64,000 nucleotides of DNA, from NCBI GenBank assembly GCA_021735655.1, contig JAIPGM010000001.1, forward strand, positions 256,001 through 320,000. Reading direction: 5' to 3'. Positions within the stretch are counted from its first letter, which is position 1. Each line of letters opens with the position of its first letter. Shown one piece after another: positions 1 through 64,000 of the stretch. The notes below the pieces were generated by a model that was not told the origin of the DNA, made no database searches, and saw nothing but the letters and a program-made list of their open reading frames with translations. A program made the position numbers and the translations under genes. The stretch is from Candidatus Omnitrophota bacterium. Its GTDB lineage: Bacteria > Omnitrophota > Gorgyraeia > Duberdicusellales > 4484-171.

Positions 1-640
1 GATAAGCAAAGAAATGAAGAAACGAAATATTAAAATTGAGTGGTCTTGTAGATCTAGGGTAGACGTAGTCGATGAGGATATAATTAAAGAGGCTAAATCT
101 ATAGGATGTAGACAGATATTGTTTGGGATAGAGTCGGCAGACCAACAAGTGCTACAAGGAATCCAAAAAAAAATAAGCATTGAAAAAGTTAAGGACAGCA
201 TTAAGCTTTGCAGGAAATACAATATTTTAACTATGGGTTTTTTCATGATCGGAAACCCCGGAGAAACCAGGGATAGCATAAATAGATCAATTAAATTCGC
301 AAAAGATCTAGGCTTGGATTTTGTGCAGTTTTGCAGGGCAATTGCTAAACCTAATTCAGGATTAAACGAGATACTGAAAAGTAAGACTGGTAAGGATTAT
401 TGGAGCGACTATATGCTTGGTAAGGAAAAGGAACGAAGGATGTTAACTCCTTGGGTTGACCTATCCCAAGAGGAGATAGAATATTATACAGTTAAAGCCT
501 ACCGTAGTTTTTACTTTCGACCTGTGCATATTCTCAAGATTACCTTAAAAGTAAAATCTTTTTCTGAATTTGTTAAGTATCTCCGGGTTGGATTACGGAT
601 GCTTTTTGGAAATAAAAAAGAATATGACCTTAAAAGATAA
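1..640 (+). CDS. B12-binding radical SAM protein, C-terminal part (5' end outside window)
   Basis: Reading frame is open from position 1 (no stop before the Met at 14). C-terminal motifs typical of class B rSAM enzymes: FGIESADQQVL, FMIGNPGETRDSI, LTPWVDLSQEEIEYY. Confidence 0.6.
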   Translation, partial: ISKEMKKRNIKIEWSCRSRVDVVDEDIIKEAKSIGCRQILFGIESADQQVLQGIQKKISIEKVKDSIKLCRKYNILTMGFFMIGNPGETRDSINRSIKFAKDLGLDFVQFCRAIAKPNSGLNEILKSKTGKDYWSDYMLGKEKERRMLTPWVDLSQEEIEYYTVKAYRSFYFRPVHILKITLKVKSFSEFVKYLRVGLRMLFGNKKEYDLKR

Positions 641-1616
641 ACTTCATTCTTTCAATTGTATGTTTAAAGTAAGGTTTTTAAAAAAAAGAATACCTTTGGC
701 GGTCCGTCTTCAGGTTACAAATCGCTGTACATTACAATGTAAATATTGCAATCTTTGGAACACAAAAACTGAAGAATTCACCAAAGAAGAAATATTTAGT
801 CTTATCGATCAATTAGCCGTTTTGGGGGCTAAAAGAATTTCTTTTAGTGGCGGAGAGCCGTTGCTAAGAAAAGATATAGGTGAGATCATAAGCTATTGCC
901 GAGAAAAAAGTATTTATCCTGAAATGAATTCCAATGGCACATTAGTGCCTGAAAGAGTAGATGAAATTAGTAACTTAGATTTTCTAAAATTGAGTCTAGA
1001 CGGGCCAAAAGAAATACACGATTTATTACGGGGCAAAGGTTCCTATGGACAGGTTCTAGCGGCTGCTGATTCTGTTTCTAAGAAGGGGATGAATTTTGGT
1101 TTTGCCACGACTTTAACAAAGTATAATATAGATCATCTTGATTTTCTTCTTGCTATAGCAGAAAAGTACAATACGATAGTGGCTTTTCAGCCTTTAAAGC
1201 AACTCTATCGAGGGATAAGTGACATTTCTAATTTAGCGCCATCTCAGGATAAATTTAAAAAGGCTATTGATAAGCTTATCCAAACTAAGAAATCCGGTAA
1301 TAGGCATATGCGTAATTCCCTTCGCGGACTTAAGCATATTTATAATTGGCCAAAATATAAAAAACTTAGATGCTGGTCGGGGCGGCTTTTTTGTATTATT
1401 AATGCCGATGGTGAGCTATTTCCTTGCGATAGAATTAATTATAATTCTCCGCTCCCGAATTGTAAAAAACAGGCCTTAAAGTTAGCTTTAGATCAGTTAC
1501 CTCAAGCGCATTGTTCGGGATGCGGTTTTTGTGGCTCTTTAGAGCTAAATTATCTTATGAATTTTAAACTCGATATTATTTCTTCGATAAGAAAGATATT
1601 AGATAAACAAGAATAA
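624..1616 (+). CDS. radical SAM/SPASM-domain protein, paralog A1
   Basis: KKRIPLAV..TNRCTLQCKYC (CxxxCxxC), FSGGEPLLRKDI, C-terminal Cys cluster (C..PCD...CSGCGFC). Start moved to ATG 624 (MTLKDK...) by alignment with paralog N-termini; the ORF track begins at 570. Confidence 0.8.
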   Translation: MTLKDKLHSFNCMFKVRFLKKRIPLAVRLQVTNRCTLQCKYCNLWNTKTEEFTKEEIFSLIDQLAVLGAKRISFSGGEPLLRKDIGEIISYCREKSIYPEMNSNGTLVPERVDEISNLDFLKLSLDGPKEIHDLLRGKGSYGQVLAAADSVSKKGMNFGFATTLTKYNIDHLDFLLAIAEKYNTIVAFQPLKQLYRGISDISNLAPSQDKFKKAIDKLIQTKKSGNRHMRNSLRGLKHIYNWPKYKKLRCWSGRLFCIINADGELFPCDRINYNSPLPNCKKQALKLALDQLPQAHCSGCGFCGSLELNYLMNFKLDIISSIRKILDKQE

Positions 1617-1626
1617 AGAAGGTTAT

Positions 1627-2916
1627 ATGGTTCAAAATAATTCTGGAAAGTGCTTAAAATTTATATACTCTAGCATAGCGTGTGTAATCGTTAGTTGTAT
1701 ATTATTTGTAACTTTAGAGGTAGGGGCTAGGTATTTATTTCCCAATAATGATCGACTTCAAGAGATACTTCGTGTTTTAGAGCAAGATTCAATACTTTTT
1801 TGGCGCCAGAGGGAAAATTTAGATACAGAATTTCAAAAGACAGGCCTAAAGACAAATTTTATCGGCTTAAGGGACGAGGTTCAGAATTTCGGCAAAAAAG
1901 CAAATCTGGTTAGGGTTATTTGCTTGGGTGCATCGCCGACATTTGGATGGGCAGTGGAAGGTGAAGACTCTTATCCCGACCAGCTAGAAAATATGCTTAA
2001 TCATAACCCCAAAGGCAAAAAAATTTACGAGGTCATAAATGCCGGAGTCATCGGATATAGTTCTTATCAGGGGTTATTATTTTTAAAAAATGAATTGCTC
2101 AGGTTTGATCCGGATATTATTACCATAGCTTATGGAGTTAATGATATGGACAAGCACAGATTCTATCGGAGCAATGGCAAAATGGATAAGGAATTGTATC
2201 CTAAGAATAGGAGCTCAGTTTTTCTGGAGAACATTTTTAATAATAGTAAATTAGTTAGAGTGTGCAGGGATTTTGTTTTATATCTTAAAGGTTACAGGAA
2301 AGATTTTTCAGGAATTAAAGGAAGTACTTTTTCTGATAGCGTAAGAGTATCGCCTCAAGATTATAAAAATAATCTCGATGAGATTTTAAAGATAGCTAAG
2401 AAGAAAGGAATAAAAATCATATTCATTAAAATGCCCATGGACCTATCTTTACCGGAACCAATATCAGACCAAAAAAAACTTAAAGCTGAGGAGTATTTAT
2501 CAATCGGACTAAAGCTCATTAAGGCGAGAGCTATAGACCAAGCGATTGCAAATCTTAAAAAGGCAGCTATAAATAATCCTTATTCAAGCGAAGTTTTTTA
2601 CTATTTAGGAATGTGTTATGAATTAGAAAAAGATTCCCTATCGGCAAAAGATTATTTTTTGAAAGCGAAGGAGGCTCAAGCCTATCAGCATAGGAAAGAT
2701 ATCCAAATTTATCAAGATCTCATGCAGCAATTAGCTGATACTAAAAATATACCTTGCCTGGATGCGATGCGTGCGGTTGTTGGAAGTAATAATAAGAGTT
2801 TTTTTAAAACACCAATCCACCCCAATGCTTCAGGTCATAAAATTATTGCCGGGCTATTATATGATGCTTTAACTGATAATGATTACTTATTAAACGATGA
2901 GGAAAATAGGAGGTAA
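1627..2916 (+). CDS. SGNH/GDSL-like hydrolase with N-terminal TM anchor and C-terminal TPR repeats
   Basis: N-terminal hydrophobic helix. Block I-like VICLGASPTFG, block III-like AYGVNDMD, block V-like HPNASGHKI. TPR-like LGMCYELEKDSLSAKDYFLKAKEA. Confidence 0.5.
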   Translation: MVQNNSGKCLKFIYSSIACVIVSCILFVTLEVGARYLFPNNDRLQEILRVLEQDSILFWRQRENLDTEFQKTGLKTNFIGLRDEVQNFGKKANLVRVICLGASPTFGWAVEGEDSYPDQLENMLNHNPKGKKIYEVINAGVIGYSSYQGLLFLKNELLRFDPDIITIAYGVNDMDKHRFYRSNGKMDKELYPKNRSSVFLENIFNNSKLVRVCRDFVLYLKGYRKDFSGIKGSTFSDSVRVSPQDYKNNLDEILKIAKKKGIKIIFIKMPMDLSLPEPISDQKKLKAEEYLSIGLKLIKARAIDQAIANLKKAAINNPYSSEVFYYLGMCYELEKDSLSAKDYFLKAKEAQAYQHRKDIQIYQDLMQQLADTKNIPCLDAMRAVVGSNNKSFFKTPIHPNASGHKIIAGLLYDALTDNDYLLNDEENRR

Positions 2917-2918
2917 TC

Positions 2919-4196
2919 GTGGATAAAAATAATACTCATAATACATCTAAGAAGACCAAATATCGTTTAAGGGCAAAAGTTTGCATAAGTTTGTTTAGTC
3001 TGTTTTTTTCTTTAATCGTACTGGAGGTAGTTTTAAGAATTATTGGGCATGTTTATTTTTCATCGCGACCAACGGCAGATGAAATATTTGCAGAATTCCA
3101 AAATAAACAAGGCGAAAGAGTAATTTTGTGTATTGGTGATTCTTACACAGTTGGGGCTAACGTAGGAGAGAAAAACGCCTGGCCTAGTAAATTGCAGATT
3201 ATGCTGAATGAGGGGTATGGTGAAGGTAAATTTCACGTTGTTAATAGCGGTGTATGCGAGATCAATTCTGCTCAGGTTCTAGAGATATTACCTCGCTACA
3301 TAGAACGTTACAAACCTGAGATAATTATTTTTTTGGTTGGAGTTGCTAACCAATTCAATTTTATTGGATTCGACAGGGAAGCAGAAACCTATTTGAAATT
3401 GCCTAACTTTGTTTATAAGCTCAGAACTTACAAGATGTTAAGGATTGTAGCTTTAAATATTCGGCAAAAGATTTTTAAAGATAGTTTCGAGCAAGATAGT
3501 ACTTTTGCTACTCAAGCATCGCTATCAAAGCGTCAATTGAGTAAAGCTCTTAATCCAGACGAGCACATATTTGCAGAAATAGCAGATGCTGATTATGACT
3601 TAATTGAGCACCTAAGGGCGGCAGGTGAGCACGATAAAGCTTCTGATTTGTTTAGAAAATCGGTGTTGGTCATTGACCCTAATTCAGAATTGTTTGCTTA
3701 TTATGGTCCTGAATTTATACTTGATATATATGACGATATGTATAATAGCAAAACCTTGAGTGTGGATGAGGTGCTTTCTGATTTTAGAAAAAATCTAGAA
3801 AGTAACCCTAGTCTGAAAGATGATAAGGCGTTCATGGACTATTATTCGTATTTACAAAGTATAGATAAATTCTATAAAGCAAAAAGAATTGAGCAGCAGC
3901 TGATAAATGATTTGGATAAGATTATTAGTGTGTGTCGAGACAATAATGTCAGAATTGTTATCCAAAATTACCCTTACCCTTATCCAATGATTGACAAGGT
4001 CATAGCCGATGTAGCTCTCAAATATTCTTTAACTTTAGTCGATCAAGGCAGAATTTTTAGTAGGTTAATTGCTAGGAATAAAAGAGAGATTTATTTTCAA
4101 GATGATCTTCATTGCACCCCTTTGGGGTACCGGATTATGGCAGAAAACATATATAATGTTTTTAAGCAAGAGGATATCGGCAAAATAGAACCATAG
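2919..4196 (+). CDS. SGNH/GDSL hydrolase-family protein, membrane anchored
   Basis: GTG start preceded by AGGAGG. N-terminal TM helix. Block I ILCIGDSYTVGANVG. C-terminal DDLHCTPLGYRI (DxxH block V). Confidence 0.55.
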   Translation: MDKNNTHNTSKKTKYRLRAKVCISLFSLFFSLIVLEVVLRIIGHVYFSSRPTADEIFAEFQNKQGERVILCIGDSYTVGANVGEKNAWPSKLQIMLNEGYGEGKFHVVNSGVCEINSAQVLEILPRYIERYKPEIIIFLVGVANQFNFIGFDREAETYLKLPNFVYKLRTYKMLRIVALNIRQKIFKDSFEQDSTFATQASLSKRQLSKALNPDEHIFAEIADADYDLIEHLRAAGEHDKASDLFRKSVLVIDPNSELFAYYGPEFILDIYDDMYNSKTLSVDEVLSDFRKNLESNPSLKDDKAFMDYYSYLQSIDKFYKAKRIEQQLINDLDKIISVCRDNNVRIVIQNYPYPYPMIDKVIADVALKYSLTLVDQGRIFSRLIARNKREIYFQDDLHCTPLGYRIMAENIYNVFKQEDIGKIEP

Positions 4197-4208
4197 GGAG
4201 GTTAACAA

Positions 4209-4388
4209 ATGAAAAGAAAAACTAGTTTTAAACAGAATAAAGAGATTCTGTGGCAAATATTCTTTTTGATTAAAGAAAATAAGAAATGGTGGTTACTGCC
4301 TATATTTTTAGTATTAGTAATTTTAGGTTTATTTGTCAGCTTGACAGGAAATCAATCTATTTTGCCTGCAGTTTACGCTTTATTTTAA
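4209..4388 (+). CDS. small membrane protein (59 aa), DUF5989-like
   Basis: ORF just below the track cutoff: MKRKTSFKQNKEILWQIFFLIKENKKWWLLPIFLVLVILGLFVSLTGNQSILPAVYALF. It has the KKWWL..P single-TM pattern I recall for the DUF5989 family. GGAGG lies upstream. Confidence 0.45.
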   Translation: MKRKTSFKQNKEILWQIFFLIKENKKWWLLPIFLVLVILGLFVSLTGNQSILPAVYALF

Positions 4389-4403
4389 TATTACTGAAAT
4401 AAA

Positions 4404-4592
4404 ATGGCAACATTATTAAGAAAAGTTATTGCTTCTGTTGTTTGTTCTATAGCATTGCTATTGCCGCATAGACTTAGAATTATCTATTGCGAGATACTTG
4501 GCTGGTCGATGCAATTAATCTTTTGGGCTTATATTTCTATACTTAAATTTATAATAAAGTCACTTAAAGTGGGTAAAATTAAAACGCAATGA
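4404..4592 (+). CDS. small hydrophobic protein (62 aa), translationally coupled to the downstream PP-loop ATPase
   Basis: ORF whose stop overlaps the next start (ATGA at 4589-4592). Strongly hydrophobic. No recognisable domain. Confidence 0.3.
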   Translation: MATLLRKVIASVVCSIALLLPHRLRIIYCEILGWSMQLIFWAYISILKFIIKSLKVGKIKTQ

Positions 4593-5425
4593 AAGAGCTT
4601 GTTATTTTATACTCTGGCGGAACAGATTCAACCTGTGCCGCAGCTTTAATGGCTAAAGAGTTTGATAAGATCCATTTATTATCTTATACACGTTTTGGTG
4701 TATTTTCGATAGAAAATTCTAAAAAAAATGTCGAAAGGCTTGTAGAAAAATTCGGTAAAGATAAGTTTATTCATAAAATAATCGATGTAGATAAAATATT
4801 TCGAAAGGTATCGTATTCTAACTACATGCATAATCTTAGAAAACATAAGTTTGTTATGCTTACGATGTGTGGTTTGTGTAAAATAACTTTGCATATTCGT
4901 TCTTTAATGTATTGCTTAGACAATGATATAAAGTATGTGTGTGATGGTGTGGATAAAAGCATGGTTTTATTCCCAACCCACATGAGGGAGGTAGTTGGCT
5001 TAATCAAAGATATGTATTTTCGTTACGGAATTATCTATTCGTTGCCAGTATATGAATGTGGCACCCCTAGAAAAATAGGATATTTTGATAAATATAAATT
5101 AGATTTAAACATTTCAGAGCCAGATAATTTCGCTGTTGATTCTGAGTCGAACAATCCTACAACTGGTGAAATATTGCATAAAATGGGCATTTTTCCTTCG
5201 GATAATATTAAAGGAACAAAGCTTGATCATCAGATGCAGTATAGATGTTTTCAATTTATATTAACTTATATATTAGCACTTTGGTATTATTTGCCAAAAG
5301 ATGGTTATGAAAAATATAAGGATGTGTGTATAGAATTCTATAAAGAAAAGATAAATTATTTTTACCCTTTGTTAGATGAATATTTTAATAAAAAAGAAAG
5401 CAGTAGCCTAGCTAGATTGCGATAA
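4589..5425 (+). CDS. PP-loop ATP pyrophosphatase (adenine-nucleotide alpha-hydrolase superfamily)
   Basis: N-terminal SGGTDST PP-loop (SGGxDS), as in QueC/LarE/asparagine-synthetase-type enzymes. Cys cluster CGLCKITLH...C. Confidence 0.6.
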   Translation: MKELVILYSGGTDSTCAAALMAKEFDKIHLLSYTRFGVFSIENSKKNVERLVEKFGKDKFIHKIIDVDKIFRKVSYSNYMHNLRKHKFVMLTMCGLCKITLHIRSLMYCLDNDIKYVCDGVDKSMVLFPTHMREVVGLIKDMYFRYGIIYSLPVYECGTPRKIGYFDKYKLDLNISEPDNFAVDSESNNPTTGEILHKMGIFPSDNIKGTKLDHQMQYRCFQFILTYILALWYYLPKDGYEKYKDVCIEFYKEKINYFYPLLDEYFNKKESSSLARLR

Positions 5426-5486
5426 AATTTAAAAATAACGAGCCAGTGTGCAGAATTTGCTAAGGATAATAATTTAAATTAAGCCG

Positions 5487-6464
5487 ATGAAAAATATTGA
5501 GAAAGTAAGATTAGCTTGCGCTTTACTGAGAATAAAATTATTGAAAAAAAGAATACCTTTGATAGTTAGCTGGTCGTTAACCTATAGGTGTAATCATAAA
5601 TGTTTATATTGTGGCATTTGGGAAAAAACTTCGGATGAATTAAGCAACGAACAAATTTTTTCACTTATCGACCAAATGGCGGCGGCAGGGACTCAACGGA
5701 TACATTTTACCGGTGGTGAGCCCTTATTAAGAGATGATATCGATAAGATTCTGATTTATTGTAAAAAAAAGGGAATAAGTACTGCATTGAATTCTAATGG
5801 GTTTTTGATTCCTGAAAAAATAAAATCCCTTATTAATCTCGACTTATTGTCGTTAAGCTTAGATGGGCCAGAAGCGGTGCATGATTCCATCAGAGGTAAG
5901 GGCTCTTACCAACAAGTAATGGGAGCGATAGAGGCAGCTAAGAAAAATAATATAAAAATAAAAATAATAACCGTATTGTCAAAGTTAAATCTAGGCCATA
6001 TTGATTTTATTTTGCATAAAGCGCAGGAATTGAAGATTCCGGTTACTTTCCAACCGACGACGATTTCGGTGCTTGAGGGAAGTAAGCCTAACTCCATTGC
6101 CGCTATCAAAGAAGAGTATAATCAAGCAGTTAGCTATTTAATAAAAGAAAAAAGAAAAAACAAATATATAGGTAATTCTTGTTCAGGATTAAAACATCTT
6201 TATGATTGGCCATCACCGTCAAAAATTTCCTGTGTAAATAGTCGCATTATTTGTCGTCTTGAACCTGATGGCCGTCTTTATGGATGCAATGATTATAAAA
6301 ATAAAGGCCTTGCGGTAGATTGCATAACCCTTGGCTTTAAAAAAGCTTTTGATAGCCTTGTGCCTTTTGCTTGTGATGAATGCTGGTGCGCTTCACTTGT
6401 AGAATTAAACTGTTTATTTGCCATAAAATTAGATACTGTTTTTAGTATTATCAAGTTAATTTAA
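5487..6464 (+). CDS. radical SAM/SPASM-domain protein, paralog A2
   Basis: KKRIPLIVSWSLTYRCNHKCLYC, FTGGEPLLRDDI, LSLDGPEAVHDSIRGKGSY, C-terminal CxxC/CWC cluster. Confidence 0.8.
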   Translation: MKNIEKVRLACALLRIKLLKKRIPLIVSWSLTYRCNHKCLYCGIWEKTSDELSNEQIFSLIDQMAAAGTQRIHFTGGEPLLRDDIDKILIYCKKKGISTALNSNGFLIPEKIKSLINLDLLSLSLDGPEAVHDSIRGKGSYQQVMGAIEAAKKNNIKIKIITVLSKLNLGHIDFILHKAQELKIPVTFQPTTISVLEGSKPNSIAAIKEEYNQAVSYLIKEKRKNKYIGNSCSGLKHLYDWPSPSKISCVNSRIICRLEPDGRLYGCNDYKNKGLAVDCITLGFKKAFDSLVPFACDECWCASLVELNCLFAIKLDTVFSIIKLI

Positions 6465-6473
6465 TGATATGAA

Positions 6474-7463
6474 ATGAAAAAAGCCGAACTATTAGCTGCT
6501 TATAATTTGTCAAAGGCAAAATTTTTTAGGAAGAAAATTCCTTTAGTGGTCGGATGGTCTGTTACTAATAGATGTAACTGGCACTGTGCTTATTGTACGC
6601 GATGGAGTGATCATTCAGAAGAGCTAGATACAAAACAGATTTATTCTATTTTGGACGAATTATTTCAGATGGGCACCTATAGTATTAATTTTACTGGGGG
6701 TGAACCATTGATAAGAGATGATATAGATAGAATAGTTTATTATGCAAAAAGAAAAGGCATCAACGTAACCATTAGCAGTAACGGTTCGTTAGTATCCCAA
6801 AAGATTAAAGAGATTCGTAAAGCTAACCCCCTTATTATTATAAGCTATGATGGGCCGCAAGATGTGCATGGTAGGCAGAGGCAAAAAGATTCTTATCAAT
6901 CTGTGTTGGATGCGATCGAGGCAGCAAAAAAATGTAATATTTTTGTAAAACTTCATACAGTCTTGACTAGGCATAATATAGAGCATGTTGATTCTATATT
7001 AGATTTTGCCAAAAAGTTGGACCTAACTGTGAATTTTGCTGTTGTCGAGTTCACTCCTTTTAGTAAAGAAGAAGCAGTTAAGACTTTATTGCCACCAAAA
7101 GATAAGTATAAATCAGCACTTAAATATCTCATATTTGAAAAAAGAAAAGGTAATAGTAGCGTTAGTAATTCACTTAGTGGTTTGCAATACCTTGAGCAGT
7201 GGCCTGAGTATAGAAAAATAAATTGCTGTGCTGGAAGAATTTACTGTCGGATTGAGTCCAATGGTGATGTTTTTCCTTGTGGCAATTTAATTTTTAAAAG
7301 CAAACCTCGTAACTGTTTAGAATTAGGATTTAAAAATGCTTTCGAGAATATTGAATTTAATGATTGTAAATCCTGTTGGTGTGATACCAGAATTGAGTTG
7401 AATCGTATATATTCTTTTAATTTAGGAGCTATTTTAGAGGTAAAAAGAACTTATAAATTATAA
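6474..7463 (+). CDS. radical SAM/SPASM-domain protein, paralog A3
   Basis: KKIPLVVGWSVTNRCNWHCAYC, FTGGEPLIRDDI, C-terminal C..PCG...CKSCWC. Confidence 0.8.
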   Translation: MKKAELLAAYNLSKAKFFRKKIPLVVGWSVTNRCNWHCAYCTRWSDHSEELDTKQIYSILDELFQMGTYSINFTGGEPLIRDDIDRIVYYAKRKGINVTISSNGSLVSQKIKEIRKANPLIIISYDGPQDVHGRQRQKDSYQSVLDAIEAAKKCNIFVKLHTVLTRHNIEHVDSILDFAKKLDLTVNFAVVEFTPFSKEEAVKTLLPPKDKYKSALKYLIFEKRKGNSSVSNSLSGLQYLEQWPEYRKINCCAGRIYCRIESNGDVFPCGNLIFKSKPRNCLELGFKNAFENIEFNDCKSCWCDTRIELNRIYSFNLGAILEVKRTYKL

Positions 7464-7466
7464 TAT

Positions 7467-8846
7467 ATGAAACAGATTGAAACCGAAGTGCTTATTCTTG
7501 GTGGCGGGTTGAGCGGGCTAATAGCCGCAGAGCTTTTATCTAAAGAAAGAAAAAAAATATTTATTTTAGAAAAAGAGTCTGTATCCGGTGGTTTAGCAAC
7601 GACAGTTCAATTCGAGGGCTTTAAGTTTGATATCGGAGGGCATAGAGTTTGTTTTAATAAGTCAGAGAATATAAATTATTTTAAAGATATCCTTGGTGAA
7701 AAAAAGTTTTTATTTTTGAAGAGAAAAAGCAAGATCATGTTTAACGATAGATATGTAAATTACCCCTTGAGCATCGGTACCGCATTTAATGTAAAAAAAA
7801 TGCATTTATTAAAAATAGCTTTTGATAGGCTTGGTGTGTATTTAAAAAGACAAAATAACTTGACTCCAGATAATTTTGAAGATTGGATAAAGATACATTA
7901 CGGGAAAACATTGTACAATATGTTTTTCAAGGAATATACAGAGAAAGTCTGGGGCAGGCCGTGTGGCGAGCTTTCTTCTAGCTTGGGGATAAGGAGAATG
8001 GGTAGTAAAAAACTATCAAAATTAACTAAATGTATTTCTAGGGGTGACGATGCTTTCAGGGAAAGCGCCCGCTCTTTTTATTACCCTCAAGAAGGAATGG
8101 AGGCGTTAATTAATGCTTTCGAGCAAAAATTAGGTACTAGTTGTAATATTCACAAAAATGTTCGAATCGGAAAAATTACCAGGTCTAACGGAGGGCTGAG
8201 CTGTTTATTGGCCAGCTCTAAAGGAGAACCTTACAAGATAAATTTTAAATATATCTTTTCTTCAATACCGCTTACAGAGCTTTTTAAAGCATTATCTATT
8301 GATGGGTTAACTTTGCCTCACAATTTAGAAAAAGGAATACAATATAGAAGTTTAGTTTTGGTAAGTATGATTGTTAATAAGAAAAATATCTCCCGGTGGC
8401 ATTGGTGTTATTTTCCTTCCCGGAAAGTTATATTTTCAAGATTACATGAGCCAAAGTTTTGGAGTAATGGTATGGCTGTAGATGAGAACAAGACATTGAT
8501 ATGTGCAGAAGTGTTTTGTAACTACAATGATTCATGTTGGCTTATGAATGATCGTGACCTAGCAATAGCAGTAAAAGAAGGTTTAAAGATTAATAAATTA
8601 ATCGATAGTGATCAAGATGTAGGTAATTTTTGCGTAAAGAGGATAAGATATGCCTATCCGCTACCAACTTATGAGTATAAAAAATATTTATCCATAGCTA
8701 AAAAGGCACTTAGTTCTTTTAATAATCTTTTTTTAATAGGAAGGAATGGAACCCATTCTTATTTTAATATGGAAGAATGCCTCGATGATGTGAAAGAGAA
8801 GGTTAAATTTTTACATGAAAATAGCAGTAATTATCCCCGTAACTAG
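7467..8846 (+). CDS. FAD/NAD(P)-dependent oxidoreductase (amine-oxidase / UDP-galactopyranose-mutase-like fold)
   Basis: N-terminal Rossmann dinucleotide motif LILGGGLSGLIAAELL followed by LEKE. Confidence 0.55.
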   Translation: MKQIETEVLILGGGLSGLIAAELLSKERKKIFILEKESVSGGLATTVQFEGFKFDIGGHRVCFNKSENINYFKDILGEKKFLFLKRKSKIMFNDRYVNYPLSIGTAFNVKKMHLLKIAFDRLGVYLKRQNNLTPDNFEDWIKIHYGKTLYNMFFKEYTEKVWGRPCGELSSSLGIRRMGSKKLSKLTKCISRGDDAFRESARSFYYPQEGMEALINAFEQKLGTSCNIHKNVRIGKITRSNGGLSCLLASSKGEPYKINFKYIFSSIPLTELFKALSIDGLTLPHNLEKGIQYRSLVLVSMIVNKKNISRWHWCYFPSRKVIFSRLHEPKFWSNGMAVDENKTLICAEVFCNYNDSCWLMNDRDLAIAVKEGLKINKLIDSDQDVGNFCVKRIRYAYPLPTYEYKKYLSIAKKALSSFNNLFLIGRNGTHSYFNMEECLDDVKEKVKFLHENSSNYPRN

Positions 8847-9852
8847 ACCAGAGCAGGCCGCTATCTGCGTAGATGCCCTTTCAAAACAAAGTTTTCTTAA
8901 TTCTGAAATTGAAATTATCCTCATTAAAGATAAGGATCAGGTTATAGAATTAAAAAAAACTGATATAAAGATAATTATTATAGAAGAGGAAAATCCGCAC
9001 CCTGCTTTTCGGAGAAATTTAGGAGTAAAGCTAACTAATGCAAGGATATTGGCTTTTTTGGATGATGATACTATACCTTGCTCAGAGTGGCTTAGCGAAG
9101 CAGTTCGATACATCGAGAAAGAATCGGTAGATGGTGTTTGTGGGCCTGAATTGCAGTCGCAAAATAACTTATCACTGGGTTATACTCTGGCCGGGGCAGC
9201 TAATGAGACTTTTTTTGTAGAAGGAGTTGAGCGGATGAATGTTACTAGTGAGGGGCCAGTAAGATTTTATAATATTCGTTTATGTAATGTGATTATGAGG
9301 CGTAAAGTGTGGGAGGCCGTGGGAGGATTCAATGAAATAGCTAATTATCACATTGATGATATCGAGTTTTTTTATTTGGCTTGTAACAAAAAGTACAGGT
9401 TCCATTATATACCGAAGATGCTAGTTCACCATCGGCCAGAACCATTTCCTTTTAGATACCTAAAAAAGAAGTTTAACGAGCGGTTCTATACGGGCATGAA
9501 TGCTATGATGTTTAGGGAGATTTATTCATTGATTCCTCAGATATGGTTTGTATATTTACTATATCCGATCATAATTCTTATTTTTTTATTATTTTTTAGT
9601 AATAGCATGTATATCATGCCATTTTTAGCAATTTATTTTGGGCTAATTTTGTGGTTTTCCTACCCTTGGTTTCGGAAAAATAAAAAGATTTTTATTCTTT
9701 TGCCGATAGTATTTATATCGACGCATATAGTTGAGCTAATAGGTTTTTTAGCAGGTACTTTTTATTTTTTTGTTAACAGAAATTATGGGGATGTAACCGT
9801 TAGGATTAAACAGGGAAGATTAGAAAAATGCTCCGAAAGTTTGACGTTATAA
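8815..9852 (+). CDS. family-2 glycosyltransferase with C-terminal multi-TM domain (cassette copy 1)
   Basis: MKIAVIIPVTRP, LAFLDDDT (DxD-like), VGGFNE motif shared with the GT2 at 21075. Hydrophobic C-terminal third. Confidence 0.6.
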   Translation: MKIAVIIPVTRPEQAAICVDALSKQSFLNSEIEIILIKDKDQVIELKKTDIKIIIIEEENPHPAFRRNLGVKLTNARILAFLDDDTIPCSEWLSEAVRYIEKESVDGVCGPELQSQNNLSLGYTLAGAANETFFVEGVERMNVTSEGPVRFYNIRLCNVIMRRKVWEAVGGFNEIANYHIDDIEFFYLACNKKYRFHYIPKMLVHHRPEPFPFRYLKKKFNERFYTGMNAMMFREIYSLIPQIWFVYLLYPIIILIFLLFFSNSMYIMPFLAIYFGLILWFSYPWFRKNKKIFILLPIVFISTHIVELIGFLAGTFYFFVNRNYGDVTVRIKQGRLEKCSESLTL

Positions 9853-10904
9853 AATTTATTAAGGGATACTCTAAAAAAAGTCCGCCTACTTATGTTGTTT
9901 TTTTTGTCACTGCTCGATGCAATTTAAAATGCAAAATGTGTTTTTATTGGAAACGCATAGAGAATGCCAAGGCGGAGGAAGAGCTAAATTTAAATGAAAT
10001 AGAAGCTATATCTCGGTCTTTTGATTGGATTATGAATCTTGCTATTTCTGGCGGAGAACCTTTCTTGCGTGACGATCTTGACCAAATTTGTTTTATTTTT
10101 TATAAAAACAATCACTTGCGATTTATGAATATTCCTACAAATGGAAGTTTTCCGGCAAAAATAAGTTTGATGACTGAAAAAATATTGCGACTATGCAAAA
10201 AGTCTACGGTTACAATTGAATTATCTATAGATGGCATCGGAGAAGCTCATGATCATATCAGAGGGGTAGGAGGAAGCTTTGATAAACTTGAAGATACATA
10301 TTGGAGGCTATCAAAGCTAAAGAAAAGGTATGGTAATCTACGATTGGCGGCAGCAACAACTTTTTCTTATTACAACCAAAACCAGCTTAAGGAGATCATT
10401 TCGTATATAAAGCAGAAAAATTTTTTAGATGATTTTACTATATCAACGGTTCATGGTAATCCTAGGGATCCTATGGCGAAGAGTTTCGGGTTAGATAAGT
10501 ATACCGAGGCTATGAATTTACTTTATAAAGATAAATTATGTAGCAAAAAGGCTTTTGAAAGAGGGCTTCGTGCTTTAAGAAAATCAGTCACTCAAGAAGT
10601 TGTTAACGTGATAAAATATGGAAGGTTAAGGTCTCCTTGTACAGCAGGGAATAAAATAATTGTCATAGATGAAACGGGGAATGTTTTTCCTTGTGAGCCA
10701 ATTAGCGAAAGAATAGGCAGCCTTCGTGATGATGGTTATGATATAAAAAAAATAATTTACTCTAAAAAAAGATACGATTTTGAGAAAAAATACAAAATAA
10801 ATTCTGAGTGTAGCTGTAATTGGGAGTGCGCCATCCTTAATAATGTAATTTATAATCCGAAAAATTTGCCATATTTGATTAGAAATTGGTTTATTGGTTG
10901 TTAA
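9828..10904 (+). CDS. radical SAM protein with Cys-rich C-terminal (SPASM/twitch-like) extension, paralog B1
   Basis: FFVTARCNLKCKMCFYW (CxxxCxxC), SGGEPFLRDD, C-terminal FPCEP...CSCNWEC. Confidence 0.75.
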   Translation: MLRKFDVIKFIKGYSKKSPPTYVVFFVTARCNLKCKMCFYWKRIENAKAEEELNLNEIEAISRSFDWIMNLAISGGEPFLRDDLDQICFIFYKNNHLRFMNIPTNGSFPAKISLMTEKILRLCKKSTVTIELSIDGIGEAHDHIRGVGGSFDKLEDTYWRLSKLKKRYGNLRLAAATTFSYYNQNQLKEIISYIKQKNFLDDFTISTVHGNPRDPMAKSFGLDKYTEAMNLLYKDKLCSKKAFERGLRALRKSVTQEVVNVIKYGRLRSPCTAGNKIIVIDETGNVFPCEPISERIGSLRDDGYDIKKIIYSKKRYDFEKKYKINSECSCNWECAILNNVIYNPKNLPYLIRNWFIGC

Positions 10905-10939
10905 TATATTATAATTAATCTATTCATTTTGGAGTGTTG

Positions 10940-11764
10940 ATGCAAGTTGAAAGTGGGCTGAACGCGATAAGTATAGATGTAGAAGAGTGGTACCAAACAA
11001 CGCTTATCAATGGAAATAATTTTAGTAACACAGAATCTACAAGTTTATTAAAAAATATAGATGAGATATTGTCACTTTTTGAGGAGTGTAACACGAAAGC
11101 TACTTTTTTTATTGTAGGATCAGTAGTTAAGCAATATCCTGATATTGTTAGAATGATAGCTGAGCGAGGTCATGAGTTGGCCAGCCATGGTTATTTCCAT
11201 AAATTAGTTTATAGAATGTCTAAGCAGGAGTTCTCTCGTGACCTTGCCCTTTCGTTAGATGTTTTAAGAGAGAGTGCACAGACGAATATTTTAGGATATC
11301 GTGCCCCGACTTGGTCAATTATTAATGATGCTCATTGGGCGGTAGATATTCTTCAGGCGGCAGGATTAAGGTATGATTCAAGTATTTATCCTTTTAGTTT
11401 TAATTTGATAAAATCTCGAAAATTAGAAAGGTTTCCATATAAAATTAATGATAATTTTATTGAATTTCCGCCCTCTACATTCAAATTTTTGAATTACAAC
11501 TTACCTTTTTGTGGAGGCATGTTTTTACGTAATTTTCCGCTTAGTTTTATCAAGAATAAAATTATTGAGATAAACGCAAAAGGCCATCCGGCCATGGTCT
11601 ATCTACACTCTTGGGAGTTTGATAGTCAGGCAGCTAAGTTCAAAATTCCTAATTGGAAAAGATTGATTCAATATAGTAATATAGGCAGCGTGAAAGGAAA
11701 GCTATTAGAACTTTTGCAAAGCTTTAAATTTACTTCAATAAAAGAAGTTTTACAGCTTAGGTAA
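10940..11764 (+). CDS. polysaccharide deacetylase-family protein (DUF3473-type)
   Basis: N-terminal AISIDVEEWYQ signature of EPS-locus polysaccharide deacetylases, HGYFH. ATG 10940 with GGAG 5 nt upstream preferred over the track GTG start at 10934. Confidence 0.6.
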   Translation: MQVESGLNAISIDVEEWYQTTLINGNNFSNTESTSLLKNIDEILSLFEECNTKATFFIVGSVVKQYPDIVRMIAERGHELASHGYFHKLVYRMSKQEFSRDLALSLDVLRESAQTNILGYRAPTWSIINDAHWAVDILQAAGLRYDSSIYPFSFNLIKSRKLERFPYKINDNFIEFPPSTFKFLNYNLPFCGGMFLRNFPLSFIKNKIIEINAKGHPAMVYLHSWEFDSQAAKFKIPNWKRLIQYSNIGSVKGKLLELLQSFKFTSIKEVLQLR

Positions 11765-11864
11765 TGTAGCATTAAAAGAAGCGTTTGAATCTTTTTTGCT
11801 TATTTTTTAAAGATGGATTTATGATTATTATTTTTTAAATGTTCACTACTTAGAAAGTATTATT

Positions 11865-13559
11865 ATGATGATTACTCGCAGTCGATTTACAAATTTTATT
11901 TTCTATTTAATTATTTTTTTTGTAGTCTTGCTAGCATGTTTATTTATATTTAATAATATAGCGAAGTTTTCCTATTTAACTTATGATAATGAAGAGAGTG
12001 AGAAAGTGTTGCCAGCATTGGTTATTTATCAGGATTTTCGCTCAGGCGACTTAATTTCCTTTCTCAAGCATACATTCGACCAATCAGTGTACCCTTTTTT
12101 AAATTCCTGGTTTCTAGGCTTATATTATTGTATTTTTGGAGTTAGCATAATTAGTTCTCGGGTTTATAGTTTAATTTGTTACTTTTTTTTCCTTATTGTT
12201 TTATATTTTCTCGGTAGAAAAATATGCAAAAGACCTAGCGCTATTTCAGGTTTGATTCCTTGTTTTTTTGCTTTAACTAGTAGCATAGTGCTTATTTATG
12301 CAGCTAAGAGCACTCTTGAATTACCTTACTTATTTGTAGCCTATTGTACATTTGCTTTGTATCTAAATACAATAAACAAGCCCAGTCGCAATAAATTAAT
12401 CGCAGTGAGTTGTTTGATGGCTGCTGGTTTTTTGATCGAGTATGGCTATGGAATTCTAATGGTAATTACGCTTTTAGCAACTCATTTAATAAATAATGGT
12501 TTCAAAGTCAAAAGTATTATAAACAAATCGGTTGCTTATCTCTTTGGACCTTTCATTGTTCTTTCAATTATATGGCTAAGTTTTCCTTTTCGCTTCGTAG
12601 GCTATGTTAGTAAGATTCCTTTTACCGCTTCTTCTTACCTAAAAATTAAACTGCCCTATAAACTTGCTGGACTTTTATATTTGCCAACCTCAGATGTATC
12701 GCACTATAAGATGTTTAGTTGGGAAAATGCTGTTTATTATTTTAAAATAATTAGTAATCAATTTTCAATTTCGCTTATTGTTGCTTTGCTGCTTCTTGTA
12801 TTTTTTTCAGTTTCTTTTCGTGATATAAAAAATAAGAGAACTAATGTTTTTTTGATATATTTTGTTGTTACAATGATATTAGCTTTCCTTTACCCGATTA
12901 AATCTCATCGATACATAATATCAGCTGTTCCCTGCCTTTGGCTTTTAGCCGGTTATCAGATTAATAATTTAATACTTAAGGCAAAAAAGATGTCGCTTGC
13001 TTATAGATATTTCCTTAATCTATTCGTTGTTTTATTTGTATTTTTACATGTTCCAAGCGTGGTTAATCTATACAAGAATTATCCGCAACGCTTATCATGG
13101 GAATATGAGTCTAAAAAAGATCATTTAGAAGTTTACAATTTCATTCTTTCACATATAGATGTTAATAAAAAAGTAGTTGAAGTTGGGTTCCGTGATCCTC
13201 TTTTGATACAAGGACTTACTTGGCATATTCTTGCTAGGCCTTCCAATAAAGATATAAGCTATGATGACTTAAAATTAAGATCTGTTCCTCTCTGGAATTT
13301 AGCAGACGATAGGTTGTATGATGCTAAACATTTAGTTGCGTCTTTACGAGAATATTTGGATGAAAAGGAAGTTGATTATATTGTTTTTACAGAATGGTTA
13401 GGTGATTCGACAGAACATGGAGACCTTCGATATCAGAAAGTTTTGGCTGTCTGCCGAGAGTTATTGAATAATCAAGATTGCTACAAGATAGTAAGGAAAA
13501 AATTATTTAAAGATATCCAAACCGAGGTAGCTATTTACAAAGCAAATAGTTTTTATTAA
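11865..13559 (+). CDS. polytopic membrane protein, GT-C-fold glycosyltransferase-like (ArnT/PMT-like)
   Basis: More than 10 predicted TM helices in the first ~400 aa. Acidic first loop YDNEESE. Soluble C-terminal domain. Confidence 0.45.
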   Translation: MMITRSRFTNFIFYLIIFFVVLLACLFIFNNIAKFSYLTYDNEESEKVLPALVIYQDFRSGDLISFLKHTFDQSVYPFLNSWFLGLYYCIFGVSIISSRVYSLICYFFFLIVLYFLGRKICKRPSAISGLIPCFFALTSSIVLIYAAKSTLELPYLFVAYCTFALYLNTINKPSRNKLIAVSCLMAAGFLIEYGYGILMVITLLATHLINNGFKVKSIINKSVAYLFGPFIVLSIIWLSFPFRFVGYVSKIPFTASSYLKIKLPYKLAGLLYLPTSDVSHYKMFSWENAVYYFKIISNQFSISLIVALLLLVFFSVSFRDIKNKRTNVFLIYFVVTMILAFLYPIKSHRYIISAVPCLWLLAGYQINNLILKAKKMSLAYRYFLNLFVVLFVFLHVPSVVNLYKNYPQRLSWEYESKKDHLEVYNFILSHIDVNKKVVEVGFRDPLLIQGLTWHILARPSNKDISYDDLKLRSVPLWNLADDRLYDAKHLVASLREYLDEKEVDYIVFTEWLGDSTEHGDLRYQKVLAVCRELLNNQDCYKIVRKKLFKDIQTEVAIYKANSFY

Positions 13560-13569
13560 GATTGTAATT

Positions 13570-14586
13570 ATGAAAAAATTAAAAATATTGTTATCTAAAT
13601 ATGCGTCATTGCTGAGGGCGACATTTTATAGCCGGAGATTACCTAACGCCTTTAAATCTTTGCTTTCTTATATGTTTCGAAGGCCTAAGGCGTGGGGTTT
13701 GCCGCCAATTGTCCAGATAGAACCGACCACTAATTGCAATCTGAAATGTGCCCTGTGCCTTACTGGTAGAGGTCAATTAAAGAGGCTTAAAGGAGATATG
13801 TCTTTTGATTTTTTTAAAGAAATAATAAACCAGCTGGAAGATATCATAATTTACTTAGTTATGTATAATTTAGGCGAACCTTTATTAAATAAAGAAATAT
13901 TCAAAATGATAGAGTATGCAAAGATGAAGAAGATTTTTATTAGACTCAGTACCAATGGTGCATTTTTGAGCAAGCAAGACATAGAGAATTTAGTTAGATT
14001 TAAAGTAGACGAGGTGATTATTTCTCTTGATTGTGCAAATTCAGAGATATACGAAAAGTATAAGGGGAGTGATGGTTTCAAAAAAGTTATTGAAAATACA
14101 GGTTTGCTAATTAAACAGCGGGGAGACAACTTGAAGCCTTTCGTTGATTTGCAAGTTTTAGCCATGAGAGGTATTGAGAGGGACATTATTCATTTTAAGG
14201 AATTAGCACGGAATCTGGGGGTTGATCGGGCCTTAATCAAGAAGTTGCGTGTTAACTTTCCAGGAATTCCTTCAGATGAAAGTTTTTTGCCTAAAAATTC
14301 AAGATATGTTCGAAAAGCATATCGAAAAAAAACTTACAAAAGCAATAATTGCTATAAACTGTGGTTATCAACGCTTATTTTGTGGGATGGGGTGGTTGTT
14401 CCTTGTTGTTTTGATATGGAGGGGCATTATTCTTTAGGAAGTATATTGCAGGTGGAATTGAAGCAAATTTGGAATAGCGATAAGTATAAATTATTTCGAA
14501 AGAATGCATCGAAGGGTGCGGGTAAAACATCTTTGTGCAAAGATTGCAGTTTGGGTTGTTTATCGGGGGATTTATCGCTTTTGTGA
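13570..14586 (+). CDS. radical SAM/SPASM-domain protein, type C
   Basis: IEPTTNCNLKCALCLTG (CxxxCxxC). C-terminal VVPCCFD...CKDCSLGC. Confidence 0.75.
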   Translation: MKKLKILLSKYASLLRATFYSRRLPNAFKSLLSYMFRRPKAWGLPPIVQIEPTTNCNLKCALCLTGRGQLKRLKGDMSFDFFKEIINQLEDIIIYLVMYNLGEPLLNKEIFKMIEYAKMKKIFIRLSTNGAFLSKQDIENLVRFKVDEVIISLDCANSEIYEKYKGSDGFKKVIENTGLLIKQRGDNLKPFVDLQVLAMRGIERDIIHFKELARNLGVDRALIKKLRVNFPGIPSDESFLPKNSRYVRKAYRKKTYKSNNCYKLWLSTLILWDGVVVPCCFDMEGHYSLGSILQVELKQIWNSDKYKLFRKNASKGAGKTSLCKDCSLGCLSGDLSLL

Positions 14587-14608
14587 TAGCAGAATTAATT
14601 GAATATTT

Positions 14609-15466
14609 ATGAAAAAAGTTATAATCAATGCTGATGATTTTGGGTTAACTGAAGGAATTAATAAAGGAATAATAGAAGCACATAAGAAAGGGGCAGTGAC
14701 TAGTGCATCATTAATGACAAATATGCCATCATTTTATGATGCTATAAGGTTAGCTAAAGATAATCCTGGTTTGGGTGTGGGGGTTCATCTTAATATTGTG
14801 CGCGGTGAGCCGGTTCTTCCTTTAGGGAACGTTAGAACGCTTGTTGATAAAGAAGGTTTTTTCCTGCGAAATATTTTTAAAATTATAGCAGGCATATATC
14901 AGAATAAAATAGATTTGATTGAGCTTGAGTCGGAATGGGTTGCTCAGATTGAGAGAGCTTTAGAAAATGGAATGTCAGTTACTCATCTAGATAGCGAAAA
15001 GCATCTGCATTTGATAGGGCCAGCTTTAAAGATTCTTAAAGTGTTGGCAAAACGCTATAAGATATCAAAAATAAGAGCGATTAATGAGCCTATGTATTTT
15101 AATAAGATATTTTCGAACCCTTTTTGCATTTTTAGAAAATGTTTTTATAAAACACTAGTTGTTAATTTGTTATCAAACCAAATGCAGGGCTTAAGATCTA
15201 CTGATTATTTTTACGGTTCTTACGAAGCAGGCAATATGATTTTAGAAAAATATCAAAATTTGTTTTCTTGCCTAGAGGATGGTCTTACTGAAATAATGTG
15301 TCATCCAGGCTATATCATCGGAGAGCAAGAGCGTACTTTACTTAATTATAATAGATATTCGCTAATCGGTAAACGCGAACGCGAATTGCAGGCATTGATT
15401 AATCCAAAGTTCAGCGAATTAGTGAAGCAATTCAATATAAGTTTAGTTAGTTATAAGGATGTATAA
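14609..15466 (+). CDS. ChbG/HpnK (YdjC-like) carbohydrate deacetylase-family protein
   Basis: N-terminus MKKVIINADDFGLTEGINKGIIEAHKKGAVTSASLM matches the YdjC family signature. Confidence 0.7.
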   Translation: MKKVIINADDFGLTEGINKGIIEAHKKGAVTSASLMTNMPSFYDAIRLAKDNPGLGVGVHLNIVRGEPVLPLGNVRTLVDKEGFFLRNIFKIIAGIYQNKIDLIELESEWVAQIERALENGMSVTHLDSEKHLHLIGPALKILKVLAKRYKISKIRAINEPMYFNKIFSNPFCIFRKCFYKTLVVNLLSNQMQGLRSTDYFYGSYEAGNMILEKYQNLFSCLEDGLTEIMCHPGYIIGEQERTLLNYNRYSLIGKRERELQALINPKFSELVKQFNISLVSYKDV

Positions 15467-15478
15467 GTTAAAGGCGGC

Positions 15479-16219
15479 ATGATAAAAGATATTTCTGTAA
15501 TTATACCTTTGCATAATGAATCCAAGAATATAATGATTCTTTATGACAAGTTAAAAAAGGAATTAGAGCGCTTGAGTAGGGATTATGAGATTATTTTTGT
15601 GGATGATGGGTCCGACGACGATACCTTCAGAATATTAACTGATATTTACGAGAAGGATACCTCAGTAAACATTATTAGTTTTGATAGAAATTATGGCCAA
15701 ACCGCCGGTTTGGCCGCAGGATTTAAGTTTGCAAAGGGAAATATTATTATTACCATGGACGGAGACTTGCAGCATGATCCAGAGGATATTCATAAGTTTA
15801 TCGATAAAATTCAGGACGGTTACGATATGGTAGGTGGGTGGAAAGTTAAAAGATCCGATAACTTTTTTACAAGAAGGCTGCCATCTTTAATTGTAAATAG
15901 AGTAATTTCTTTTTTATTTAAGGTAAAGATGCACGAAGTAAGTTCAACTTATAAGGCTTACAAGAAAGACGTGGTCAAAAATATATTTTTGTACGGTGGT
16001 TTGCATCGTTTTATCCCTTTACTTATTGAAAGCAATTGTTCAGTGTGCGAGGTAGAGATAAGGCACAATAAAAGGCTTTATGGCAAGTCCCATTACAATA
16101 TCGGCAGGGTAGGGAGTGTTATTCACGATTTAGTAATGTTATTGTGGGCGCGTGGTGATAAAAGCTCTAAGCCAAAAAAGCTTGTTTATTCAATAAAAGA
16201 CATGAAATATCATAAGTAA
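15479..16219 (+). CDS. family-2 glycosyltransferase, polyprenyl-phosphate sugar synthase-like (Dpm1/ArnC-like)
   Basis: VIIPLHNESKNI, FVDDGSDDDT, MDGDLQHDPEDI (DxD and QxxD motifs). Confidence 0.7.
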   Translation: MIKDISVIIPLHNESKNIMILYDKLKKELERLSRDYEIIFVDDGSDDDTFRILTDIYEKDTSVNIISFDRNYGQTAGLAAGFKFAKGNIIITMDGDLQHDPEDIHKFIDKIQDGYDMVGGWKVKRSDNFFTRRLPSLIVNRVISFLFKVKMHEVSSTYKAYKKDVVKNIFLYGGLHRFIPLLIESNCSVCEVEIRHNKRLYGKSHYNIGRVGSVIHDLVMLLWARGDKSSKPKKLVYSIKDMKYHK

Positions 16220-16229
16220 ATATATCATT

Positions 16230-17837
16230 ATGACTACAGCGCGATATTCAAAAAATACAGAAAGACTTTTGTTGGGTATTTTGGCGGTGATTTCTCTTTT
16301 GGTTACTTTATATTGCCAGTACCCTTTGTTGACAAATAAATATGCGATTAACGATGATGTGCGCCAAGAAATCTACTTTTATAGTAATTACAATAATAGT
16401 AATCTTTTTCGGAACGATCCAATAACTGATTATTACCGAAGTTGGAATCCTTCGGGATTAAATACATTTTATTATTTTGCAAGCCTGTTTCATGATCCGA
16501 TAGGGGTTACAAAAATATTACCTTTTTTTCTTTGTGTGTTTTCGGCGCTTTACATGTTCGGGATAGGTAAGATATTGAAAGGTAATCTTTGTGGATTCTT
16601 AAGCGGCCTTTTGTTTATTTCTTTAGCCTGGAGCAGAGAGGCTTTTGAAGTTTTTGGTACCGGCAATGGAGAAGATTTTGCGGTAGTTTTCTGTGTGATG
16701 TTTTTGTATTATCTATTGAAAAAAGATTTACTTAAGTCTAGTATAACTTTGATTTTGCTTTCACTTTTCCACCCGTCCTTACTTCTAATTTGTCTATTGA
16801 CTCAATTTTTAGTTTTGATTATAGATTGCCTGAAACATAATAAATCAGCCTCAAAGAAACTATTGGGTTTTATGATAACCTTAATAATAATATTTTTAAT
16901 ATTGTGGCCAAAATATTTATCTGGTCAAATAAAGCTTACTAAATTAAAAGAGATGAAGGCCATGGAGGAGTTTTATCCCGGAGGGAGAAAACCACTTTTT
17001 TTTGAGTCTAGTTATGAACGCTGGACTAACTACGAGAGTGGTTTGGCAATAGATTATCCTTTGAGATGGTTGTTTGGGGTCGCTTCGATCGCCCTCCTTG
17101 TTCTCAGAAAGAAAATTTTGAAGGTTATGCCACCGCAGCTGTTTTATTTTATATTTATTTCTTTTGTATTGTTTGGGATCGCAAATTTATTCATGTATTC
17201 GCTATACGGTCCTTCAAGATATGTTAGATATCCGTTACCTTTATTTTTAATTTTTATTATAACCTTAGGTGTTAGTGAGATTACACAAAAGATAAAGGTG
17301 TCAGCAGGCAGGATAGCACTTATAACAGGGTTTATCGCCTTGATTGGTTTATCCTTTGCGCCTAAGCTACATGCTCATTATGTCGTAGCTCCCTATCCCG
17401 GCCTTTATAGGTTTTTATCAACGCTTCCTGAAAGTAGTCTTATTGCCGGACACCCGGTTTTAATGGATGATGTGCCTACTTTTGCCAAAAGAATAGTGTT
17501 TATTAGTCAAGAAACCTCTATGCCTTATTACGCTAATTTTTATCCTTTCATTAAGAAGCGCACCTATGATTTTTTCCGGGCCTATTATTCTAATGATTTG
17601 CGAGAAATTGATGATTTTTTTAAAAAGTATAATATAACCCACATGGTTGTCCAAAAAAGTAATTTTTCCGAGGACTACATAAAAAGATCTCAATTTTATT
17701 TTAATCCTTTTAATGCTTACGTTGAAGATATTATAAAGAATAGAAAGAAATTTGCCTTAATGGACGTCCCTCAAGATAGCAGATTGTTTGAGACCGAAGA
17801 TGTTTTTGTGATCGCAAAGGATAGCCTTGTTTTCTAA
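16230..17837 (+). CDS. polytopic membrane protein, GT-C-like
   Basis: Many TM helices. Acidic loop INDDVRQE after TM1. C-terminal soluble domain. Confidence 0.4.
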   Translation: MTTARYSKNTERLLLGILAVISLLVTLYCQYPLLTNKYAINDDVRQEIYFYSNYNNSNLFRNDPITDYYRSWNPSGLNTFYYFASLFHDPIGVTKILPFFLCVFSALYMFGIGKILKGNLCGFLSGLLFISLAWSREAFEVFGTGNGEDFAVVFCVMFLYYLLKKDLLKSSITLILLSLFHPSLLLICLLTQFLVLIIDCLKHNKSASKKLLGFMITLIIIFLILWPKYLSGQIKLTKLKEMKAMEEFYPGGRKPLFFESSYERWTNYESGLAIDYPLRWLFGVASIALLVLRKKILKVMPPQLFYFIFISFVLFGIANLFMYSLYGPSRYVRYPLPLFLIFIITLGVSEITQKIKVSAGRIALITGFIALIGLSFAPKLHAHYVVAPYPGLYRFLSTLPESSLIAGHPVLMDDVPTFAKRIVFISQETSMPYYANFYPFIKKRTYDFFRAYYSNDLREIDDFFKKYNITHMVVQKSNFSEDYIKRSQFYFNPFNAYVEDIIKNRKKFALMDVPQDSRLFETEDVFVIAKDSLVF

Positions 17838-17854
17838 AGGAGTTTACGCTAGCC

Positions 17855-19072
17855 ATGTTTATAAAAGCTATACCACCGCATAGGATAGCCGTTACATATA
17901 AAGAAATGTTAAAGCTATTAAGCCTTTTTTTCCAGAGGAAGCTTATGGAGGGCGATTCTATTGAGGAATTTGAACAGAGGTTTGCTGAATATATCGGAAC
18001 CGAATCGGCCTGTGCTGTTTCCTCGGGAAGATACGGATTGAAATTGATACTAGAGTCTTTAGGGCTAAAAAAAGGCGATGAAATAATTATCCCGGCTTAT
18101 ACTTTTTATGTTGTTCCCGAAGTGGTCAAAAAGGCGGGGTTTGTCCCGGTGTTCGTGGACATAAACGCTAATGATTATAATATAGATACCCGATGTATAG
18201 AAGAGAAAATTACCGAAAAGACAAAAGTTATCATTGCGGTACACCTTTTCGGAAAACCTTGCGAATTGGATAGAATATCAGAGATTGCTAAAAAGCATGG
18301 TTTGTTCGTGATTGAAGATTGTGCACAGTCAATTGGCGCTGAATATCGAAATAAAAAAGTCGGATCTTTCGGTAATTGTGCCTATTTCAGTTTTGAAACA
18401 GTAAAACCTTTTCATACTTTCGGCGGAGGAATGATAGTAACTAGTAACAAATCATTACATCAAAAGTTAAAAAAAGCTACGCAGGTATGTTCTTACCCGA
18501 AGTATTCGGGAGTTGCTAAGAAGATATTTTTTACCATTATGGAATCAATGTTAACCAGCTATTTTTTGTTCACAATTTTTATATACCCACTTTTTTTCCT
18601 GGCCATGATTTTTGGTAAAGATCTTAAGAAAGTCGCCAAGCGGACAAAGGGAAAATTTAAGTTGCTTCAGACAAGGTATACTAATTTTCAGGCTTCAATA
18701 GGAATTCTTAAATTTGGAGCCTTAGATTTTCAACTTGAAAGAATGATTATGAATGTAAAGCTTCTAAATGAAAGATTAGATCAAAGTATAGCCACTCAGA
18801 ATTTAGACGACCATACTAAGCCTATATTTTATTACTTTGTTGTTAAAAGCAAAAATAGGAAGAATTTTTCTAATGTTTTATTCCGTAAGGGGATAATCGG
18901 GACTACTAATATGGCACAAAATTGCTGTAAGGATAGTTCTCTCGGCGATTATTATCCGGTTGCCCGGGAAGCGGATGCCGATCTTTTTCAAATACCGGTA
19001 TACAGTAATTTTTCTTTAAAAGACATTGAGCGTTTGTCTAGCATTCTAAATAGGTATTTTAAACAAGAATAG
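17855..19072 (+). CDS. DegT/DnrJ/EryC1/StrS-family PLP-dependent sugar aminotransferase
   Basis: DCAQSIGAEY, FSFETVKPF (PLP-lysine region), overall family length and architecture. Confidence 0.65.
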   Translation: MFIKAIPPHRIAVTYKEMLKLLSLFFQRKLMEGDSIEEFEQRFAEYIGTESACAVSSGRYGLKLILESLGLKKGDEIIIPAYTFYVVPEVVKKAGFVPVFVDINANDYNIDTRCIEEKITEKTKVIIAVHLFGKPCELDRISEIAKKHGLFVIEDCAQSIGAEYRNKKVGSFGNCAYFSFETVKPFHTFGGGMIVTSNKSLHQKLKKATQVCSYPKYSGVAKKIFFTIMESMLTSYFLFTIFIYPLFFLAMIFGKDLKKVAKRTKGKFKLLQTRYTNFQASIGILKFGALDFQLERMIMNVKLLNERLDQSIATQNLDDHTKPIFYYFVVKSKNRKNFSNVLFRKGIIGTTNMAQNCCKDSSLGDYYPVAREADADLFQIPVYSNFSLKDIERLSSILNRYFKQE

Positions 19073-19077
19073 CGAAA

Positions 19078-20058
19078 ATGAAGTCGTATAAAAAATTATT
19101 GGTTGGCGGTGCTATACTCGGAAAAATATTGTTGAAGAAAAGGACACCACTTCTGGTTAGTTGGGTAATCACCGAGAGGTGTAATTATCGTTGTAAATAT
19201 TGCAGTATTTGGAATAAAAAAGTAAGAGATTTAGATTATCAGAATGTTTGCGCTGTCATTGATAAATTATCGAAATGGGGAACTAAAGCTATAGCTTTCA
19301 TTGGAGGCGAACCGCTTTTGCGTGATGATATAGGAAAGATTTTAAAGTATTGTTATCAGAAAGGAATATATACCAAGTTAACCACCAATGGTTCTTTAAT
19401 TTCTAAAAAGCTAGACCAGATTAAAGACGTCGGGTCTGTTAAGTTGAGTTTTGACGGCCCCAAAGAGGTACATGATTCAAACCGCCAGTCGGGTTCTTAT
19501 GAGCATGCTATCGGCGCTGCAGAGCTGCTAAAGAAATCCAAGATTAAAGTGATCTTTAATTGTGTTATTTCTAAAACGAATGTGGAAAGGCTTGATTACG
19601 TATTGTTAATTGCCGCTAAGCTCGGTATCAGAGTTACTTTCCAACCTTTGGAGTTTCGCAATGATCAGGATTTCATATTCGACAATATGCCTTCGGAAGC
19701 TAAATATAAAAAAGCCATAAATAGGCTTATATATGAAAAGAAAAGAGGAAATAGGTACATTGCTAATTCGCTGCCCGGCTTACGATATTTGTATAATTGG
19801 CCCCATGGCAAAGAGTTAAAGTGCTGGGCCGGAACGCTTCATTTTAGGATAGGTCCTCAAGGCAGTTTTTCTGCTTGTGACAGGATTCCTGACGGCTACT
19901 TACCGTTTGATATTTTGAAAGGAGATTTTAAGTCAGCCCTTAAGGGTATGCGGCCCCCCAACTGTAGCCAAGGTTGCTGGCGGAACACAACCATTGAGTT
20001 AAATTATCTTTTATCTCTGCATCCTTTGGCGATATTAAATGCGGTTAATGTCTTTTAA
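19078..20058 (+). CDS. radical SAM/SPASM-domain protein, paralog A4
   Basis: KKRTPLLVSWVITERCNYRCKYC, FIGGEPLLRDDI, FDGPKEVHDS, C-terminal CSQGCW. Confidence 0.8.
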   Translation: MKSYKKLLVGGAILGKILLKKRTPLLVSWVITERCNYRCKYCSIWNKKVRDLDYQNVCAVIDKLSKWGTKAIAFIGGEPLLRDDIGKILKYCYQKGIYTKLTTNGSLISKKLDQIKDVGSVKLSFDGPKEVHDSNRQSGSYEHAIGAAELLKKSKIKVIFNCVISKTNVERLDYVLLIAAKLGIRVTFQPLEFRNDQDFIFDNMPSEAKYKKAINRLIYEKKRGNRYIANSLPGLRYLYNWPHGKELKCWAGTLHFRIGPQGSFSACDRIPDGYLPFDILKGDFKSALKGMRPPNCSQGCWRNTTIELNYLLSLHPLAILNAVNVF

Positions 20059-21049
20059 ATGGGTAATGAAATTAATAAATAAAATAGCTTCTCTTAAATC
20101 TATCCTAAAGGCTAAATGCTTTTCTTACCGGATTCCTTTAATAGTAAGTTGGCATTTGGTTAATCGATGCAATCGAAAATGTAAATATTGTTATCGATGG
20201 AGCACCGTTGAGAAAGAACTATCCAGCGATGAGGTTTTTTGCGTAATCGATGTATTGTCTCAAATGGGCAACCAGGTGATAATATTTAGCGGCGGAGAGC
20301 CTTTACTTAGGGATGATATAGGTAAAATCATAGATTATAGTCAGGCTAAGGGTATCTTTACGGGGTTGACCTCTAACGGTGATTTAGTCCCAGAAAGAAT
20401 AAATGAGATTAAGGGATTGGATATGCTAAAGATAAGTTTCGATGGTCCGAAAGATGTACATGATTTTTTAAGGGGTAAAGGGTCATATGACAATGTTATG
20501 GTGGCCATTGAAACGGCAAAAAAATACAACATCAAGGTTAAGTTCAATACTACTTTAACTAAATATAATATAGAATATATAGATTTCATTTTGGAAAAGG
20601 CAAAGCAATTAAATGTAAAAGTAAAATTTCAACCGGTTAGCCATGTGCACTCAGCCGGAAAAGACATTCGCGATTTTTTTCCCGAGATTAAAGAGTATAA
20701 ACAGGCGGTTCAAAGGTTGATCGACTCAAAAAGGACTAATAAATTTATTATTAATTCGATTGCTAGCCTTAACTATCTTAGTACTTGGCCGCACCCTCTA
20801 AAATTAAAATGTTATGCCGGAAAATTAATCTGTTGCATCACAGCTAATGGAAAAGTTTGGCCTTGTTCAGCGGCGCGTGAGGAATCTTATCATTTGAACT
20901 GTTTAGACCCAAAATTTAAAAAGATGTTTGCTCGAGGGTTGGCTATGCCATTTTGTCAGGGCTGTTGGTGCTCAAGTACTTTGGAACTAAATTGCCTGAT
21001 GAAGTTTAACCTTAATACAATTTTAAACATTAGAAGATTATTTGATTGA
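20039..21049 (+). CDS. radical SAM/SPASM-domain protein, paralog A5
   Basis: YRIPLIVSWHLVNRCNRKCKYC, FSGGEPLLRDDI, FDGPKDVHDFLRGKGSY, CQGCWC. True start may be ATG 20048 or 20066. Confidence 0.8.
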   Translation: MRLMSFKWVMKLINKIASLKSILKAKCFSYRIPLIVSWHLVNRCNRKCKYCYRWSTVEKELSSDEVFCVIDVLSQMGNQVIIFSGGEPLLRDDIGKIIDYSQAKGIFTGLTSNGDLVPERINEIKGLDMLKISFDGPKDVHDFLRGKGSYDNVMVAIETAKKYNIKVKFNTTLTKYNIEYIDFILEKAKQLNVKVKFQPVSHVHSAGKDIRDFFPEIKEYKQAVQRLIDSKRTNKFIINSIASLNYLSTWPHPLKLKCYAGKLICCITANGKVWPCSAAREESYHLNCLDPKFKKMFARGLAMPFCQGCWCSSTLELNCLMKFNLNTILNIRRLFD

Positions 21050-21074
21050 TATCTGATAATTTCTAAACTAGAAT

Positions 21075-22058
21075 ATGGATATTTCAGTAATAATTCCATC
21101 GTATCGACCAGCTGACATAAAAGAATGTTTGAAATCTATTTTTGAATCTGATCTTAGGCCTTGTGAGATTATCTTGGTAGATGATTGTTCAACTCTTGAT
21201 TATTTCAGAGAAATAGATAGTTTTTGCCAGATAATTAAGTTGAAAGAACACGTCGGTCCGGCCAAAGCCAGAAATATTGGTGCTTGTCAAGCAAAAGGGG
21301 ATATTTTTTGTTTCATTGATTCCGATGTTAAAATATTTAGCAATACCTTGAGATTAATAAGTGATTCATTTCAATCTTTACCAGAAATTGCTGCCGTTCA
21401 AACTGCATGCACAGAATATTGTAGATTCACGAATTTTGCAAGCCAATATCATAATTTATACCTATATTTTCACATTGAAGCAATCAGGTGTAAATATATT
21501 AGGACTTTCATCGGAAATTGTTTTGCAGTAAAAAAAGAAGACTTTGTTTCGGTAGGAGGGTTTAATGAAAATATTAAAAATGCAAGCGTCGAGGATGGTG
21601 ATTTTGGTATGCGACTGTCTGAGCAGGAAAGAATAATATATCTAAATAAAAACATTAAAATTGAGCACAGAAGTTATATTAAATTACGAGGCGTACTAAA
21701 AAGAATGTTTATTCAATCCCAAGATAAAGTGTATACTTTAATGAAAAATAAAAGTTTATTTAAATTTTCTCCGGATAAAACTCCTCACTCGAAGGAAAAA
21801 ATATTTTCAGTATTATTGTCGCCTTTGTTGCTGATCAGTTCCATTATTTTAATTTTTGCTCCAAAAACGTATGTAATTTTTCTCTCAGCCTTATTGCTAT
21901 ATTTATTGTCTAGCAGGCAGTTTATCTATTTTACCTTGAAATCCAAAGGGATAATGTTTGCAATTAAAGCTGCTGTTTTTTATTACCTTAATTGCTTAGT
22001 TGCTTTCGTTGGCATAACCTGGGGTGTAATCAAGTTTGGGGGGGGTAATATTATCTAA
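21075..22058 (+). CDS. family-2 glycosyltransferase with C-terminal TM domain (cassette copy 2)
   Basis: MDISVIIPSYRP, FIDSDV, VGGFNEN. Hydrophobic C-terminus. A G8 tract lies in the last codons. Confidence 0.65.
   Translation: MDISVIIPSYRPADIKECLKSIFESDLRPCEIILVDDCSTLDYFREIDSFCQIIKLKEHVGPAKARNIGACQAKGDIFCFIDSDVKIFSNTLRLISDSFQSLPEIAAVQTACTEYCRFTNFASQYHNLYLYFHIEAIRCKYIRTFIGNCFAVKKEDFVSVGGFNENIKNASVEDGDFGMRLSEQERIIYLNKNIKIEHRSYIKLRGVLKRMFIQSQDKVYTLMKNKSLFKFSPDKTPHSKEKIFSVLLSPLLLISSIILIFAPKTYVIFLSALLLYLLSSRQFIYFTLKSKGIMFAIKAAVFYYLNCLVAFVGITWGVIKFGGGNII
22038..22045. repeat. G8 homopolymer in the last codons of the GT2 gene
   Basis: Counted directly: 8 consecutive G encoding GGG, 7 codons before the stop. 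Confidence 0.9.
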
Positions 22059-23164
22059 TGCAGTATATTAAACAAATTTTTAAACTGATTAATAAGAAAA
22101 GTGTGAATCCAGAATATGTTACATTTTTTATTACTAATAAATGCAATGCAAAGTGTAAGCACTGCTTATATTGGTCTAGCCTTAATTCAGACGAAAACGA
22201 ATTGTCTTGTGAGGAGGTTAAAAAGATATCGCAAAATATGGGCAACTTTATATTTTTACTTATCACCGGCGGTGAGCCATTCATGAGAGAAGATATTTCA
22301 GAGATTGCTCGTATTTTTTATGAGAATAACAACATTAAAAAACTTTCCCTAGTGACCAATGGCTATTTTACTGATAAAATAATTGGACATACTAAGGAAA
22401 TATTAAGAAGGTGTCCAAAATTACAGTTGAACCTAAGTATTTCCTTGGATGGCATTGGCAAAAGGCACGATGAAATTAGAGGCCTAGAGGGTATTTTTCA
22501 AAGAGCAATTAATACCATTGGCAATCTAAAAAAAGTTCAGAATTCTTATCCGAAATTATCTATTTCAACCGTTTGCTCATTTTCAGTTTTAAATCAAAAC
22601 GATATTTTTGATATTTATCATTACGCAAGGGATGTTCTTAAACTTGATTCATTTAATTGTCCTTTAGTTCGCGGTAATTTAAAAGACAACTCAATAAAAT
22701 CAAGTGATATAGCTATATACAAAAAGCTTTCAGAGGTTGTGAGAGCTGATGTTGTCAGCGGTAAATTAAAAGGGGCCAGCGATCATTTTATATCTAATGT
22801 AATATCTGCGGCTAAATTTATTGCGACAGATTTAAGCGTAAAGACTTTTGAGGCTGACAAATATATAACTCCCTGTTATGCCGGTAAAATAAATGTAGTT
22901 ATTTACCCTGACGGAGGGGTGTTTCCTTGTGAATTGCGAAAGGAAAAGTTGGGAGATTTAAGGACGGCGAATTATGATTTTAAAAAAATATGGTTTTCAA
23001 AAAAATCAAAAAGAGTTCTTGAGAAAATAAAAGAAACTAAATGCCATTGTTTTCATGGTTGTAATATGTTACCTAATGTTTTATATAATTCTCGATATAT
23101 ACCTAAGATGACTGTGAATTATATAAATGTATTATTAAAGAGATCAGGCAATAACTACAATTGA
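22058..23164 (+). CDS. radical SAM protein with Cys-rich C-terminal extension, paralog B2
   Basis: FFITNKCNAKCKHCLYW, TGGEPFMREDI, FPCELR...CHCFHGC. Start overlaps the GT2 stop. Confidence 0.75.
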   Translation: MQYIKQIFKLINKKSVNPEYVTFFITNKCNAKCKHCLYWSSLNSDENELSCEEVKKISQNMGNFIFLLITGGEPFMREDISEIARIFYENNNIKKLSLVTNGYFTDKIIGHTKEILRRCPKLQLNLSISLDGIGKRHDEIRGLEGIFQRAINTIGNLKKVQNSYPKLSISTVCSFSVLNQNDIFDIYHYARDVLKLDSFNCPLVRGNLKDNSIKSSDIAIYKKLSEVVRADVVSGKLKGASDHFISNVISAAKFIATDLSVKTFEADKYITPCYAGKINVVIYPDGGVFPCELRKEKLGDLRTANYDFKKIWFSKKSKRVLEKIKETKCHCFHGCNMLPNVLYNSRYIPKMTVNYINVLLKRSGNNYN

Positions 23165-23165
23165 T

Positions 23166-24107
23166 ATGTTGACTAAAATTAACCTTCAAAAAATAAAATC
23201 TTTTACGATATCTATTGTTACGATAATTATTTTCGTTGTATTGTTTTCTAAGATAAATATTTATCAATTTGCCGAGCATCTCAAAGAGGCAAATCTATTT
23301 TTTTTATTATTAGGAGTCGGTATATTTATATTTACCGAATTATTTATTTCTTCTGTTCAGTGGGTAGAAATACTTCGACAGCTCAATTGCCATATTAGCT
23401 TGAAGGAAGCAATGTTTATAAGGATTGGAAGTATTCCGGCAAAATCGATGTTGCCATTTCGAAGCGGAGAGTTGTTAAGAGCTTTTTATCTTAAAAAACA
23501 GAAGCAATTTCCAGTTTCTTTGGGGGTTGGTTCTTTACTCTTTCAGCTCATAATTAATCTTTTAGTTTTAATTAGCATTATGTCGTCTGCTTACATTTAT
23601 TTTTTTAAATTAGATAACATTATTTTTTTCTCATTAATCTTAGCATTTCTATTCATTTTTTGTATATTATCATTTAAATTTATAAATAAGTTTATTCTTT
23701 ATTTGGCTAAAAAAGTAAATTTTCAATTTTATGAGTCTCTAAAGGCTTTATTCAATATTCACAGGAATTTTAAATTAAAAAGTTTAGTGGTGATACTTTT
23801 TTATTCGGTTATTATGTGGGTCGGTGAATTGTTTATATTTATTTTTATATTTAAGACAGTCGGTTTAGATATACCACTATACGCGATACTTATATTTGTA
23901 CCTTGGACAATCATAATAAGTAATATCCCCATAACCATTTCGGGTTTAGGGACAAGGGAGGCTAGCATAGTTTTACTTTTTTTACAATTTGGCTCACCTG
24001 AAAAATTATTGAGCAGTGGAGTGCTTATGTCATTTATCCAATTTGTTTTACCATTAACATTCAGTTTGTTATTCCTTAGAAAGTTTTTGAAAAAGATTAT
24101 GGTCTGA
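23166..24107 (+). CDS. UPF0104 / lysylphosphatidylglycerol-synthase-TM-domain (flippase-like) membrane protein
   Basis: 8+ TM helices. Conserved LPFRSGELLRAFYL-type segment. Confidence 0.5.
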   Translation: MLTKINLQKIKSFTISIVTIIIFVVLFSKINIYQFAEHLKEANLFFLLLGVGIFIFTELFISSVQWVEILRQLNCHISLKEAMFIRIGSIPAKSMLPFRSGELLRAFYLKKQKQFPVSLGVGSLLFQLIINLLVLISIMSSAYIYFFKLDNIIFFSLILAFLFIFCILSFKFINKFILYLAKKVNFQFYESLKALFNIHRNFKLKSLVVILFYSVIMWVGELFIFIFIFKTVGLDIPLYAILIFVPWTIIISNIPITISGLGTREASIVLLFLQFGSPEKLLSSGVLMSFIQFVLPLTFSLLFLRKFLKKIMV

Positions 24108-24238
24108 TTAATATTTTATGGTTTCTAGGAGAGTTTTTAAAGGTTAGTAATGCGGAAATATTTGGCTAGATAAATAATTTATTATTTTTGAGCGGCAAAA
24201 AAAGATATATAGCATTAAGGTAGCAAAATGAGTATACG

Positions 24239-24982
24239 ATGAGCAAGATAATAGCAATTATCCCTACTTACAATGAGGCTGGGAATATTTTACCTTTGTT
24301 AGGTAAACTTTTTTCTCTGGCAAGTAATATTTCTGTTTTGATAGTGGATGATAGCTCGCCTGACGGGACATCTCAAATAGTAATAAAGTTGCAAAGAGAA
24401 TATCCTAAGCTACATTTAATAACTCGGGCATGTCGTCAAGGCTTGGGCAGTGCTTATATAGAGGGGTTTAAATATGCCCTAAAGAAAGGTTACGATATAA
24501 TAATTCAAATGGACGCAGATTTATCTCACGCTCCGCGTGAGGTGTTAAAGATGATCGCTTTAATTGAGAGGTATGATCTAGTTATTGGCAGCAGATATAT
24601 TAAGGGTGGAGGAGTCTACGATTGGTCATATCCGAGAGTTTTGTTGAGCCGCTGGGCAAATATTTTTTCAAAAATATTGCTTAGGACGCAGGTCTATGAC
24701 TTAACCAGCGGATTCAAATGCTTGCGAAAGAATGTATTGGAAGAAATAGATTTCCAAACTATATCTTCCAGAGGGTATGCTTTCCAGATTGAAATGGTTT
24801 TTAGAGCTTTAAGGAAAGGCTTTAAGGTAATTGAGCATCCAATTATCTTTCAAGGAAGAAGATATGATAAGTCTAAAATGTCTTTGCCGATTGTCATAGA
24901 GGCTTTTATTAGAGTTTTGTGTTTGTTTTTTAATCGATTCTCCAGGGGGCGCAATACAGGATCAAATATTATCAATAAATAA
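24239..24982 (+). CDS. family-2 glycosyltransferase, dolichyl/polyprenyl-phosphate hexosyltransferase-like
   Basis: IIAIIPTYNEAGNI, VDDSSPDGT, QMDADLSHAPRE. Confidence 0.7.
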   Translation: MSKIIAIIPTYNEAGNILPLLGKLFSLASNISVLIVDDSSPDGTSQIVIKLQREYPKLHLITRACRQGLGSAYIEGFKYALKKGYDIIIQMDADLSHAPREVLKMIALIERYDLVIGSRYIKGGGVYDWSYPRVLLSRWANIFSKILLRTQVYDLTSGFKCLRKNVLEEIDFQTISSRGYAFQIEMVFRALRKGFKVIEHPIIFQGRRYDKSKMSLPIVIEAFIRVLCLFFNRFSRGRNTGSNIINK

Positions 24983-25133
24983 AGGCCTTTCGACTTAAAG
25001 GTTAGGGAAATTTTTTAAGAAATACGATTAAAAAAGTATTTGATTCTATATAGAATATGATAAAATTAAGGGATAAAGAAGTGTGTTTTTATATTAGATG
25101 CACAATTTACAATGCTAAAGGGAGGTGTCCAAA

Positions 25134-25886
25134 ATGATTAGGACCATGGAAACTTTATGTTTTGCGGCTTTGATTTTTGCAATAACATTTGCTTTTACTC
25201 CATTAGCTTTAGCTTATGATTTAAGTAAGTATTACCCTTTAAATGAAGGTGATAGTTGGGAGTATTTAACAAGCGGAATAGGCTACGTTGAGGGTGGAGC
25301 AGATAAGGCAGAATTTTCCGATATGATTGAAGTAGATAAAATAGAATCAAAAGAATCTATTTCCGGTAAAAGGACCATGGTAAAGGTTTCGGGAGCCTTA
25401 GAGGAAAAAGAATGTTTGGCTGTAGACTCAGAAGGACTAAAACTGTACAAGTTAATAGATGGTCCAGGTGGTTATGATATATTTACCCCGCCGTTCATGC
25501 AGTTGGCAAATCTTGCAGTTGGAGAGAGTAAAACTTTCTTAAGCAATGCAATCGGGTATGGTGATCGCTCAAGTGAAGGAGCCAGACTGAATACAAATAC
25601 GATAACATTGGAATCAGTGGAAAGAGTAGAAGTTCCCGCAGGATTATTTGATGATTGCCTTAAATTTACGTCGACGGGTGAAAGAGCCTACGCAGATGGC
25701 AATTATGAAAATATTGAGTCTACCGTTTGGCTTGCTTTAGGGGTAGGTGTAGTTAAGGCTGATTATATTTATATCGAACATGATTTTTCTTCAGGCGAGG
25801 ATAGTACTACTACCAACAAGCGAAATTTGGTTTCAGCAAAGGTAAATGGTCAACAAATCGGAACTCCAAAGGAAAGTCAAGAATAA
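25134..25886 (+). CDS. secreted hypothetical protein (signal peptide)
   Basis: ATG 25134 with AAGGGAGG 9 nt upstream. Signal-peptide-like N-terminus with AYD cleavage-like site. Confidence 0.4.
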   Translation: MIRTMETLCFAALIFAITFAFTPLALAYDLSKYYPLNEGDSWEYLTSGIGYVEGGADKAEFSDMIEVDKIESKESISGKRTMVKVSGALEEKECLAVDSEGLKLYKLIDGPGGYDIFTPPFMQLANLAVGESKTFLSNAIGYGDRSSEGARLNTNTITLESVERVEVPAGLFDDCLKFTSTGERAYADGNYENIESTVWLALGVGVVKADYIYIEHDFSSGEDSTTTNKRNLVSAKVNGQQIGTPKESQE

Positions 25887-25899
25887 TAAGGCCAGCGTG

Positions 25900-25934
25900 C
25901 AAGTTTTAGCTAATGAAACTTGATAATTTTTTTA
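25900..25934 (+). terminator. rho-independent terminator after the secreted-protein gene
   Basis: Stem CAAGTTT / AAACTTG with a 9-nt loop, followed by ATAATTTTTTT. Confidence 0.5.
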
Positions 25935-25986
25935 TTGCAGTTTCATAAATCCTTCTATACGATTCAAATTCAATATTACAATTTAT

Positions 25987-25995
25987 GGGGGGGGG
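25987..25995. repeat. G9 homopolymer, intergenic, about 120 bp upstream of the GT4 gene
   Basis: Counted directly: 9 consecutive G in an AT-rich intergenic region. Confidence 0.9.
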
Positions 25996-26116
25996 TTAAT
26001 CCGATCAACATGTGAAGTTCCTCATGAATTGCAGTCTTATCAAAATACGCATAAACATAAAATACGAATTAATAAAGATGTTAAGCTATATATAGTTGAT
26101 AGTTGTAGGGCGAAAA

Positions 26117-27220
26117 ATGAAAAAAATTCTGGTTTTTAACGCTGGAGCTTATATCTACGGAGCAGAAAGAGGGTTAATTAATTTTATTAGAACTTTGTCT
26201 GATAAATTTGAAATAACGGTAGTCTTGCCTTCCCAAGGCCCCCTTTCTAAAAAAATCGAAAAATTAAATGTATCTTTAAAAATATTTCCGATACCGATCC
26301 TTAAAATCTCGCTTTCACCGCTATATTATATTTTTTTTCCTTTTCATTTTATTTTTTCCGTTATTTATTTTAGCATTTATGCAATCCGCAAAGATATTGA
26401 AATAATTTGTAGTAATTCTTTACTTTTAGTTTTTCCGGCTATTGTTGCTAAATTTACCAAAAAAAGACATATCTGGTATTTAAGAGAGTTTCTGCCTTCT
26501 AGTTTTTTGAATAAAGCTCTAGGGGCATTCATTATCAGATTTTCAAACCAAATAATATGTCAATCTCAAGCTATTAGGGAAGCCTTGCTTGGCAAAGAAA
26601 GGGGCATTATTATTTATGAACCTTTAAATGCTACGGACTATAAAATCTACAAATCAGATCTTGCAAGAAGTGAGCTAAATATCCCTATAAAATCAACGGT
26701 TATTTCAATAATTTCTCGAGTGCATCCTTCTAAGGGACAGTATGAATTTATAGTTGATATTAAAAGGACATTAAAGAAAAATCCCAACATCCTTTTGGTT
26801 ATCGCCGGTGATATATCGCCGAACAATTTAAGAAATCGTTTATATAAAGCAAAAATAGAAAAATTGATAGAGGGGGATACTCTAAAAAATGTAGTCCTTT
26901 TAGGTTTTAGAGATGATGTTGATAGGATACTTTCTTTAAGCAATATTTGCGTTTTTCCTTTTAAAAGAAAAGAACCGTTTGGAATTTCTGTAGCTGAAAG
27001 TTTAACTTTTGGTAAAATAACTTTTTTTCCTCAGGTTGGAGGTCTAAAAGAAGTACGTGATATCTTTGGTCGGGGAAACGATTTTAGTATAGATAGGATT
27101 TGTGAGATAGCCTCAAACTTTGAACCAGCACGAGTAGAAAAGCTCCAAGAATTATATATCCCTGAAGAGCTTTCTATCGCGACATACAAAAATAAACTTA
27201 TTCCTATTTTTGAAAATTAA
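26117..27220 (+). CDS. family-4 (GT-B) glycosyltransferase
   Basis: C-terminal EPFGISVAE (EX7E motif), GT-B-like layout. ATG at 26117 chosen; the track starts at TTG 26096. Confidence 0.6.
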   Translation: MKKILVFNAGAYIYGAERGLINFIRTLSDKFEITVVLPSQGPLSKKIEKLNVSLKIFPIPILKISLSPLYYIFFPFHFIFSVIYFSIYAIRKDIEIICSNSLLLVFPAIVAKFTKKRHIWYLREFLPSSFLNKALGAFIIRFSNQIICQSQAIREALLGKERGIIIYEPLNATDYKIYKSDLARSELNIPIKSTVISIISRVHPSKGQYEFIVDIKRTLKKNPNILLVIAGDISPNNLRNRLYKAKIEKLIEGDTLKNVVLLGFRDDVDRILSLSNICVFPFKRKEPFGISVAESLTFGKITFFPQVGGLKEVRDIFGRGNDFSIDRICEIASNFEPARVEKLQELYIPEELSIATYKNKLIPIFEN

Positions 27221-28348
27221 ATGAAGCCGTTTAAAAAAAAGATACTTTTTATTATTACCCACCTTGAATTGGGAGGAGCTCAGGGTCAGTTGCTTTTGCT
27301 TGTAAAAAATCTAGATAGAAACAAGTACTCACTGTATTTATCTTCCGGAGACCAGGGCTATCTCAAGGAAGAATTTTTAAAACTCCCATATTTACATATA
27401 AAATTAATTCCGGAGTTGATAAGAAATATTAATCCTTTCTACGATTTTATTGCTTTTTTGAAATTATATTTCTATATCAAAAAAAATAAATTCGATATAG
27501 TTCATACTAATTCCCCTAAAGCTTCTATTTTGGGAAGATGGGCGGCTTATCTGGCAGGCGTAAAAGGTATTATTTACACTGTACACGGTTGGCCTTTTCA
27601 TAAATTCATGAATCCGATAGTGCATTATTTATATATTTTAATTGAAAAAGTGACCGCCAAGATTACAAAAAAGATAATAGTTGTTTCTGAAGCAGACCTT
27701 AGAACAGGAATAGAGAATGAAATCGCCGATAAAAATAGAATTTTTCTTGTTCATTATGGCATAGAAATAGATAAGTTTAATAAGGTGTATGATCAAAGAA
27801 GCGAAATTTTTCCTGGTAATACTGTTTTTACAATCTCTTCGTTTAAGCCTCAAAAGGATATTTTTAATTTTTTGAAATTAGCAAAAATGCTTCTTGATAG
27901 AAATCCTCAGTTGAATTTTATCATAGCCGGAGACGGACCTTTGCGTAAGAGAGTGGAGAAAAGGATAGAGTTACTAGGGCTAAGCGGTAAGGTGCACCTA
28001 AAGGGCTGGTCTGACGATGTTTCTCTTTTATTTAAAATGGCATCGTTGTTTGTGCTCACTTCTTTATGGGAAGGTCTACCAGTGTCTTTGATTGAAGCGG
28101 TTGTATCAGGAGTTCCGGTGGTAGTCACTAATACCGGTGGCATTTTCGATATAGTGAAAAGCGGCAATCAGGGGGTGGTCGTCAATCCAACCAATATTTT
28201 AGAAATAGAGAGCGCTTGTTGGGAAATATTGAAAAACTATGATAATTGGAGTACAATTGTCAGGAATGGCCGGAAAAAGTTAAATTTAAAATATTGGTCT
28301 TTTGCTAGAACGCTGAGAGAAATAGAAAATATTTATGCTACTATTTAA
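27221..28348 (+). CDS. family-4 (GT-B) glycosyltransferase
   Basis: N-terminal LGGAQ, C-terminal EGLPVSLIEAVVSGVPVVVTNTGG (EX7E). Confidence 0.75.
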   Translation: MKPFKKKILFIITHLELGGAQGQLLLLVKNLDRNKYSLYLSSGDQGYLKEEFLKLPYLHIKLIPELIRNINPFYDFIAFLKLYFYIKKNKFDIVHTNSPKASILGRWAAYLAGVKGIIYTVHGWPFHKFMNPIVHYLYILIEKVTAKITKKIIVVSEADLRTGIENEIADKNRIFLVHYGIEIDKFNKVYDQRSEIFPGNTVFTISSFKPQKDIFNFLKLAKMLLDRNPQLNFIIAGDGPLRKRVEKRIELLGLSGKVHLKGWSDDVSLLFKMASLFVLTSLWEGLPVSLIEAVVSGVPVVVTNTGGIFDIVKSGNQGVVVNPTNILEIESACWEILKNYDNWSTIVRNGRKKLNLKYWSFARTLREIENIYATI

Positions 28349-29339
28349 GTTGATAGAGCTGTTAGCGCTTTTCTTTTTTGCTTTTACGCTCAGTATATTT
28401 TTTCTTGCTATTTCAAGAAAGCTATCTTTAAAACACAATCTTTTTATCAGAGATAGAAATATACCTTATATTGGGGGGGTTAGTTTTTCTCTGGTTTTTA
28501 TCATTTGCCTTATTTTATTTTCTTTTATTAAAGCTAAAGTTGTGCCTTTTCAGTTTATTTGGATAATTACCTTTTCATTTATATTGTTGTTGGTTGAGTG
28601 GATAGACGATTTGAAGGATTTAAAGCTTAAGGCCAGAGTCCTGATTCAAATCATTTTTGTATTTTTATTTCTCCTTTACGGAAAGCAAATCCAGATTTAT
28701 TTTTTACCAAACTGGGCTAATTATCTTATTTCTTTTTTATGGATAGTAGGGATAACCAATGCTTTTAATCATCTTGATGTCGCTGATGGGCTATGTGCAG
28801 GTATAGCTTTGATTGTTAGCTTGGCATGTTTAGTGATAGCTTTAAAGACTGGAAGCTTTTTATTGTTTGTTTTTGTTGCTCTTTTTGGGGTTCTTTTGGC
28901 TTTTCTTTTGTTTAATTTCCCTCCGGCTAAAATATTCATGGGTAATGCTGGAAGTCACTTTTTAGGCTTCTTGTTTGCAACCTTAAGCATTTATGGAGAC
29001 TATGCCAGCTTCGATAATATTTTAGCCATTTTTTTGCCCCTGTTGGTTCTAGGATTGCCGATTGTTGACACATTTTATCTCATTGTGGTGCGTGCTAGTA
29101 AGAAAATCTCTCCTTTACGGAAAAGTGATGATCACATCATTTTACGTTATTTGTTAAAGGGCTATTCTTACAAGCGGTCTTTGGCAAGTATTTATTTTTT
29201 AACTGCGGTTTGGTGTTTAAGTGCAATTCTTTTATTGAATGGTCCAGGCCTATGGTGTTTAATTTTTCTGATTATTGCCTTTTTGGGAACAATTCTTATG
29301 ATCATTAAGGCTAATGTCAGTAAATTTTCTAGTTGTTAG
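28335..29339 (+). CDS. MraY/WecA-family polyprenyl-phosphate sugar-1-phosphate transferase (initiating transferase)
   Basis: Signature NAFNHLDVADGL. About 10 TM helices. Confidence 0.75.
   Translation: MLLFKLIELLALFFFAFTLSIFFLAISRKLSLKHNLFIRDRNIPYIGGVSFSLVFIICLILFSFIKAKVVPFQFIWIITFSFILLLVEWIDDLKDLKLKARVLIQIIFVFLFLLYGKQIQIYFLPNWANYLISFLWIVGITNAFNHLDVADGLCAGIALIVSLACLVIALKTGSFLLFVFVALFGVLLAFLLFNFPPAKIFMGNAGSHFLGFLFATLSIYGDYASFDNILAIFLPLLVLGLPIVDTFYLIVVRASKKISPLRKSDDHIILRYLLKGYSYKRSLASIYFLTAVWCLSAILLLNGPGLWCLIFLIIAFLGTILMIIKANVSKFSSC
28473..28479. repeat. G7 homopolymer inside the WecA/MraY-family gene (codons 47-49)
   Basis: Counted directly: ATT GGG GGG GTT encodes I-G-G-V. Confidence 0.9.
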
Positions 29340-30524
29340 TCCGAGGATTATCCACCAGAGAAAAGCTACTTGAGGAATAAAGAAAGAGAAATCGACAATA
29401 TTATGCAGGAGAAACGACAACCCAGCTGCGAATATAGCTAATGATAGTAATGTGTTTTTCGAAGCTATAAGTATTTTTAAGTTCATTCTTACATAATTAA
29501 AAACTATCACTAGCCAGCTTAAAATTCCTATCATTCCAAGCTCACCCCAAATTTGAAGATAAGAGTTGTGGCTATAGCGAGACCCGGGCAAATAAAAATT
29601 GCCTAAACCGACGCCGACAAAAGGGTGTTGTTTGATTATTTCAGTTGTTCCGCGCCAGTAAGCGACTCTTTGGTGAATAGAAAAAAAGGGGTTGGTTATT
29701 TTTTCCGGATTGTTCAGACGTAGATAAAAAACAATTATTGATAATAAGCCGATTACAAGAATAGCGGTAATGCTTTTTTTGTTTATTTTTTTACGCCAAA
29801 ATAGTAGAAAAGGCAACAGACTAAGCAAGGATAACCATCCGCCGATAGATTTAGTAAAGAAGAAGGCAATAAAAGAAATAAGGACGCAAAAAAAGGCCAG
29901 GTATTTATCAAATACCCATTTAGCTTCTTCTTTTTTTTGTAAAAGTAGGCCAAGGCTGATGAAGATTAGTATTATTAGATAACCGGCTAAAAGATTGGGG
30001 TTAATGAAAGGGGCCAAGGCTCTTGATTGCGATAATAGCTCTTTTACAAAATAGTTATTAAATAATGCCCAAAGGCTGTAAATGGCCACAAAGCAGCAAC
30101 TCAGGAGGAGTGTTTTTATCAGAACTATTTGATTGTTTTTTGGGGTAAGCTTAGCGAAGTAAAATAATAACAGAATGATAAAAAAGTCATAAACTTTATT
30201 TAGATTTGATACAAGATCAGAAACAAACAGTGCTGAACCAAATAGGTTTAAGAAAAAAACTATGATTATTAAGTTAAAAAAACTTTTCTTGATATTTTTT
30301 CGGAAGATAAAAATATATAAAAGGCTAGAGCAAAAAATTACAAAATTAACTGTTGAATCAAGCATCCTAGAGCCAAATATCGGCAGAAGCGGGTAAAGGA
30401 AAATACAGCTAACTATAATTTTCCATATTGCTGACTGTAGTTTTAATTTCTGTTTTTCAGTCAGAGGCCTGAGCGGTGAATTAAGTTTATTCGCTATTGA
30501 TTTGGTTAAAGTAATTATTGGCAT
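29259..30524 (-). CDS. O-antigen ligase / Wzy_C-family polytopic membrane protein (ligase, polymerase or O-oligosaccharyltransferase)
   Basis: About 12 TM helices. Periplasmic loop RVAYWRGTTEIIKQHPFVGVGLGNFY resembles the Wzy_C/WaaL motif. Confidence 0.5.
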   Translation of the reverse strand: MPIITLTKSIANKLNSPLRPLTEKQKLKLQSAIWKIIVSCIFLYPLLPIFGSRMLDSTVNFVIFCSSLLYIFIFRKNIKKSFFNLIIIVFFLNLFGSALFVSDLVSNLNKVYDFFIILLLFYFAKLTPKNNQIVLIKTLLLSCCFVAIYSLWALFNNYFVKELLSQSRALAPFINPNLLAGYLIILIFISLGLLLQKKEEAKWVFDKYLAFFCVLISFIAFFFTKSIGGWLSLLSLLPFLLFWRKKINKKSITAILVIGLLSIIVFYLRLNNPEKITNPFFSIHQRVAYWRGTTEIIKQHPFVGVGLGNFYLPGSRYSHNSYLQIWGELGMIGILSWLVIVFNYVRMNLKILIASKNTLLSLAIFAAGLSFLLHNIVDFSFFIPQVAFLWWIILGLTTRKFTDISLNDHKNCSQKGNNQKN

Positions 30525-30612
30525 ATTTTTTAGGTTTGTTACTATTATAACTAGAATTTGACATATAGTAAAAAGATTTATATACTTTAAAGGTAGATTT
30601 AAAAGGTAAAAC

Positions 30613-31899
30613 GTGAAAAAATTATTTTTAACTATAATTATTTTCGGGCTGTTATTTTTGATATCTAGCTATCTCGAAGCTGCTATCTCTTATCGGTCGA
30701 GTAAGGTTTTTTTTGAGGGAAAACAGCTTTTAGTAGCTAAACCTGATAGTCAGGGTCGATATAGCCAGGCTTCTCCCTTTATAATCAAAGGAGTTACCTG
30801 GTCTCCGGAGACAGCCGCTCCTGATTTTGGTCCTAACCCAATATGCCCAAACGAAACTGTAGAATATGGTTTTTTCTTTGATTGGGCCGGCCGTATACCT
30901 CAGGGGCATGAGATTTTTGTTTATTGGAAGGAGCGGCAGTTTGTTAAGCATTACTTAACTGATGTTCCGCTGATGAGGAAGATGAATTTAAATACAGTTA
31001 GGGTTTATAGTTCCTTCGGCGATGATTTTAGAGAGGGCCGTAAGGTTTTAGATGAGTTATTCGATAATGGGATTATGATTATTATGAATGTAGCAATGTC
31101 TAAAGTTGACATTGATAACCAGAAGTATTTAAAAGTAGTCGAAGCTTACAAAGATCATCCGGCAATTCTTTTTTGGGCGATCGGTAACGAGTGGAATCTT
31201 GACTATAATAAATATTGGGGTTATGAAACAGTAGAAGCAGCAGCCCAAGCTACAAACCAGGTAGCTAAAGCAATAAAGCAAGTTGATCCAGATCATCCGG
31301 TGACCTCAGTTTTGGGTGATCGTTTTAGTGATTGCGATTTTGAAGATTCGGTAAGCCACATACTTGATATTTGTTTAGAGATAGATGTTTGGGGTTTTAA
31401 TGTTTACCGGGGAAAAAGCTTTAGAGATTTTTTTTCACAAGTTGAGAGCTTAACTGAAAGACCTTTTTATATCTCTGAGTTTGGAACCGACTCTTTTCGT
31501 ACTACTAAATTCAAGGTGGTTGATGAGCATCAGGCTGACAACTGCAAAGGTTGGGAGCATGAGGCTTTACAGGCAAAGTTTGTTTTAGGCCTTTGGCGGG
31601 AGATAGAAAGTAATCTTTCGGGAATTCATTCCGATAAGCAGTGTTTAGGCGGCCTGGTCCATGAGTTTAATGATTCGCTTTGGAAGGTTGGCTCTTATCA
31701 TGTAGGTTTAGGAGGTTTAGTTGACTATTACTCCGAAGAAAGATCTAGTTTTAGAACTTATAATACCGAAGGGTTTTATCTTCCTGGGGGTCACCCTGAT
31801 GATGTGGCTAACGAGGAGTATTTCGGTATAGTTAACGCTGAACGCAAGCCTAAAGAAATATTCTTTAAATTGCAGGAATATTACGCTAAGTTAAAGTGA
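30613..31899 (+). CDS. secreted clan GH-A (GH5-like TIM-barrel) glycoside hydrolase
   Basis: Signal peptide. AIGNEWNL (NE acid/base) and YISEFGTD (Glu nucleophile) motifs. GTG start after AAAAGG. Confidence 0.45.
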   Translation: MKKLFLTIIIFGLLFLISSYLEAAISYRSSKVFFEGKQLLVAKPDSQGRYSQASPFIIKGVTWSPETAAPDFGPNPICPNETVEYGFFFDWAGRIPQGHEIFVYWKERQFVKHYLTDVPLMRKMNLNTVRVYSSFGDDFREGRKVLDELFDNGIMIIMNVAMSKVDIDNQKYLKVVEAYKDHPAILFWAIGNEWNLDYNKYWGYETVEAAAQATNQVAKAIKQVDPDHPVTSVLGDRFSDCDFEDSVSHILDICLEIDVWGFNVYRGKSFRDFFSQVESLTERPFYISEFGTDSFRTTKFKVVDEHQADNCKGWEHEALQAKFVLGLWREIESNLSGIHSDKQCLGGLVHEFNDSLWKVGSYHVGLGGLVDYYSEERSSFRTYNTEGFYLPGGHPDDVANEEYFGIVNAERKPKEIFFKLQEYYAKLK

Positions 31900-31900
31900 T

Positions 31901-31929
31901 TTGACATATCAAGGTATATTCTATATAAT
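31901..31929 (+). promoter_or_regulatory. sigma70-type promoter upstream of lysS: TTGACA-N17-TATAAT
   Basis: TTGACA 31901-31906, 17-nt spacer, TATAAT 31924-31929, 9 nt before ATG 31939. Confidence 0.6.
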
Positions 31930-31938
31930 CAATACATC

Positions 31939-33354
31939 ATGGAATTGAATGAAAAACTAGAGAAAATAAGCGAAGAGTTTGGTAACCCCTTCTTGGAGAC
32001 GAGCTTTCCTAAGTCTTTGACTATTAAAGAGATACTAGATGGATTTGAGGAGGAAAAAGAAGTCCTGGTTGCCGGAAGATTAATTTCTAAGCGTGAGCAC
32101 GGAAAAAGCGGCTTTGCTCATTTGAGCGATCATACCGGAAGGATCCAGTTTTATGCTCAGGCTAATAAATTAGGGGATGTTTATAAGCTTTATAAGGAAA
32201 TGGATATCGGCGATATTGTCGGAATCCGCGGCAAGTTTTTTGTTACTCGGACCGGTGAGCAAACGGTTTTAATCGATGAATTAAAACTCCTAGCTAAGGC
32301 TCTTCGGCCAATGCCTGAGAAGTGGCATGGCTTAAAAGATGTTGAAGTAAGGTATCGTCAGCGCTATTTAGATTTAATTGCTAACTCTCAGGTTCGTGAT
32401 GTTTTTATAAAACGTTCTCAGATAATTTCTTTAATCAGAGAGTTTTTAAATCAGTTAAAGTTTATTGAGGTTGAGACACCGATGCTTCACACGGTAGCCG
32501 GAGGAGCAGCCGGTAGACCGTTTATGACCCATCATAATGCAACTGATGCTGATGTTTATTTGCGGATTGCTCCTGAGCTTTATTTGAAGCGGCTTTTAGT
32601 TGGTGGGCTTGAAAAGGTTTATGAGTTGAATCGAAGCTTTCGGAATGAAGGAACTTCAACCCGGCATAATCCGGAATTTACTATGCTTGAAGCCTATTCT
32701 TGTTATCAGAACTATGAATATATGATGAAGCTTTGCGAAGATTTGTTTTCTTATTTAGCTAAAGAAATAAACGGCAGCTGTGAGATTGAATATCAGGGGC
32801 AAAGGTTAGATTTAACTCCTCCTTGGCAGAGGATTTCTTTTGCTGAACTTTTTAAAAAAGAGTTTGATGTCGAATCTAGTGATTCTCAGAAGGAAATGTT
32901 TGATAAAATTAGTAAGAAATTAAAATTAGCAAAGGGTTTGAGTCGTTCTCAAATCCTGAATATAACTGAGGAGTTGATTGAGAAAAACTATCCTAAGGAT
33001 AAACCAGCCTTCATTGTTGATTTTTTTACTTGGACTTCGCCTTTGGCTAAGCGCAAAAGGGATAACCCAAACTTAGTTGAGCGGTTTGAACTTTTTGTTG
33101 CTGGACTTGAAGTTGCCAATGCTTACTCTGAGCTCAATGACCCGATTGACCAGAGAGCACGTTTTAAAAAGCAACTAGAGACTGAAGATGAGCTTCCAAA
33201 GAAAATTGATGATGATTTTGTTTTAAGTTTAGAATACGGAATGCCTCCAGCTACTGGCTTGGGAATCGGCATTGATAGGCTAGTTATGATTCTTCTCAAC
33301 CAACCCTCGATAAGAGACGTGATTCTTTTTCCGCTGCTTAAACCTTTAGGTTAA
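31939..33354 (+). CDS. lysS: lysine--tRNA ligase (class II)
   Basis: Class II motifs FRNEGTSTRHNPEFTMLEAY. C-terminal GLGIGIDRLVM. Confidence 0.9.
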   Translation: MELNEKLEKISEEFGNPFLETSFPKSLTIKEILDGFEEEKEVLVAGRLISKREHGKSGFAHLSDHTGRIQFYAQANKLGDVYKLYKEMDIGDIVGIRGKFFVTRTGEQTVLIDELKLLAKALRPMPEKWHGLKDVEVRYRQRYLDLIANSQVRDVFIKRSQIISLIREFLNQLKFIEVETPMLHTVAGGAAGRPFMTHHNATDADVYLRIAPELYLKRLLVGGLEKVYELNRSFRNEGTSTRHNPEFTMLEAYSCYQNYEYMMKLCEDLFSYLAKEINGSCEIEYQGQRLDLTPPWQRISFAELFKKEFDVESSDSQKEMFDKISKKLKLAKGLSRSQILNITEELIEKNYPKDKPAFIVDFFTWTSPLAKRKRDNPNLVERFELFVAGLEVANAYSELNDPIDQRARFKKQLETEDELPKKIDDDFVLSLEYGMPPATGLGIGIDRLVMILLNQPSIRDVILFPLLKPLG

Positions 33355-34511
33355 TGTTAACCGAAATTTATTTAGCTAGACGTTATATTTTTAGGGGTCG
33401 CACTCGACACATCTCTTTTATTGGTATCATTTCTTGTTTAGGAGTTGCTGTCGGGGTCGCCGCTTTGATTATCGCCTTTTCAATTGTAAATGGAATTGAT
33501 GGCGGTTTGATGAAACGAATCATGCGTTTTCAGGATCACTTGACCGTTGATAGTTTCGATCAAGAAAGTCTGCTGGCGGTTAAACAAGATCTAGAAAACT
33601 GGGATGAGGTCGAGACAGCTCAAATTTCAGTTAATACTCAAGTTTTTGCTAAATTTGGTGAAACAATAATGCCTTTAGCTGTAAGAGGGGTGGACTTTTC
33701 TGACCCTAAAGCTAAAGAGGAATTTTCTCAATATATAAAGAAAGAGTTTGCCCAAGAGGGTTTTTTCATCGGCCAAGGCTTAAGCCAGCAGTTCTTTATC
33801 GATAAAAAAATAGAGTTTTACCCTTTAGAGAAAAACCTTAAACTTAAAAGCAGCAAGGTTAGAGGGGTCTTCAAAGTAGGCTTATACGATATTGATAATT
33901 ATTATTTGATTACTGATTTAAAGAAAGCAAAGTCTCTTTCGGCTAATTATTCTTTATTCTTAGGGGTAAAACTCAAAAATCCCTACTTGGCTGATCAAAT
34001 TAAGGAAAGGCTGTTAAATAAATATTCCAACAAGTTGTTGGTTAACAGCTGGATTGAGTCAAACTCAGCTCTTTTTGCTACCTTAAAACTAGAAAAGTTA
34101 GCCTTATTTATTATTTTAGGTTTAATTATTTTGGTAGCTTCGTTTAACATATTCTCGGCGCTGACAGTTAAGGTAGTTGAGAAGACCAAAGATATTGGAA
34201 TTTTAAGGTCTTTAGGTTTCAGAAGAAGAAGCATCCGAACTATTTTTACCCTTGGCGGTTTAATGATTGGCTCAACCGGGGTAGTTTTGGGGTCTTTGCT
34301 CGGAGTTGGTACTTGTCTTGTGTTTGAGAAGTATCCTTTTGTTAAAATTCCGGCTGACATTTTTGGCACTGATTACTTGCCGTTGGTAGTTGACTATAAA
34401 GACGTATTAGCAATTGCTATCGTCGGTTTGATTATTTCTTTTATCTCTAGTTTTTTGCCGGCTTATCGAGCGAGTAAGCTTAATATTTGTGAGGCGCTTA
34501 GATATGAATGA
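33354..34511 (+). CDS. FtsX-like ABC transporter permease (LolC/LolE-like)
   Basis: N-terminal TM, large periplasmic domain, C-terminal FtsX-type 3-TM bundle. Followed by an ATPase. Confidence 0.6.
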   Translation: MLTEIYLARRYIFRGRTRHISFIGIISCLGVAVGVAALIIAFSIVNGIDGGLMKRIMRFQDHLTVDSFDQESLLAVKQDLENWDEVETAQISVNTQVFAKFGETIMPLAVRGVDFSDPKAKEEFSQYIKKEFAQEGFFIGQGLSQQFFIDKKIEFYPLEKNLKLKSSKVRGVFKVGLYDIDNYYLITDLKKAKSLSANYSLFLGVKLKNPYLADQIKERLLNKYSNKLLVNSWIESNSALFATLKLEKLALFIILGLIILVASFNIFSALTVKVVEKTKDIGILRSLGFRRRSIRTIFTLGGLMIGSTGVVLGSLLGVGTCLVFEKYPFVKIPADIFGTDYLPLVVDYKDVLAIAIVGLIISFISSFLPAYRASKLNICEALRYE

Positions 34512-35172
34512 GTTGATAGAATTAAAATCTGTAAACAAAACTTATAACAACGGTATGCCTTTTGCGGCTCTTTGTGATATATCTTTATCAATAGCTAAAC
34601 AAGACTATTTGGCAATAACCGGTCCTTCGGGAGCCGGAAAATCAACCTTGCTTCATATTATCGGCGGCCTTGAACTTCCGACTAGCGGTGAGGTATTTTT
34701 TCAAGAAAAGCAAATATCTAAGCTCAACGATCGCGATCTTTGCCTTTGGCGTAATAAAACCGTGGGTTTTGTTTTTCAGTTTTATCATTTAATCGAAGAG
34801 CTGAATGTATTGGAAAATGTAGCAATTGCCGTATTTGGTCAGATGCAAAAATACTCTTTCAAAAAAGCTAAGGAGTTGTTAAAATATTTAGGACTTGAAA
34901 AAAGAGTTGAGGCTTTTCCATCGCAACTTAGCGGTGGCGAAAAACAAAGGGTAGCTATTGCTCGAGCTTTGGTCAATGACCCTCAGGTGCTTTTTTGTGA
35001 CGAACCGACTGGTAATCTTGATAAGGAGTCACAAGAGAGAGTGGTTAGTTTGCTTTCGAATTTAAATAGGAGCAAGAAAAAAACAATAGTTTTAGTGACC
35101 CATAATCAGGAGCTAGCTAGACAGGCAAAAAAAGTTTTAGTTATTGAAGACGGAAAAATAAACGGAGGGTGA
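34504..35172 (+). CDS. lolD: ABC transporter ATP-binding protein (LolD-like)
   Basis: Walker A GPSGAGKST, signature LSGGEKQRVAIARAL. Start ATG 34504 overlaps the upstream stop. Confidence 0.55.
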   Translation: MNELIELKSVNKTYNNGMPFAALCDISLSIAKQDYLAITGPSGAGKSTLLHIIGGLELPTSGEVFFQEKQISKLNDRDLCLWRNKTVGFVFQFYHLIEELNVLENVAIAVFGQMQKYSFKKAKELLKYLGLEKRVEAFPSQLSGGEKQRVAIARALVNDPQVLFCDEPTGNLDKESQERVVSLLSNLNRSKKKTIVLVTHNQELARQAKKVLVIEDGKINGG

Positions 35173-35174
35173 GC

Positions 35175-36050
35175 ATGAAAGTTTATCTTAACCGAGAGTT
35201 AGTTGAGAAAAAAGACGCAAAGGTTTCAGTATTTGATCATGGATATCTTTACGGTGATGGAGTTTTTGAGGGAATAAGAACCTACGACTGTTTGGTTTTT
35301 AAACTGAAAGAGCATGTCGACCGATTGTATGAGTCTGCTCATTCAATTATGCTAAATATCTCTTTCACTAAAAAACAGATGGTGGAAGCAATTATAAAAA
35401 CGCTTAAGGCGAATAAACTTAAAGATGGTTATATCAGGGTAGTTGTTTCCCGTGGTGAAGGCGATTTAGGTCTTGATCCGCGAAAATGTAAGGGCAATGA
35501 AACATTAGTTATTATTACTGATAAGATTACTCTTTATCCTAAACAGCTATATCAAAAAGGGATGGAGATAATAACTGTTCCTACGGTACGTAATATTCCG
35601 GAAGCTTTAAATCCACAGATTAAGTCGCTTAACTATTTGAATAATATCTTAGCCAAGATTGAAGCGATCAACTCCGGTTATCAAGAGGCTTTGATGCTTG
35701 ATCATCTCGGCTATGTAGCTGAATGTACTGGTGACAATATATTTATGGTTAAGAAGGGTAAGCTCTATACGCCACCTCAATGTATGGGTACTCTTCGGGG
35801 GATCACCCGCGATGCAGTACTTGATATTGCTAAGAAGTTAAAACTTTCTACCAATGAGCACGTTTTAACCCGGCATGAACTCTATCTATCCGATGAATGT
35901 TTTTTAACTGGAACTGCAGCCGAAATCGTTCCGGTAGTAAAGGTAGACGGTAGGAGGATCGGCACTGGCATTCCGGGTAAATTTACTAAAAAAATAATGC
36001 AGGAGTTTAGGAATTTAACTAAAACTTCAGGTGTAAGGTATAAGTTGTAG
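35175..36050 (+). CDS. ilvE: branched-chain amino acid aminotransferase (fold type IV)
   Basis: VFDHGYLYGDGVFEGIRTY and class IV aminotransferase layout. GGAGGG lies upstream. Confidence 0.75.
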   Translation: MKVYLNRELVEKKDAKVSVFDHGYLYGDGVFEGIRTYDCLVFKLKEHVDRLYESAHSIMLNISFTKKQMVEAIIKTLKANKLKDGYIRVVVSRGEGDLGLDPRKCKGNETLVIITDKITLYPKQLYQKGMEIITVPTVRNIPEALNPQIKSLNYLNNILAKIEAINSGYQEALMLDHLGYVAECTGDNIFMVKKGKLYTPPQCMGTLRGITRDAVLDIAKKLKLSTNEHVLTRHELYLSDECFLTGTAAEIVPVVKVDGRRIGTGIPGKFTKKIMQEFRNLTKTSGVRYKL

Positions 36051-36062
36051 GAAAATAAAGCT

Positions 36063-36548
36063 ATGCTTTGTGATATTTGCCATAAAAACATTGCTACAGT
36101 TCATCTTACCGAGATTATTAATGATAAGGTAGCTGAGATGCATATTTGCCAGGCTTGTGCTCAGAATAAGTCTGAAGGTCTTGCTCAGCAGCCGAATATT
36201 TCTGATTTTGTTGGCGGTCTGGTAAATGCTGATTTGACTAAAAAAGATAATCGAGCCTTAAAATGCCCGGCCTGCGGTTTTAACTATAATGATTTTAAGA
36301 AAAAAGGGAGGCTGGGCTGTGGCCGGTGTTATACAGCTTTTAGAAGACAGTTACTTCCTTTGCTTAAGAAGATTCACGGAGCAATCCGCCATACTGGTAA
36401 AATTCCTTTAGATGTTAAGAGACCGGTTTCTTCAGAAGTAAAGTTAAGAGAGTTAAATGATCAGCTAGAGCGGGCGATCCAGCTGGAGGAATACGAAGCG
36501 GCAGCAAAAATTAGAGATAAACTTAAGAAGTTGGATAAAAACAAGTAG
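36063..36548 (+). CDS. mcsA: protein-arginine kinase activator McsA (four CxxC plus UVR domain)
   Basis: CDIC..CQAC..CPAC..CGRC. C-terminal UVR motif LEEYEAAAKIRDKL. Confidence 0.7.
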   Translation: MLCDICHKNIATVHLTEIINDKVAEMHICQACAQNKSEGLAQQPNISDFVGGLVNADLTKKDNRALKCPACGFNYNDFKKKGRLGCGRCYTAFRRQLLPLLKKIHGAIRHTGKIPLDVKRPVSSEVKLRELNDQLERAIQLEEYEAAAKIRDKLKKLDKNK

Positions 36549-36559
36549 TAATTTAAATA

Positions 36560-37627
36560 ATGTTTAGGAATTTTCTCGATAACAAAGATAGTTGGTTGAG
36601 CAAGAAGGGTCCGGAATCGGAGATCGTTTTCTCATCGCGCATCCGTCTGGCTCGTAACATTGACGGAATTCCTTTTCCTTCTAAAGCTACAATTGCTCAA
36701 CGGGAGGAAGTATTCAAGTCAGCCAAGGAAGCCTATCCGCATATTAAAAGATTCAAGAATAGTTTTTTTGTTAACATGGATGACCTCGGAGAGCTAGATA
36801 GTCACTTTCTTCTTGAGCGGCACTTAATTGCTCAAGAGCACTTAGTCCAGGCTTCACACCGAGGACTTATTATGTCTAAGGATGAGGAGATTTCAATCAT
36901 GGTAAATGAGGAAGATCACTTCCGGATGCAGGTAATTACCTCTGGTTTTGATCTGAAGAAATGCTGGGATATTCTTGATAATATCGATAATGATTTGAGT
37001 AAAAAAATATCTTTCTCTTTTTTGCCCGATGTAGGCTATCTAACTGCTTGTCCGACTAATGTTGGAACCGCACTTAGAGCGTCATGTATGTTGCATCTCC
37101 CAGCATTAATCCTTACCAAACGGATCAATAAGATTTTAGAGCTTTTGGCCCGGATATCTTTTACTACTCGGGGTTTGTTTGGTGAAGGCACGCAAGCTTT
37201 AGGAAATTTTTTTCAGATTTCCAACCAAGTGAGTTTAGGTTTAAGCGAGGAAGAGCTAATCGACAATTTGATCAGTGTAGTTAACCAGGTCAAAAATCAC
37301 GAAATCGGTGCTCGCAATATTTTGATTAAGAAGTACAAAAAGAATCTAGAGGATAATGTCTGGCGGGCTTTAGGAATTTTAAGAAATGCTCGTTTGATTA
37401 ATAGCAAAGAAGCCCTGAGTCATCTTTCTATCTTGTCATTAGGCCTAGATTTAGGTATAATTAAAGATGTAGATTTTTCAAAGTGTAAGACTGGCAAGAA
37501 GTTGTTGCGTAACTTATTTATTATGATTCAACCGGCTCATTTACAAAAAATTGAAGGCCGGACTTTAAAAGAAAAAGAACGTGATTCAATTAGAGCCGAT
37601 ATTTTAAGAGAAAGGTTAGGAGGATAA
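36560..37627 (+). CDS. mcsB: protein arginine kinase McsB (ATP:guanido phosphotransferase)
   Basis: CPTNVGTALR active-site motif. About 355 aa. Confidence 0.8.
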   Translation: MFRNFLDNKDSWLSKKGPESEIVFSSRIRLARNIDGIPFPSKATIAQREEVFKSAKEAYPHIKRFKNSFFVNMDDLGELDSHFLLERHLIAQEHLVQASHRGLIMSKDEEISIMVNEEDHFRMQVITSGFDLKKCWDILDNIDNDLSKKISFSFLPDVGYLTACPTNVGTALRASCMLHLPALILTKRINKILELLARISFTTRGLFGEGTQALGNFFQISNQVSLGLSEEELIDNLISVVNQVKNHEIGARNILIKKYKKNLEDNVWRALGILRNARLINSKEALSHLSILSLGLDLGIIKDVDFSKCKTGKKLLRNLFIMIQPAHLQKIEGRTLKEKERDSIRADILRERLGG

Positions 37628-37631
37628 TAAA

Positions 37632-40076
37632 ATGTTTAATCGTTTTACTGAAAGAGCAAGAAAAGTTTTAGTTTTGGCAAAAGAAGAGGCCCGTCGTTTT
37701 AATCACGATTATATTGGCACTGAGCATATCCTTCTAGGATTGATTCGCGAAGGCGAAGGGGTAGCCTGTGCGGTTTTGCAAAATTTAGGCGTTGATTTAG
37801 AACGTTTACGTATTGAAATTGAAAAGTTGATTTCTACCGGAAGTGTATCCTCGGTGTTGGGAGATATTCCTTTTACCCCTCGCGCTAAAAAGGCTTTAGA
37901 ACTGTCGGCTGAGGAGGCTAGGAATTTAGGTCATAATTATATTGGAACCGAACATATACTTTTAGGTTTACTTCGTGAAGAAGAAGGCATTGCCTCACAG
38001 GTTTTAATTTCTTTAGGGGCGGATTTAAAAAGAATAAAAAATGAGATTTCTGCTCTTTTAGGCGGAGCAACACAAACTCAAAATCAGAATACTAATCAAA
38101 GTTCGTCGAAAACGCCGGCTTTGGATTCTTTTGGTCGTGACTTAACTAAGCTAACTCGTGATGGAAAGCTTGACCCAGTTATCGGAAGAAAAACCCAAAT
38201 TGAAAGAGTGATCCAAATTTTATCCCGAAGAACAAAAAATAACCCGGTGCTTTTAGGTGAAGCCGGAGTTGGTAAGACAGCGATTGTTGAGGGTTTAGCC
38301 CAGGACATTATTAAAGGTGATGTTCCCGAGGTTTTGCGGGGAAAACGAATAATAGTTTTAGACTTGGCTTTAATGATTGCCGGAACCAAGTATCGCGGTC
38401 AGTTTGAGGAAAGAATAAAAGCGGTAATGGAGGAGATAAAGCGTTCTAAAGATGTAATTATCTTTATCGATGAGCTCCATACTTTAGTTGGTGCCGGTGC
38501 CGCCGAAGGAGCGATTGATGCTTCTAATATTTTAAAACCAGCCTTAAGCCGCGGCGAAATCCAATGCATTGGAGCAACTACTCTTGATGAATATAGAAAA
38601 CATATTGAGAAAGATGCTGCTCTTGAGCGGAGATTTCAGTCAATATATGTTGAACCCAATAGCGTTGAGGAAACTATTCAGATTTTAGAAGGTTTGCGTG
38701 ATAAGTACGAAGCTCATCATCGGGTTAAATTTACCGACGAGTCATTATCGGCTGCGGCAAAACTGTCTGATCGTTATGTTTCGGGAAGATTTTTGCCGGA
38801 TAAAGCTATCGATTTAATTGATGAGTCGGGTGCCCGATCAAGATTGAATGTATTAACCGCACCTTCAGAAATAAAGGAACTAGAGGAGAGAATTTCTAAT
38901 ATTATTATTGAAAAAGAAGCGCTTATTAAGCAACAGGATTTCGAAAAGGCTGCTCGTCTTCGTGATGAAGAAAAAACTTTGCGCCTTAAGTTGGAGGTTT
39001 TAAGAAAAGAATGGAGTAAGAAAAGAGATCAGATTACTCCTGAGGTTGGATATGAAGAAATTGCTCGGCTAGTAGCTAGCATTACTGGTGTGCCGATCTA
39101 TCGTTTAGAGGAAAAAGAATCAGAAAAACTTTTAAAGATAGAGCATGATCTACGTGAAAGAGTGGCCGGGCAAGATGAAGCAATTGATGCAATTGCTCGT
39201 TCAGTTAGAAGAGCCAGGGCTGGAATCAAAGAACCGCGTCGGCCGATTGGTTCGTTTTTGTTTATGGGCCCTACCGGGGTAGGCAAGACTTTGCTTGCTC
39301 GGGCTTTAGCTGAATATATGTTTGGTAATGAAGAAGCACTTATCCAATTGGACATGAGTGAATATATGGAAAAATTTAATGTTTCAAGGTTGCTTGGGGC
39401 TCCTCCGGGATATGTTGGTTATGAAGAGGGGGGTCAGCTTACTGAGCGCGTGAGACGTCGGCCCTATTCGGTTGTGCTTTTAGACGAAATTGAAAAAGCT
39501 CATCCTGATGTGTTTAATATACTTTTACAAATTTTAGAAGAAGGAAGATTAACTGATAGTTATGGTCGAAGAGTTGATTTTAGAAATACAATTTTGATTA
39601 TGACTTCTAATGTCGGAGCTGGAATAATCAGAAAGCGGGGCTCTTTGGGGTTTAAAGCAATTAGTGAAGATATAAGCTATGAAGAAATGAAGAATCTTCT
39701 TCTTGAAGAAGTAAAGAAGACCTTTAAGCCGGAATTTTTAAATCGTTTAGATGAGACGGTTGTTTTTAGGCCATTGAATAGAAAAGATTTGGCAAGGATA
39801 GTAGATATCGAAATAGCTTATGTTAATAGTCGAATAGCTGAGCAAGGTTTTGAAGCTATACTAAGCCCTAAAGCTAAGGATTTATTTATTGAAAAAGGGT
39901 TTGATCCGGTTTTTGGCGCAAGACCCTTAAAGAGAGTTATTCAAAGATTCCTTGAGGATCCTTTGGCTGAGGATATTATTAGAGGCAAATTTACCGAAAA
40001 GCTAAAAAAGAAGTCAGAGAGCGATAAAATAAAGATAAAAGTAATTAAAAAAGGGGGAGCTTTAGTATTTGAATGA
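37632..40076 (+). CDS. clpC: ATP-dependent Clp protease ATPase subunit ClpC
   Basis: Two Clp_N repeats, two AAA+ modules (GEAGVGKT, GPTGVGKT), UVR-like linker. Confidence 0.9.
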   Translation: MFNRFTERARKVLVLAKEEARRFNHDYIGTEHILLGLIREGEGVACAVLQNLGVDLERLRIEIEKLISTGSVSSVLGDIPFTPRAKKALELSAEEARNLGHNYIGTEHILLGLLREEEGIASQVLISLGADLKRIKNEISALLGGATQTQNQNTNQSSSKTPALDSFGRDLTKLTRDGKLDPVIGRKTQIERVIQILSRRTKNNPVLLGEAGVGKTAIVEGLAQDIIKGDVPEVLRGKRIIVLDLALMIAGTKYRGQFEERIKAVMEEIKRSKDVIIFIDELHTLVGAGAAEGAIDASNILKPALSRGEIQCIGATTLDEYRKHIEKDAALERRFQSIYVEPNSVEETIQILEGLRDKYEAHHRVKFTDESLSAAAKLSDRYVSGRFLPDKAIDLIDESGARSRLNVLTAPSEIKELEERISNIIIEKEALIKQQDFEKAARLRDEEKTLRLKLEVLRKEWSKKRDQITPEVGYEEIARLVASITGVPIYRLEEKESEKLLKIEHDLRERVAGQDEAIDAIARSVRRARAGIKEPRRPIGSFLFMGPTGVGKTLLARALAEYMFGNEEALIQLDMSEYMEKFNVSRLLGAPPGYVGYEEGGQLTERVRRRPYSVVLLDEIEKAHPDVFNILLQILEEGRLTDSYGRRVDFRNTILIMTSNVGAGIIRKRGSLGFKAISEDISYEEMKNLLLEEVKKTFKPEFLNRLDETVVFRPLNRKDLARIVDIEIAYVNSRIAEQGFEAILSPKAKDLFIEKGFDPVFGARPLKRVIQRFLEDPLAEDIIRGKFTEKLKKKSESDKIKIKVIKKGGALVFE

Positions 40077-40996
40077 AAAATTGCCTTTTTATGCTCCTCT
40101 TTTTTATTATTCTGAGTTTAATCGGAATATCTGCTTTTCCATTTTCAGAAAATTACATCGAATTTAACTTAAACAATAGAGAAATAAAATTAGTAGACTT
40201 TAACCTTGGTGATTATGCTCTAAGTGGAGATTTTTCGCTGGGCAGCTATCAAGATCAAGGTTCTTTGATTTACGAGGTTGAGGGGCGTAACGTTTCTATT
40301 GGTGCTTCGGAGGGGTCGTCTTTGACCTTCGGTGATAAAACAATACCTTGGCTTGCGCTTAAAGCAGTAAAACGGGGTGAGGTTATTTTTATCGAGCAAC
40401 TTTGTTGGCCGCAAGCTTTAATCAAAGGGAGTATTGACTTAGCTAAGTCTAATTTTTCTTTGGATATTAATACCGAGTGGGATGCGGCAAATCAGTTTTT
40501 AGAGGGGCACTTAAAAGTTTCGGCTAAGGCTTGGGGCAGTAGTAGTAATTTTTCACTCAGCGGTTTTTTAACTATTGACCAGGGGACCTATAAGGGTAGG
40601 GAGTTTGCCCATTTACGTTTAGATCTTTTGGGGAAACCACCGGTACTCAATATTACTGATTCAGAGTTTGTTATGACTGATGGTACGGTAGCAACTCTTG
40701 AAGGAGATAAAGTTCTAGATTTAAGAAATCTGTATAGCTATATACCACAAGCCGAATATCGGGCTAAAAAGGCCTTTATTGATGAGTGGCAACTCTTTTC
40801 GGAAGATGAAAGTAGGTTCGGATTAAAGAAAAGTCTTGATGAGAATATAGATGTTTCGGTTGGAACCGACAAACAAGAAGATTCAGCTTCGCCTGACACC
40901 GAGTTGCGTTACAGGATGAAAGATGATAAGTATTTGAAGCTAAAAATGCAAGAAAATAGCACCGTTATTGGTATTGAAAAGCGAAGGGATTTTTGA
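40073..40996 (+). CDS. secreted hypothetical protein
   Basis: Signal-peptide-like N-terminus. 4-nt overlaps with clpC and mlaE. Confidence 0.4.
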   Translation: MKNCLFMLLFFIILSLIGISAFPFSENYIEFNLNNREIKLVDFNLGDYALSGDFSLGSYQDQGSLIYEVEGRNVSIGASEGSSLTFGDKTIPWLALKAVKRGEVIFIEQLCWPQALIKGSIDLAKSNFSLDINTEWDAANQFLEGHLKVSAKAWGSSSNFSLSGFLTIDQGTYKGREFAHLRLDLLGKPPVLNITDSEFVMTDGTVATLEGDKVLDLRNLYSYIPQAEYRAKKAFIDEWQLFSEDESRFGLKKSLDENIDVSVGTDKQEDSASPDTELRYRMKDDKYLKLKMQENSTVIGIEKRRDF

Positions 40997-41760
40997 TGAG
41001 CCTATTGAAATCAGTTGGCCAATTATTTCATTATTTGGGTAGTTTGGGATTTTTCGCTAAAGATACCATTCGTTGGATTTTTATCAAAAAGCGCAGCTTA
41101 AGGGCAATTGGTAGAGAGATTGTCTTTATCGGTATCGATAGCCTGCCTTTGGTCTCGCTTATTTCATTTTTTCTTGGAATAATTATTGCTTTTCAGACTG
41201 CTTATCAATTAAGAGCATTTCGTTCGGAAATTCAGCTGGCAACCTTAGTCGCTCTTTCGATGGTTAGGGAGTTGGGCCCGGTTATCGGAGCATTAATCGT
41301 TGCCGCTAGAAGTGGTGCTTCAATCACTGCCGGGATTGGCTCGATGAAGATAAGTGAGCAAATAGATGCTTTAGAGACTTTCGGGGTGGATCCGATAGAT
41401 TATCTGGTTGTGCCTAAGTTTTTAGCTTTAGCAATTTGCATGCCGATTCTAATTATCTACGCTGATTGTATGGGGATAATCGGCGGTTATCTTGTCGGTA
41501 CAACTAAGTTTGGAATTAGCCTCGGTTTATATTTTAGAATGACTTTTCAAGCTTTAGGCGGCCGAGATATTATGAGCGGCTTGGTTAAGAGTTTTTCCTT
41601 TGGCAGCATTATTGCTTTTGTATCTTGTTATGAAGGATTTCGTCCTTCTTCTTCGATTGACGTATCGCGTTCAGTTACTCATTCGGTAGTGCGTTCGTTT
41701 ATCTTTATTGTTGCTTTTGATTGTGTATTAACGGCACTTTTTTACTTTACTGGAGTATGA
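40993..41760 (+). CDS. mlaE: phospholipid ABC transporter permease MlaE
   Basis: Conserved MlaE segment MVRELGPVIGALIVAARSGASITAGIGSMKISEQIDAL. Confidence 0.85.
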   Translation: MMSLLKSVGQLFHYLGSLGFFAKDTIRWIFIKKRSLRAIGREIVFIGIDSLPLVSLISFFLGIIIAFQTAYQLRAFRSEIQLATLVALSMVRELGPVIGALIVAARSGASITAGIGSMKISEQIDALETFGVDPIDYLVVPKFLALAICMPILIIYADCMGIIGGYLVGTTKFGISLGLYFRMTFQALGGRDIMSGLVKSFSFGSIIAFVSCYEGFRPSSSIDVSRSVTHSVVRSFIFIVAFDCVLTALFYFTGV

Positions 41761-42509
41761 TAAAAATAAGAGGAATAAGCAGGTCGTTTGGCGAAAAACA
41801 GATTCTAAAAGGAATCAACCTTACGGTTAATAAGGGGGAAACTTTCCTTTTGATTGGACGCAGTGGCGCCGGGAAAACTGTCCTTTTAAAGAATATTATC
41901 GGCTTGCTTCGACCGGATCATGGTACAATTTGCATTGATGATGTTGATATTACTCAGTTGAGCAAAAAGAAATTAGAAAAAGTAAGGTTAGAATTTGGTT
42001 TAGTTTTTCAAGGCAGTGCTTTGTTTGATTTTTTAAGTATCGAGGAAAATGTTGGATTTTTTCTTTATCAGCATACAACTTTGAGTAAACGGCAGATAAG
42101 AAAAAAGGTTACCGAAACATTAGCCTTGGTAGGGTTAAAGGGGATAGAAGATTCTTATCCTTATGAATTAAGTGGTGGAATGAGAAAGCGGGTTGCTATA
42201 GCTCGCTCAGTTATTTATAATCCGAAAATTATAATTTATGATGAGCCGACAACCGGAATTGACCCGATCGCTGTTGACAAGATAGTTTCTTTAATTGAAG
42301 ATCTCCATCGGCGCCTCGGGATTACCTCAGTAGTGGTAACGCATGATTTAGAAGTCGGCTTAAGGCTTGCGGATCGATTGGCTTTTCTGCTTGGTGGCAA
42401 GATAATATTTGAGGGCGATAAAGAAGATCTAAAAAATAGTAAAGACGACCGCCTTATTCAATTCTTAAAAGGGTCTTCTGGAGGCCCAATACAGGAAATG
42501 GAGGTATAA
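41757..42509 (+). CDS. mlaF: phospholipid ABC transporter ATP-binding protein MlaF
   Basis: Walker A GRSGAGKT, LSGGMRKRVAIARS. Start at the ATG overlapping the mlaE stop. Confidence 0.8.
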   Translation: MIKIRGISRSFGEKQILKGINLTVNKGETFLLIGRSGAGKTVLLKNIIGLLRPDHGTICIDDVDITQLSKKKLEKVRLEFGLVFQGSALFDFLSIEENVGFFLYQHTTLSKRQIRKKVTETLALVGLKGIEDSYPYELSGGMRKRVAIARSVIYNPKIIIYDEPTTGIDPIAVDKIVSLIEDLHRRLGITSVVVTHDLEVGLRLADRLAFLLGGKIIFEGDKEDLKNSKDDRLIQFLKGSSGGPIQEMEV

Positions 42510-42511
42510 AT

Positions 42512-43228
42512 ATGACTGTAAAAAATCTTTGGGATAGGAAGAAAAATATCGTTTACATTAAAGTGGGGAGTTTTTTCTTAGGAGCGTTGATTATAGTATT
42601 CATTACACTGATTTCCTTGAAAGAGGTAAATATTTTTAAAGGTACCTATGAAGTGACGGTTACCTTTGATTTTGCCGAAGGGTTAGCGAATGCTTCCCCG
42701 GTCCGTTTTTGCGGTGTAGACGTAGGTGAGGTAAGAACGGTAGTAGTTAAGGAGATTGGCGATAAGCCGTTGGTATTTGTTTATGCGAAGATAGAAAAAG
42801 GAGTGAATATTCCTAAAGACTCCTATTTTTTTGTAAATAGTTTAAGCTTGTTCGGTGAAAAGTATCTAGAGATCGATCCGCCGCAAAAGGTAACTGCTTA
42901 TATCCAAGAGGGTGATATTGTTGAAGGAATCTCTCCGGTTCCCTTGTTTGATATTTTTGCCAGTGCTTCCAAAACCATGAATGAGGTAAGAGCTTTTTTA
43001 AGAGAGGGCGAAATTAAACAGTCAGTTGCCAATATAGTTAATAATATTGAAGATGTTACTTTAGAAGTGAAGGGTTTACTTGAAGATATGAAGGACAAAC
43101 AAGGGACCATCGGACGCTTGCTGTATGACGATTCACTTTATCAAACAACCGAGGAGTTTATCGGAGATTTGAAGGCTCATCCTTGGAAGTTATTACATAA
43201 GCCTAAAGATCGCAAAAAAAGAAAATAG
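42512..43228 (+). CDS. mlaD: MCE-domain protein MlaD
   Basis: N-terminal TM followed by an MCE domain. Confidence 0.7.
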   Translation: MTVKNLWDRKKNIVYIKVGSFFLGALIIVFITLISLKEVNIFKGTYEVTVTFDFAEGLANASPVRFCGVDVGEVRTVVVKEIGDKPLVFVYAKIEKGVNIPKDSYFFVNSLSLFGEKYLEIDPPQKVTAYIQEGDIVEGISPVPLFDIFASASKTMNEVRAFLREGEIKQSVANIVNNIEDVTLEVKGLLEDMKDKQGTIGRLLYDDSLYQTTEEFIGDLKAHPWKLLHKPKDRKKRK

Positions 43229-43328
43229 GAAATTTTAGAAGGTAGTTAATTGATTAAAGATGCAGTCTTTATCACGTCGGTTTTAGTATTAACTACTTAC
43301 CAATTACCAATTATTCAATTATATAATC

Positions 43329-44654
43329 ATGTTTAATTGTTCCGGATGCGGGTATCAATCGGTTAAATGGTTGGGCAAATGCCCTACTTGCCAAGGCTGG
43401 GAGACTTTTGTTGAGGAGGTAAAAAAAACCTCCGGTGGCGTTAGAAAGGAGAAGCGTTTACCTCAACTTATCGGTGAAATAGATTCAAAAGAGCTATCGC
43501 GGATCGAAACCGGAATTGGGGAGTTTGATCGAATGCTCGGCGGTGGGCTTGTTCCCGGCGAGGTAGTGCTTATTGGTGGTGAGCCCGGCGTAGGCAAGTC
43601 AACTCTTTTGCTGGAAGTGGCTGCCCGTCTCACCAAAAATGGTAAGACTCTCTATGTTAGTGCTGAAGAGTCAATTGAGCAGCTAACTCTTAGAACTAAA
43701 CGTTTTCAAAGCGATACCAAAAAACTTTATATTCTTGATGAAGACAATGTTGAATATATCTATAAAGCGATTCAGGAGAATGGATTCAAATTTGTGGTAA
43801 TTGATTCGATTCAGGTAGTTTATTATCCGCAACTTGATGGTTCCAAGGGAAGCATCTCTCAGATTAGAGGCTGCACTGATTACCTTACTCAGATAGCCAA
43901 AACCTTGGGAATTGTTATTTTTATGGTTGGCCATGTTACTAAGGATGGTGCAATTGCTGGGCCTAAAGTACTTGAACATATTGTCGATTGTGTTCTTTAT
44001 TTTGAAGGTGAATCACTTTCGAATTATCGTATTTTACGGTCAATGAAGAATAGGTTTGGACCGACTGGGGATTTAGCTGTTTTTGAGATGAAATCAATTG
44101 GGTTAGCGGAGGTTAAGAAGACCACTGATATTTTTCTTCCTCATCGTGAGCAATCATTTCCGGGGAGCTGTGTTGTTTGTGTAATTGAAGGGTTGCGACC
44201 ATTGTTGATTGAGCTTCAATCTTTAGTCAGTCGGGCTTCTTTTGGAGTGGCCCGTCGAAGAAGTCTTGGTTTTGATTTCAACCGGTTTTCACTTTTGGTG
44301 GCGATTATTGAAAAACGCTTAAAATTATCTCTTTCCAGCGAAGATATTTTTTTAAATGTTGCCGGGGGCTTGAGACTTAATGACCCCGCAGCAGATTTTG
44401 GTGCAGTGATGGCAATTATATCTAGCTTTCGGGATAAGAATTTACCTCCCGAGACGCTTTTTATCGGAGAGGTAGGGCTGGCCGGTGAGCTGCGGCGTGT
44501 TTCTAACATAAATTTGCGACTGAAGGAAGCTCAAAGAGCTGATTTTAAATATTGTATAATTCCTGAGCCTAACCTAAAGGAGGTGGATAAAGGTTTTAGT
44601 TCAAGAATTAAAAGTTATGGTTGTCTAAAAGAGGCAGTGAAAGAGGTATTCTGA
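43329..44654 (+). CDS. radA: DNA repair protein RadA
   Basis: C4 zinc finger CSGCGY...CPTC, Walker A GGEPGVGKST, KNRFG motif, Lon-like C-terminus. Confidence 0.9.
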   Translation: MFNCSGCGYQSVKWLGKCPTCQGWETFVEEVKKTSGGVRKEKRLPQLIGEIDSKELSRIETGIGEFDRMLGGGLVPGEVVLIGGEPGVGKSTLLLEVAARLTKNGKTLYVSAEESIEQLTLRTKRFQSDTKKLYILDEDNVEYIYKAIQENGFKFVVIDSIQVVYYPQLDGSKGSISQIRGCTDYLTQIAKTLGIVIFMVGHVTKDGAIAGPKVLEHIVDCVLYFEGESLSNYRILRSMKNRFGPTGDLAVFEMKSIGLAEVKKTTDIFLPHREQSFPGSCVVCVIEGLRPLLIELQSLVSRASFGVARRRSLGFDFNRFSLLVAIIEKRLKLSLSSEDIFLNVAGGLRLNDPAADFGAVMAIISSFRDKNLPPETLFIGEVGLAGELRRVSNINLRLKEAQRADFKYCIIPEPNLKEVDKGFSSRIKSYGCLKEAVKEVF

Positions 44655-44712
44655 GTGAAAAAAGTATTCATTAATCAATTCTGCAAAAAGCAGACATGCT
44701 GAGGAGGTTTTT

Positions 44713-45699
44713 ATGGGTTTATTTTTTTTAAGAATCTTGTTTATTTTAATTTTTATCGGAATGGGTTATGTTCTGGGCGGAACCGATTCAATATTTTTTG
44801 CGGCAATCGGCGCTGCGGTTGGTATCGTTGTCGTTCTCTTTGAGGTGTTTGCCCGGCGAGTTTCCTTAAAAGGCTTATCTAGCGCAGTATTTGGAATAAT
44901 GCTGGGGCTTTTGTTGGCTTGGATATTTTCTGAAACCTTAAACCAATTTTCATCATCTCCAGATTTCCCTTCCCAAGTAGTTAATAATATTAGAATATTT
45001 GTCACTTTCATCTTTGTTTACTTGGGACTCACCTTAGGCCTAAAAGGCAAAGATGACTTCCATTTAATTATTCCTTATATTAAGTTTAAACGTCAAGAGT
45101 TGAAGGAAGAAATTATTGTCATGGATACTAGTGTTATTATTGACGGAAGGATACTAGATCTTGTGAAGACTAGGTTTATCGAAGCTAAGTTTTTAGTTCC
45201 TCGGTTTGTACTTAATGAACTTCATGCTTTGAGTGATTCCACTGATCATATGAAACGCCAAAAGGGGAAGCGGGGTATTGAAATTCTACATTCTTTAAAA
45301 CAAGAGCCAAACATTGACGTTGAAATATATGATAAGCCGGTAGAAGGGGTTAAAAGTGTAGATGAGAAGATTATCCGTTTGGGTCAAGAGCAAGATGCTA
45401 AGGTCATGACCACTGATTATAATTTAAACCGGATAGCTCAGTTGCAGGGCGTAGGTGTTTTAAATATCAATGATTTAGCTAATGCTTTGAAGCCAACTTT
45501 TGTTGCCGGTCAGCGTTTTCAACTCAAGTTGATAAAAGAAGGTAAGGAACAGAGCCAGGCTATAGGTTACCTAGAGGACGGAACTATGGTTGTGGTTGAG
45601 GGTGGTCGACGCTTAATCGGTAAAATTGTAACTATTGAGGTTACTTCGATTTTACAGAGTTCAAGCGGAAGAATTGTGTTTACAAAATTAGCAAAGTAG
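44713..45699 (+). CDS. membrane-anchored PIN/TRAM-domain protein (YacL-like)
   Basis: N-terminal TM helices, PIN-like IVMDTSVIIDGRI, C-terminal TRAM-like barrel. Confidence 0.6.
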   Translation: MGLFFLRILFILIFIGMGYVLGGTDSIFFAAIGAAVGIVVVLFEVFARRVSLKGLSSAVFGIMLGLLLAWIFSETLNQFSSSPDFPSQVVNNIRIFVTFIFVYLGLTLGLKGKDDFHLIIPYIKFKRQELKEEIIVMDTSVIIDGRILDLVKTRFIEAKFLVPRFVLNELHALSDSTDHMKRQKGKRGIEILHSLKQEPNIDVEIYDKPVEGVKSVDEKIIRLGQEQDAKVMTTDYNLNRIAQLQGVGVLNINDLANALKPTFVAGQRFQLKLIKEGKEQSQAIGYLEDGTMVVVEGGRRLIGKIVTIEVTSILQSSSGRIVFTKLAK

Positions 45700-45702
45700 G
45701 TA

Positions 45703-46365
45703 ATGAACCTTGGCGTAGTAATTGTTTCTGCTGGCATTGGCACGCGGCTCGGAAAGCGAGATAAGCCAATTTTAAAGTTAGGCTCGAAGCCTCTTTTTTC
45801 CCATAGCTTAGAAGTTTTTAAAAGTCTAAAACAGGTAAAGCAGATTGTTTTGGTGTTGAGAAAGAGCCATTTTCGTTTAGCTCGAAAGTTTATTCAAGAC
45901 GGCCGAGTGATTTTAGTTGAGGGTGGCGCACGGAGAAGAGATTCAGTATATAACGGTTTGTTGGCTTTAGACGGCGGTATTGATTCGGTTCTTGTCCACG
46001 ACGGAGCCAGGCCGCTGATAAGTAGAGAACTAGTAATTAAGGTAATCAAAGCACTTAAAATTAATCCGGCAGTAATTTTAGGAGTTAAAGCTACTGATAC
46101 CTTGAAGTTGACTAAAGGAAAGATTATCAAAAAGACTGTTAAGCGGGATGATTTTTATTGTGCTCAAACCCCGCAAGGTTTTAGAAAAGATTTAATAGTC
46201 GAGGCTTATAAAAAGTTTAAGTCAAAAGCAATCACCGATAGTGCCCAGGCGGTTGAGCTTTTAGGTAAGCGAGTTAAAATCGTAGAGGGGGATAGATATA
46301 ATATTAAAATAACCTATCCCCAAGATATAGCTTTAGCTGAAGCTATATATAGACTTAAGAGGTGA
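45703..46365 (+). CDS. ispD: 2-C-methyl-D-erythritol 4-phosphate cytidylyltransferase
   Basis: VIVSAGIGTRLG nucleotide-binding loop. About 220 aa. Confidence 0.8.
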   Translation: MNLGVVIVSAGIGTRLGKRDKPILKLGSKPLFSHSLEVFKSLKQVKQIVLVLRKSHFRLARKFIQDGRVILVEGGARRRDSVYNGLLALDGGIDSVLVHDGARPLISRELVIKVIKALKINPAVILGVKATDTLKLTKGKIIKKTVKRDDFYCAQTPQGFRKDLIVEAYKKFKSKAITDSAQAVELLGKRVKIVEGDRYNIKITYPQDIALAEAIYRLKR

Positions 46366-46371
46366 AAGGAT

Positions 46372-46848
46372 ATGAATGGTTATCAAGTTGGTTTGGGGTT
46401 TGATGTTCATAAATTTAGCACAAAGAAGAAAAGCTTAATTCTGGGCGGGATGAAGATTCCGGCTGCCTTTAGTCTTGAAGCAGTTTCTGATGGAGATTTA
46501 ATATTACATGCAGTAAGTGATTCGATACTTGGCGCAGCTGGTTTAGGCGACATCGGTGATTATTTTCCTCCTGAGAGCAAGCAGTCAAAGAATATCGATA
46601 GCATAGATATCACTCGCTTTGTGCTTAAAAAAATCGGCGGCAAATACAAAATTGAGAATGTTGATATTATTATCGTAGCCGATAAACCTCGTCTAGTTAA
46701 GTATAAACAGGCAATTACTAAATCTTTGAGGAAGATCCTAGTAACAGTAAATGTGAACCTAAAGATTAAATCGAAAGAGGGCCAAAACATTCTTGGTACC
46801 AAAAATGGTATGAGCTGTTTAGCTGTAGCTCTTTTGAAGGAAAAATGA
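46372..46848 (+). CDS. ispF: 2-C-methyl-D-erythritol 2,4-cyclodiphosphate synthase
   Basis: GFDVHKF and SDGD..LHA motifs. 158 aa. Confidence 0.85.
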   Translation: MNGYQVGLGFDVHKFSTKKKSLILGGMKIPAAFSLEAVSDGDLILHAVSDSILGAAGLGDIGDYFPPESKQSKNIDSIDITRFVLKKIGGKYKIENVDIIIVADKPRLVKYKQAITKSLRKILVTVNVNLKIKSKEGQNILGTKNGMSCLAVALLKEK

Positions 46849-48248
46849 GTATCAAAATATATAATTCGCTGAGCAGGAAAAAGGAAGAGTTTAAACCTTT
46901 GAGAAAAGGTAAGGTTTCAATGTATGTTTGCGGTCCGACCGTTTATGGCGAGCCGCACATCGGACACGTGCGCAGCGCCTATATATTTGATGTTATTCGA
47001 CGCTATTTTGAATCTAAAAAATACAAAGTTAAATTTGTTAGGAATGTAACCGATATTGACGATAAGATAATTAATAAGGCCAAGGAAGAATTTAAAAATG
47101 AGGATATAAATATCGCAGTTAAGAAGGTTTCAGAAAAGTATCTTAAGGCTTATCATGAATGTATAGATGAATTGGGAATAAAGAAACCTACCCATGAACC
47201 AAAGGCTACTGAATATATCAAGAAGATGATAGCTTTTATACAAAAGTTAATCAAAAAAGGCGTTGCTTATGAGTCAGGAGGAGATGTCTATTTTGATATC
47301 ACCAAGGCTATCGGCTATGGTAAATTATCTAACCAGAGCTTAGAGATGTTGGAGTCAGGATCGAAAAAAGATCAAATCGGGATTAAGCATAACCAGTTAG
47401 ATTTTGCTCTTTGGAAGAAGGCCAAACCTGATGAACGCAGTTGGAATAGTCCTTGGGGACAGGGGCGCCCGGGTTGGCATATTGAATGCTCGGTTATGAG
47501 TTCTGATATTTTAGGCAGTCAGTTTGATATCCATGGCGGAGGAATTGATCTTATTTTTCCTCATCATGAAAATGAAATCGCTCAATCTGAAGGCGCCGGC
47601 GGAAAATTTGCTAGGTATTGGATTCATAATGGTCTTTTGACAATTAATAAAGAGAAGATGGCTAAATCATTAGGCAATTTTATTACTATTAATGAGCTAG
47701 AAGATCGAGGCTACCCTCTAGATGTGCTTAAACTTTTATTTTTGCAAAGTCATTATTCACATCCGGTAGATTTTACTTGGGAAAGAATGGAGGAGTTAAA
47801 GAAAGCTTACGAAAGAATTTTGATATTGGTCGATAAGGCTAAGGGTGTCCAGAGTGGTCTTGGAGAGGAAGGTATGCTTATGTATAAACAGCAGTTTACT
47901 GAAGCGATGGATGATGATTTTAATGCCGCAAAGGCTTTAGCTGTATTATTTGATTTAGTTGCAAGGTGTAATAAACTTTTAGAAAGCGACCAGGAGAATA
48001 AACAATTCATGCTTCGCCGTGGGGTAGAACTAATAAAAGAAATGGGAGGTATTCTTGGGCTTAGCTTTAAACAGGAGATAGCTAAAGGAGTGTCGGTTGA
48101 GGAGATAGATGAGAAGGTTAAACTTAGGTCAGAGTGTAAGCAGAAGAAAAAGTTTGACCAGGCTGATTCAATCAGGAAAGACTTAGAAGCTAAAGGAATC
48201 ATTTTAGAAGACACTAAGGATGGAACAACATGGCGAAGAAAGCTTTAA
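46845..48248 (+). CDS. cysS: cysteine--tRNA ligase
   Basis: HIGH (PHIGHVRS) and KMSKS (KMAKSLGN) motifs. Zn-binding Cys. Confidence 0.9.
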   Translation: MSIKIYNSLSRKKEEFKPLRKGKVSMYVCGPTVYGEPHIGHVRSAYIFDVIRRYFESKKYKVKFVRNVTDIDDKIINKAKEEFKNEDINIAVKKVSEKYLKAYHECIDELGIKKPTHEPKATEYIKKMIAFIQKLIKKGVAYESGGDVYFDITKAIGYGKLSNQSLEMLESGSKKDQIGIKHNQLDFALWKKAKPDERSWNSPWGQGRPGWHIECSVMSSDILGSQFDIHGGGIDLIFPHHENEIAQSEGAGGKFARYWIHNGLLTINKEKMAKSLGNFITINELEDRGYPLDVLKLLFLQSHYSHPVDFTWERMEELKKAYERILILVDKAKGVQSGLGEEGMLMYKQQFTEAMDDDFNAAKALAVLFDLVARCNKLLESDQENKQFMLRRGVELIKEMGGILGLSFKQEIAKGVSVEEIDEKVKLRSECKQKKKFDQADSIRKDLEAKGIILEDTKDGTTWRRKL

Positions 48249-48862
48249 AAGCCAAGAAAAAAGCAATTTTTATTACCATTGAAGGGCTAGAAGGTTGTGG
48301 AAAAAGCAGCGTTATAAAATTTTTAAATAATTTTTTAAGGCGGAAAAAGTTTTCGGTTAAAATTTATCGTGAGCCAGGCTCAACCGCAATCGGTGAAAAG
48401 ATCCGAAAAATTCTTTTAGATAAAAAGAACAAGAAATTGTCGGCACACACAGAACTCTTGTTATATTTAGCAGCCAGAACCCAGCTCATCGAGGAGGAGT
48501 TAGAAAAAAGCCTGTTGAAATATGATTTTGTTATTTGTGATCGTTTTTTTGATTCTACTCTAGTTTACCAAGGCTTTGCTCTTGGCTTAAAGAAAGCTAC
48601 TGAACTTTCAGTTAAAATATTTTCTTTAGGAATTAAGCCGGATTTAACATTTTATCTTGATCTTCCGGCAAAAAAAGGCCTTAGTCGCTTAAAGACGCGT
48701 GATCGGATCGAGTCGCGGCCTTTAAATTTTCATAATAAGCTACGCAAAGGATTCTTACAGCTTTCAAAAAGATATCCTCGCCGGATAAAAACTATTGATG
48801 CCCGCGGAGATTTAGAAAGTATCTATAAAAAAATAAGCAGAATTTTAGTCAAGTATTGTTAA
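48230..48862 (+). CDS. tmk: thymidylate kinase
   Basis: P-loop IEGLEGCGKSS and DRF motif. Confidence 0.8.
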   Translation: MAKKALKAKKKAIFITIEGLEGCGKSSVIKFLNNFLRRKKFSVKIYREPGSTAIGEKIRKILLDKKNKKLSAHTELLLYLAARTQLIEEELEKSLLKYDFVICDRFFDSTLVYQGFALGLKKATELSVKIFSLGIKPDLTFYLDLPAKKGLSRLKTRDRIESRPLNFHNKLRKGFLQLSKRYPRRIKTIDARGDLESIYKKISRILVKYC

Positions 48863-48880
48863 TTTTTAATAGTCGCCAAA

Positions 48881-49675
48881 TTGACGCTTACGATGGACCA
48901 AAGCCAAGAGTTATTTAGTTATTTCCATACCCTTAAAAAACATTCCTGCATTGGAGTCGGCTATACTTTTATCGGAGAGGACTTTTCGCAAGTTCCCGAT
49001 ATTATAAAATTGATAAATTGTCAAGATGCAGATCGTTTTTGTAATAGTTGCTGGGATTGCAAACGGATCGACGAGGCTAATCACCCGGATTTATTGACAA
49101 TTGAGCCGCAGGGCTTAACTATAAAAATCGAAGCTATTCGTGAGGCGATTCGTTTTCTTTCTTTAAAAAGTTTTCGTCTAACACGTAAAGCTATAGTTAT
49201 AAAAGGTGCCCAAAATTTAACTCCCCAGGCTGCAGCAGCATTTCTGAAGACTTTGGAGGAGGCCCCGGACAATTCTTTCATTGCTCTTTGTATGTCAAAA
49301 TTAGACGGGGTTCCGGCAACAATTATCTCGCGTTGCCGGAAGATTTTCTTACCGTTTAGCCAAAATAGCCTAGTTTCGAGCGATCGGGAACTTATTTTTG
49401 ATCTTTTCGCCGGCCGGGATCTGTTTTTTAAGGACCGTAAGGAATTTTCTGTTTTCTTATGGGGACTAATTGCTTTGCTGCATACTGATTTATTGGTAAA
49501 AAAGGGTGGGCGAAATAATCAGTTGTCTAATTATAAGGAATGTGCGATAATTTTAAATTCTTACAGTCCGTCCCGAATCAGCAGTATTTTAGAGGATTTA
49601 TTGAAAATTTACAGTGCTCATGGTAGCGTGAATATTAATTTAGCCCTGAATTTAATAAAGGCTAAACTAAAATAA
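48881..49675 (+). CDS. holB: DNA polymerase III delta-prime subunit-like (degenerate AAA+)
   Basis: Position after tmk. AAA+-like fold without an intact Walker A. Confidence 0.45.
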   Translation: MTLTMDQSQELFSYFHTLKKHSCIGVGYTFIGEDFSQVPDIIKLINCQDADRFCNSCWDCKRIDEANHPDLLTIEPQGLTIKIEAIREAIRFLSLKSFRLTRKAIVIKGAQNLTPQAAAAFLKTLEEAPDNSFIALCMSKLDGVPATIISRCRKIFLPFSQNSLVSSDRELIFDLFAGRDLFFKDRKEFSVFLWGLIALLHTDLLVKKGGRNNQLSNYKECAIILNSYSPSRISSILEDLLKIYSAHGSVNINLALNLIKAKLK

Positions 49676-49685
49676 GGAAAAGATA

Positions 49686-50480
49686 ATGAAAGTTGCTTTA
49701 GTACGGTTGCGCGAAGCTGGACAGCTGATGACTTATAAGGTTACCGAGGACGTCAGTGTTCATGATTATGTTATTGTTGAGGCCGATCGGGGACTTGATT
49801 ATGGTGAGGTCATCGAAGTAAGTGAGGCCAACCTTTGTCCAAAAAGTGAGAGTAAGGAAAGTTCGGTCAAAAGTATTGTCCGAAAGCTAACTCCCCCAGA
49901 CAAGAAGGTGATTAAAGCAAATAGGCAGGAATCCAAAGATGCGATGCGCTTATGTGCGCGTAAAATTAGAGAGTACAAATTAGCGATGAAGTTGGTTGAC
50001 GCTGAGTATTCTTTCGATAAGAAAAAAATTGTTTTTTATTTTACTTCTGAAGGAAGAGTAGACTTTCGGGAACTAGTAAAAGAGTTAGCCAAAGTTTTTA
50101 AGATTAGAATAGAGATGCGGCAAATTGGCGTACGCGACGAAGCCAGGCTTTTTGGCGGCGTAGGACCTTGCGGTCACTCTCTTTGTTGTATCCGATTTTT
50201 GAAAAGTTTTGAGCCGGTAAGTATGAAGATGGCTAAGGCTCAGAAATTACCTTTAAGTAGTGGTAAAATTTCCGGTATTTGCGGAAGGTTAATGTGTTGT
50301 CTTTTTTATGAGTACAAGAATTATCGTGAATTATCTAAGGGATTACCTAAAGAGGGCCAAACTATCGATACTGAACAAGGAAAGGGTAAGGTAATTTCAG
50401 TAAATGTTTTAAAGCGGCTTGTCTGTGTTCAGTTTGAAGATGGCCGAACAGAAAAAATCACCTTTAAAGAAAATGAGTAA
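49686..50480 (+). CDS. PSP1-domain protein (YaaT-like)
   Basis: N-terminus resembles YaaT. Conserved position after holB. Confidence 0.6.
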   Translation: MKVALVRLREAGQLMTYKVTEDVSVHDYVIVEADRGLDYGEVIEVSEANLCPKSESKESSVKSIVRKLTPPDKKVIKANRQESKDAMRLCARKIREYKLAMKLVDAEYSFDKKKIVFYFTSEGRVDFRELVKELAKVFKIRIEMRQIGVRDEARLFGGVGPCGHSLCCIRFLKSFEPVSMKMAKAQKLPLSSGKISGICGRLMCCLFYEYKNYRELSKGLPKEGQTIDTEQGKGKVISVNVLKRLVCVQFEDGRTEKITFKENE

Positions 50481-52026
50481 GTTTTATCTTACTACCCCTA
50501 TTTATTATGTGAATTCCGAACCGCATATCGGCCACGCCTATACCAATATAATTTCTGATTGCACGGCTCGTTATCAACGCTTGAAAGGCAACCAGGTTTT
50601 CTTTTTGACTGGCACTGATGAACATGGCGAAAAAATAAAGAAGGCTGCTGAGGCTCAGCAACAAGAGGTTAAGGTTTTCATCGACAATAAGGCAGAGATA
50701 TTCAGGAAGTTGTGGGAAAAACTAAATATTTCCAATGATTTTTTTATTCGGACCACTGATGATTTCCATAAACAAGTAGTTCAGGTGGTGGTTAGTAAAT
50801 TAATTGAAAAGGGTGATATCTATAAGGCCAAATATAAGGGGTTTTATTGTACCCCTTGTGAAGGTTTTTGGACTCCGGTTCAAGTTAAGGAAGCTGGAGG
50901 TTGTCCGGACTGTAAGCGGGAGGTTCAGCTTATCGAAGAGGATAATTATTTCTTTAAACTTTCAAAATATCAGGATTGGTTAGTTAGTCATCTTAAAAAT
51001 AATCCTGGTTTTGCGCAACCCAAGAGTCGTTATAATGAGGTATCAGCATTTTTAGAAAAGAATAAGTTGGAGGATTTGTGTATTTCCCGTCCTAAAAAGC
51101 GTTTAAGTTGGGGGGTTGCTTTTCCCGGTGACGATCAATATGTAATTTATGTCTGGTTTGATGCTTTAATTAATTATATTAGTGGAGCCGGTTACAGTAT
51201 AGATCAGGAAAAATTCTCTCGACTTTGGCCAGCCGAGATTCATTTTATGGCTAAGGATATCCTACGCCACCATGCCATATTTTGGCCGATAATGCTAAAG
51301 GCTTTGGATCTTGAACTGCCTAAAGTTGTTTTTGCCCATGGTTGGTGGAAGTTTGAGGGTGAAAAAATGTCTAAATCAAGAGGGAACATCGTCAATCCTT
51401 TTGACGTTATCGAGACTTTAGCTATTTCACTCTCAGGAAGCAAAGAGATGGCCGTAGATGCTTTACGATACTTTTTGTTGCGCGAGGTACCAATAGGTTC
51501 TGACGGTACTTTTTCTTGGCCGGCTTTGTTTAATCGAACTAACTCTGATTTAGCTAATGATTTAGGTAATTTAGTCTATCGGACCTTAAATATGGCTGAA
51601 AAGTATTTTGAAGGTAAAGTTAAGCCCTCAAAGAGCAGTCTCCCTTTTGAGTTTAAGCAAAGTCTTGGTAACCTTGAGGCTAGGTATTCTGAGCTTATGG
51701 ATAGTTGTGCTTTTTCAGTTGCCCTAGAGGAAGTTTTTGGTTTTATTAGAGCCATGAATAAGTTTATCGAAGACTCAAAGCCTTGGACTCTTTGGAAAGA
51801 GAAAAAGGTTGAAGAACTTGAAAACTTTTTATATTATCTTCTTGAAGGCATTCGTATATCAGCTTTGTATTTATCTGCGGCTATGCCGAATGCGGCTAAG
51901 TCGATTTATTCTCAGTTAGGGCTAACTCAGGGTGAATTTTCTTTAGCTTCAGCTAAATGGGGCACTCAGAAAGAATTCAAAATAAAAAAAGAAAAACCGC
52001 TTTTTCCACGCATTGATGCTGATTGA
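50473..52026 (+). CDS. metG: methionine--tRNA ligase (short form)
   Basis: HIGH (PHIGHAYT), KMSKS, zinc knuckle CTPCEG...CPDC. Start ATG 50473 overlaps the upstream stop. Confidence 0.9.
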   Translation: MSKFYLTTPIYYVNSEPHIGHAYTNIISDCTARYQRLKGNQVFFLTGTDEHGEKIKKAAEAQQQEVKVFIDNKAEIFRKLWEKLNISNDFFIRTTDDFHKQVVQVVVSKLIEKGDIYKAKYKGFYCTPCEGFWTPVQVKEAGGCPDCKREVQLIEEDNYFFKLSKYQDWLVSHLKNNPGFAQPKSRYNEVSAFLEKNKLEDLCISRPKKRLSWGVAFPGDDQYVIYVWFDALINYISGAGYSIDQEKFSRLWPAEIHFMAKDILRHHAIFWPIMLKALDLELPKVVFAHGWWKFEGEKMSKSRGNIVNPFDVIETLAISLSGSKEMAVDALRYFLLREVPIGSDGTFSWPALFNRTNSDLANDLGNLVYRTLNMAEKYFEGKVKPSKSSLPFEFKQSLGNLEARYSELMDSCAFSVALEEVFGFIRAMNKFIEDSKPWTLWKEKKVEELENFLYYLLEGIRISALYLSAAMPNAAKSIYSQLGLTQGEFSLASAKWGTQKEFKIKKEKPLFPRIDAD

Positions 52027-52804
52027 TTCTCATTGTCACCTCAATAACCTTTCAGAAATAACCAGAAAAGAAATTCTGGATACTTCAAGAAATGACTTTC
52101 AATATTGCTTTATCGATTCGAGTATAGACCTGAATAGTTCTTTAGCTTCTAGTCGATTGTCGGCGAGTTGCGACCATGTCTATACATCATTAGGTTTTCA
52201 TCCCTTATCGGGAGAGAGCTTTGATCATCAAACACCAAAAGCTTACGGAAATCTAATTAAAAATAATGATAAAGTTATTGCTGTCGGTGAAATCGGTCTT
52301 GACTACAAAGCGACTATATCAACCAAAAAACAGGAAGAAATTTTTAAGACTTTTATTAAAATTGCTAAAGATAATAATTTGCCGATAACTATACATAATC
52401 GTATTAATCCTTTAGGAGATAAGTTAAATGAGCCTCAACGGGTATTGGATATATTGGATGAATTTTATCAAACTTACGAAATGGTGATATTCCATTGTTT
52501 TTCTCATTCGGTCCAAATTTTAGAAAGAATTATTAAGAAGATGGGTTTTGTCTCTTTTTCTTTGAATATTTTGCGTAAGAGTAATAAAATACTTAGATCT
52601 TTAGAGAAATGCCCTTTAGAAAATATTTTGTTTGAGACCGATTCTCCTTATATGAGAATAAAAGATACCAATTCCACGCCTTTAGATATAGGTAAAGTCT
52701 ACGATCGGGCAGCTCAAATAAAAGGTGTGGCGAGGGATGAATTAGAAAAACAAGTTTTTTTAAATGCCAGAAAGGCATTTTCATTTAACCCCGGAGGCAA
52801 ATGA
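52013..52804 (+). CDS. tatD: TatD-family metal-dependent hydrolase
   Basis: MLIDSHCHL N-terminus. Conserved metG-tatD arrangement. Confidence 0.75.
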   Translation: MMLIDSHCHLNNLSEITRKEILDTSRNDFQYCFIDSSIDLNSSLASSRLSASCDHVYTSLGFHPLSGESFDHQTPKAYGNLIKNNDKVIAVGEIGLDYKATISTKKQEEIFKTFIKIAKDNNLPITIHNRINPLGDKLNEPQRVLDILDEFYQTYEMVIFHCFSHSVQILERIIKKMGFVSFSLNILRKSNKILRSLEKCPLENILFETDSPYMRIKDTNSTPLDIGKVYDRAAQIKGVARDELEKQVFLNARKAFSFNPGGK

Positions 52805-53841
52805 TGACTTCGCTAAGATTTAAAAATAATCGTTTGTTTTATCTTGACCAGACTCAGCTGCCGCTAAAAGAGCTTTGGCGAGAGTGCCGGAGGCTAGAAG
52901 ATGGCTTTTTGGCAATTAAACTCTTGCGAGTCAGAGGAGCTCCGTTGATTGGAGTCTTTGCGGCTTATTGTGTTGCAATTCATCTTAACAACCTTTCAAA
53001 GTCCAAAGATGTTTTTTTGAGGCAATTTAAAAAGTCTTTGAAAGATTTAGAGGCTTGTCGGCCGACAGCAGTTAATCTTTCCTGGGCCCTTAATCGCCTC
53101 AGGAAGGCAGCCAATAAGGTTAGCGGGCAAAGTATTTCAGTCATTAAAAGGGAAGTATTAAATGAGGCTAAGGCAATTCATAAACAGGATGTTTTGTTGT
53201 GTAAACAAATGGCTGATTGCGGTTTAAAGCTAATTAAAAAAGGTGATCAGATTCTAACTCATTGTAATACCGGATTTCTTGCTACTTCAGGACAAGGTAC
53301 AGCCTTAGCGGTGATTTATCAGGCTGCGAAAAAGTATAATAATAAAATAGTTGTATATGCTGATGAGACTCGACCGCTACTACAAGGTTCACGCCTCAGC
53401 GCTTGGGAACTAATAAAGAAAAAAGTACCTTCTTATGTTATCTGCGATAACATGGCCGCTTCACTTATGGCTAAAGGCAAGATAGATAAAGTTTTCCTTG
53501 GGGCTGACCGCATTTCAGCCAACGGTGATGTAGCTAATAAAATTGGTACTTATAATGTTGCGGTTATTGCTAATTACCATAAAGTACCTTTCTATGTGGT
53601 TGCACCATTTTCTACTTTTGATTTATCATTAAAAAGCGGTGCTTCTATTCCGATTGAGGAACGAAAGCCTGATGAAGTACGTAAGGTGGTAAGCAAAGTT
53701 TATATAGCGCCAAAGCAGGCTAAAGTTTGTAATCCGGCCTTTGATGTAACTCCGAGTAGGCTGATTACAGCTATTGTTAGCGATAAAGGGATTATCTATC
53801 CGCCGTTTAGAAAGAATATTAAAAAGGTGTTGTGTCGATGA
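52801..53841 (+). CDS. mtnA: eIF-2B/MtnA-family sugar-phosphate isomerase
   Basis: Overall similarity to the eIF-2B alpha/beta/delta and MtnA family; conserved Cys/Asp region. Confidence 0.55.
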   Translation: MMTSLRFKNNRLFYLDQTQLPLKELWRECRRLEDGFLAIKLLRVRGAPLIGVFAAYCVAIHLNNLSKSKDVFLRQFKKSLKDLEACRPTAVNLSWALNRLRKAANKVSGQSISVIKREVLNEAKAIHKQDVLLCKQMADCGLKLIKKGDQILTHCNTGFLATSGQGTALAVIYQAAKKYNNKIVVYADETRPLLQGSRLSAWELIKKKVPSYVICDNMAASLMAKGKIDKVFLGADRISANGDVANKIGTYNVAVIANYHKVPFYVVAPFSTFDLSLKSGASIPIEERKPDEVRKVVSKVYIAPKQAKVCNPAFDVTPSRLITAIVSDKGIIYPPFRKNIKKVLCR

Positions 53842-54686
53842 AGGAATTAGCTTGGATTGATTACTTGAGACAAATAGTTCCCAAGAGCCGGGAAGTTTTA
53901 ATCGGCATCGGCGATGACTGTGCTCAAGTTAAATCCAGAAGCGATAAGTTATTACTTAAGAGCGATTTATTTATTGAGAATATTCATTTTAAGTTAGGAA
54001 AGACAGGGTTTAAAACAATCGGTTTGCGGGCAGTAGCAAGAGTGCTTTCAGATTTTGCTGCTTGTGGAGGAGTTCCAAAATTTATCGGTATTTCAATAGG
54101 CATTCCCAGCTATTTAAAAATTAGCGACGTAAAGAAGATATTGGGAGCAGTTTTAATTCAGGCTAAGAAATATAAATTCTCTTTAGTTGGTGGTGATACT
54201 GCTAAAAGTGCAAAATTATTTTTAGATGTTTGGGGGTTAGGTGTAGCCCCTAAATTTATCTCAAGAGACGGCGCAAAGGTTGGAGATTATATTTTTATTA
54301 CTGGAAAGTTAGGTACAAATAGGTTAAATGAGCCTTTTGAGCCAAGGCTTAAGGAGGCCCAATATTTAGCTAAGAATTTTAGATTAAATTCGATGATCGA
54401 TATATCCGATGGTTTTATTGTAGATCTTTATCGAGTTTTGACTTTAAGTAAAAAAGGTGCTTGTCTTAATAAAGAGGCTATACCTGCCGTCAACGGGAAA
54501 GCTGATTTTTATCGCGGAGAAGACTATGAATTGATTTTTACTGTAGATAAGGCTGAGAAGAAGCTTAAAACTTTGGAAAAGAAATTCTACTGTGTTGGTA
54601 GGGTGAAATCTAAGCAGTTTGGGTATAAAATTGAGAAAAACAATAAGTTATATAATTTATCGCCGAACGGTTACTTGCATTTTTAA
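53832..54686 (+). CDS. thiL: thiamine-monophosphate kinase
   Basis: AIR-synthase-related fold. IGDDCAQV N-terminal motif. Confidence 0.7.
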   Translation: MSMKELAWIDYLRQIVPKSREVLIGIGDDCAQVKSRSDKLLLKSDLFIENIHFKLGKTGFKTIGLRAVARVLSDFAACGGVPKFIGISIGIPSYLKISDVKKILGAVLIQAKKYKFSLVGGDTAKSAKLFLDVWGLGVAPKFISRDGAKVGDYIFITGKLGTNRLNEPFEPRLKEAQYLAKNFRLNSMIDISDGFIVDLYRVLTLSKKGACLNKEAIPAVNGKADFYRGEDYELIFTVDKAEKKLKTLEKKFYCVGRVKSKQFGYKIEKNNKLYNLSPNGYLHF

Positions 54687-54691
54687 TTGAG

Positions 54692-55171
54692 ATGAAGTTT
54701 AATTTGACATTAAAGTTAAAGAGTTTATCGGCTACGGAAACTAAGCACTACGGTGAATTGTTTTCAAAGGCTTTGTCTGGTCGGGACCTGGTTGTATTAG
54801 TTGGAGCCTTGGGCGGCGGTAAAACTACCTTTACCAAGGGCATTCTTAAAGGTTTAGGTTATCGGGGTCGGGTTCTAAGCCCATCATTTACTTTAGTACG
54901 TGAGTATCTAACTAAAAAGTTTAAGACCTATCATGTTGATTTATATCGCTTGGATAAAAATGAGGCCTTAAACCTAGGGCTTGATGATTTTATCTATTCC
55001 GATAATAGTCTTACTTTGATTGAGTGGGGTGATAGGATAGATAAGGAATTGGATAAGTATATAGTGGTTAAGTTCTCATACTTAGCTGAAAGTTCAAGGC
55101 AGTTATTAATTTCAACGGTAGGTTATAATAAGCAGAAAATAAAAGCCATAAAAGGATTGATTAACAAATGA
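54692..55171 (+). CDS. tsaE: tRNA t6A37 biosynthesis ATPase TsaE
   Basis: P-loop GALGGGKTTF. About 159 aa. Confidence 0.8.
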   Translation: MKFNLTLKLKSLSATETKHYGELFSKALSGRDLVVLVGALGGGKTTFTKGILKGLGYRGRVLSPSFTLVREYLTKKFKTYHVDLYRLDKNEALNLGLDDFIYSDNSLTLIEWGDRIDKELDKYIVVKFSYLAESSRQLLISTVGYNKQKIKAIKGLINK

Positions 55172-55833
55172 ATTTATTAGTAGTTGATGCCAGTTCTGAG
55201 AATATCTCACTAGCTATAAAATATAAAGGAAAGCTAGTGGCTGATTTTAATCGAAAGAAACGCTTTGGGGCGTCTTTACTTATTCAGCAGATTGACAGGC
55301 AGTTAAGTAAGAATAAGCTAAGTCTAAAGTCAATGGATGCTTTTGTAGTTGGCAGTGGCCCAGGTTCTTTTACTGGCCTTCGGATATCCTTTAGCGTAAT
55401 TAAAGCCTTTATGTTGGTAACTAAAAAACCGACTATCGAGGTGGGAAGTTCTTATTCTTTAGCTTATGCTTTGAGGAATAAGTCTAGCAAAATAGCGGTT
55501 ATTTCCGATGCCCGGCGAGGTTTAATCTACGGAGTTTGTTTTAAGTCTAGATTGGGAGTTTTAAGGAAAGAGGCTAAAGAAAAACTTTACAAACTAGAGG
55601 AGTTTATCAAGAACAAAGAGGATTATCTTTTTTGTACCTATGATAAAGATCTAAGAGATCAGGTTTCCAATTTAAATAAAAAGATTGGGTTTTATGATAA
55701 AGATTTATACCCTAAGGCTCGGGATTTGCTACTTGAGGCTGAGCTGTGTTATAATCAAGGTAAGTTTACCACAATTGACAAGTTAAAGCCTTTATATCTA
55801 CATCCAAAAACATGCCAAATCCAAAAAAAATAA
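55168..55833 (+). CDS. tsaB: tRNA t6A37 biosynthesis protein TsaB
   Basis: Inactive-Kae1-like fold. Adjacent to tsaE. Confidence 0.7.
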   Translation: MNLLVVDASSENISLAIKYKGKLVADFNRKKRFGASLLIQQIDRQLSKNKLSLKSMDAFVVGSGPGSFTGLRISFSVIKAFMLVTKKPTIEVGSSYSLAYALRNKSSKIAVISDARRGLIYGVCFKSRLGVLRKEAKEKLYKLEEFIKNKEDYLFCTYDKDLRDQVSNLNKKIGFYDKDLYPKARDLLLEAELCYNQGKFTTIDKLKPLYLHPKTCQIQKK

Positions 55834-56936
55834 TTCGTCCGCTTTGGATTGAAGTTGATTTAGCGGCTTTAAGTAGTAACTTTAAAGCAATCAAAGCTTA
55901 CCTTGAGCCAAAAACTAAGATAATTGCAACTATCAAGCAGTCTGCCTATGGGCATGGTCTTGTTCCAGTAGCCAAACAGTTAAAAAAAGACGGCGTAGAT
56001 ATTTTTGGTGTTGGCAGTATTGAGGAAGCCCTGGCTTTGCGTGAGGCTGGTTTTGATTCCCCGGTGATTGTTTTAACGGCAGTCTTAAGTAATTTTTGTA
56101 ATTTATTTTTAGAACACAAGGTTATTCCGACAATAGTCGATTTAGAATTTGCTAAAAAATTAAATCGTTTGGCTAAAAAGATGGGTCGTAAAGTAGCCGT
56201 TCATGTAAAGGTTGATACCGGGATGGGTCGTTTAGGGTTTCATTATAAACAAGCTGACCAATTTGTCAGGGAGTTAGCTAAACTTAAAAATATAATTCTT
56301 GAGGGTATTTATACCCATTTCCCGGCCGCTGACAGTGACCCTGGTTTTACTCAGTATCAGATAGATGCTTTTAATGGTTTTATCGAGCAGTTAAAAACCG
56401 AAGGTATATCATTTAAATATCAACATTGCGCTAACAGTATTGGGTTATTGCGTTACAGTCACACTTATTTTAATATGGTTCGTCCCGGGCTCATTCTTTA
56501 TGGGGTTAAACCTCAGGCTGAGGTAGATATCGGAATTAAACCGGTATTAAGTTTAAAGTCAAGGATTGTCTTTATTAAACAGGTTAAAAAAGGCTCAGGA
56601 GTTAGTTACGGAAGAACCTACATAGCTAAGAATAACCGCAATATCGCTACGGTGGCGGTTGGCTACGCTGATGGTTATCCTTGGTCTTTGTCTAACAAGT
56701 CTAAAGTTTTAATTAAGGGTAAATTTTTCGAGTTAGTCGGTAGAGTTTGCATGGATCATATTATGATAGACTTAAAAGGTAGAAGCGATATTAAGGTTGG
56801 TGAAGAAGTAATTTTAATTGGTGAAAGCAAAACTAAGAAAATATTGGCTGAAGACTTAGCTGAACTGGCTCAAACTATTCCCTATGAAATTGTAAGTAGA
56901 CTTTCCGAGAGAATACCTCGAATTTACAAGAAGTAG
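55812..56936 (+). CDS. alr: alanine racemase
   Basis: PLP-lysine region ATIKQSAYGHG. C-terminal beta domain. Confidence 0.85.
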   Translation: MPNPKKIIRPLWIEVDLAALSSNFKAIKAYLEPKTKIIATIKQSAYGHGLVPVAKQLKKDGVDIFGVGSIEEALALREAGFDSPVIVLTAVLSNFCNLFLEHKVIPTIVDLEFAKKLNRLAKKMGRKVAVHVKVDTGMGRLGFHYKQADQFVRELAKLKNIILEGIYTHFPAADSDPGFTQYQIDAFNGFIEQLKTEGISFKYQHCANSIGLLRYSHTYFNMVRPGLILYGVKPQAEVDIGIKPVLSLKSRIVFIKQVKKGSGVSYGRTYIAKNNRNIATVAVGYADGYPWSLSNKSKVLIKGKFFELVGRVCMDHIMIDLKGRSDIKVGEEVILIGESKTKKILAEDLAELAQTIPYEIVSRLSERIPRIYKK

Positions 56937-56945
56937 AAATTTCTT

Positions 56946-57530
56946 TTAAGCCCCGGTGTGATAGATATAAAATGCTTCATCATTGCCAACAACTGGATGT
57001 ATGCGAAAGGTTCCATTAGTTAGAATACCATTATCAAGGGTATCGTCAATTTTCTGTAATGGTTCAGCTTTTGGTGCACAAAAAACACCTGGCGTAGGAA
57101 AGCAATGGTTAGAAATTAAAATACTAAGCTCATAAGGAGCTCCATCTGCTTCGAGATCATAACAATAAAGAGCATAAATTCCTCCCCAGGGATGCATGAC
57201 CATACTACCGTCTAAGTATGGACCGTCCCAACCTCTAATCGTTGCACCAGAGGTTGCATTAACCAAAGTAGAACTATATACCGGTACCCATTCTGTTTCA
57301 TCTACGAAACCATCGGCGGGGTCATCGTCGGGAAATTCTTCTAATGGCCATTGAGCGGTATCAGCGTAATGGGATAAGATAGCAGTCTTGGTAGCTTTAA
57401 TATCAGCTATAGCCCGAGTGACTTTAGCCTTCTCAATAGCCCTGAAAGCATTAGGAGCAATGATTGCCGCTAGAATTGCAATGATAGCAATGACTACGAT
57501 AAGTTCGATTAGAGTGAATGATTTTTTCAT
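56946..57530 (-). CDS. prepilin-type (class III signal) GspG-like pseudopilin, copy 1
   Basis: MKKSFTLIELIVVIAIIAILAAI leader with Glu+5. GWDGPY and HPWGG motifs. Two Cys pairs. Confidence 0.75.
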   Translation of the reverse strand: MKKSFTLIELIVVIAIIAILAAIIAPNAFRAIEKAKVTRAIADIKATKTAILSHYADTAQWPLEEFPDDDPADGFVDETEWVPVYSSTLVNATSGATIRGWDGPYLDGSMVMHPWGGIYALYCYDLEADGAPYELSILISNHCFPTPGVFCAPKAEPLQKIDDTLDNGILTNGTFRIHPVVGNDEAFYIYHTGA

Positions 57531-57562
57531 AAAAAATTTCCTTTTGAATAATTATATCACAA
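57400..57562. repeat. direct repeat copy 1 (5' coding end plus promoter of pseudopilin gene); period 700 bp
   Basis: 57481-57562 differs from 58181-58262 at one position; flanking ~80 bp about 75% identical. Confidence 0.85.
57551..57559 (-). promoter_or_regulatory. extended -10 element (TGATATAAT on minus strand) plus AAAGGAAA RBS for pseudopilin copy 1
   Basis: Reverse complement reads TGTGATATAATTATTCAAAAGGAAATTTTTTATG. Confidence 0.5.
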
Positions 57563-57607
57563 CAGGAAGAGGTAATTTAATAGGGTAATTTGCTGTTTGC
57601 CTAAATA

Positions 57608-58234
57608 TTATGGAGTATAGCGATCGTCATAATCCCAAAATAATATCCAGTGAATATCAGACATTGACCCTCCGGCTGATCCGCGAACATTACCGGTATT
57701 GAGCGGCCAATCTTCGTCATCATCCACCATAGTGTCTAACTTTTTAGCAGCACTCTGTGGCATTCGACAGGTACTAGGATTAATAACGCCTTCAACGTAA
57801 GGATAACAATAATTATCTATTTCTAAAACTAATTCTTCTATGCCATTTACCGGATCGCTATAATCTTGCCAACAAGTAAAAGCATATTGGCCTCCCCAAG
57901 GATGCATTCCGGGAGTCTTTTCCACATAAGGTCCATCCCAGCCTGGCCAGGTTGCTGGTGCCCAATGCAGAGTAATATTGAGAGGATTTGTGTCTAAAGG
58001 GTTTTGACCTGGTAACAAGTGCATTTGCGTACCAGTGTAGCCATCCATAACTTTACGTCCAGTATCAGCATAAAGAGCACCAACTGAGGTTTTAAGAACT
58101 CTGGAATCAGCAATTACTCTGGCAACTTTGGCTTTTTCAATGGCCTTAAAGGCATTAGGAGCGATAATTGCTGCAAGGATAGCAATGATAGCAATGACTA
58201 CGATAAGTTCGATTAGAGTGAATGATTTTTTCAT
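57608..58234 (-). CDS. prepilin-type GspG-like pseudopilin, copy 2
   Basis: First ~45 aa nearly identical to copy 1, then divergent. GWDGPY and HPWGG motifs. Confidence 0.75.
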   Translation of the reverse strand: MKKSFTLIELIVVIAIIAILAAIIAPNAFKAIEKAKVARVIADSRVLKTSVGALYADTGRKVMDGYTGTQMHLLPGQNPLDTNPLNITLHWAPATWPGWDGPYVEKTPGMHPWGGQYAFTCWQDYSDPVNGIEELVLEIDNYCYPYVEGVINPSTCRMPQSAAKKLDTMVDDDEDWPLNTGNVRGSAGGSMSDIHWILFWDYDDRYTP

Positions 58235-58262
58235 AAAAAATCTCCTTTTGAATAATTATATC
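58100..58262. repeat. direct repeat copy 2
   Basis: See copy 1. Confidence 0.85.
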
Positions 58263-58263
58263 A
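58255..58263 (-). promoter_or_regulatory. extended -10 element (TGATATAAT) plus AAAGGAGA RBS for pseudopilin copy 2
   Basis: Same element, lying inside the duplicated block. Confidence 0.5.
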
Positions 58264-58289
58264 CGATAAGATGGATTTAATAGTGTAAT

Positions 58290-59375
58290 TTACCTTATTA
58301 GGCGCAATCCGGTTACGCCGATAGTTAAAAAGAATAGTGGCGCCATCCAAGGGCTAATCATTGGCAGAATAATGCCTGATTTTCCTAAAGCAACGCTAAA
58401 TGAAGAGATAAAGTAGTAGATAAAGATAAAGATAAACCCTACCCCCAAGGAAGTAAGGCCAACCTTACGTTTTTTAATTTCTAGAGCAAAGGGTAGAATT
58501 CCGATAACTAAGAAGAAATGGGAGAAAGGCTCGACTAATTTTTGGTTATAGTGAATGATTAATTCTTTTAGTTTTTCTTGTGAGCCGATTTTTTTTAACT
58601 GATCTATTTCACGTTGTAAATCATTGAGAGGAGTGAATTCCAGGAGAATACTTTTTTTAAGTAGAAGTTCCTGAGGGTTTTCAGCTAAGGGAATAGGCTT
58701 TTTGTCCAAGTTTTGGCTGTTGATGCTTTTACCATAGCGGTCAAAGGTATTTTCTTTAACTAATGTAGCGGTCCACTGTTCATTTTTATAGTAGATAGTT
58801 TTACAGATTATTTCTTTTATAAAGTCACCTTCTTTGTCTTCTTGAAAGATTGCAACATCAGTTAAGATTTTTTCACTTGGTGAAAATTCCCGGGCAAAGA
58901 AAATCATTCCACCTGAGGAGAACTTAAAGTTTCGCTCAAGCGAAGATCCGGAGAGGTCTTTTTTTATGAAGTTTCTTTTAATTTCTTCAACTTCTCTTTG
59001 AGATTTAATCAGTACTTTTTCTTGAAGGTAGAAGGCGCCAGAGGAGACAACAATTGAAAACAAAATCAGCGGCAAAGACAGGGACATAATGCTTACTCCG
59101 GCTGAGCGCATTCCGGCAATTTCGTTACCCCGATTGAGTTCCCCTAAGGTATAAAGCATACTGATCAGGAGTGCAAAAGGGCTTACCCATTTGAAGATCC
59201 AAGGAATCATACTTAGATAATAACGCACGAGCATTAGAAATGGTATTTTTGATTTTAGGATATCGGCAAGATTACTGAAGGTATCAATGACAAAGAAAAG
59301 ACCGATAAATATGGCTAGGATAGAAATATATCCTAAAACAGCACTTTTTAAAGTATATTTATCGAGAATGCGCAT
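58290..59375 (-). CDS. lptG: LPS export ABC permease (YjgP/YjgQ family), LptG-like
   Basis: 6-TM permease with large periplasmic beta-jellyroll insert. Pairs with the upstream paralog. Confidence 0.65.
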   Translation of the reverse strand: MRILDKYTLKSAVLGYISILAIFIGLFFVIDTFSNLADILKSKIPFLMLVRYYLSMIPWIFKWVSPFALLISMLYTLGELNRGNEIAGMRSAGVSIMSLSLPLILFSIVVSSGAFYLQEKVLIKSQREVEEIKRNFIKKDLSGSSLERNFKFSSGGMIFFAREFSPSEKILTDVAIFQEDKEGDFIKEIICKTIYYKNEQWTATLVKENTFDRYGKSINSQNLDKKPIPLAENPQELLLKKSILLEFTPLNDLQREIDQLKKIGSQEKLKELIIHYNQKLVEPFSHFFLVIGILPFALEIKKRKVGLTSLGVGFIFIFIYYFISSFSVALGKSGIILPMISPWMAPLFFLTIGVTGLRLIR

Positions 59376-60447
59376 ACTTATAGATAAGAGAAACTCCTAA
59401 AAGCATAATTATAAAACTGGATAGCCAAATTCCGATCCAAGGGGTTACTATTTGACGTTCGATTAAGGCTTTACCTAGTATTGAAAGCAGGTAGTAGGTT
59501 AGTGCACCTAAACAGGCAATACCGAAGTTAATCGATTTTTCCCGGTGGCGTACAACTAGAGATACTCCGAAACCTAAGATAGTGAAGGCAATGATCGAGA
59601 AGGATAGATTTATCCTTTCGTGAAATTCAGTCAGAAAATCGGTCGTTTCTATGCCTTTTTGCCGGTATTGTTTAATCTTACTGAGTAGCTCTTCTATTCT
59701 CATGTCTGAAGGTTTCTTTTCGGTTTTAGTCGGTTTTTCTTTTTCAATCGGGATATTTTTAAAGAAGATTTTAAATTCACCACGTACATCACGTTTGCCG
59801 GCGGAGTCGATGTCATGATAATAGACATCTTCCAGTTTCATTTTTAGCACGTCTTTCTCTACGATGAACTCTCCTTGTTTAGCTACGATCATTGTGGTCG
59901 CTTTTTTATTTTCCTTATCGAGCATATAAATTATGACATTTTTTAATTTATTTTCTTGCTTATCGGATACATAGATGACATGATTTTCGAAATGCTCTAA
60001 AAAGACCCCCGGCTCAATAAAGGCCGATATATTTTTCATAAGTATTTTTTTTACATTATGGTAGCGGTAGGTAAGTTGAGGCACTACCTTATCATTTAGA
60101 ATAAATAGTAGCAATGCGAAGATTGTTCCAATAATCAGAAAAATGTGTAGTATTTTAAAAGTTGAGACCCCGGCTACTCGCATGGCAATTACTTCATTGT
60201 CGGCGATTAATCGGCCCATAGATAGGAGTACACCCATGAAGAATGCTAATGGTAGGGTGTAGCGCATGAGCGGCGGGAAGGCAAATGACAACAAAGTAAA
60301 GGCGTCTTTAATATTAACGCCTTTACGAACAATCATATCTGAGAGATCAATCAGTTTGCCCATCAACAGCACGGTGCTTAAAATAAGAAGCGAGAAGATA
60401 AAAACAGTAAAGAAATCTTTAATGATGTAGCTGCGGATTATTTTCAT
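59359..60447 (-). CDS. lptF: LPS export ABC permease (YjgP/YjgQ family), LptF-like
   Basis: Same family. Overlaps lptG by 17 nt. Confidence 0.65.
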   Translation of the reverse strand: MKIIRSYIIKDFFTVFIFSLLILSTVLLMGKLIDLSDMIVRKGVNIKDAFTLLSFAFPPLMRYTLPLAFFMGVLLSMGRLIADNEVIAMRVAGVSTFKILHIFLIIGTIFALLLFILNDKVVPQLTYRYHNVKKILMKNISAFIEPGVFLEHFENHVIYVSDKQENKLKNVIIYMLDKENKKATTMIVAKQGEFIVEKDVLKMKLEDVYYHDIDSAGKRDVRGEFKIFFKNIPIEKEKPTKTEKKPSDMRIEELLSKIKQYRQKGIETTDFLTEFHERINLSFSIIAFTILGFGVSLVVRHREKSINFGIACLGALTYYLLSILGKALIERQIVTPWIGIWLSSFIIMLLGVSLIYKYAHSR

Positions 60448-61175
60448 GATTGTTGTTTAAATTGGTTTCTTACAGTTTTGGATAAAGTTAGGGCTGTGAT
60501 TATATTGGCACCTTTTTCTTTTAGGGCTTCTGAACACGCAAAAATAGTTGATCCAGTAGTGAAGATATCATCAACTAGAATAAGATTTAGGTTTTTCACA
60601 GCGTTGCTTGCGTTAAATATTCCTTTTACATTATTTTGTCTTTTAAGCCTGGCCAGTTTTGTCTGAGAAGGCCTGAATCTCGTGACACTTATTATATCAT
60701 TTCTTAGGGGAATATTGAAATGATTTGATAGGAAGTTAGCTAAGACCTCAGCTTGGTTATAACCCCTCATTTTTAGTTTATAACGGTGCAAGGGAACGGC
60801 AGTTATGCAGTGATAGCGATAAGCAGAAAATTGGATATCTTCTAGATGCTTAATTATTAGCTGAGCTAGGAGGTCACCTAAATAATCGCAATTACGGTAT
60901 TTAAATAGCTGAATTAGCTTAGTTAAGGGCTCTTTATATTCGGTTGCACTGATTGCTCGCATATAGGGGTATAGTTTAGTTTTACATTTATTGCAGGTTA
61001 ATTTTTCTGGTTCATCTATTTTTCGTAAACAATAGCGGCAAAGAGGCGGTTTTAAGAACTTTATTTTTTTATAGCAGTCATTACAGAGCTGTCCCTGATG
61101 TATTTTTTTCTCGCAGCTAAAACAGGTTAAGGGAAAAAGTAAATTCTTGGCAGTTTTTATATACTTTTTAAGCAC
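60444..61175 (-). CDS. comF: ComF-family protein (double zinc ribbon plus phosphoribosyltransferase domain)
   Basis: N-terminal CxxC x4 (CFSCEKK...CNDC...CRYC...CNKC). PRTase motif LILVDDIFTTGST. Confidence 0.75.
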   Translation of the reverse strand: MLKKYIKTAKNLLFPLTCFSCEKKIHQGQLCNDCYKKIKFLKPPLCRYCLRKIDEPEKLTCNKCKTKLYPYMRAISATEYKEPLTKLIQLFKYRNCDYLGDLLAQLIIKHLEDIQFSAYRYHCITAVPLHRYKLKMRGYNQAEVLANFLSNHFNIPLRNDIISVTRFRPSQTKLARLKRQNNVKGIFNASNAVKNLNLILVDDIFTTGSTIFACSEALKEKGANIITALTLSKTVRNQFKQQS

Positions 61176-61279
61176 AAGGGCTATTGTATTAGCTTTTTTT
61201 TTAATTTCAATAGTTAGTTTGTTTCGTTATTTTTAGATTTGTAGTATAATATTGTTTATAGAGTAATTGAGAAGGGGGA

Positions 61280-63955
61280 TTGATGTTACTGTTTGGATTT
61301 GTTATATCTCTAATTTATTGGATTTTTTCCGCCCTGAGCGACATGCTTATTTTTGGTCAGGGAACTTTTTTTGAAAATCTTACTGCCCCTAGCTCTCAAG
61401 AATTAATTCATCGCTTGTCAGTAGTTTTAGTTCTAATAATATCCAGTGGCTACTTTAGATATTTTATCGGAAAGCGTCAGGTTATCGAGAATGAGCTTGA
61501 TCAGGAGTATTGCCTTTCTCCAATAGCTCTAAATAGGATTGGGGCTATGACCTTTGTTTTTGATCCTACCGGTAAAATTTTACGTTTTAATCAGGCTTGC
61601 GAAAAAATAACCGGTTATACATTCGGTGAAGTAAGGAATAAATCCTTTTGGAAACTCTTTTTAGAGCCGGATACTGCTGAATTGATGAGGGAGCGACTTA
61701 ATTGGATTAGTAGCAAATCGTTCCCTAGAGAGTATGAGAATATTTGGTTAGTTCGTAATCGGCAGCGTATTTTTATAAAATGGCACAACACGATGGTTTT
61801 AGACAAGGAATCAAAGCTAAAATACATTGTAAGCGTTGGCACAGATATAACCGAATACCAGCAAAAACAAAATATATTCAGGGGTTTTAATCGACAATAT
61901 CAGGGGCTAATTGATAATATTGGTATCGGCATTTCGGTTGTCTCTCCGGATTTATCGATTGCTTATAAAAATCGCCAATACAAAGAATGGTTTCCCAAAG
62001 GAGATGTTTCTAGCCAATCGGTCAGCCATGATATTCTTAGTAATTTTTCTTCTCAAAATTGCGGCAAGTGTCCGAGTTGTAAAGTTTTGTCTGATGGCGT
62101 GGCTCATGAAGCAATGATTGAGGTTGACGCTTTAGGTAAAAGGATGGTTTATAAAGTTTCTGCATCGGCAGTTATTGACACTGAAGGTAAAATCGTTGGT
62201 GCGATAGAAACAATTCAGGATTTTACAAAAATTAATCATCAGGAAGTCGAAATAAGACGCAGCTACCTTGCTCAGGCAGTAATTAATTCTCTTTTACGTT
62301 TTTCTTTAGAGAATATTACTCTTGAGGGTTTTTTAAAATGTGCCCCGGGCATTATTGTATCTACCCCTTGGCTTAGTTCAAAATCCAAGGTGGCGATTTA
62401 CTTAGTTGGAGATGAACCGGAAGTCTTAGTCTTGAGAGCTCAGGTTAATTTTTCTAAAGAAGAGATCCCGGGTATAAAGCGTTTTGCTTTTGGTGAGCAT
62501 ATTGCTGGTCGAGCTGCCCAGTTGGCAAGACCACAATTTTCAGCCCATATTCAGGAAGGTAATGAGATCGGAATTAAAAATGGCGGAATTAACGCCCATT
62601 ATTGTTTGCCGATCATCTACTCAGGGGCAGTTTTGGGGGTAATAGATATATATATGGAAGATGGCCATATCCAGAGTAAACAGGAGGAAGAGTTTTTATC
62701 GGCCATTGCTAATACTTTAGCTGGAGTAATCCATCGTAAAGAAGTCGAGGAACGATTAGGCAAGACAAATGATTGTTTTGTGAGCTTGGGAATAGACCCG
62801 GTTGCTAATATTCAGAGCTTTGTTGCTTTAAGCGGCGAAATCCTTGAAGTTGATACGATGTTTTATCAGCAATTTAATCCAGATACAAATTCTTTTGAGA
62901 TTCTCGGTGAGTATAATAGCTCTGGTAGCTATAAGCCGTTAGTAAAATATTATAAGAGTGCTTGTCATGAGACTATGAGAGCTGAAGGCGAGATATTAGT
63001 TAAAGATGTATCAGAAATTTCTCAATCGACAAAAAATTCTAAACTTCATACTTTTGTTGGCCAGGCAGTTAGGTGCGGAGGTAGCTATGTTGGCTTGCTG
63101 AGTGGTTTCTACAGGGACTATTTTAGACTTAGGGAAGATGATCGCAAGTTCTTAGGGGTTATTGCCTCAGCCATCGGCGTTGAGGAGGAACGTATAAAGT
63201 CGAAGCGGCATCTTGATGTTGCTTATGATAGATTAAAAGAGGCTCAACATGAGCTCGTTCAGTCTGAAAAGCTAGCGGCTTTGGGACGATTTTCTTCGGG
63301 TATGGCCCATGAGGTAAAGAATCCTTTGGGTATTATTTTGGGAGGTATTGAGTTTTTAGAAAAAAAACTAGTTAAAGCAGACAAAGATGAAAGGTTAGCT
63401 ATTAAAAAAATTAAAGAGTCTACTCTGCGGGCCGACAGCGTAGTACGTAATCTTCTTAAATTTGCAATGCCTTCGGAAATAAAAACCGAAAAACTTAATC
63501 CAGTTGATTTGATTAACGATACCCTCACGTTAGTTAAGTATCGGATTTCTTTAATTAATGTTAAAATTGATACTGATTTTACTAAAGAAGATATTTTCGT
63601 TTCCGGAGACAAAAACCAGCTACAGCAAGTTTTATTTAATTTAATAATGAATGCCGTCGATGCTGTAGCTAAGGGTTCGATTATTAAGATAAAAACTTTA
63701 AAAGTCTCGGCTGGTTATTTAGCCTATCCAGCCTGCGTTATTGAAATAAACGACACCGGCCAAGGTATATCTGAAGATAATTTATCTAAGCTGTTTGAGC
63801 CTTTTTTTACTACAAAGCGTGATAAGAAGGGGACTGGTCTAGGGTTATCAATTTCTAAAATAATAGTTGAGAACCATAAGGGTAAGTTAACTATTGATAG
63901 TGAGTTTGGGAAGGGGACTATGGCGAGAGTTATTCTGCCGATAGCCGCTGGATAG
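61280..63955 (+). CDS. multi-PAS/GAF sensor histidine kinase
   Basis: N-terminal TM helices, PAS-like repeats, H-box GMAHEVKNPL, N-box LIMNAVDA, G1 DTGQGI, G2 GTGLGLSISK. Confidence 0.85.
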   Translation: MMLLFGFVISLIYWIFSALSDMLIFGQGTFFENLTAPSSQELIHRLSVVLVLIISSGYFRYFIGKRQVIENELDQEYCLSPIALNRIGAMTFVFDPTGKILRFNQACEKITGYTFGEVRNKSFWKLFLEPDTAELMRERLNWISSKSFPREYENIWLVRNRQRIFIKWHNTMVLDKESKLKYIVSVGTDITEYQQKQNIFRGFNRQYQGLIDNIGIGISVVSPDLSIAYKNRQYKEWFPKGDVSSQSVSHDILSNFSSQNCGKCPSCKVLSDGVAHEAMIEVDALGKRMVYKVSASAVIDTEGKIVGAIETIQDFTKINHQEVEIRRSYLAQAVINSLLRFSLENITLEGFLKCAPGIIVSTPWLSSKSKVAIYLVGDEPEVLVLRAQVNFSKEEIPGIKRFAFGEHIAGRAAQLARPQFSAHIQEGNEIGIKNGGINAHYCLPIIYSGAVLGVIDIYMEDGHIQSKQEEEFLSAIANTLAGVIHRKEVEERLGKTNDCFVSLGIDPVANIQSFVALSGEILEVDTMFYQQFNPDTNSFEILGEYNSSGSYKPLVKYYKSACHETMRAEGEILVKDVSEISQSTKNSKLHTFVGQAVRCGGSYVGLLSGFYRDYFRLREDDRKFLGVIASAIGVEEERIKSKRHLDVAYDRLKEAQHELVQSEKLAALGRFSSGMAHEVKNPLGIILGGIEFLEKKLVKADKDERLAIKKIKESTLRADSVVRNLLKFAMPSEIKTEKLNPVDLINDTLTLVKYRISLINVKIDTDFTKEDIFVSGDKNQLQQVLFNLIMNAVDAVAKGSIIKIKTLKVSAGYLAYPACVIEINDTGQGISEDNLSKLFEPFFTTKRDKKGTGLGLSISKIIVENHKGKLTIDSEFGKGTMARVILPIAAG

Positions 63956-64000
63956 GGTTGACATCTTTTAATAAAGGTGTATTATTTTTTTAGGGAGGTT

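Follow-up and report, generated by a model that had tools for sequence, protein, structure and literature searches.

Here we describe an envelope-glycan island of about 40 kb on the chromosome of Candidatus Omnitrophota bacterium (GCA_021735655.1, contig JAIPGM010000001.1) that carries ten radical SAM (rSAM) genes of four uncharacterised families. Building on the genes observed, their folds and fusions, and the neighbourhoods conserved elsewhere, we consider it fairly probable that enzymes of the island tailor polyprenyl-phosphate sugars without using oxygen, and that these sugars are then flipped and transferred by GT-C enzymes. The window analysed is the 64,000-nt stretch at 256,001-320,000 of the forward strand of this contig. 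Its start cuts the island, at least 9 kb more of which lies upstream on the same contig and carries one GT2, a third B-type rSAM, the full B12-binding rSAM (B12-rSAM) and three further GT-C-like proteins. A glycoside hydrolase gene probably marks the 3′ edge (Table 1); LysRS and other housekeeping genes lie downstream of it. No description of such a system was found in the literature searched, in line with the original prediction, which had been made from the DNA letters.

Table 1 Features of the island within the window
Feature	Coordinates	Strand	Evidence
B12-rSAM, 3′ end only (C-terminal 212 aa)	2-640	+	PF04055
A1, Twitch-like rSAM	570-1616, likely start ATG 624	+	PF04055, E 1.4e-24; CxxxCxxC at residue 53
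SGNH/GDSL hydrolases, two, membrane-anchored	1627-2916, 2919-4196	+	PF13472; one N-terminal TM each
DUF5989 small membrane protein	4209-4388	+	PF19451, E 3e-14; one TM
Hydrophobic 62-aa ORF	4404-4592	+	One TM
PP-loop ATPase-like	4589-5425	+	Weak QueC, NAD_synthase, DUF7411 and WbuX matches, E ~1e-4
A2 rSAM	5487-6464	+	PF04055, E 1.7e-30
A3 rSAM	6474-7463	+	PF04055, E 3.8e-27
FAD oxidoreductase, amine-oxidase/UDP-galactopyranose-mutase-like, PRK07208 type	7467-8846	+	PF01593, PF13450, PF03275
GT2m1, membrane-anchored GT2	8815-9852	+	PF00535, PF13641, PF13632; C-terminal TM helices
B1 rSAM, partial SPASM	9828-10904	+	PF04055, E 4e-13; SPASM 19.6 bits, borderline
Polysaccharide deacetylase, Polysacc_deac_1 + DUF3473	10934-11764	+	PF01522, PF11959
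GT-C, PMT_2/ArnT-like	11865-13559	+	PF13231, E 5e-9; ~11 TM segments
C-type rSAM with SPASM	13570-14586	+	PF13186, 59 bits; PF04055
YdjC-family carbohydrate deacetylase	14609-15466	+	PF04794, E 3e-64
DPM1/ArnC-like GT2	15479-16219	+	PF00535, E 1e-32
GT-C, DUF2079-related, no Pfam match of its own	16230-17837	+	Structure prediction and fold search
DegT-family PLP aminotransferase	17855-19072	+	PF01041, E 1e-72
A4 rSAM	19078-20058	+	Starts 5 nt past DegT end
A5 rSAM	20039 or 20066 to 21049	+	A-type
GT2m2, membrane-anchored GT2	21075-22058	+	PF00535, E 5e-20; C-terminal TM helices
B2 rSAM with SPASM	22058-23164	+	PF04055; PF13186, 28 bits
LPG_synthase_TM, MprF/AglD-type flippase-like membrane protein	23166-24107	+	PF03706, E 1e-38
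Second DPM1/ArnC-like GT2	24239-24982	+	PF00535, E 1.5e-29
Secreted 253-aa protein	25125-25886	+	N-terminal signal-like segment
GT4 glycosyltransferases, two	26096-28348	+	PF00534, PF13692, PF13439
WecA/MraY-family polyprenyl-phosphate sugar-1-phosphate transferase	28335-29339	+	PF00953, E 1.5e-32; eight TM
Wzy_C O-antigen ligase/polymerase family membrane protein	29259-30524	-	PF04932, E 2e-17
Secreted clan GH-A-like glycoside hydrolase	30613-31899	+	PF02836, PF03198

An ORF scan placed eight complete CxxxCxxC rSAM genes (five A-type, two B-type and one C-type), all on the + strand, at 555-23164; the motif was absent from every ORF of at least 100 aa in the other 41 kb of the window (23165-64000). 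In a Pfam profile search PF04055 was matched by 8/8 of these ORFs (E 4e-13 to 2e-30) and by the B12-rSAM 3′ end, and the predicted cluster within about 23 kb is genuine. The division into three classes also held, with pairwise identities of 35-46% among A1-A5, 36% between B1 and B2, and a C-type distinct from both. The island genes lie on one strand with tight packing; an operonic arrangement had been proposed. Pfam confirmed the two GT4s, WecA-type transferase, Wzy_C protein, DegT, two deacetylases, two SGNH hydrolases and FAD oxidoreductase; the three GT2 genes originally counted are in fact four in the window (starting at 8815, 15479, 21075 and 24239). No island rSAM reached an NCBIfam cutoff, those of all peptide-maturase models included, and we thus infer all rSAM function from context.

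The A-types had been called SPASM paralogues. Paralogues they are, but against the Pfam SPASM gathering score of 21.5 the best of them, A1, scores 19.5 and A2-A5 have no match, whereas B2 and the C-type pass. Only four C-terminal cysteines are invariant or near-invariant in the A family (C-x17-C-x29-C-xx-C). Judged by their sequences, the A-types are Twitch-like, four-cysteine proteins for which the SPASM label is wrong. This pattern fits BtrN, for which a single auxiliary cluster with four cysteines is reported (PMC10337720). The closest solved fold is that of BlsE, a sugar-nucleoside enzyme, and the best PDB sequence match for the A-family profile is CteB. A2 and A3 stand in tandem, and locus L001 has a syntenic tandem (53% and 55% identical).

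DegT and A-type genes are adjacent in the window and in seven other loci (L001, L005, L011, L012, L024, L087 and L090). Natural fusions occur in both orders (P0324, DegT::A; P0372, A::DegT). Each exists in several variants of sequence, spread over several contigs, and both belong to islands that resemble this one in their wealth of rSAM, GT2 and GT-C genes. The window's DegT retains the catalytic Lys184 and has one TM-like segment (236-254). It carries a hydrophobic stretch of about 47 aa, kept in 8/8 locus homologues, which is inserted where PDB 7b0d has 3 residues and is absent from solved homologues; this suggests that DegT works at the membrane. The keto-sugar for DegT enzymes is usually supplied by an SDR 4,6-dehydratase. 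Among the window's island genes Pfam found no SDR 4,6-dehydratase, other SDR or nucleotidyltransferase. The A-types would most likely dehydrogenate alcohols with no need of oxygen or NAD, or catalyse a related redox step, giving a keto-sugar to DegT. Such alcohol oxidation feeding transamination, which the original list of candidate reactions had omitted, is the best-supported reaction. BtrN and BtrS carry out oxidation and then transamination on aminocyclitols, and DesII acts between DesI and DesV.

The B-types are tied to GT2 enzymes. A B gene follows a membrane GT2, and never precedes one, in all three island copies and in L167, Wolfebacteria contig L168 and Undinarchaeales L169; L168 also repeats the window's FAD-GT2-B order. 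Five C-terminal cysteines are invariant across the B family; the homologues in the family of B2 number 785 and come from Omnitrophota, CPR and DPANN. A B-type is naturally fused to LPG_synthase_TM on eight contigs (P0190), and the window's LPG_synthase_TM protein passes TIGR00374 (flippase-like domain; 59 bits, cutoff 43). As relatives are thus fused to sugar aminotransferases and to flippase-like proteins, the most likely role of the rSAMs is to remodel, with no need of oxygen, sugars carried on a lipid. GT2m1 best matches MftF in NCBIfam (78 bits, cutoff 280), the FAD oxidoreductase scores 257 bits on NF005548 (cutoff 389), and the GT2 at 15479 scores 150 bits on the ArnC model NF007986 (cutoff 529) and is a putative polyprenyl-phosphate sugar synthase.

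Alternatively, the rSAMs could act in the cytoplasm on soluble sugars that are activated by a nucleotide and have yet to be transferred to the lipid carrier, with the membrane proteins acting only downstream. Known sugar rSAMs do use soluble substrates (DesII, TDP-sugars; BlsE, cytosylglucuronate; BtrN, a cyclitol), the A-type fold is closest to BlsE, and zero TM segments are predicted in the island rSAMs. In L168, moreover, the genes after FAD-GT2-B encode a nucleotidyltransferase and three SDR epimerase/dehydratases, an arrangement that would be compatible with NDP-sugar chemistry and speaks against our preferred reading. We nevertheless judge a soluble substrate unlikely, given a window island free of nucleotidyltransferase and SDR genes, the polytopic membrane domain fused to a B-type, the DegT insertion and the strict GT2-B order.

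The full B12-rSAM (475 aa; L086:8590-10017), recovered from the same contig, matches PF02310 and PF04055, and its gene overlaps the start of A1. Orthologues of A1 (50-66% identity) adjoin B12-rSAM orthologues, and the pair is conserved in six loci (L006, L010, L014, L015, L087 and L088), in two of which (L087 and L088) orthologues of the GT2 at 24239 lie upstream of it. The best NCBIfam match of the B12-rSAM is HpnJ (179 bits, cutoff 577.6); the best solved relative of the C-type by sequence is BtrN (55 bits). The B12-rSAM also matches the model TIGR04072 (‘lipid biosynthesis B12-binding/radical SAM protein’), with a score of 129 bits. Together with the fusion of a B-type to an MprF/AglD-type membrane domain and the growing class of lipid-modifying rSAMs (PMC13459092), this score raises the question of whether the target of the rSAMs is the hydrocarbon of a membrane lipid or polyprenyl carrier, which would undergo C-C coupling, cyclisation or methylation in the manner of Tes, GrsA/B, Gmm, HpnP/R and ladderane-cluster B12 rSAMs, while glycosyltransferases add head groups only. 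We regard this as doubtful: Tes and TIGR04072 scores fall far under the cutoffs of 450 and 360, Pfam found no isoprenoid, fatty-acid or glycerol-ether lipid-synthesis genes in the island, and the tightest ties are to sugar enzymes (A/DegT fusions, YdjC and polysaccharide deacetylases, GT2 and GT-C).

Of the two GT-C-like proteins that had been predicted, one was assigned by Pfam and the other by its predicted structure. The AlphaFold model of this 535-aa protein (16230-17837; pLDDT 92.3) has as its 29 best PDB matches (E up to 2.6e-3) only GT-C enzymes, including DPY19, STT3/PglB/AglB, AftA, ALG9/12 and ArnT, and on this model the GT-C fold is confirmed. D42 and D43 (DD motif) after TM1 are nearly invariant, and PF09852 is present in one homologue.

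The GT2-B, FAD-GT2-B, B12-A and DegT-A pairs are not confined to one lineage: they reappear in phyla of both bacteria and archaea (Omnitrophota, Elusimicrobia, Myxococcota, CPR and DPANN). When 15 A-family loci were compared with 98 control loci of distant rSAMs, with partners called by BLAST to the window's own proteins, which favours phylogenetically close loci, any glycan partner was found in 14/15 against 7/98 (p = 6e-12), a B12 partner in 11/15 against 15/98, LPG_synthase_TM in 6/15 against 0/98 and GT-C in 4/15 against 0/98.

These neighbourhoods also bear on a possible role of the rSAMs in peptide or cofactor maturation (RiPP- or mycofactocin-like), with a precursor encoded elsewhere and a product glycosylated by the MftF-like GT2s. 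The best NCBIfam matches of the rSAMs include MftC (110 bits, A3), PapB, HxsB and CcpM, GT2m proteins match MftF at 65-78 bits, CteB heads the A-profile matches, and in a Diapherotrites locus PqqD, ScmC and NTP_transf_5 genes lie ~4-6 kb from the A-type gene. Yet the maturase and MftF scores are two- to nine-fold under curated cutoffs, the rSAM motif begins at residue 29-56, leaving no room for an RRE domain, fusion partners are DegT and LPG_synthase_TM rather than RRE or peptidase domains, and 14/15 neighbourhoods are of glycan type. In the ~40-kb island no RRE, PqqD or peptidase was found, and no precursor-peptide-like ORF, the small ORFs there being membrane proteins only. We therefore hold a peptide substrate to be very improbable. 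The original preference for a sugar, lipid-linked glycan or lipid is thus supported by fusions, recurring pairs, enrichment and RRE absence; its statement that no precursor ORF adjoins the rSAMs stands as to precursors, although two small ORFs, both of which are among the gene calls of the Logan assembly, do occupy the 4196-4589 gap.

Substrates, step order, every reaction and the acceptor in our preferred pathway are proposed from this context. Five GT2 enzymes, three membrane-anchored and MftF/GtrB-like (one upstream of the window) and two DPM1/ArnC-like, would load monosaccharides onto polyprenyl phosphate. The ten rSAMs would then tailor the lipid-bound sugars at the cytoplasmic membrane face with DegT, the two deacetylases, the FAD oxidoreductase and the PP-loop enzyme; B-types may act at the membrane on the product of the GT2 directly upstream, and the B12-rSAM paired with A1 would most likely methylate or rearrange the same kind of substrate, in a GenK- or HpnJ-like manner. 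LPG_synthase_TM would flip the products, and up to five GT-C enzymes (two PMT_2, one DUF2079-like and two weakly YfhO-like 644-aa candidates) would transfer them to an acceptor (LPS, another glycan or protein) presumably built by the WecA-type transferase, the two GT4s and the Wzy_C-family ligase/polymerase. The lipid-linked substrate is deduced only from the membrane fusion, the DegT insertion and GT2/GT-C logic; HpnI/K/J and Cds provide rSAM precedents on lipid-bound sugar head groups (PMC13459092). Ten rSAMs exceed what the proposed steps explain.

Among the remaining glycan genes, the YdjC-family deacetylase scores 178 bits on HpnK (cutoff 232.6) and 172 on the ChbG-type model (227), and the polysaccharide deacetylase 240 on TIGR03006 (XrtA-type; 276). 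The PP-loop ATPase prediction found matches, all of them weak. Homologues of the SGNH hydrolases adjoin A-type rSAMs in L001, L003, L006 and L090. The Wzy_C 3′ end and the WecA-type gene overlap convergently by 81 nt. The 253-aa protein, whose only family match is a weak DUF3108-like one, has a 28% identical homologue following A5 in L001.

The original prediction counted eight complete CxxxCxxC radical-SAM (rSAM) genes, and this is what the ORF listing and motif search returned, all on the + strand between positions 555 and 23164. Their products do belong to the rSAM core: all eight, together with a fragment at the window edge, match PF04055 at 44-107 bits, above its gathering score of 29.5 (E = 4e-13 to 2e-30 for the complete proteins). 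In the other 41 kb of the window, no ORF of at least 100 aa contained the motif. The fragment (ORF 2-640) proves, as anticipated, to be the C-terminal end of a B12-binding rSAM (B12-rSAM): it covers the last 212 of 475 aa, and another assembly of the same contig carries the complete gene.

Coordinates of the rSAM genes and of two associated genes within the window
Feature	Position	Strand	Motif	Pfam
A-type rSAM (A1)	570-1616	+	CxxxCxxC	PF04055
A-type rSAM (A2)	5487-6464	+	CxxxCxxC	PF04055
A-type rSAM (A3)	6474-7463	+	CxxxCxxC	PF04055
A-type rSAM (A4)	19078-20058	+	CxxxCxxC	PF04055
A-type rSAM (A5)	20039-21049	+	CxxxCxxC	PF04055
B-type rSAM (B1)	9828-10904	+	CxxxCxxC	PF04055
B-type rSAM (B2)	22058-23164	+	CxxxCxxC	PF04055
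C-type rSAM	13570-14586	+	CxxxCxxC	PF04055
535-aa protein	16230-17837			
DegT protein	17855-19072			

Upstream on the same contig lie a PMT_2 GT-C glycosyltransferase, a third membrane GT2, a third B-type rSAM, the whole B12-rSAM and two paralogous 644-aa polytopic proteins (mutual identity 35%) with a weakly YfhO-like C terminus. This brings the island to about 40 kb or more, and its rSAM genes to ten. Its 3′ end falls at about 30.5-31.9 kb of the window, beyond which are found LysRS, a LolCDE-like transporter, McsA/McsB/ClpC, Mla, RadA, IspD, CysRS and MetRS. The G+C content is 30-35% in the island and 36-39% in this downstream housekeeping part, a contrast that points to either a surface-glycan locus of distinct composition, be it acquired or fast-evolving, or a bias due to membrane-protein content. 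Pfam upheld the remaining genes of the predicted inventory, except that the window contains four GT2 genes, not three, and that the PP-loop ATPase-like protein has weak family matches only (QueC, NAD synthase, WbuX and DUF7411). Counting the upstream part, there are five GT2 genes and up to five GT-C-type proteins (three confirmed, two inferred), which is an unusual scale for one locus. Neither an SDR 4,6-dehydratase or epimerase nor a nucleotidyltransferase was detected in the island by Pfam.

The A-types had been described as SPASM enzymes. We took SPASM membership to mean PF13186 above its gathering score and the motif CX9-15GX4C...CX2CX5CX3C...C (seven Cys, two auxiliary clusters), and Twitch membership to mean a short C-terminal domain of β-hairpin and helix in which four Cys bind one [4Fe-4S] cluster. 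The rSAM core of the A-types stands, but the SPASM assignment does not: PF13186 is absent or reaches 19.5 bits against 21.5, and the only conserved C-terminal Cys residues across 59 family members are C249, C267, C297 and C300 (C-x17-C-x29-C-xx-C). Judged from this pattern, the A-types would be of the Twitch type, with one predicted, fully Cys-ligated auxiliary cluster in place of the seven-Cys SPASM arrangement, and the A-type model has a small C-terminal strand and helix domain. Cys4 ligation has been reported for the auxiliary cluster of BtrN (PMC10337720). The curated twitch model NF033640 scores 59-61 bits on the rSAMs here (cutoff 170). The B family has five invariant C-terminal Cys, and PF13186 is passed by B2 (28 bits) and missed by B1 (19.6); the C-type passes PF13186 at 59 bits, yet has only six C-terminal Cys. 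Taken together, the A-, B- and C-types did not combine PF13186 with the seven-Cys motif.

When the rSAMs were compared with curated families, a check of the kind proposed with the original prediction, none reached any NCBIfam cutoff, peptide-maturase models included. Each protein matched more than 50 families, none near its cutoff. For the A-types, the hypothetical PTO1314 family gives 100-123 bits (cutoff 306), with MftC, NirJ, AhbD, MoaA and PqqE similar; the B-types score 65-92 bits on PapB, HxsB and AhbD; the C-type scores 127 bits on a tungsten-cofactor maturase model (cutoff 380); and the B12-rSAM is best on HpnJ, at 179 bits (cutoff 577.6). The top names (PTO1314, MftC, NirJ, AhbD, W-maturase and HpnJ), all below cutoff, are uninformative alone. 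Among peptide maturases, the best scores are 110 against 265 for MftC, 92 against 381 for PqqE, 79 against 340 for PapB and 66 against 500 for CcpM.

These scores bear on whether the rSAMs have a RiPP or mycofactocin-like role, the marks of which would be a curated family score that is reached, RRE/PqqD as a domain or as a partner, and a precursor peptide encoded alongside. The island has no PqqD match, no N-terminal extension on the rSAMs, and no small ORFs other than the two in the gap at 4196-4589, which encode a DUF5989 membrane protein and a hydrophobic 62-mer. The rSAM motif starts at residue 29-56 in all rSAMs, leaving no room for an RRE (peptide-recognition) domain. A mycofactocin-like system, to which the top matches MftC and MftF had pointed, was rejected on its low scores and the lack of MftA, B, D or E; moreover, the MftF-like GT2 pairs with a B-type and not with the MftC-like A-type. 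PqqD and ScmC genes do occur a few kb from family members in one Diapherotrites locus, but with family scores below threshold, neither RRE nor precursor in the island, and fusion partners of another kind (below), a peptide-maturing role, with a precursor encoded elsewhere in the genome, is highly improbable.

The A and B families are annotated as no more than 'radical SAM protein'. Among representatives of the A family at 50% identity, more than 150 full-length ones have E below 1e-92 and 4,067 reach E ≤ 1e-30, the latter a count that generic rSAM relatives may swell; the family occurs in Omnitrophota, Elusimicrobia, Myxococcota and DPANN archaea (for example Diapherotrites/Iainarchaeum and Woesearchaeota). 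The 785 B-family homologues come from Omnitrophota, CPR (Wolfebacteria and Magasanikbacteria), Nanoarchaeota, Woesearchaeota and Undinarchaeales. One Omnitrophota locus (L001) is syntenic with the window, in the order SGNH-A2-A3-GT-C-DegT-A4-SGNH-A5-secreted protein. The window paralogues A1-A5 are 35-46% identical to one another, and the A-types of L001 are each 51-57% identical to a different one of them; since each matches its own counterpart, the five paralogues are older than the split of the two organisms. Orthologues of the B12-A1 pair recur in loci L087, L088, L006, L010, L014 and L015, often with an ArnC-like GT2 and an LPG_synthase_TM protein, and DegT lies beside an A-type in eight loci. 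The GT2-B pair, present in three copies in the island, is also found in L167, in Wolfebacteria (L168), where an FAD oxidoreductase of the island's type precedes it, and in Undinarchaeales (L169), where the pair is isolated.

We compared 15 A-family loci with 98 control loci around distant rSAMs from the same scans; about 20 of the matches listed are true family members, and the remainder are mostly distant NirJ/AhbD/MoaA-like rSAM loci. Partner genes near A-family members and controls, respectively, were B12-rSAM in 11/15 and 15/98, GT2 in 9/15 and 6/98, DegT in 5/15 and 2/98, LPG_synthase_TM in 6/15 and 0/98, and GT-C in 4/15 and 0/98. At least one glycan-type partner was present in 14/15 A-family loci against 7/98 controls (Fisher p = 6e-12), in line with the glycan setting originally proposed, in a test that favours related taxa because partners were detected by BLAST to the window's own proteins. 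The Pfam tables of individual loci agree with this result.

The strongest new evidence comes from gene fusions. One natural fusion protein (P0324, 737 aa) consists of DegT followed by an A4-like rSAM, and another (P0372, 734 aa) has the reversed order, an A-type rSAM followed by DegT. Each is represented by several sequence variants on several contigs, and the islands around them are rich in rSAM, B12-rSAM, GT2, PMT_2, DUF2079 and YfhO genes. Coupling of rSAM and DegT aminotransferase is thus seen both as fusions in either order and as recurrent adjacency; the rSAM step in such a couple would be the oxidation of a secondary alcohol to a ketone. A third fusion (P0190, 494 aa, 8 contigs) joins a B-type rSAM to an LPG_synthase_TM domain in a locus ordered B12-GT2-B::TM-TM-A-PMT_2/TPR, and mirrors the adjacency of B2 and LPG_synthase_TM in the window (gap 1 nt). 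Together with the glycan neighbourhoods and the lack of an RRE or precursor in the island, the DegT and LPG_synthase_TM fusions support the original proposal that these rSAMs act on a sugar, polyprenyl-linked glycan or lipid and not on a peptide, and we consider sugar or glycolipid chemistry probable.

The B-type membrane fusion would also fit rSAMs that modify the lipid tail, as in Tes or Grs. The DegT fusions and the deacetylases are at odds with such a role, which we regard as improbable; the Tes model scores 45-72 bits against a cutoff of 450, and TIGR04072 (ladderane-type B12 rSAM) 129 against 360. Tailoring of soluble NDP-sugars, at which the Wolfebacteria context hints, appears similarly unlikely next to action on a lipid-linked sugar.

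The DegT protein retains its catalytic lysine and carries a hydrophobic insertion of about 47 aa (residues about 217-267), against 3 residues in its best solved homologue (7b0d, glutamine:scyllo-inositol transaminase). The insertion is present in 8/8 homologues adjoining A-type rSAMs and in the DegT-rSAM fusion P0324, with Pro245 invariant, which suggests that DegT may work at the membrane. Its best solved relatives include glutamine:scyllo-inositol and 2-deoxy-scyllo-inosose aminotransferases. The neighbouring 535-aa protein has no Pfam match. A fold search was needed to settle its identity because pairwise BLAST gave almost nothing (no match to the PMT_2 protein; only E = 7e-4 to the 644-aa proteins). 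The 29 best PDB matches of its predicted model (pLDDT 92.3) are all GT-C enzymes (DPY19, STT3/PglB/AglB, AftA, ALG9/12 and ArnT), with TM about 0.5-0.6 for the top matches. D42 and D43, which follow TM1, are nearly invariant, and one homologue has DUF2079. The modelled protein thus has a GT-C fold, and this fold and the acidic residues in the first extracytoplasmic loop bear out its earlier description as GT-C-like. The tandem 644-aa paralogues (L086:2637-6505, on the other assembly of this contig) could not be assigned to a Pfam family, although the C terminus of one weakly matches YfhO (E 0.007). Their N termini weakly resemble the 535-aa protein, and they are probably further GT-C enzymes.

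Several known systems resemble parts of this locus. In BtrN/BtrS (butirosin) and DesI/DesII/DesV (desosamine), as here, a non-B12 rSAM stands beside a DegT-family PLP aminotransferase, its single, fully Cys-ligated auxiliary cluster (Twitch) being a prediction for the A-types here, with a sugar or cyclitol as the (here putative) substrate; BtrN is the best solved relative of the C-type by sequence, and DesII is among the fold matches. However, BtrN belongs to another rSAM family, reaching only E about 1e-3 against the A profile. In addition, the partners here are fused or adjacent within a locus for envelope glycans that also has GT2, GT-C and flippase-like genes, whereas theirs lie in antibiotic clusters, and the DegT here has the hydrophobic insertion and probably a lipid-linked substrate. 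BlsE (cytosylglucuronate decarboxylase, blasticidin S) is the closest in structure, at just 16-17% sequence identity, but comes from a nucleoside-antibiotic pathway, and the island provides no evidence for decarboxylation.

Chemistry by rSAMs on a lipid-attached sugar has been described in the hopanoid head-group pathway and for the archaeal calditol synthase Cds (PMC13459092; PMC12324291). The island resembles HpnI/HpnK/HpnJ(/HpnL) in grouping a membrane GT2, a YdjC deacetylase, a B12-binding rSAM and an LPG_synthase_TM-family protein, and HpnJ and HpnK are the best NCBIfam matches of its B12-rSAM and YdjC protein. This combination prompted us to consider HpnIJKL membership, which was rejected on scores (179 against 577.6 for HpnJ, 178 against 232.6 for HpnK, 27 against 310 for HpnI and 56-70 against 225 for HpnH) and on the absence of hopanoid genes: no squalene-hopene cyclase is present in the 64-kb window or 10 kb upstream, and no HpnH or HpnG in the window. 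Nothing in the Hpn pathway corresponds to the A, B and C families, DegT or the GT-C enzymes of the island, and we retain the pathway as a mechanistic analogy only.

The third parallel is the scheme of Arn (L-Ara4N lipid A), GtrABC, CsbB/YfhO and AglD, in which a polyprenyl-phosphate monosaccharide made by a GT2 is flipped and transferred by a GT-C enzyme. The island has an ArnB-like DegT, ArnC-like GT2s, an ArnD-like polysaccharide deacetylase and GT-C enzymes of ArnT/PMT_2/YfhO/DUF2079 type, and the AglD family joins a GT2 to an LPG_synthase_TM domain. The likeness is at the level of domain families: the island has no ArnA-like gene, and ArnB and ArnC score 143 against 631 and 150 against 529. 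None of these pathways is known to include a radical-SAM enzyme. With every equivalog test failed, the locus belongs to none of the BtrN/BtrS-DesII, Hpn/Cds, Arn/Gtr/AglD and BlsE systems, but by analogy may work like a combination of them.

We favour a scheme of lipid-carrier tailoring, which as a whole we hold to be somewhat likely. What the data show is gene content, folds, fusions and synteny; the substrates, reaction types, order of steps and acceptor are inferred and would be as follows. The backbone would follow Arn, Gtr, CsbB-YfhO and AglD logic, with a GT2 loading a monosaccharide onto polyprenyl phosphate and the lipid-bound sugar then being modified, flipped and transferred by a GT-C enzyme to an acceptor probably made by the WecA-type transferase, two GT4s and the Wzy_C-family protein. 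The rSAMs would enter at the modification stage. For the A-types, the best-supported role would be to oxidise the substrate without oxygen or NAD, or to perform a redox step akin to this, yielding a keto group for transamination by DegT, in parallel with the BtrN/BtrS and DesI/DesII/DesV sequences; that they are dehydrogenases in this pathway is a tentative assignment, with the balance slightly against it. The B12-rSAM that is paired with A1 could methylate or rearrange the substrate (precedents being HpnJ and GenK), the B-types would act at the membrane on the product of the GT2 upstream, and the two deacetylases (YdjC and polysaccharide type) would free masked amines, as do HpnK and ArnD.

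Omnitrophota, CPR bacteria and DPANN archaea are mostly anaerobic, largely ultra-small lineages. A speculative extension, on balance rather unlikely, is that they share an undescribed, oxygen- and NAD-independent synthesis of amino, methylated or carbocyclic (aminocyclitol-like) sugars directly on polyprenyl-phosphate. Twitch-type rSAMs would there be fused or paired with membrane-associated DegT aminotransferases, and B-types paired with GT2 and AglD/MprF-type flippase-like proteins; HpnJ-like B12 rSAMs would contract or methylate the ring, and batteries of GT-C enzymes would place the products on the cell surface. The best matches (HpnJ, HpnK, BtrN and scyllo-inositol/inosose aminotransferases) would be compatible with a surface glycan containing aminocyclitol units.

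The known examples of rSAM chemistry on carbohydrates come from a few antibiotic pathways (BtrN, DesII, BlsE, AprD4 and GenK) and two lipid head groups (HpnJ and Cds). In the literature searched we found no description of loci of this kind, as the original prediction had supposed, nor of rSAMs integrated into polyprenyl-phosphate/GT-C glycan assembly as a multi-enzyme part; in the Omnitrophota genome preprint, the sole mention of rSAM is as a Pfam module of giant proteins. Although both the superfamilies and the logic of the locus are familiar, the rSAM families are new. Elusimicrobia have clusters that pair a nitrogenase paralogue with many rSAMs (bioRxiv 10.1101/765248), but these are a different system, NifHDK genes being absent here. 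The loci described here are widespread in uncultured anaerobic lineages, the A and B families being large and mainly found in uncultured lineages, Omnitrophota, Elusimicrobia, CPR and DPANN among them, which probably attach to hosts through their surfaces. Both the DegT::rSAM and the rSAM::LPG_synthase_TM fusions are expressible, assayable two-protein systems, which makes the question testable. If confirmed, the scheme would mean that amino and modified sugars can be made under anoxia by a new enzymatic route, and would point to new glycan structures worth seeking.

The metagenome contigs with the A::DegT and DegT::A fusions (L170:1-22205 and L171:1-22214) are rSAM-dense and carry four to six GT-C-type genes each (PMT_2, DUF2079 and YfhO). 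L170 adds a GT9 gene (heptosyltransferase family, LPS-core type) and one for an ABC2 membrane protein, a hint of an LPS or O-antigen-like acceptor. In Elusimicrobia (L003:1-7818, JAFGLF010000083.1), four B12-binding rSAM genes, a DUF2079 GT-C and an aminotransferase lie upstream of SGNH-SGNH-A-LPG_synthase_TM; the aminotransferase is class III (Aminotran_3), not DegT, a variant of the same theme. The Diapherotrites locus (L005:12460-17080, JBFMAK010000001.1) contains NTP_transf_5, B12-rSAM, ScmC, PqqD and another rSAM about 2-6 kb from an A-type rSAM and its GT2, DegT and B12-rSAM neighbours. This stretch looks like a separate peptide-type cassette; near family members, we saw no RRE-type gene other than its PqqD.

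Within the window, the trio of DUF5989, 62-aa ORF and PP-loop ATPase-like genes (4209-5425) sits between the SGNH pair and A2, and the last 4 nt of the 62-aa ORF overlap the following PP-loop-like gene. The WecA-type gene (+, ends 29339) and the Wzy_C-family gene (-, ends 29259), the sole minus-strand gene of the island, overlap convergently at their 3′ ends by 81 nt. Scans for tRNA and Rfam features found none in the window. Nearly all genes are on the + strand, and GC skew is positive in every 2-kb bin of positions 1-64000. At 36063-40076 of this Omnitrophota sequence, genes for McsA-like (UVR motif), McsB-like arginine kinase (ATP:guanido phosphotransferase) and ClpC proteins stand in a row, a protein-quality-control operon best known from Firmicutes.

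Follow-up and report, generated by a model that had tools for sequence, protein, structure and literature searches.

A family of five radical SAM paralogs in an Omnitrophota envelope-glycan cluster, with a probable role in carbohydrate tailoring

Known radical SAM systems and the paralog family

The radical SAM enzyme BlsE, which acts on cytosylglucuronic acid in the blasticidin S pathway (PDB 7vob), is an antibiotic-pathway enzyme of Streptomyces. Other radical SAM enzymes are paired with members of the DegT family, whose enzymes act on keto sugars and inososes. In desosamine biosynthesis, the DegT aminotransferase DesI and the radical SAM deaminase DesII carry out consecutive steps on one nucleotide sugar, and in the butirosin pathway BtrN partners the DegT-family aminotransferase BtrS. 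BtrN, a twitch-type enzyme, binds a single auxiliary [4Fe-4S] cluster through four cysteines and oxidizes a carbinol to a ketone in a two-electron reaction (PMC9012708).

We analyzed a 64,000-nucleotide window of an uncultured Candidatus Omnitrophota bacterium (GCA_021735655.1, contig JAIPGM010000001.1, positions 256,001 to 320,000). Coordinates below are positions in this window, and all genes described lie on its forward strand. The initial annotation had proposed a five-member family of paralogous radical SAM proteins, and we recovered it: A1 (624-1616), A2 (5487-6464) in tandem with A3 (6474-7463), A4 (19078-20058) and A5 (20066-21049) are co-directional and 35-45% identical in pairwise comparisons over about 325 amino acids. 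They are five anciently diverged members of one radical SAM family. The A5 reading frame reaches up to 20039, and its start is probably at 20066, as in the public annotation (product of 327 amino acids). All five proteins pass the Pfam Radical_SAM model (85-107 bits; cut-off 29.5 bits), and the motifs originally listed are present with minor deviations, namely KKRIPL, CxxxCxxC, GGEPLLRDDI, SNG, DGP..HD..R..SY and L.YL..WP. The radical SAM core begins at about residue 26, and none of the five has an N-terminal peptide-recognition domain.

The family, which we call the A family, is large (at least 150 clusters at 50% identity) and has no name; its hosts are Omnitrophota, Elusimicrobia, Planctomycetes, Myxococcota and DPANN archaea. 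A literature search on it found no paper. Among NCBIfam curated models, NirJ, AhbD, MftC, PqqE, anSME, MoaA, HpnH and PTO1314 all score A1-A5 below cut-off, the best match being PTO1314 with 97-123 bits against a cut-off of 306. The models with which a comparison had been suggested (NirJ/AhbD, anSME, PqqE and MftC) are all far under their cut-offs, and no curated subfamily model gives a confident assignment to a housekeeping role. The original picture of an unassigned radical SAM family, having a Cys-rich C-terminal domain and no adjoining precursor peptide, holds up. Identity to BlsE is 15-17%, and the BlsE profile E-value of 1e-13 is in the same range as those of viperin and MoaA. Unlike BlsE, the A family occurs in the context of an envelope-glycan cluster and has four invariant auxiliary cysteines.

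The C-terminal region had been described as SPASM-like with seven cysteines. It is indeed Cys-rich, but seven cysteines are not common to all five paralogs: A1 and A3 have seven, A2 and A5 have eight, and A4 has the four invariant ones only. Across 284 family members, just four C-terminal cysteines are conserved (C250, C268, C297 and C300 in A1 numbering, at 96-100%), while the other positions are cysteine in 19-71%. The four border a predicted beta-hairpin and form a CxxC, and the canonical SPASM block CX2CX5CX3C is replaced by CX2CX1-2C. When C-terminal domains were tested in isolation against Pfam SPASM (cut-off 21.5 bits), A1 barely passed (22.7 bits, model positions 1-40 only), A5 and A3 fell below (15.9 and 12.5 bits), and A2 and A4 gave no match. 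The SPASM label is thus half right, in that the twitch-like first half matches but four of the five paralogs miss the Pfam threshold. The invariant cysteines parallel the four-Cys auxiliary cluster of BtrN, and any number of auxiliary clusters given for the family is a prediction from sequence. In comparison with anSME, SkfB, CteB, SuiB and PqqE, the A family lacks a recognition domain, a precursor gene and the canonical cysteine block, and it scores below the cut-off of every maturase model.

The envelope-glycan cluster

The 29 genes between 14 and 29339 all run in one direction with little space between them, forming an envelope-glycan cluster of about 30 kb that encodes GT2, GT4, GT-C and WecA-like transferases, two deacetylases, a DegT enzyme and a flippase-like protein. 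It contains nine radical SAM genes in all, because four members of other families, absent from the initial count, lie at 14-640, 9828-10904, 13570-14586 and 22058-23164. The window start truncates the one at 14-640, leaving the C-terminal portion of a B12-binding radical SAM protein (best NCBIfam match HpnJ, 107 bits, below cut-off), whose end overlaps the beginning of A1. A1 is followed by two proteins resembling SGNH/GDSL hydrolases (1627-2916 and 2919-4196; Pfam Lipase_GDSL_2). Each has an N-terminal membrane anchor consisting of one hydrophobic segment, and their orthologs border A-family genes in the related loci L004 and L001. A PP-loop ATPase-like protein (4589-5425) weakly resembles QueC, NAD synthase and the sugar amidotransferase WbuX, all at E of about 1e-4. 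After A2 and A3 comes an FAD-dependent oxidoreductase (7467-8846; Pfam Amino_oxidase, NAD_binding_8 and GLF) akin to amine oxidases and UDP-galactopyranose mutase, with a PRK07208-type NCBIfam score of 257 bits, below cut-off.

Two paralogous modules each pair a GT2 protein bearing membrane helices with a radical SAM protein. Module a (8815-10904) consists of a GT2 with C-terminal helices (8815-9852) and a 358-amino-acid radical SAM protein (9828-10904), and module b (21075-23164) of a GT2 (21075-22058) and a 368-amino-acid radical SAM/SPASM protein (22058-23164). Identity between the modules is 36% for the radical SAM proteins and 26% for the GT2 proteins. Between the modules lie a polysaccharide deacetylase with a DUF3473 domain by Pfam (10934-11764; NCBIfam XrtA-system deacetylase, 240 bits against a cut-off of 276) and a PMT_2-type, ArnT/PMT-like GT-C membrane glycosyltransferase with multiple membrane helices (11865-13559; Pfam PMT_2, E = 5e-9). 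They are followed by a 338-amino-acid radical SAM protein with a canonical SPASM domain (13570-14586; Pfam SPASM, 59 bits), belonging to a family other than that of A1-A5, whose best NCBIfam match is a tungsten-cofactor radical SAM maturase (127 bits, below cut-off). Next are a YdjC-family carbohydrate deacetylase (14609-15466; Pfam YdjC, 218 bits; NCBIfam HpnK, 178 bits against 232.6, and ChbG, 172 against 227) and an ArnC/DPM1-like GT2 resembling polyprenyl-phosphate sugar transferases (15479-16219; Pfam Glycos_transf_2, 114 bits; best NCBIfam match ArnC, 150 bits, below cut-off).

Downstream of module b is a flippase-like membrane protein of the LPG_synthase_TM family (23166-24107; Pfam, 134 bits), which exceeds the cut-off of the flippase-like domain model TIGR00374 (59 against 43 bits) and whose homologs adjoin A-family genes in L001, L007, L010 and L016. 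The cluster continues with a GT2 gene resembling polyprenyl-P sugar synthases (24239-24982), a gene for a DUF3108-like secreted protein (25125-25886), two genes of the GT4 family (26096-28348) and a gene for an initiating transferase of the WecA/MraY family (28335-29339).

Some of these parts resemble those of the Arn pathway (ArnB, ArnC, ArnD and ArnT), namely the DegT enzyme, a lipid-carrier-loading GT2, a deacetylase/deformylase, the flippase-like protein and GT-C. Others, the B12-radical SAM gene and the YdjC deacetylase, are like parts of the hopanoid side-chain set HpnI, HpnJ, HpnK and HpnL. However, all cluster genes score below the ortholog cut-offs, an ArnA-type dehydrogenase is absent, and the nine radical SAM genes are a feature of neither known pathway.

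Conserved neighbors and DegT fusions

A conserved trio begins with a 535-amino-acid membrane protein (16230-17837) that matches nothing in Pfam or NCBIfam. Its AF2 model (pLDDT 91.7) shows a GT-C glycosyltransferase fold, since Foldseek retrieves DPY19, STT3/PglB/AglB, AftA and ArnT at probability 1.0, and residues D42 and D43 are near-invariant. The second gene (17855-19072) encodes a DegT/DnrJ/EryC1-family PLP sugar aminotransferase (Pfam, 246 bits) that matches the PseC, ArnB and DesI models at 128-160 bits (DesI at 128), all below cut-offs. A4 starts 5 nt downstream of it. The window, L004/L005 and L003 all have these three genes together. The DegT protein has a hydrophobic insertion at about residues 231-257, which recurs in the partners from L004, L003, L006, L016 and P0147. 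Two metagenomic proteins fuse the two domains in opposite orders: P0147 joins DegT to an A4-type radical SAM domain, which shares with A4 the reduced cysteine pattern and the CWRNTTIELNYLLS motif, and P0206 joins a radical SAM domain to DegT. Both fusions recur, each in two or more independent samples or assemblies.

A1 has orthologs of 63-66% identity in other Omnitrophota. A further Omnitrophota genome carries one-to-one orthologs of A2, A3, A4 and A5 in unchanged order, so these paralogs are old and not redundant; the L004 orthologs score 362 bits for A2 and 371 bits for A3. In L006, L007, L010 and L018, A1-type genes are immediately preceded by a B12-radical SAM homolog. The full-length version in L006, an ortholog of the truncated protein at 14-640, reaches 173 bits with the HpnJ model (cut-off 577.6), and in L010 the B12-radical SAM gene forms a fusion with a polyprenyl-P GT2.

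Gene neighborhoods were compared between 15 non-redundant A-family loci and, as controls, 55 loci around other radical SAM genes. The strongest association was with B12-radical SAM genes (13/15 versus 7/55 control loci, p = 1e-7), followed by GT2 (8/15 versus 2/55, p = 2.5e-5) and, within 10 kb, DegT (6/15 versus 2/55, p = 8e-4). Flippase-like genes were near four of the 15 A-family loci and none of the 55 controls. Synteny elsewhere, raised initially as a possible sign of a housekeeping role, is conserved, but the partners are glycan-biosynthesis genes.

Alternative readings and the proposed pathway

The initial annotation implicitly treated A1-A5 as orphan peptide maturases. A role as peptide or protein maturases of the sactisynthase, anSME or RiPP type, acting on a substrate encoded elsewhere or on a small or neighboring protein, would fit the closest sequence matches among solved structures (CteB, SkfB and anSME) and the fold searches, in which SkfB, SuiB and anSME rank near the top. 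SPASM/twitch radical SAM enzymes are also frequently RiPP enzymes (PMC9012708). Yet we consider this role improbable. Between positions 1 and 24 kb, intergenic gaps measure -32 to +100 nt and hold no free ORF of at least 20 amino acids; as first reported, those beside the five paralogs (0-61 nt) are too short for precursors. The only small ORFs are indeed the two hydrophobic ones at 4209-4388 and 4404-4592, previously put forward for testing as substrates. The 59-amino-acid product of the former belongs to the known Pfam family DUF5989 (E = 3.2e-14) and is a membrane protein with one hydrophobic segment, not a precursor. The 62-amino-acid product of the latter is likewise a membrane protein and has no family match. 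Both are missing from the orthologous L004/L005 cluster, which retains four of the paralogs. A Pfam scan found no PqqD-like gene in the cluster or window. Locus L003 does have a PqqD/ScmC cassette about 5 kb off, but the radical SAM gene beside PqqD is not an A-family member. The anSME, MftC, PqqE and sactipeptide models are far under cut-offs, a recognition domain is missing, and the A family is consistently found amid glycan genes, with DegT fusions.

Another alternative, unlikely but better placed than peptide maturation, is that A1-A5, like HpnH or Tes, act on the lipid portion and not on the sugar, the target being a membrane or carrier lipid of polyprenyl, hopanoid-like or membrane-spanning type. 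Several partners resemble hopanoid side-chain genes, as the best matches of the B12-radical SAM and YdjC proteins are HpnJ and HpnK, the LPG_synthase_TM protein is HpnL-like, and the SGNH neighbors belong to a "lipase" family. However, every Hpn and Tes score is far below its cut-off, including those for HpnJ and HpnK given above and that for HpnH (at most 70 against 225), and the HpnL model gives no match. There is no squalene/isoprenoid cyclase in the window, and the DegT fusion indicates a carbohydrate substrate. That A1-A5 are housekeeping cofactor-biosynthesis enzymes (NirJ/AhbC/AhbD heme, MoaA, PqqE or MftC type) located here by chance is the least credible proposal. NirJ, AhbD, AhbC, MftC and MoaA are among the top NCBIfam matches (70-122 bits), but all scores are 3-7 fold below the curated cut-offs, which effectively refutes it. 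In addition, a single cluster contains five copies, its surroundings lack genes for heme, molybdopterin, PQQ or mycofactocin, and the conserved synteny is with glycan genes.

We therefore favor, with moderate confidence, the reading that A1-A5 are carbohydrate-tailoring radical SAM enzymes with a twitch/SPASM-like auxiliary iron-sulfur domain in a lipid-linked (polyprenyl-phosphate) envelope-glycan pathway, and not peptide maturases. The substrate class, dehydrogenase chemistry and step order that we infer would be as follows. The CxxxCxxC cluster would cleave SAM to give a 5'-deoxyadenosyl radical, which would abstract hydrogen at a sugar ring carbon, the sugar being either nucleotide-linked or already loaded on a polyprenyl-phosphate carrier by ArnC/DPM1-like GT2 enzymes. 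The four-Cys auxiliary [4Fe-4S] cluster would accept the second electron, leaving a keto sugar. For the A4 type, the adjoining and elsewhere fused membrane-associated DegT aminotransferase could convert the keto group to an amine, so that an amino group would be installed by oxidation and then transamination, by analogy with BtrN/BtrS. The neighboring GT-C enzyme might then transfer the finished sugar at the membrane's outer face.

In favor of a sugar-dehydrogenase role, the window lacks any SDR-type sugar dehydratase or dehydrogenase from which DegT might receive a keto sugar; against it, the gene for such an enzyme could lie in another part of the genome. Because the window has one DegT gene for five paralogs and DegT is present in only 6/15 loci, the oxidation-transamination role would apply at most to the A4 type. 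That the strongest association is with B12-radical SAM genes also weighs against the reading. The other paralogs may perform analogous hydrogen abstractions (leading to oxidation, dehydration, epimerization or C-C chemistry) at different positions or with different sugars, beside the deacetylases, the FAD enzyme and the B12-radical SAM enzyme that is the partner of A1. The hydrophobic insertion in DegT and the B12-radical SAM/GT2 fusion in L010 suggest that this chemistry is located at the membrane.

Paralogous radical SAM genes and their C-terminal domain

The five ORFs that the initial annotation had grouped together, A1 (624-1616), A2 (5487-6464), A3 (6474-7463), A4 (19078-20058) and A5 (20066-21049), are genuine paralogs; any two of them can be aligned over their full length at 35-45% identity. 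The motifs claimed to be common to them (CxxxCxxC, GGEPLLRDDI, DGP..HD..R..SY and L.YL..WP) were indeed found in all five. The paralogs have every feature by which radical SAM superfamily members are recognized: the CxxxCxxC motif, a GGEP-type SAM-binding motif and a score above the threshold of the Pfam model Radical_SAM (PF04055; 85-107 bits, cut-off 29.5). C35, C39, C42 and G76-G77-E78-P79 are invariant in all five; in 58 homologs the three cysteines and G76-G77-E78 do not vary either, and P79 is nearly invariant. A public protein is 100% identical to A5, and its annotated start supports position 20066 as the most likely start of this gene. Four additional radical SAM genes occur in the window on the + strand: a B12-binding radical SAM gene truncated by the window start (14-640), two paralogous genes encoding 360-aa proteins (9828-10904 and 22058-23164) and a gene with a canonical SPASM domain (13570-14586). 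The cluster therefore contains nine radical SAM genes.

The C-terminal region had been described as SPASM-like with seven cysteines. This number is correct for A1 and A3, but A2 and A5 have eight and A4 has only four. In an alignment of 284 members, conservation (96-100% of sequences) is confined to C250, C268, C297 and C300 (A1 numbering). The frequencies of the variable cysteines are 68% (C257), 51% (C280), 71% (C302) and 19% (C310), with no clean co-variation in this alignment; when an optional second cluster was considered, C257, C280 and C302 were found not to be gained or lost together.

A canonical SPASM domain (PF13186, TIGR04085) is defined by the arrangement CX9-15GX4C, gap, CX2CX5CX3C, gap, C, by two auxiliary clusters and by a score above the model threshold. 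The first half of this arrangement is present in four of the five paralogs (C257-x5-G-x4-C268), while the second half is CX2CX1-2C instead of CX2CX5CX3C. With the C-terminal domains alone, the Pfam SPASM model matched A1 marginally (22.7 bits, cut-off 21.5, model positions 1-40 of 67), scored A5 (15.9 bits) and A3 (12.5 bits) below its cut-off and did not match A2 or A4. The NCBIfam SPASM-domain models matched none of the paralogs. Given that CX2CX5CX3C is absent and that only A1 has even a marginal score, the domain is twitch/SPASM-like, and membership of A1-A5 in canonical SPASM was rejected.

Twitch domains, of the type in BtrN, MoaA and SkfB, are truncated SPASM domains in which a Cys-flanked beta-hairpin and further cysteines hold one auxiliary cluster. 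The AlphaFold2 model of A5 is confident (pLDDT 94.4). In it, a short helix at the N-terminus is followed by the radical SAM core, which starts at residue 26, and the C-terminal end is helical; a beta-hairpin at residues 255-265 is predicted between the conserved C249 and C267 (A5 numbering). Judging from the sequences, the four conserved cysteines and this hairpin are consistent with one fully Cys-ligated cluster.

The surrounding gene cluster

The paralogs belong to a cluster of 29 genes (14 to 29339), all on the + strand, with gaps of mostly 0-30 nt and several gene overlaps. G+C content is about 34% over 1-31 kb and about 38% in the downstream housekeeping region (32000-64000), i.e. roughly 4 points lower in the glycan cluster, which is typical of surface-polysaccharide islands. 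All genes up to 56 kb are on the + strand except one (29259-30524), and the GC skew is steadily positive.

The genes around A1-A5 form a lipid-linked envelope glycan pathway. On the + strand, they encode two membrane-anchored SGNH hydrolases (1627-4196), a PP-loop ATPase-like protein (4589-5425), an FAD oxidoreductase related to UDP-galactopyranose mutase (7467-8846), two GT2 enzymes with membrane tails (8815-9852 and 21075-22058), a polysaccharide deacetylase (10934-11764), a PMT_2 GT-C transferase (11865-13559), a YdjC deacetylase (14609-15466), an ArnC/DPM1-like GT2 (15479-16219), a DegT aminotransferase (17855-19072), a flippase-like LPG_synthase_TM protein (23166-24107), a further polyprenyl-P GT2 (24239-24982), two GT4 enzymes (26096-28348) and a WecA-like initiating transferase (28335-29339). 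No SDR-type sugar dehydratase is encoded within the 64-kb window. Membership in the Arn pathway was rejected, as the ArnC, ArnB and ArnT-like matches are all below cut-off and ArnA is absent.

A 535-aa membrane protein (16230-17837) has no Pfam or NCBIfam match. Its predicted structure (pLDDT 91.7) resembles the GT-C enzymes DPY19, STT3/PglB/AglB, AftA and ArnT with a Foldseek probability of 1.0. Its homologs share a near-invariant DD pair (D42, D43) in the first loop, and one remote homolog carries DUF2079. On the basis of the modeled fold, this protein looks like an unannotated GT-C family that is conserved beside DegT and an A4-type gene.

Some additional properties of the region were observed. 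A two-gene module is duplicated (8815-10904 and 21075-23164): its first gene encodes a GT2 that has membrane helices at the C-terminus, and its second, which starts within or right at the end of the first, encodes a radical SAM protein of about 360 aa. Between the two copies, identity is 36% for the radical SAM proteins and 26% for the GT2 proteins. A similar pair, a GT2 and a 357-aa radical SAM protein, occurs in another locus (L088, 3588-5665). The sole minus-strand gene in the cluster (29259-30524) shares about 80 nt with the end of the WecA-like gene. Its 421-aa, multi-pass membrane product matches the IctB family weakly (54 bits, cut-off 366) and is a possible O-antigen ligase or polymerase-like protein. 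Further downstream, two neighboring pilin or pseudopilin-like genes (56946-57530 and 57608-58234, - strand) encode near-identical first 29 residues (MKKSFTLIELIVVIAIIAILAAIIAPNAF) and diverge thereafter.

Distribution of the family and its pairing with DegT

When 1.84 billion representatives were searched with a profile, at least 150 full-length family clusters at 50% identity were recovered (E < 1e-92). Named sources of the family include Omnitrophota, Elusimicrobia, Planctomycetia, Phycisphaeraceae and Deltaproteobacteria/Polyangiaceae among bacteria, and Woesearchaeota, Iainarchaeum and 'Diapherotrites' among archaea. Public names of these proteins are just 'radical SAM protein' or 'MoaA/NifB/PqqE/SkfB family', and we found no relevant literature on the family, or on radical SAM together with GT-C, DegT or DUF2079.

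In another Omnitrophota contig (L004/L005), the gene order is SGNH, A2, A3, GT-C (535 aa), DegT, A4, SGNH, A5, and each radical SAM gene is nearest to a different paralog of the window. These one-to-one matches imply that the duplications are old and that every copy was retained. Genes of the A1 type are repeatedly preceded by a B12-radical SAM gene, and a flippase-like gene often comes after them; this organization occurs in the window and in L006, L007, L010, L017 and L018.

We compared neighbors within 10 kb between 15 non-redundant family loci and 55 unrelated radical SAM loci, using Fisher's test. The control loci came from the same contig scan with a single generic pattern, GGEPLLR[DEK]D, which yielded mostly unrelated radical SAM genes, e.g. 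NirJ-like genes in Pseudomonas and Stutzerimonas. B12-radical SAM genes are near 13 of 15 family loci and 7 of 55 control loci (p = 1e-7), GT2 genes near 8 and 2 (p = 2.5e-5), DegT genes near 6 and 2 (p = 8e-4), and flippase-like genes near 4 and 0 (p = 0.0015). PMT2 and the 535-aa membrane protein were found near only 0-1 of the 15 family loci by single-query blastp, a method insensitive to divergent GT-C proteins. Yet PMT_2, DUF2079 or YfhO is annotated by Pfam in L001, L004, L086 and L088, so the GT-C association is under-counted. Pfam annotation of related contigs also includes PMT_2, DUF2079, YfhO, Glyco_transf_9 and ABC2_membrane.

A pairing with DegT, by conserved adjacency or fusion, is found for the A4 type and not for all paralogs. 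In the window, 5 nt separate the start of A4 from the DegT gene before it, and the same pair is present in L004 and in the 'Diapherotrites' locus L003. Moreover, two natural proteins fuse the domains, in opposite orders: DegT precedes the family domain in P0147 (737 aa) and follows it in P0206 (734 aa). Each fusion was recovered repeatedly from samples or assemblies that are independent of one another (contigs of up to 148 kb), and thus they are not assembly artifacts. The radical SAM half of P0147 is nearest to A4 among the window paralogs, and has both the reduced four-Cys pattern of A4 and its CWRNTTIELNYLLS motif.

The DegT partners in the window (17855-19072, residues ~231-257), L004 (6555-7766), L003 (8690-9940), L006, L016 and P0147 have a conserved hydrophobic segment inserted midway through the fold, at about residues 224-257. 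Such an insertion is unusual in the DegT aminotransferase family, whose members are normally soluble, and it suggests that the paired proteins associate with, or work at, the membrane.

Two other arrangements were noticed in these loci. In an Elusimicrobiales MAG (L010, 7821-10004), an A1-type gene is immediately preceded by a 727-aa ORF in which a B12-binding radical SAM domain similar to HpnJ is joined to a polyprenyl-phosphate GT2 (AglJ/ArnC/PpgS-like). This fusion was seen once and may reflect sequencing or assembly read-through. L003 contains a cassette of ScmC, PqqD and a radical SAM gene (14908-17080), about 5 kb from its family member. The cassette's radical SAM gene lies outside the A family, so this appears to be a separate peptide-modification system.

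Alternative roles and a proposed pathway

A RiPP maturase is recognized by an adjacent precursor gene and a recognition element, either an N-terminal RRE or a separate PqqD. The initial annotation proposed to test two hydrophobic small ORFs (4209-4592) as substrates, while reporting no other precursor-sized ORF. The hydrophobic character of these ORFs was confirmed, and the intergenic gaps contain no free ORF of at least 20 aa. However, the small ORFs encode membrane proteins whose occurrence does not follow that of the family (they are missing from the orthologous cluster in L004), and a role as substrates is not supported. The first (59 aa) belongs to Pfam DUF5989 (E = 3e-14), and it and the following 62-aa hydrophobic protein, which has no family match, are directly behind the two SGNH hydrolases. 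The model of A5 predicts no room for a peptide-recognition domain, and no PqqD gene was found in the window. Assignment of A1-A5 to the RiPP/peptide maturases was rejected on these grounds: no ORF in the gaps, a core that begins at about residue 26 and no PqqD. Since there is neither a precursor nor a recognition domain, and the small ORFs are unconserved with the family, the evidence is against peptide maturation, and it is very unlikely that A1-A5 mature a peptide or protein substrate encoded at a remote site.

Modification of a lipid tail, of the HpnH or Tes type, would suit the Hpn-like flavor of the neighbors, but every Hpn model scores below its cut-off, and we regard this role as improbable. 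The hopanoid pathway (HpnH/I/J/K/L), raised by the Hpn best matches of three neighbors, was rejected because these matches are below cut-off; the HpnI and HpnL models matched no window neighbor. A housekeeping role in cofactor synthesis is scarcely credible. NCBIfam equivalogs are assigned when the whole-protein score reaches the curated cut-off, and in the comparison with NirJ/AhbD, anSME, PqqE and MftC suggested earlier, no model came near this value. A1-A5 scored 97-123 bits with PTO1314 (cut-off 306), 90-122 with NirJ (515), 85-108 with AhbD (500), 83-110 with MftC (265), 69-92 with PqqE (381), 67-98 with MoaA (284) and 56-70 with HpnH (225); the best anSME score was 61 (349). Every cut-off was missed for NirJ, AhbC and AhbD (heme d1, heme b), MftC, PqqE, anSME, MoaA, HpnH and PTO1314.

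The role that we somewhat favor for A1-A5 is the tailoring of sugars or lipid-linked glycans in a polyprenyl-phosphate-linked pathway. A specific dehydrogenase-aminotransferase mechanism for A4 and DegT is proposed only tentatively. A4, with a putative four-Cys auxiliary cluster, would oxidize a sugar carbinol to a ketone in the manner of BtrN, a radical SAM enzyme that catalyzes such an oxidation (PMC9012708). The DegT partner would transaminate the resulting ketone, and the adjoining GT-C would transfer the finished product. DesI/DesII is also a known pair of a radical SAM and a DegT-type enzyme. BlsE/BlsH is another such pair. BlsE-type sugar radical SAM enzymes are recognized by a close sequence relationship to BlsE/MilG/ArgF and by activity on a uronic acid linked to a nucleoside; the family is only 15-17% identical to BlsE, with a profile E-value (1e-13) in the range also obtained for viperin and MoaA. 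A1, A2, A3 and A5 would probably perform related hydrogen-abstraction steps (oxidation, dehydration, epimerization or C-C bond chemistry) alongside the B12-radical SAM, FAD and deacetylase enzymes.

It is possible, albeit doubtful, that Omnitrophota, Elusimicrobia, some Planctomycetes/Myxococcota and DPANN archaea share a radical-SAM, NAD-independent toolkit for unusual sugars built directly on membrane polyprenyl-phosphate carriers. The classical SDR dehydratase/aminotransferase route would give way to an A4-type enzyme that works with a DegT inserted in the membrane, and dedicated, unannotated GT-C enzymes would install each product on the envelope. The sugars made in this way would be of the amino, deoxy, branched or ring-contracted type. 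If so, the presence of nine radical SAM enzymes in a single cluster would imply envelope glycans of an undescribed chemical type.

Radical SAM enzymes that modify sugars are already known, as are twitch/SPASM domains, so the family does not form a category of its own. Its novelty lies in a combination of features: it is large and unnamed, it has as many as five paralogs in one locus (with nine radical SAM genes in the cluster studied here), it is set in the envelope-glycan loci of uncultured anaerobes, and it forms natural fusions with DegT. SPASM/twitch radical SAM genes are routine beacons for peptide natural products; a large, widespread branch of them is instead located in envelope-glycan clusters that uncultured anaerobes carry, where its partners are B12-radical SAM enzymes, sugar aminotransferases and GT-C transferases. 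The natural DegT fusions offer a tractable entry for experiment. Should the proposed chemistry differ, the family remains a well-delimited, unnamed annotation target, since Pfam and NCBIfam give just 'radical SAM protein'. Should it be true, modified sugars would be made by a route that needs neither oxygen nor NAD, and unknown surface glycans would be expected in phyla with barely studied cell envelopes.

Follow-up and report, generated by a model that had tools for sequence, protein, structure and literature searches.

What function is served by two small hydrophobic ORFs that are coupled to a PP-loop ATPase and lie between genes for SGNH hydrolases and radical-SAM proteins? This locus was analysed within a 64-kb window (i.e. 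the whole stretch of Omnitrophota DNA under study) and by comparison with 83 related loci. An earlier note on this DNA had described three ORFs between SGNH hydrolases and radical-SAM proteins, with a 15-nt gap between the first two ORFs and an overlap between the ORF2 stop and the PP-loop start. This layout was confirmed (Table 1), with two SGNH/GDSL proteins upstream, two radical-SAM proteins downstream, 15 nt separating the ORF1 stop (4386-4388) from the ORF2 ATG (4404) and an ATGA at 4589-4592 being common to the ORF2 TGA and the PP-loop ATG. ORF1 starts 12 nt past the stop of the SGNH2 gene and has a strong Shine-Dalgarno sequence (i.e. GGGAGG) 8 nt 5' of its ATG. The NCBI record of this MAG contains ORF1 (P0155) under the name 'DUF5989 family protein'; ORF2 (P0113) was called in the Logan gene calls only and is absent from the NCBI annotation. 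Scans for promoters and terminators across 1-12 kb returned chance-level counts (47 versus 50.6 expected and 9 versus 6.4 expected, respectively) and were uninformative on operon limits. The reading favoured here, to which an even chance is given, is that the locus encodes two coupled units, namely ORF2 with the PP-loop enzyme and an SGNH protein with DUF5989, of a conserved and hitherto undescribed cell-envelope modification module that would operate by the full mechanism set out below.

Table 1. Positions of the two microprotein genes, the PP-loop gene and their neighbours in the window
Feature	Position	Strand	Family, match or motif
B12-type radical-SAM protein, C-terminal fragment, cut by window edge	14-640	+	phmmer vs L001 B12-rSAM, 1.4e-13
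Further rSAM paralogue, 5' of SGNH genes	570-1616	+	Pfam Radical_SAM
SGNH/GDSL protein 1 (SGNH1), 429 aa, N-terminal anchor and TPR insert	1627-2916	+	Lipase_GDSL_2, 64 bits
SGNH/GDSL protein 2 (SGNH2), 425 aa, N-terminal signal-anchor helix, GDS and DxxH blocks	2919-4196	+	Lipase_GDSL_2, 46 bits
ORF1, DUF5989 single-pass microprotein (predicted topology), 59 aa, ATG start	4209-4388	+	Pfam PF19451
ORF2 ('SM'), hydrophobic microprotein, 62 aa, ATG start	4404-4592	+	New family
YcfA-like PP-loop ATP pyrophosphatase, 278 aa, ATG start	4589-5425	+	SGGTDS, C94xxC97, H102, C109, C220
Radical-SAM protein, ~325 aa, first of two paralogues	5487-6464	+	Pfam Radical_SAM, 107 bits
Radical-SAM protein, ~325 aa, second of two paralogues	6474-7463	+	Pfam Radical_SAM, 96 bits

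ORF1, ORF2 and the PP-loop ORF are all genuine genes. In 82 of the 83 related loci, an ORF2 homologue was found immediately 5' of the PP-loop gene (E values down to 1e-32), and the homologues of DUF5989 form at least 7,962 clusters, so the ORFs are far beyond chance. Homologues of both small ORFs were found across phyla, and not missing from relatives as supposed by the non-coding alternative raised in the earlier note. The omission of ORF2 by NCBI in this MAG, together with the lack of an obvious Shine-Dalgarno sequence before it, would be expected if ORF2 were an artefact (i.e. either the N-terminal part of the PP-loop gene split off by a frameshift or an ORF that arose by chance in AT-rich DNA). 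This explanation has a negligible probability and is refuted by the retention of the split, overlapping pair in ~74 independent genomes of varied phyla and GC content at ~40% protein identity.

The tie between ORF2 and the PP-loop enzyme was apparent in the structure of the genes. In 60 of 84 genes, the end of ORF2 and the start of the PP-loop gene shared 1-20 nt, most commonly as a 4-nt ATGA, and a gap of ≤34 nt was present in 14 further genes of these 84. P0091, P0102, P0287 and P0307 are fusion proteins with ORF2 at the N-terminal end of the PP-loop enzyme, and more distant PP-loop relatives carry N-terminal hydrophobic extensions with 'LPxRxR'. Loci carrying ORF2 were found in at least six phyla, i.e. 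in Omnitrophota, Elusimicrobiota, Bdellovibrionota, Myxococcota, Patescibacteria and one Flavobacteriaceae MAG. The conserved portion of ORF2 is hydrophobic (Kyte-Doolittle 19-residue maximum of 1.99) with the motif LLPxRLR..E.LGW..Q, while the C-terminal tails are variable K/E-rich linkers. There was no match to ORF2 in Pfam or NCBIfam, hence it is not SxtJ, a profile for which a check had been suggested. In an AF2 model of the P0091 fusion (pTM 0.85), the ORF2 part formed two helices (residues 3-24 and 27-58; pLDDT 82-90) from an alignment in which just two sequences cover the N-terminal part (A7); this alignment was used because MAFFT had scattered the free ORF2 homologues across the PP-loop domain (A5, A6). 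Long stop-free ORFs with the ORF2 motif in the GC-rich loci L029, L063 and L084 were judged to be probably stop-poor frames rather than fusions to upstream genes. From the conserved adjacency and fusions, ORF2 is proposed to be an obligate partner of the PP-loop enzyme, as its membrane subunit or anchor.

The suggestion of a membrane-tethered activation trio was therefore upheld in part. Adjacency, overlaps and fusions speak strongly for ORF2 and the PP-loop enzyme but not for DUF5989, which tracks SGNH genes; 34 of 70 copies have an SGNH gene as the upstream neighbour and 18 of 70 are directly 5' of an ORF2 homologue. The position of DUF5989 varied, with this gene located downstream of the PP-loop gene or separated from it by a B12-rSAM gene. 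Likewise, conservation of the trio next to radical-SAM genes held for the placement of ORF2 upstream of the PP-loop gene but not for radical-SAM proximity (within 10 kb), which was limited to 43 of the 83 loci. ORF2 and the PP-loop gene are one unit and SGNH and DUF5989 are another, rather than a single trio.

The PP-loop protein contains SGGTDS at residues 9-14, as well as Cys94-x2-Cys97, His102, Cys109 and Cys220, in accordance with the SGGxDS motif and Cys cluster reported previously. The presence of SGGxDS in a Rossmann-like alpha/beta fold places this protein in the PP-loop superfamily. Among 80 members of the family, SGGxDS, D119-G120, K208, Q217 and C220 were invariant. Conservation of the other residues was high (Cys94 in 71, Cys97 in 69, His102 in 79, Cys109 in 79 and Cys220 in 80), with the whole CxxC present in 69 members and absent in 11 (~14%). 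Clustered at 50% identity, the clade has 685 representatives (E ≤ 1e-3), and these span at least six phyla. YcfA was the best match by a wide margin, followed by ThiI, QueC, LarE, TtuA and NcsA, and the similarity to YcfA extended over the full length in both fold and sequence, as expected of a YcfA-family protein. Membership of the QueC family was rejected as the scores, obtained over the N-terminal 30-68 residues only, were below both curated cutoffs (20.6 bits versus 22 for Pfam PF06508 and 19.2 versus 150.3 for NCBIfam TIGR00364).

A link to sulfur was provided by the related loci. In about a third of these (24-28 of 83), the PP-loop gene is followed by genes for p120 (i.e. a 'CCG'-motif membrane protein with an invariant N-terminal CCG) and a SufS-type desulfurase. 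The SufS assignment was made with an E value of 6.5e-85, and the catalytic R[SA]GxHC loop was present in 21 of 24 of the desulfurases. The p120 protein had no match in Pfam or NCBIfam and was fused to a PP-loop protein in P0312. Given the recurrence of this pair after the PP-loop gene, ATP-dependent thiolation at the membrane is the best guess for the activity of the PP-loop enzyme. A phmmer search of the window detected no SufS or p120 homologue, and so the sulfur link in this organism comes through homology to other loci only. The lack of the pair in the window is one of several observations that would suit an amidotransferase or amidine-forming enzyme of glycan biosynthesis (WbuX/PseA- or AsnB-type), with ORF2 as a mere membrane anchor and with no sulfur chemistry in this organism. 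The locus is inside an O-antigen-like island, AsnB-like genes occur in five related loci and the PP-loop protein is matched weakly by the NCBIfam model TIGR03573 (WbuX; E 1.4e-4, far under the cutoff) as well as by NAD synthase and QueC. WbuX/PseA-type N-acetyl-sugar amidotransferases (TIGR03573) are, moreover, PP-loop enzymes from O-antigen/glycan loci. The match to these enzymes is, however, N-terminal and sub-threshold only (21 bits, cutoff 203), the similarity does not extend into the C-terminal half and, unlike the PP-loop enzyme of this locus, they have no microprotein partner. Amidation is considered distinctly unlikely, and thiolation is retained as the working proposal for the PP-loop enzyme.

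The second unit was examined through its microprotein. As the earlier note had suspected, ORF1 is DUF5989-like, with an HMM search using Pfam PF19451 giving 53.2 bits (cutoff 27; E 3.2e-14) and an alignment to profile positions 4-49 of 49 that runs through the final residue. ORF1 contains NKKWWLLP, a K/R-rich N-terminus and one TM helix (Kyte-Doolittle maximum of 2.63). DUF5989 is predicted to be single-pass with an N-in/C-out orientation, the topologies of both DUF5989 and ORF2 being predictions from hydropathy and the positive-inside rule alone. Conservation across the DUF5989 family is strongest at the extreme C-terminus (P-x-I-Y-x-x-F-COOH), exceeding that of the TM helix, with Tyr(-4) and Phe(-1) present in all 120 of 120 database hits and kept by 63 of the 70 copies from the loci. 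The C-terminal hexapeptide of ORF1 is AVYALF. Position -6 is Ala in this copy and in the SGNH-linked subtype (AIYALF), and Phe only in the subtype linked to carbamoyltransferase (CT) genes (FIYTLF). The statement in the earlier note that DUF5989 genes sit near carbamoyltransferases in other genomes was borne out by two loci, L089 (order CT-SxtJ-DUF5989, with SGNH absent) and L001 (order DUF5989-70aa-CT, in which the 70-aa ORF had no match in Pfam or NCBIfam). Also as previously stated, no carbamoyltransferase homologue was found in the 64-kb window with phmmer. Searches seeded with DUF5989 returned to the SGNH-DUF5989-rSAM-SM-PP-p120-SufS system. No papers were found in a literature search on DUF5989 and DUF7411, and no publication was found on the ORF2 family or DUF5989.

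By analogy with DltX, DUF5989 is proposed to be a partner of the SGNH protein. Conservation that peaks at the C-terminus, and not in the TM helix, is ill-fitting for a simple tether, and the C-terminal motif matches a proven acyl-Tyr shuttle motif in both position and spacing. These two properties count against an alternative in which DUF5989 is a structural partner only (i.e. a tether, assembly factor or regulator) of SGNH, carbamoyltransferase/SxtJ or the PP-loop enzyme and in which no group is carried covalently on the C-terminal Tyr. Clustering of all neighbouring ORFs in the 83 loci identified no conserved MBOAT-like or AT3 acyltransferase, so there is no known route for loading the periplasmic Tyr of DUF5989, and no MBOAT was present among the window proteins scanned against Pfam. 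The absence of such a loading protein favours a structural role, as do the association of DUF5989 with CT-SxtJ where SGNH is absent (L089), the 18 copies directly before ORF2 and the lack of sequence-level homology to DltX; Pfam DltX did not match ORF1, for which just DUF5989 and two chance hits were obtained at E ≤ 1. A purely structural role is somewhat unlikely, and the DltX-like partnership with the SGNH protein is carried forward.

The genes around the two units were also inspected. SGNH2 exhibited a Kyte-Doolittle value of 2.62 at residues 21-39 behind a positively charged N-terminus. SGNH1 matched the SGNH proteins of loci L001 and L005 in phmmer searches (1e-63 to 1e-77) and, as judged by this similarity, is the ortholog of the module-adjacent SGNH protein in other phyla; the SGNH cluster was present in 61-63 of the 83 loci. 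PDB sequence searches with SGNH1 and SGNH2 produced generic TesA-like or TPR matches only, with no relation to DltD/PatB. The module is surrounded by same-strand GT2, GT4, WecA-like, Wzy_C and GT-C genes, and as a whole sits in an O-antigen-like glycan island. Radical-SAM genes are abundant in the window, with at least eight copies, and a DUF5989-B12 rSAM-SM-PP-loop gene order is common in other loci; the two ~325-aa radical-SAM proteins had no NCBIfam model at its cutoff. This abundance nearby, and the fact that thioamidation is within reach of PP-loop-type enzymes, would accord with small ORFs that are RiPP-like precursor peptides modified by the adjoining radical-SAM and PP-loop enzymes, a role as radical-SAM substrates having been raised in the earlier note. 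Such an identity was rejected and is highly improbable, as radical-SAM genes are not obligate (none within 10 kb of the module in 40 of 83 loci), several lineages encode ORF2 as a fusion with the enzyme and both peptides consist of a conserved hydrophobic helix and fixed motif with no leader/core layout. DUF5989, moreover, contains a TM helix, and its >7,900 homologous clusters include some in non-rSAM contexts.

A mechanism can be proposed for the favoured reading of two units, in which membrane topology, sulfur chemistry, substrate identity and a shuttling function for the Tyr are what we infer. In the first unit, ORF2 would form a hydrophobic helical hairpin of ~60 aa that serves as a detachable N-terminal membrane subunit of the YcfA-like PP-loop ATP pyrophosphatase, the two proteins being made by translational coupling via the ATGA overlap. 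At the cytoplasmic face of the membrane, the PP-loop enzyme would act on a substrate close to the membrane, probably a lipid or lipid-linked glycan from the adjoining O-antigen-like pathway, and would spend ATP on the adenylation of a carbonyl or carboxyl oxygen of this substrate. The enzyme would then, most likely, exchange this oxygen for sulfur, which may be delivered as a persulfide or through a Cys/His-bound metal or Fe-S site. In the second unit, the periplasmic SGNH protein, anchored in the membrane, would transfer or remove an acyl-type group on an envelope polymer, with the C-terminal Tyr of DUF5989 probably docked in its active site.

A bolder and decidedly doubtful extension of this mechanism would make DUF5989/SxtK microproteins the carrier in a widespread, MBOAT-independent and Dlt-like group transfer across the inner membrane. 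The C-terminal Tyr of DUF5989 would be loaded by an adenylate-forming enzyme of the cytoplasm together with its small membrane partner (PP-loop enzyme with ORF2 or, elsewhere, carbamoyltransferase with SxtJ). DUF5989 would then pass the acyl, thioacyl or carbamoyl group on to an SGNH transferase in the periplasm, by which an envelope glycan is decorated. Such a carrier route, if true, would provide a first function for SxtJ, SxtK and a microprotein family of >7,900 clusters. The sxtK-type ORFs have been without explanation since 2008, and the match between the DUF5989 C-terminus and the acyl-Tyr motif provides a concrete hypothesis. ORF2 represents an unannotated microprotein family that appears to be an obligate, and sometimes fused, subunit of an uncharacterised PP-loop clade; split membrane subunits of this kind are often missed by gene callers and NCBI. 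The SufS-type desulfurase and 'CCG' membrane protein of related loci point to a sulfur relay that is bound to the membrane and acts on components of the envelope, a chemistry that is undescribed there. Some of the module-bearing Bdellovibrionota may be cultivable, which would make genetics feasible.

Comparison with known systems places the PP-loop enzyme nearest to YcfA, which with YcfC is the thioamide-forming PP-loop enzyme of 6-thioguanine synthesis in Erwinia amylovora (PDB 9kq6; PMC12494993). YcfA needs no metal and uses free L-Cys, which, like the loss of CxxC from ~14% of the present family, counts against the favoured reading. The YcfA residues for the GTP and L-Cys substrates (i.e. 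Y128, Q129, E134 and Q135), which align to S, M, T and H in the PP-loop protein, are not kept in the present family, whereas a CxxC, C220, a C-terminal helical extension of ~60 residues and an obligate microprotein subunit are added. YcfC is a Cys-less C-S lyase, whereas related loci supply a genuine SufS-type desulfurase with a catalytic Cys as the PLP partner (none being present in the window), and the context is an envelope glycan island rather than an antimetabolite cluster. Unlike ThiI, MnmA, TtuA/NcsA and LarE, the PP-loop protein has no THUMP/PUA RNA-binding domains, matches no family model at its cutoff and is predicted to be membrane-associated via its microprotein, so that the substrate is presumably not tRNA. 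The [4Fe-4S] thiolases (TtuA/NcsA/LarE) have three conserved Cys residues, a CxxC plus a further C, as cluster ligands; in the family studied here, CxxC is present in 69 of 80 members and C220 in all 80, leaving 11 members without CxxC.

SxtI-SxtJ-SxtK of the saxitoxin clusters (i.e. an O-carbamoyltransferase and two small ORFs), which has widespread homologues, resembles the present locus in that DUF5989 is the small ORF after CT and SxtJ (PF19588) in L089. The plans are parallel, with a small hydrophobic ORF coupled to a putative adenylate-forming cytoplasmic enzyme, plus DUF5989. The window differs in having no carbamoyltransferase or SxtJ and in pairing DUF5989 with an SGNH protein. For this second unit the closest counterpart is DltX, a microprotein of teichoic-acid D-alanylation, whose FXYXXF motif (FIYNEF) and docking into the SGNH protein DltD have been described (PMC12148441, PMC13653941). 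There is no detectable homology between DUF5989 and Pfam DltX, the locus has no MBOAT (DltB/PatA) or carrier protein, motif position 1 is Ala and not Phe in SGNH-linked DUF5989 proteins, and the SGNH proteins are generic by sequence, unlike DltD. Like DltX, however, DUF5989 is ~50-60 aa and predicted to be single-pass and N-in/C-out, with a short tail that ends in [F/A]-I-Y-x-x-F-COOH, the C-terminal ends being ...NQAKFIYNEF for DltX and ...GNQSILPAVYALF for the window DUF5989. The tail (A/F-I/V-Y-A/T-L-F) has the same geometry as the FXYXXF of the DltX/MBOAT (e.g. PatA) acyl shuttle and, as for DltX and DltD, the DUF5989 gene lies in a locus for an envelope polymer, beside the gene for an SGNH protein with a membrane anchor.

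The three ORFs, at exactly the positions given in an earlier note made from the sequence alone, are listed with the surrounding features in the table. The ATG of ORF1 is preceded 8 nt ahead by a GGGAGG Shine-Dalgarno sequence; a 15-nt spacer separates ORF1 from ORF2, whose stop shares an ATGA overlap with the start of the PP-loop gene. ORF1 matched Pfam DUF5989 (53.2 bits, cutoff 27) up to its last residue, bearing out its earlier description as DUF5989-like, and is a 'DUF5989 family protein' under NCBI annotation; ORF2 is in Logan gene calls only (P0113). Pfam searches placed two SGNH/GDSL proteins upstream and two radical-SAM proteins downstream of the ORFs. As the note had stated, no carbamoyltransferase was present, a homologue search of the window finding none.

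Features of the three-ORF region and of the surrounding glycan island
Feature	Position	Strand	Details
ORF1	4209-4388	+	59 aa, ATG start
ORF2	4404-4592	+	62 aa, ATG start
PP-loop gene	4589-5425	+	278 aa, ATG start
Glycosyltransferases	570 to ~29,300		four GT2, plus GT1/GT4
WecA/MraY-type Glycos_transf_4 protein	570 to ~29,300		
Wzy_C protein	570 to ~29,300	-	the one - strand gene
PMT_2 GT-C protein	570 to ~29,300		
Polysaccharide deacetylase, YdjC, DegT aminotransferase	570 to ~29,300		
LPG_synthase_TM protein	570 to ~29,300		
Radical-SAM proteins	570 to ~29,300		at least eight, including those in the next two rows
Five paralogous radical-SAM proteins	570-1616, 5487-6464, 6474-7463, 19078-20058, 20039-21049		~325 aa each
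Three more SPASM radical-SAM proteins	9828-10904, 13570-14586, 22058-23164		
FAD amine-oxidase/UDP-galactopyranose-mutase-like protein	7467-8846		Amino_oxidase and GLF matches
Polytopic membrane protein	16230-17837		535 aa, no Pfam family
Protein	25125-25886		253 aa, no Pfam family

No Pfam or NCBIfam family matched ORF2. Loci of relatives (80 fetched, plus a few more via exact-protein look-ups) came from Omnitrophota, Elusimicrobiota and Endomicrobiaceae, Bdellovibrionota (Halobacteriovorax, Bacteriovoracaceae), Myxococcota, Patescibacteria and others. An HMM made from four ORF2-like sequences detected a homologue in 82/83 non-redundant loci, nearly always directly 5' of the PP-loop gene on the same strand. 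For 60 of 84 PP-loop genes the ORF2-type stop overlapped the PP-loop start by 1-20 nt, the 4-nt ATGA being the most frequent class (19 genes), and 14 more had a gap of <=34 nt; the remainder were mostly second copies of tandem paralogues. Family members of 52-70 aa exhibit ~40% identity across phyla, with the consensus ...C..A.LLPxRLR....E.LGW..Q..Y, and fall into three subtypes, which vary in step with the PP-loop subtypes. Conservation across phyla excluded ORF2 being an artefact. Four homologous proteins (P0091, P0102, P0287 and P0307) have an N-terminal enzyme domain in place of the free microprotein, and more distant PP-loop relatives often carry a hydrophobic N-terminal extension of 75-125 residues with the same 'LPxRxR' signature. 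These fusions and the conserved translational coupling make ORF2 a predicted subunit of the PP-loop enzyme, so that the two genes are a single unit. Hydropathy indicated one probable membrane helix in ORF2 (residues 2-20, Kyte-Doolittle 1.99) and, after it, an amphipathic one; the PP-loop protein had no TM segment. The AF2 model of the P0091 fusion (pLDDT 84, pTM 0.85) has helices at 3-24 and 27-58, with pLDDT 82-90 over the first 40 residues, and a disordered linker to the catalytic domain. Tandem PP-loop paralogues follow a short ORF2 subtype, ending '...LGW.AQLVPP..Y' with an acidic tail replacing the second helix, in L039, L040, L061, L045, L063 and L065, all loci from binned MAGs with doubtful-looking labels of Enterobacterales or Rickettsiales.

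The earlier note had also raised the small ORFs as possible radical-SAM substrates. This RiPP-like reading is disfavoured: 40/83 loci had no radical-SAM protein within 10 kb, some lineages have ORF2 and the enzyme as one fused protein, and each of the two peptides is a membrane helix whose motifs are fixed.

The PP-loop protein contains SGGTDS at residues 9-14 and gave only sub-threshold N-terminal matches in Pfam/NCBIfam (DUF7411, QueC, NAD synthase and WbuX). It has 105 close homologues, and a library of 1.84 billion proteins yielded 685 representatives at E <= 1e-3 and 142 at E <= 1e-30. The best match by sequence (E 1.4e-11) and, using a confident AF2 model (pLDDT 88.9, pTM 0.89), by structure (Foldseek E 2e-10, TM 0.64/0.80) was YcfA, the PP-loop enzyme making the 6-thioguanine thioamide, in which the guanine C6 carbonyl is adenylated and L-Cys added, the PLP C-S lyase YcfC then leaving the sulfur (PMC12494993). 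As the GTP/L-Cys-binding residues Y128, Q129, E134 and Q135 of YcfA are replaced by S, M, T and H, the substrate is predicted to differ from that of YcfA. Among 80 family members SGGxDS, D119-G120, K208, Q217 and C220 were invariant, C109 and H102 were present in 79 and C94xxC97 in 69-71, indicating that the 'Cys cluster' noticed earlier is real and conserved.

Downstream of the PP-loop gene, 24-28/83 loci encode p120, a ~120-aa membrane protein, and then a class-V aminotransferase. The aminotransferase is SufS/CsdA-type (E 6.5e-85 against PDB SufS entries) and in 21/24 cases retains the loop R[SA]GxHC with the catalytic cysteine, so that it is predicted to be a true persulfide-forming desulfurase, unlike YcfC. 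No Pfam family covers p120, whose N-terminus bears an invariant CCG motif and in which 'SP..SG...FN' is also conserved; it occurs at L003:8840-9199 and in 18 further loci (e.g. L028:10842-11204), always between the PP-loop gene and the desulfurase, and in P0312 is part of a fusion with a PP-loop protein. p120 may be a persulfide relay bound to the membrane. The recurring arrangement and the structural neighbours make ATP-dependent thiolation the most likely chemistry, by analogy; for the window organism this is indirect, since a homologue search found both p120 and SufS missing from the window. The main rival, amidation as by WbuX, AsnB or NAD synthetase, is considered less likely.

DUF5989 belongs with SGNH proteins. 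Of 70 copies in the loci, 34 had an SGNH hydrolase gene directly upstream and three a carbamoyltransferase gene, and the downstream gene was ORF2 in 18 and a B12-type radical-SAM gene in 13. Three architectures recur, SGNH-DUF5989-B12 rSAM-ORF2-PP, (SGNH)-DUF5989-ORF2-PP-p120-SufS and ORF2-PP-SGNH-DUF5989; SGNH and DUF5989 occur together in 53/83 loci, a figure that is too low, given the many truncated contigs. Look-ups from two 'AIYALF'-type DUF5989 proteins led to the same SGNH-DUF5989-rSAM-(ORF2)-PP-p120-SufS-SGNH-PMT system, and one 'FIYTLF'-type protein lay in carbamoyltransferase-SxtJ(PF19588)-DUF5989, the sxtI/J/K arrangement, whose small ORFs sxtJ and sxtK are still called uncharacterised (PMC2885083). 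In locus L001, a hydrophobic 70-aa ORF (L001:2937-3149) with a DUF5989 copy ahead overlaps by its end the start of a carbamoyltransferase (L001:3149-4930), an arrangement identical to that of ORF2 with the PP-loop gene; the 70-aa ORF had no Pfam match and was rejected as SxtJ.

The N-terminus of DUF5989 is rich in K/R; a single strong TM helix (Kyte-Doolittle 2.63) and a 14-residue tail ending L-P-[A/F]-[I/V]-Y-[A/T]-[L/I]-F-COOH follow. Tyr -4 and Phe -1 were present in 63/70 locus copies and 120/120 best database matches; only P31, P53, Y56, F59 and the initiator Met were invariant in a diverse alignment. In both window SGNH proteins the N-terminal signal-anchor helix (Kyte-Doolittle 2.4-2.6) is flanked by positive charges, and the Ser block (GAS/GDS) and the His block (HP/DxxH) are preserved. 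DltX, a 49-aa single-pass microprotein of teichoic-acid D-alanylation, carries D-Ala on the invariant Tyr of an extracytoplasmic C-terminal hexapeptide FXYXXF (FIYNEF) that docks into DltD, an SGNH protein; the motif (FIYANF) also stands at the C-terminus of other MBOAT proteins themselves, for example PatA, which hands acetyl to the SGNH protein PatB (PMC12148441, PMC13653941). DUF5989 resembles DltX in size, in predicted topology, in where Tyr and Phe stand and how they are spaced at the very C-terminal end, and in being encoded beside an SGNH protein with a membrane anchor in an envelope-polymer locus. It differs in two respects: neighbouring-protein clusters and Pfam revealed no MBOAT or AT3 protein conserved across loci, and Pfam DltX gave no sequence-level match. 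DUF5989 therefore probably works like DltX by analogy, membership of the DltX family not being claimed; a non-catalytic, purely structural role is a serious, if less probable, rival. That DUF5989/SxtK is the carrier in a Dlt-like transfer route which needs no MBOAT and is fed by adenylate-forming enzymes coupled to the membrane is a speculative extension given little weight.

The genes from 570 to ~29,300, nearly all on the + strand with minimal spacing, encode an O-antigen-like pathway, and related loci also contain GT2, GT9 and GT-C genes. From these surroundings, the module is best read as a putative system that decorates a lipid-linked glycan or a lipid of the envelope. A sharp functional boundary separates this ~30-kb envelope-glycan island (1-31900, GC 0.30-0.37) from housekeeping genes (31939-64000, GC 0.36-0.39; AsxRS, LolC/D-like FtsX-ABC, IlvE, McsB, ClpC, RadA, CysRS, MetRS, MtnA-like and Alr), among which lies a PAS/GAF histidine kinase. 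The radical-SAM density is unusual for the inside of a glycan locus; the five paralogues match one another at 1e-70 to 1e-90, have a Cys-rich C-terminal region and reached the cutoff of no NCBIfam model (best PTO1314, mycofactocin and AhbC/D-like). The mutase-like protein type also occurs near the module in three related loci (L010, L034 and L038).

A literature search found no publication mentioning DUF5989 or DUF7411, and neither ORF2 nor p120 falls into a curated family. Taken singly, the parts are of familiar kinds, namely a PP-loop sulfur/adenylate enzyme, and an SGNH protein accompanied by a microprotein with a Tyr tail; not described is the combination, in which a split membrane subunit is obligate, a membrane protein with a 'CCG' motif is the putative relay, and a DltX-like tail occurs with no MBOAT.
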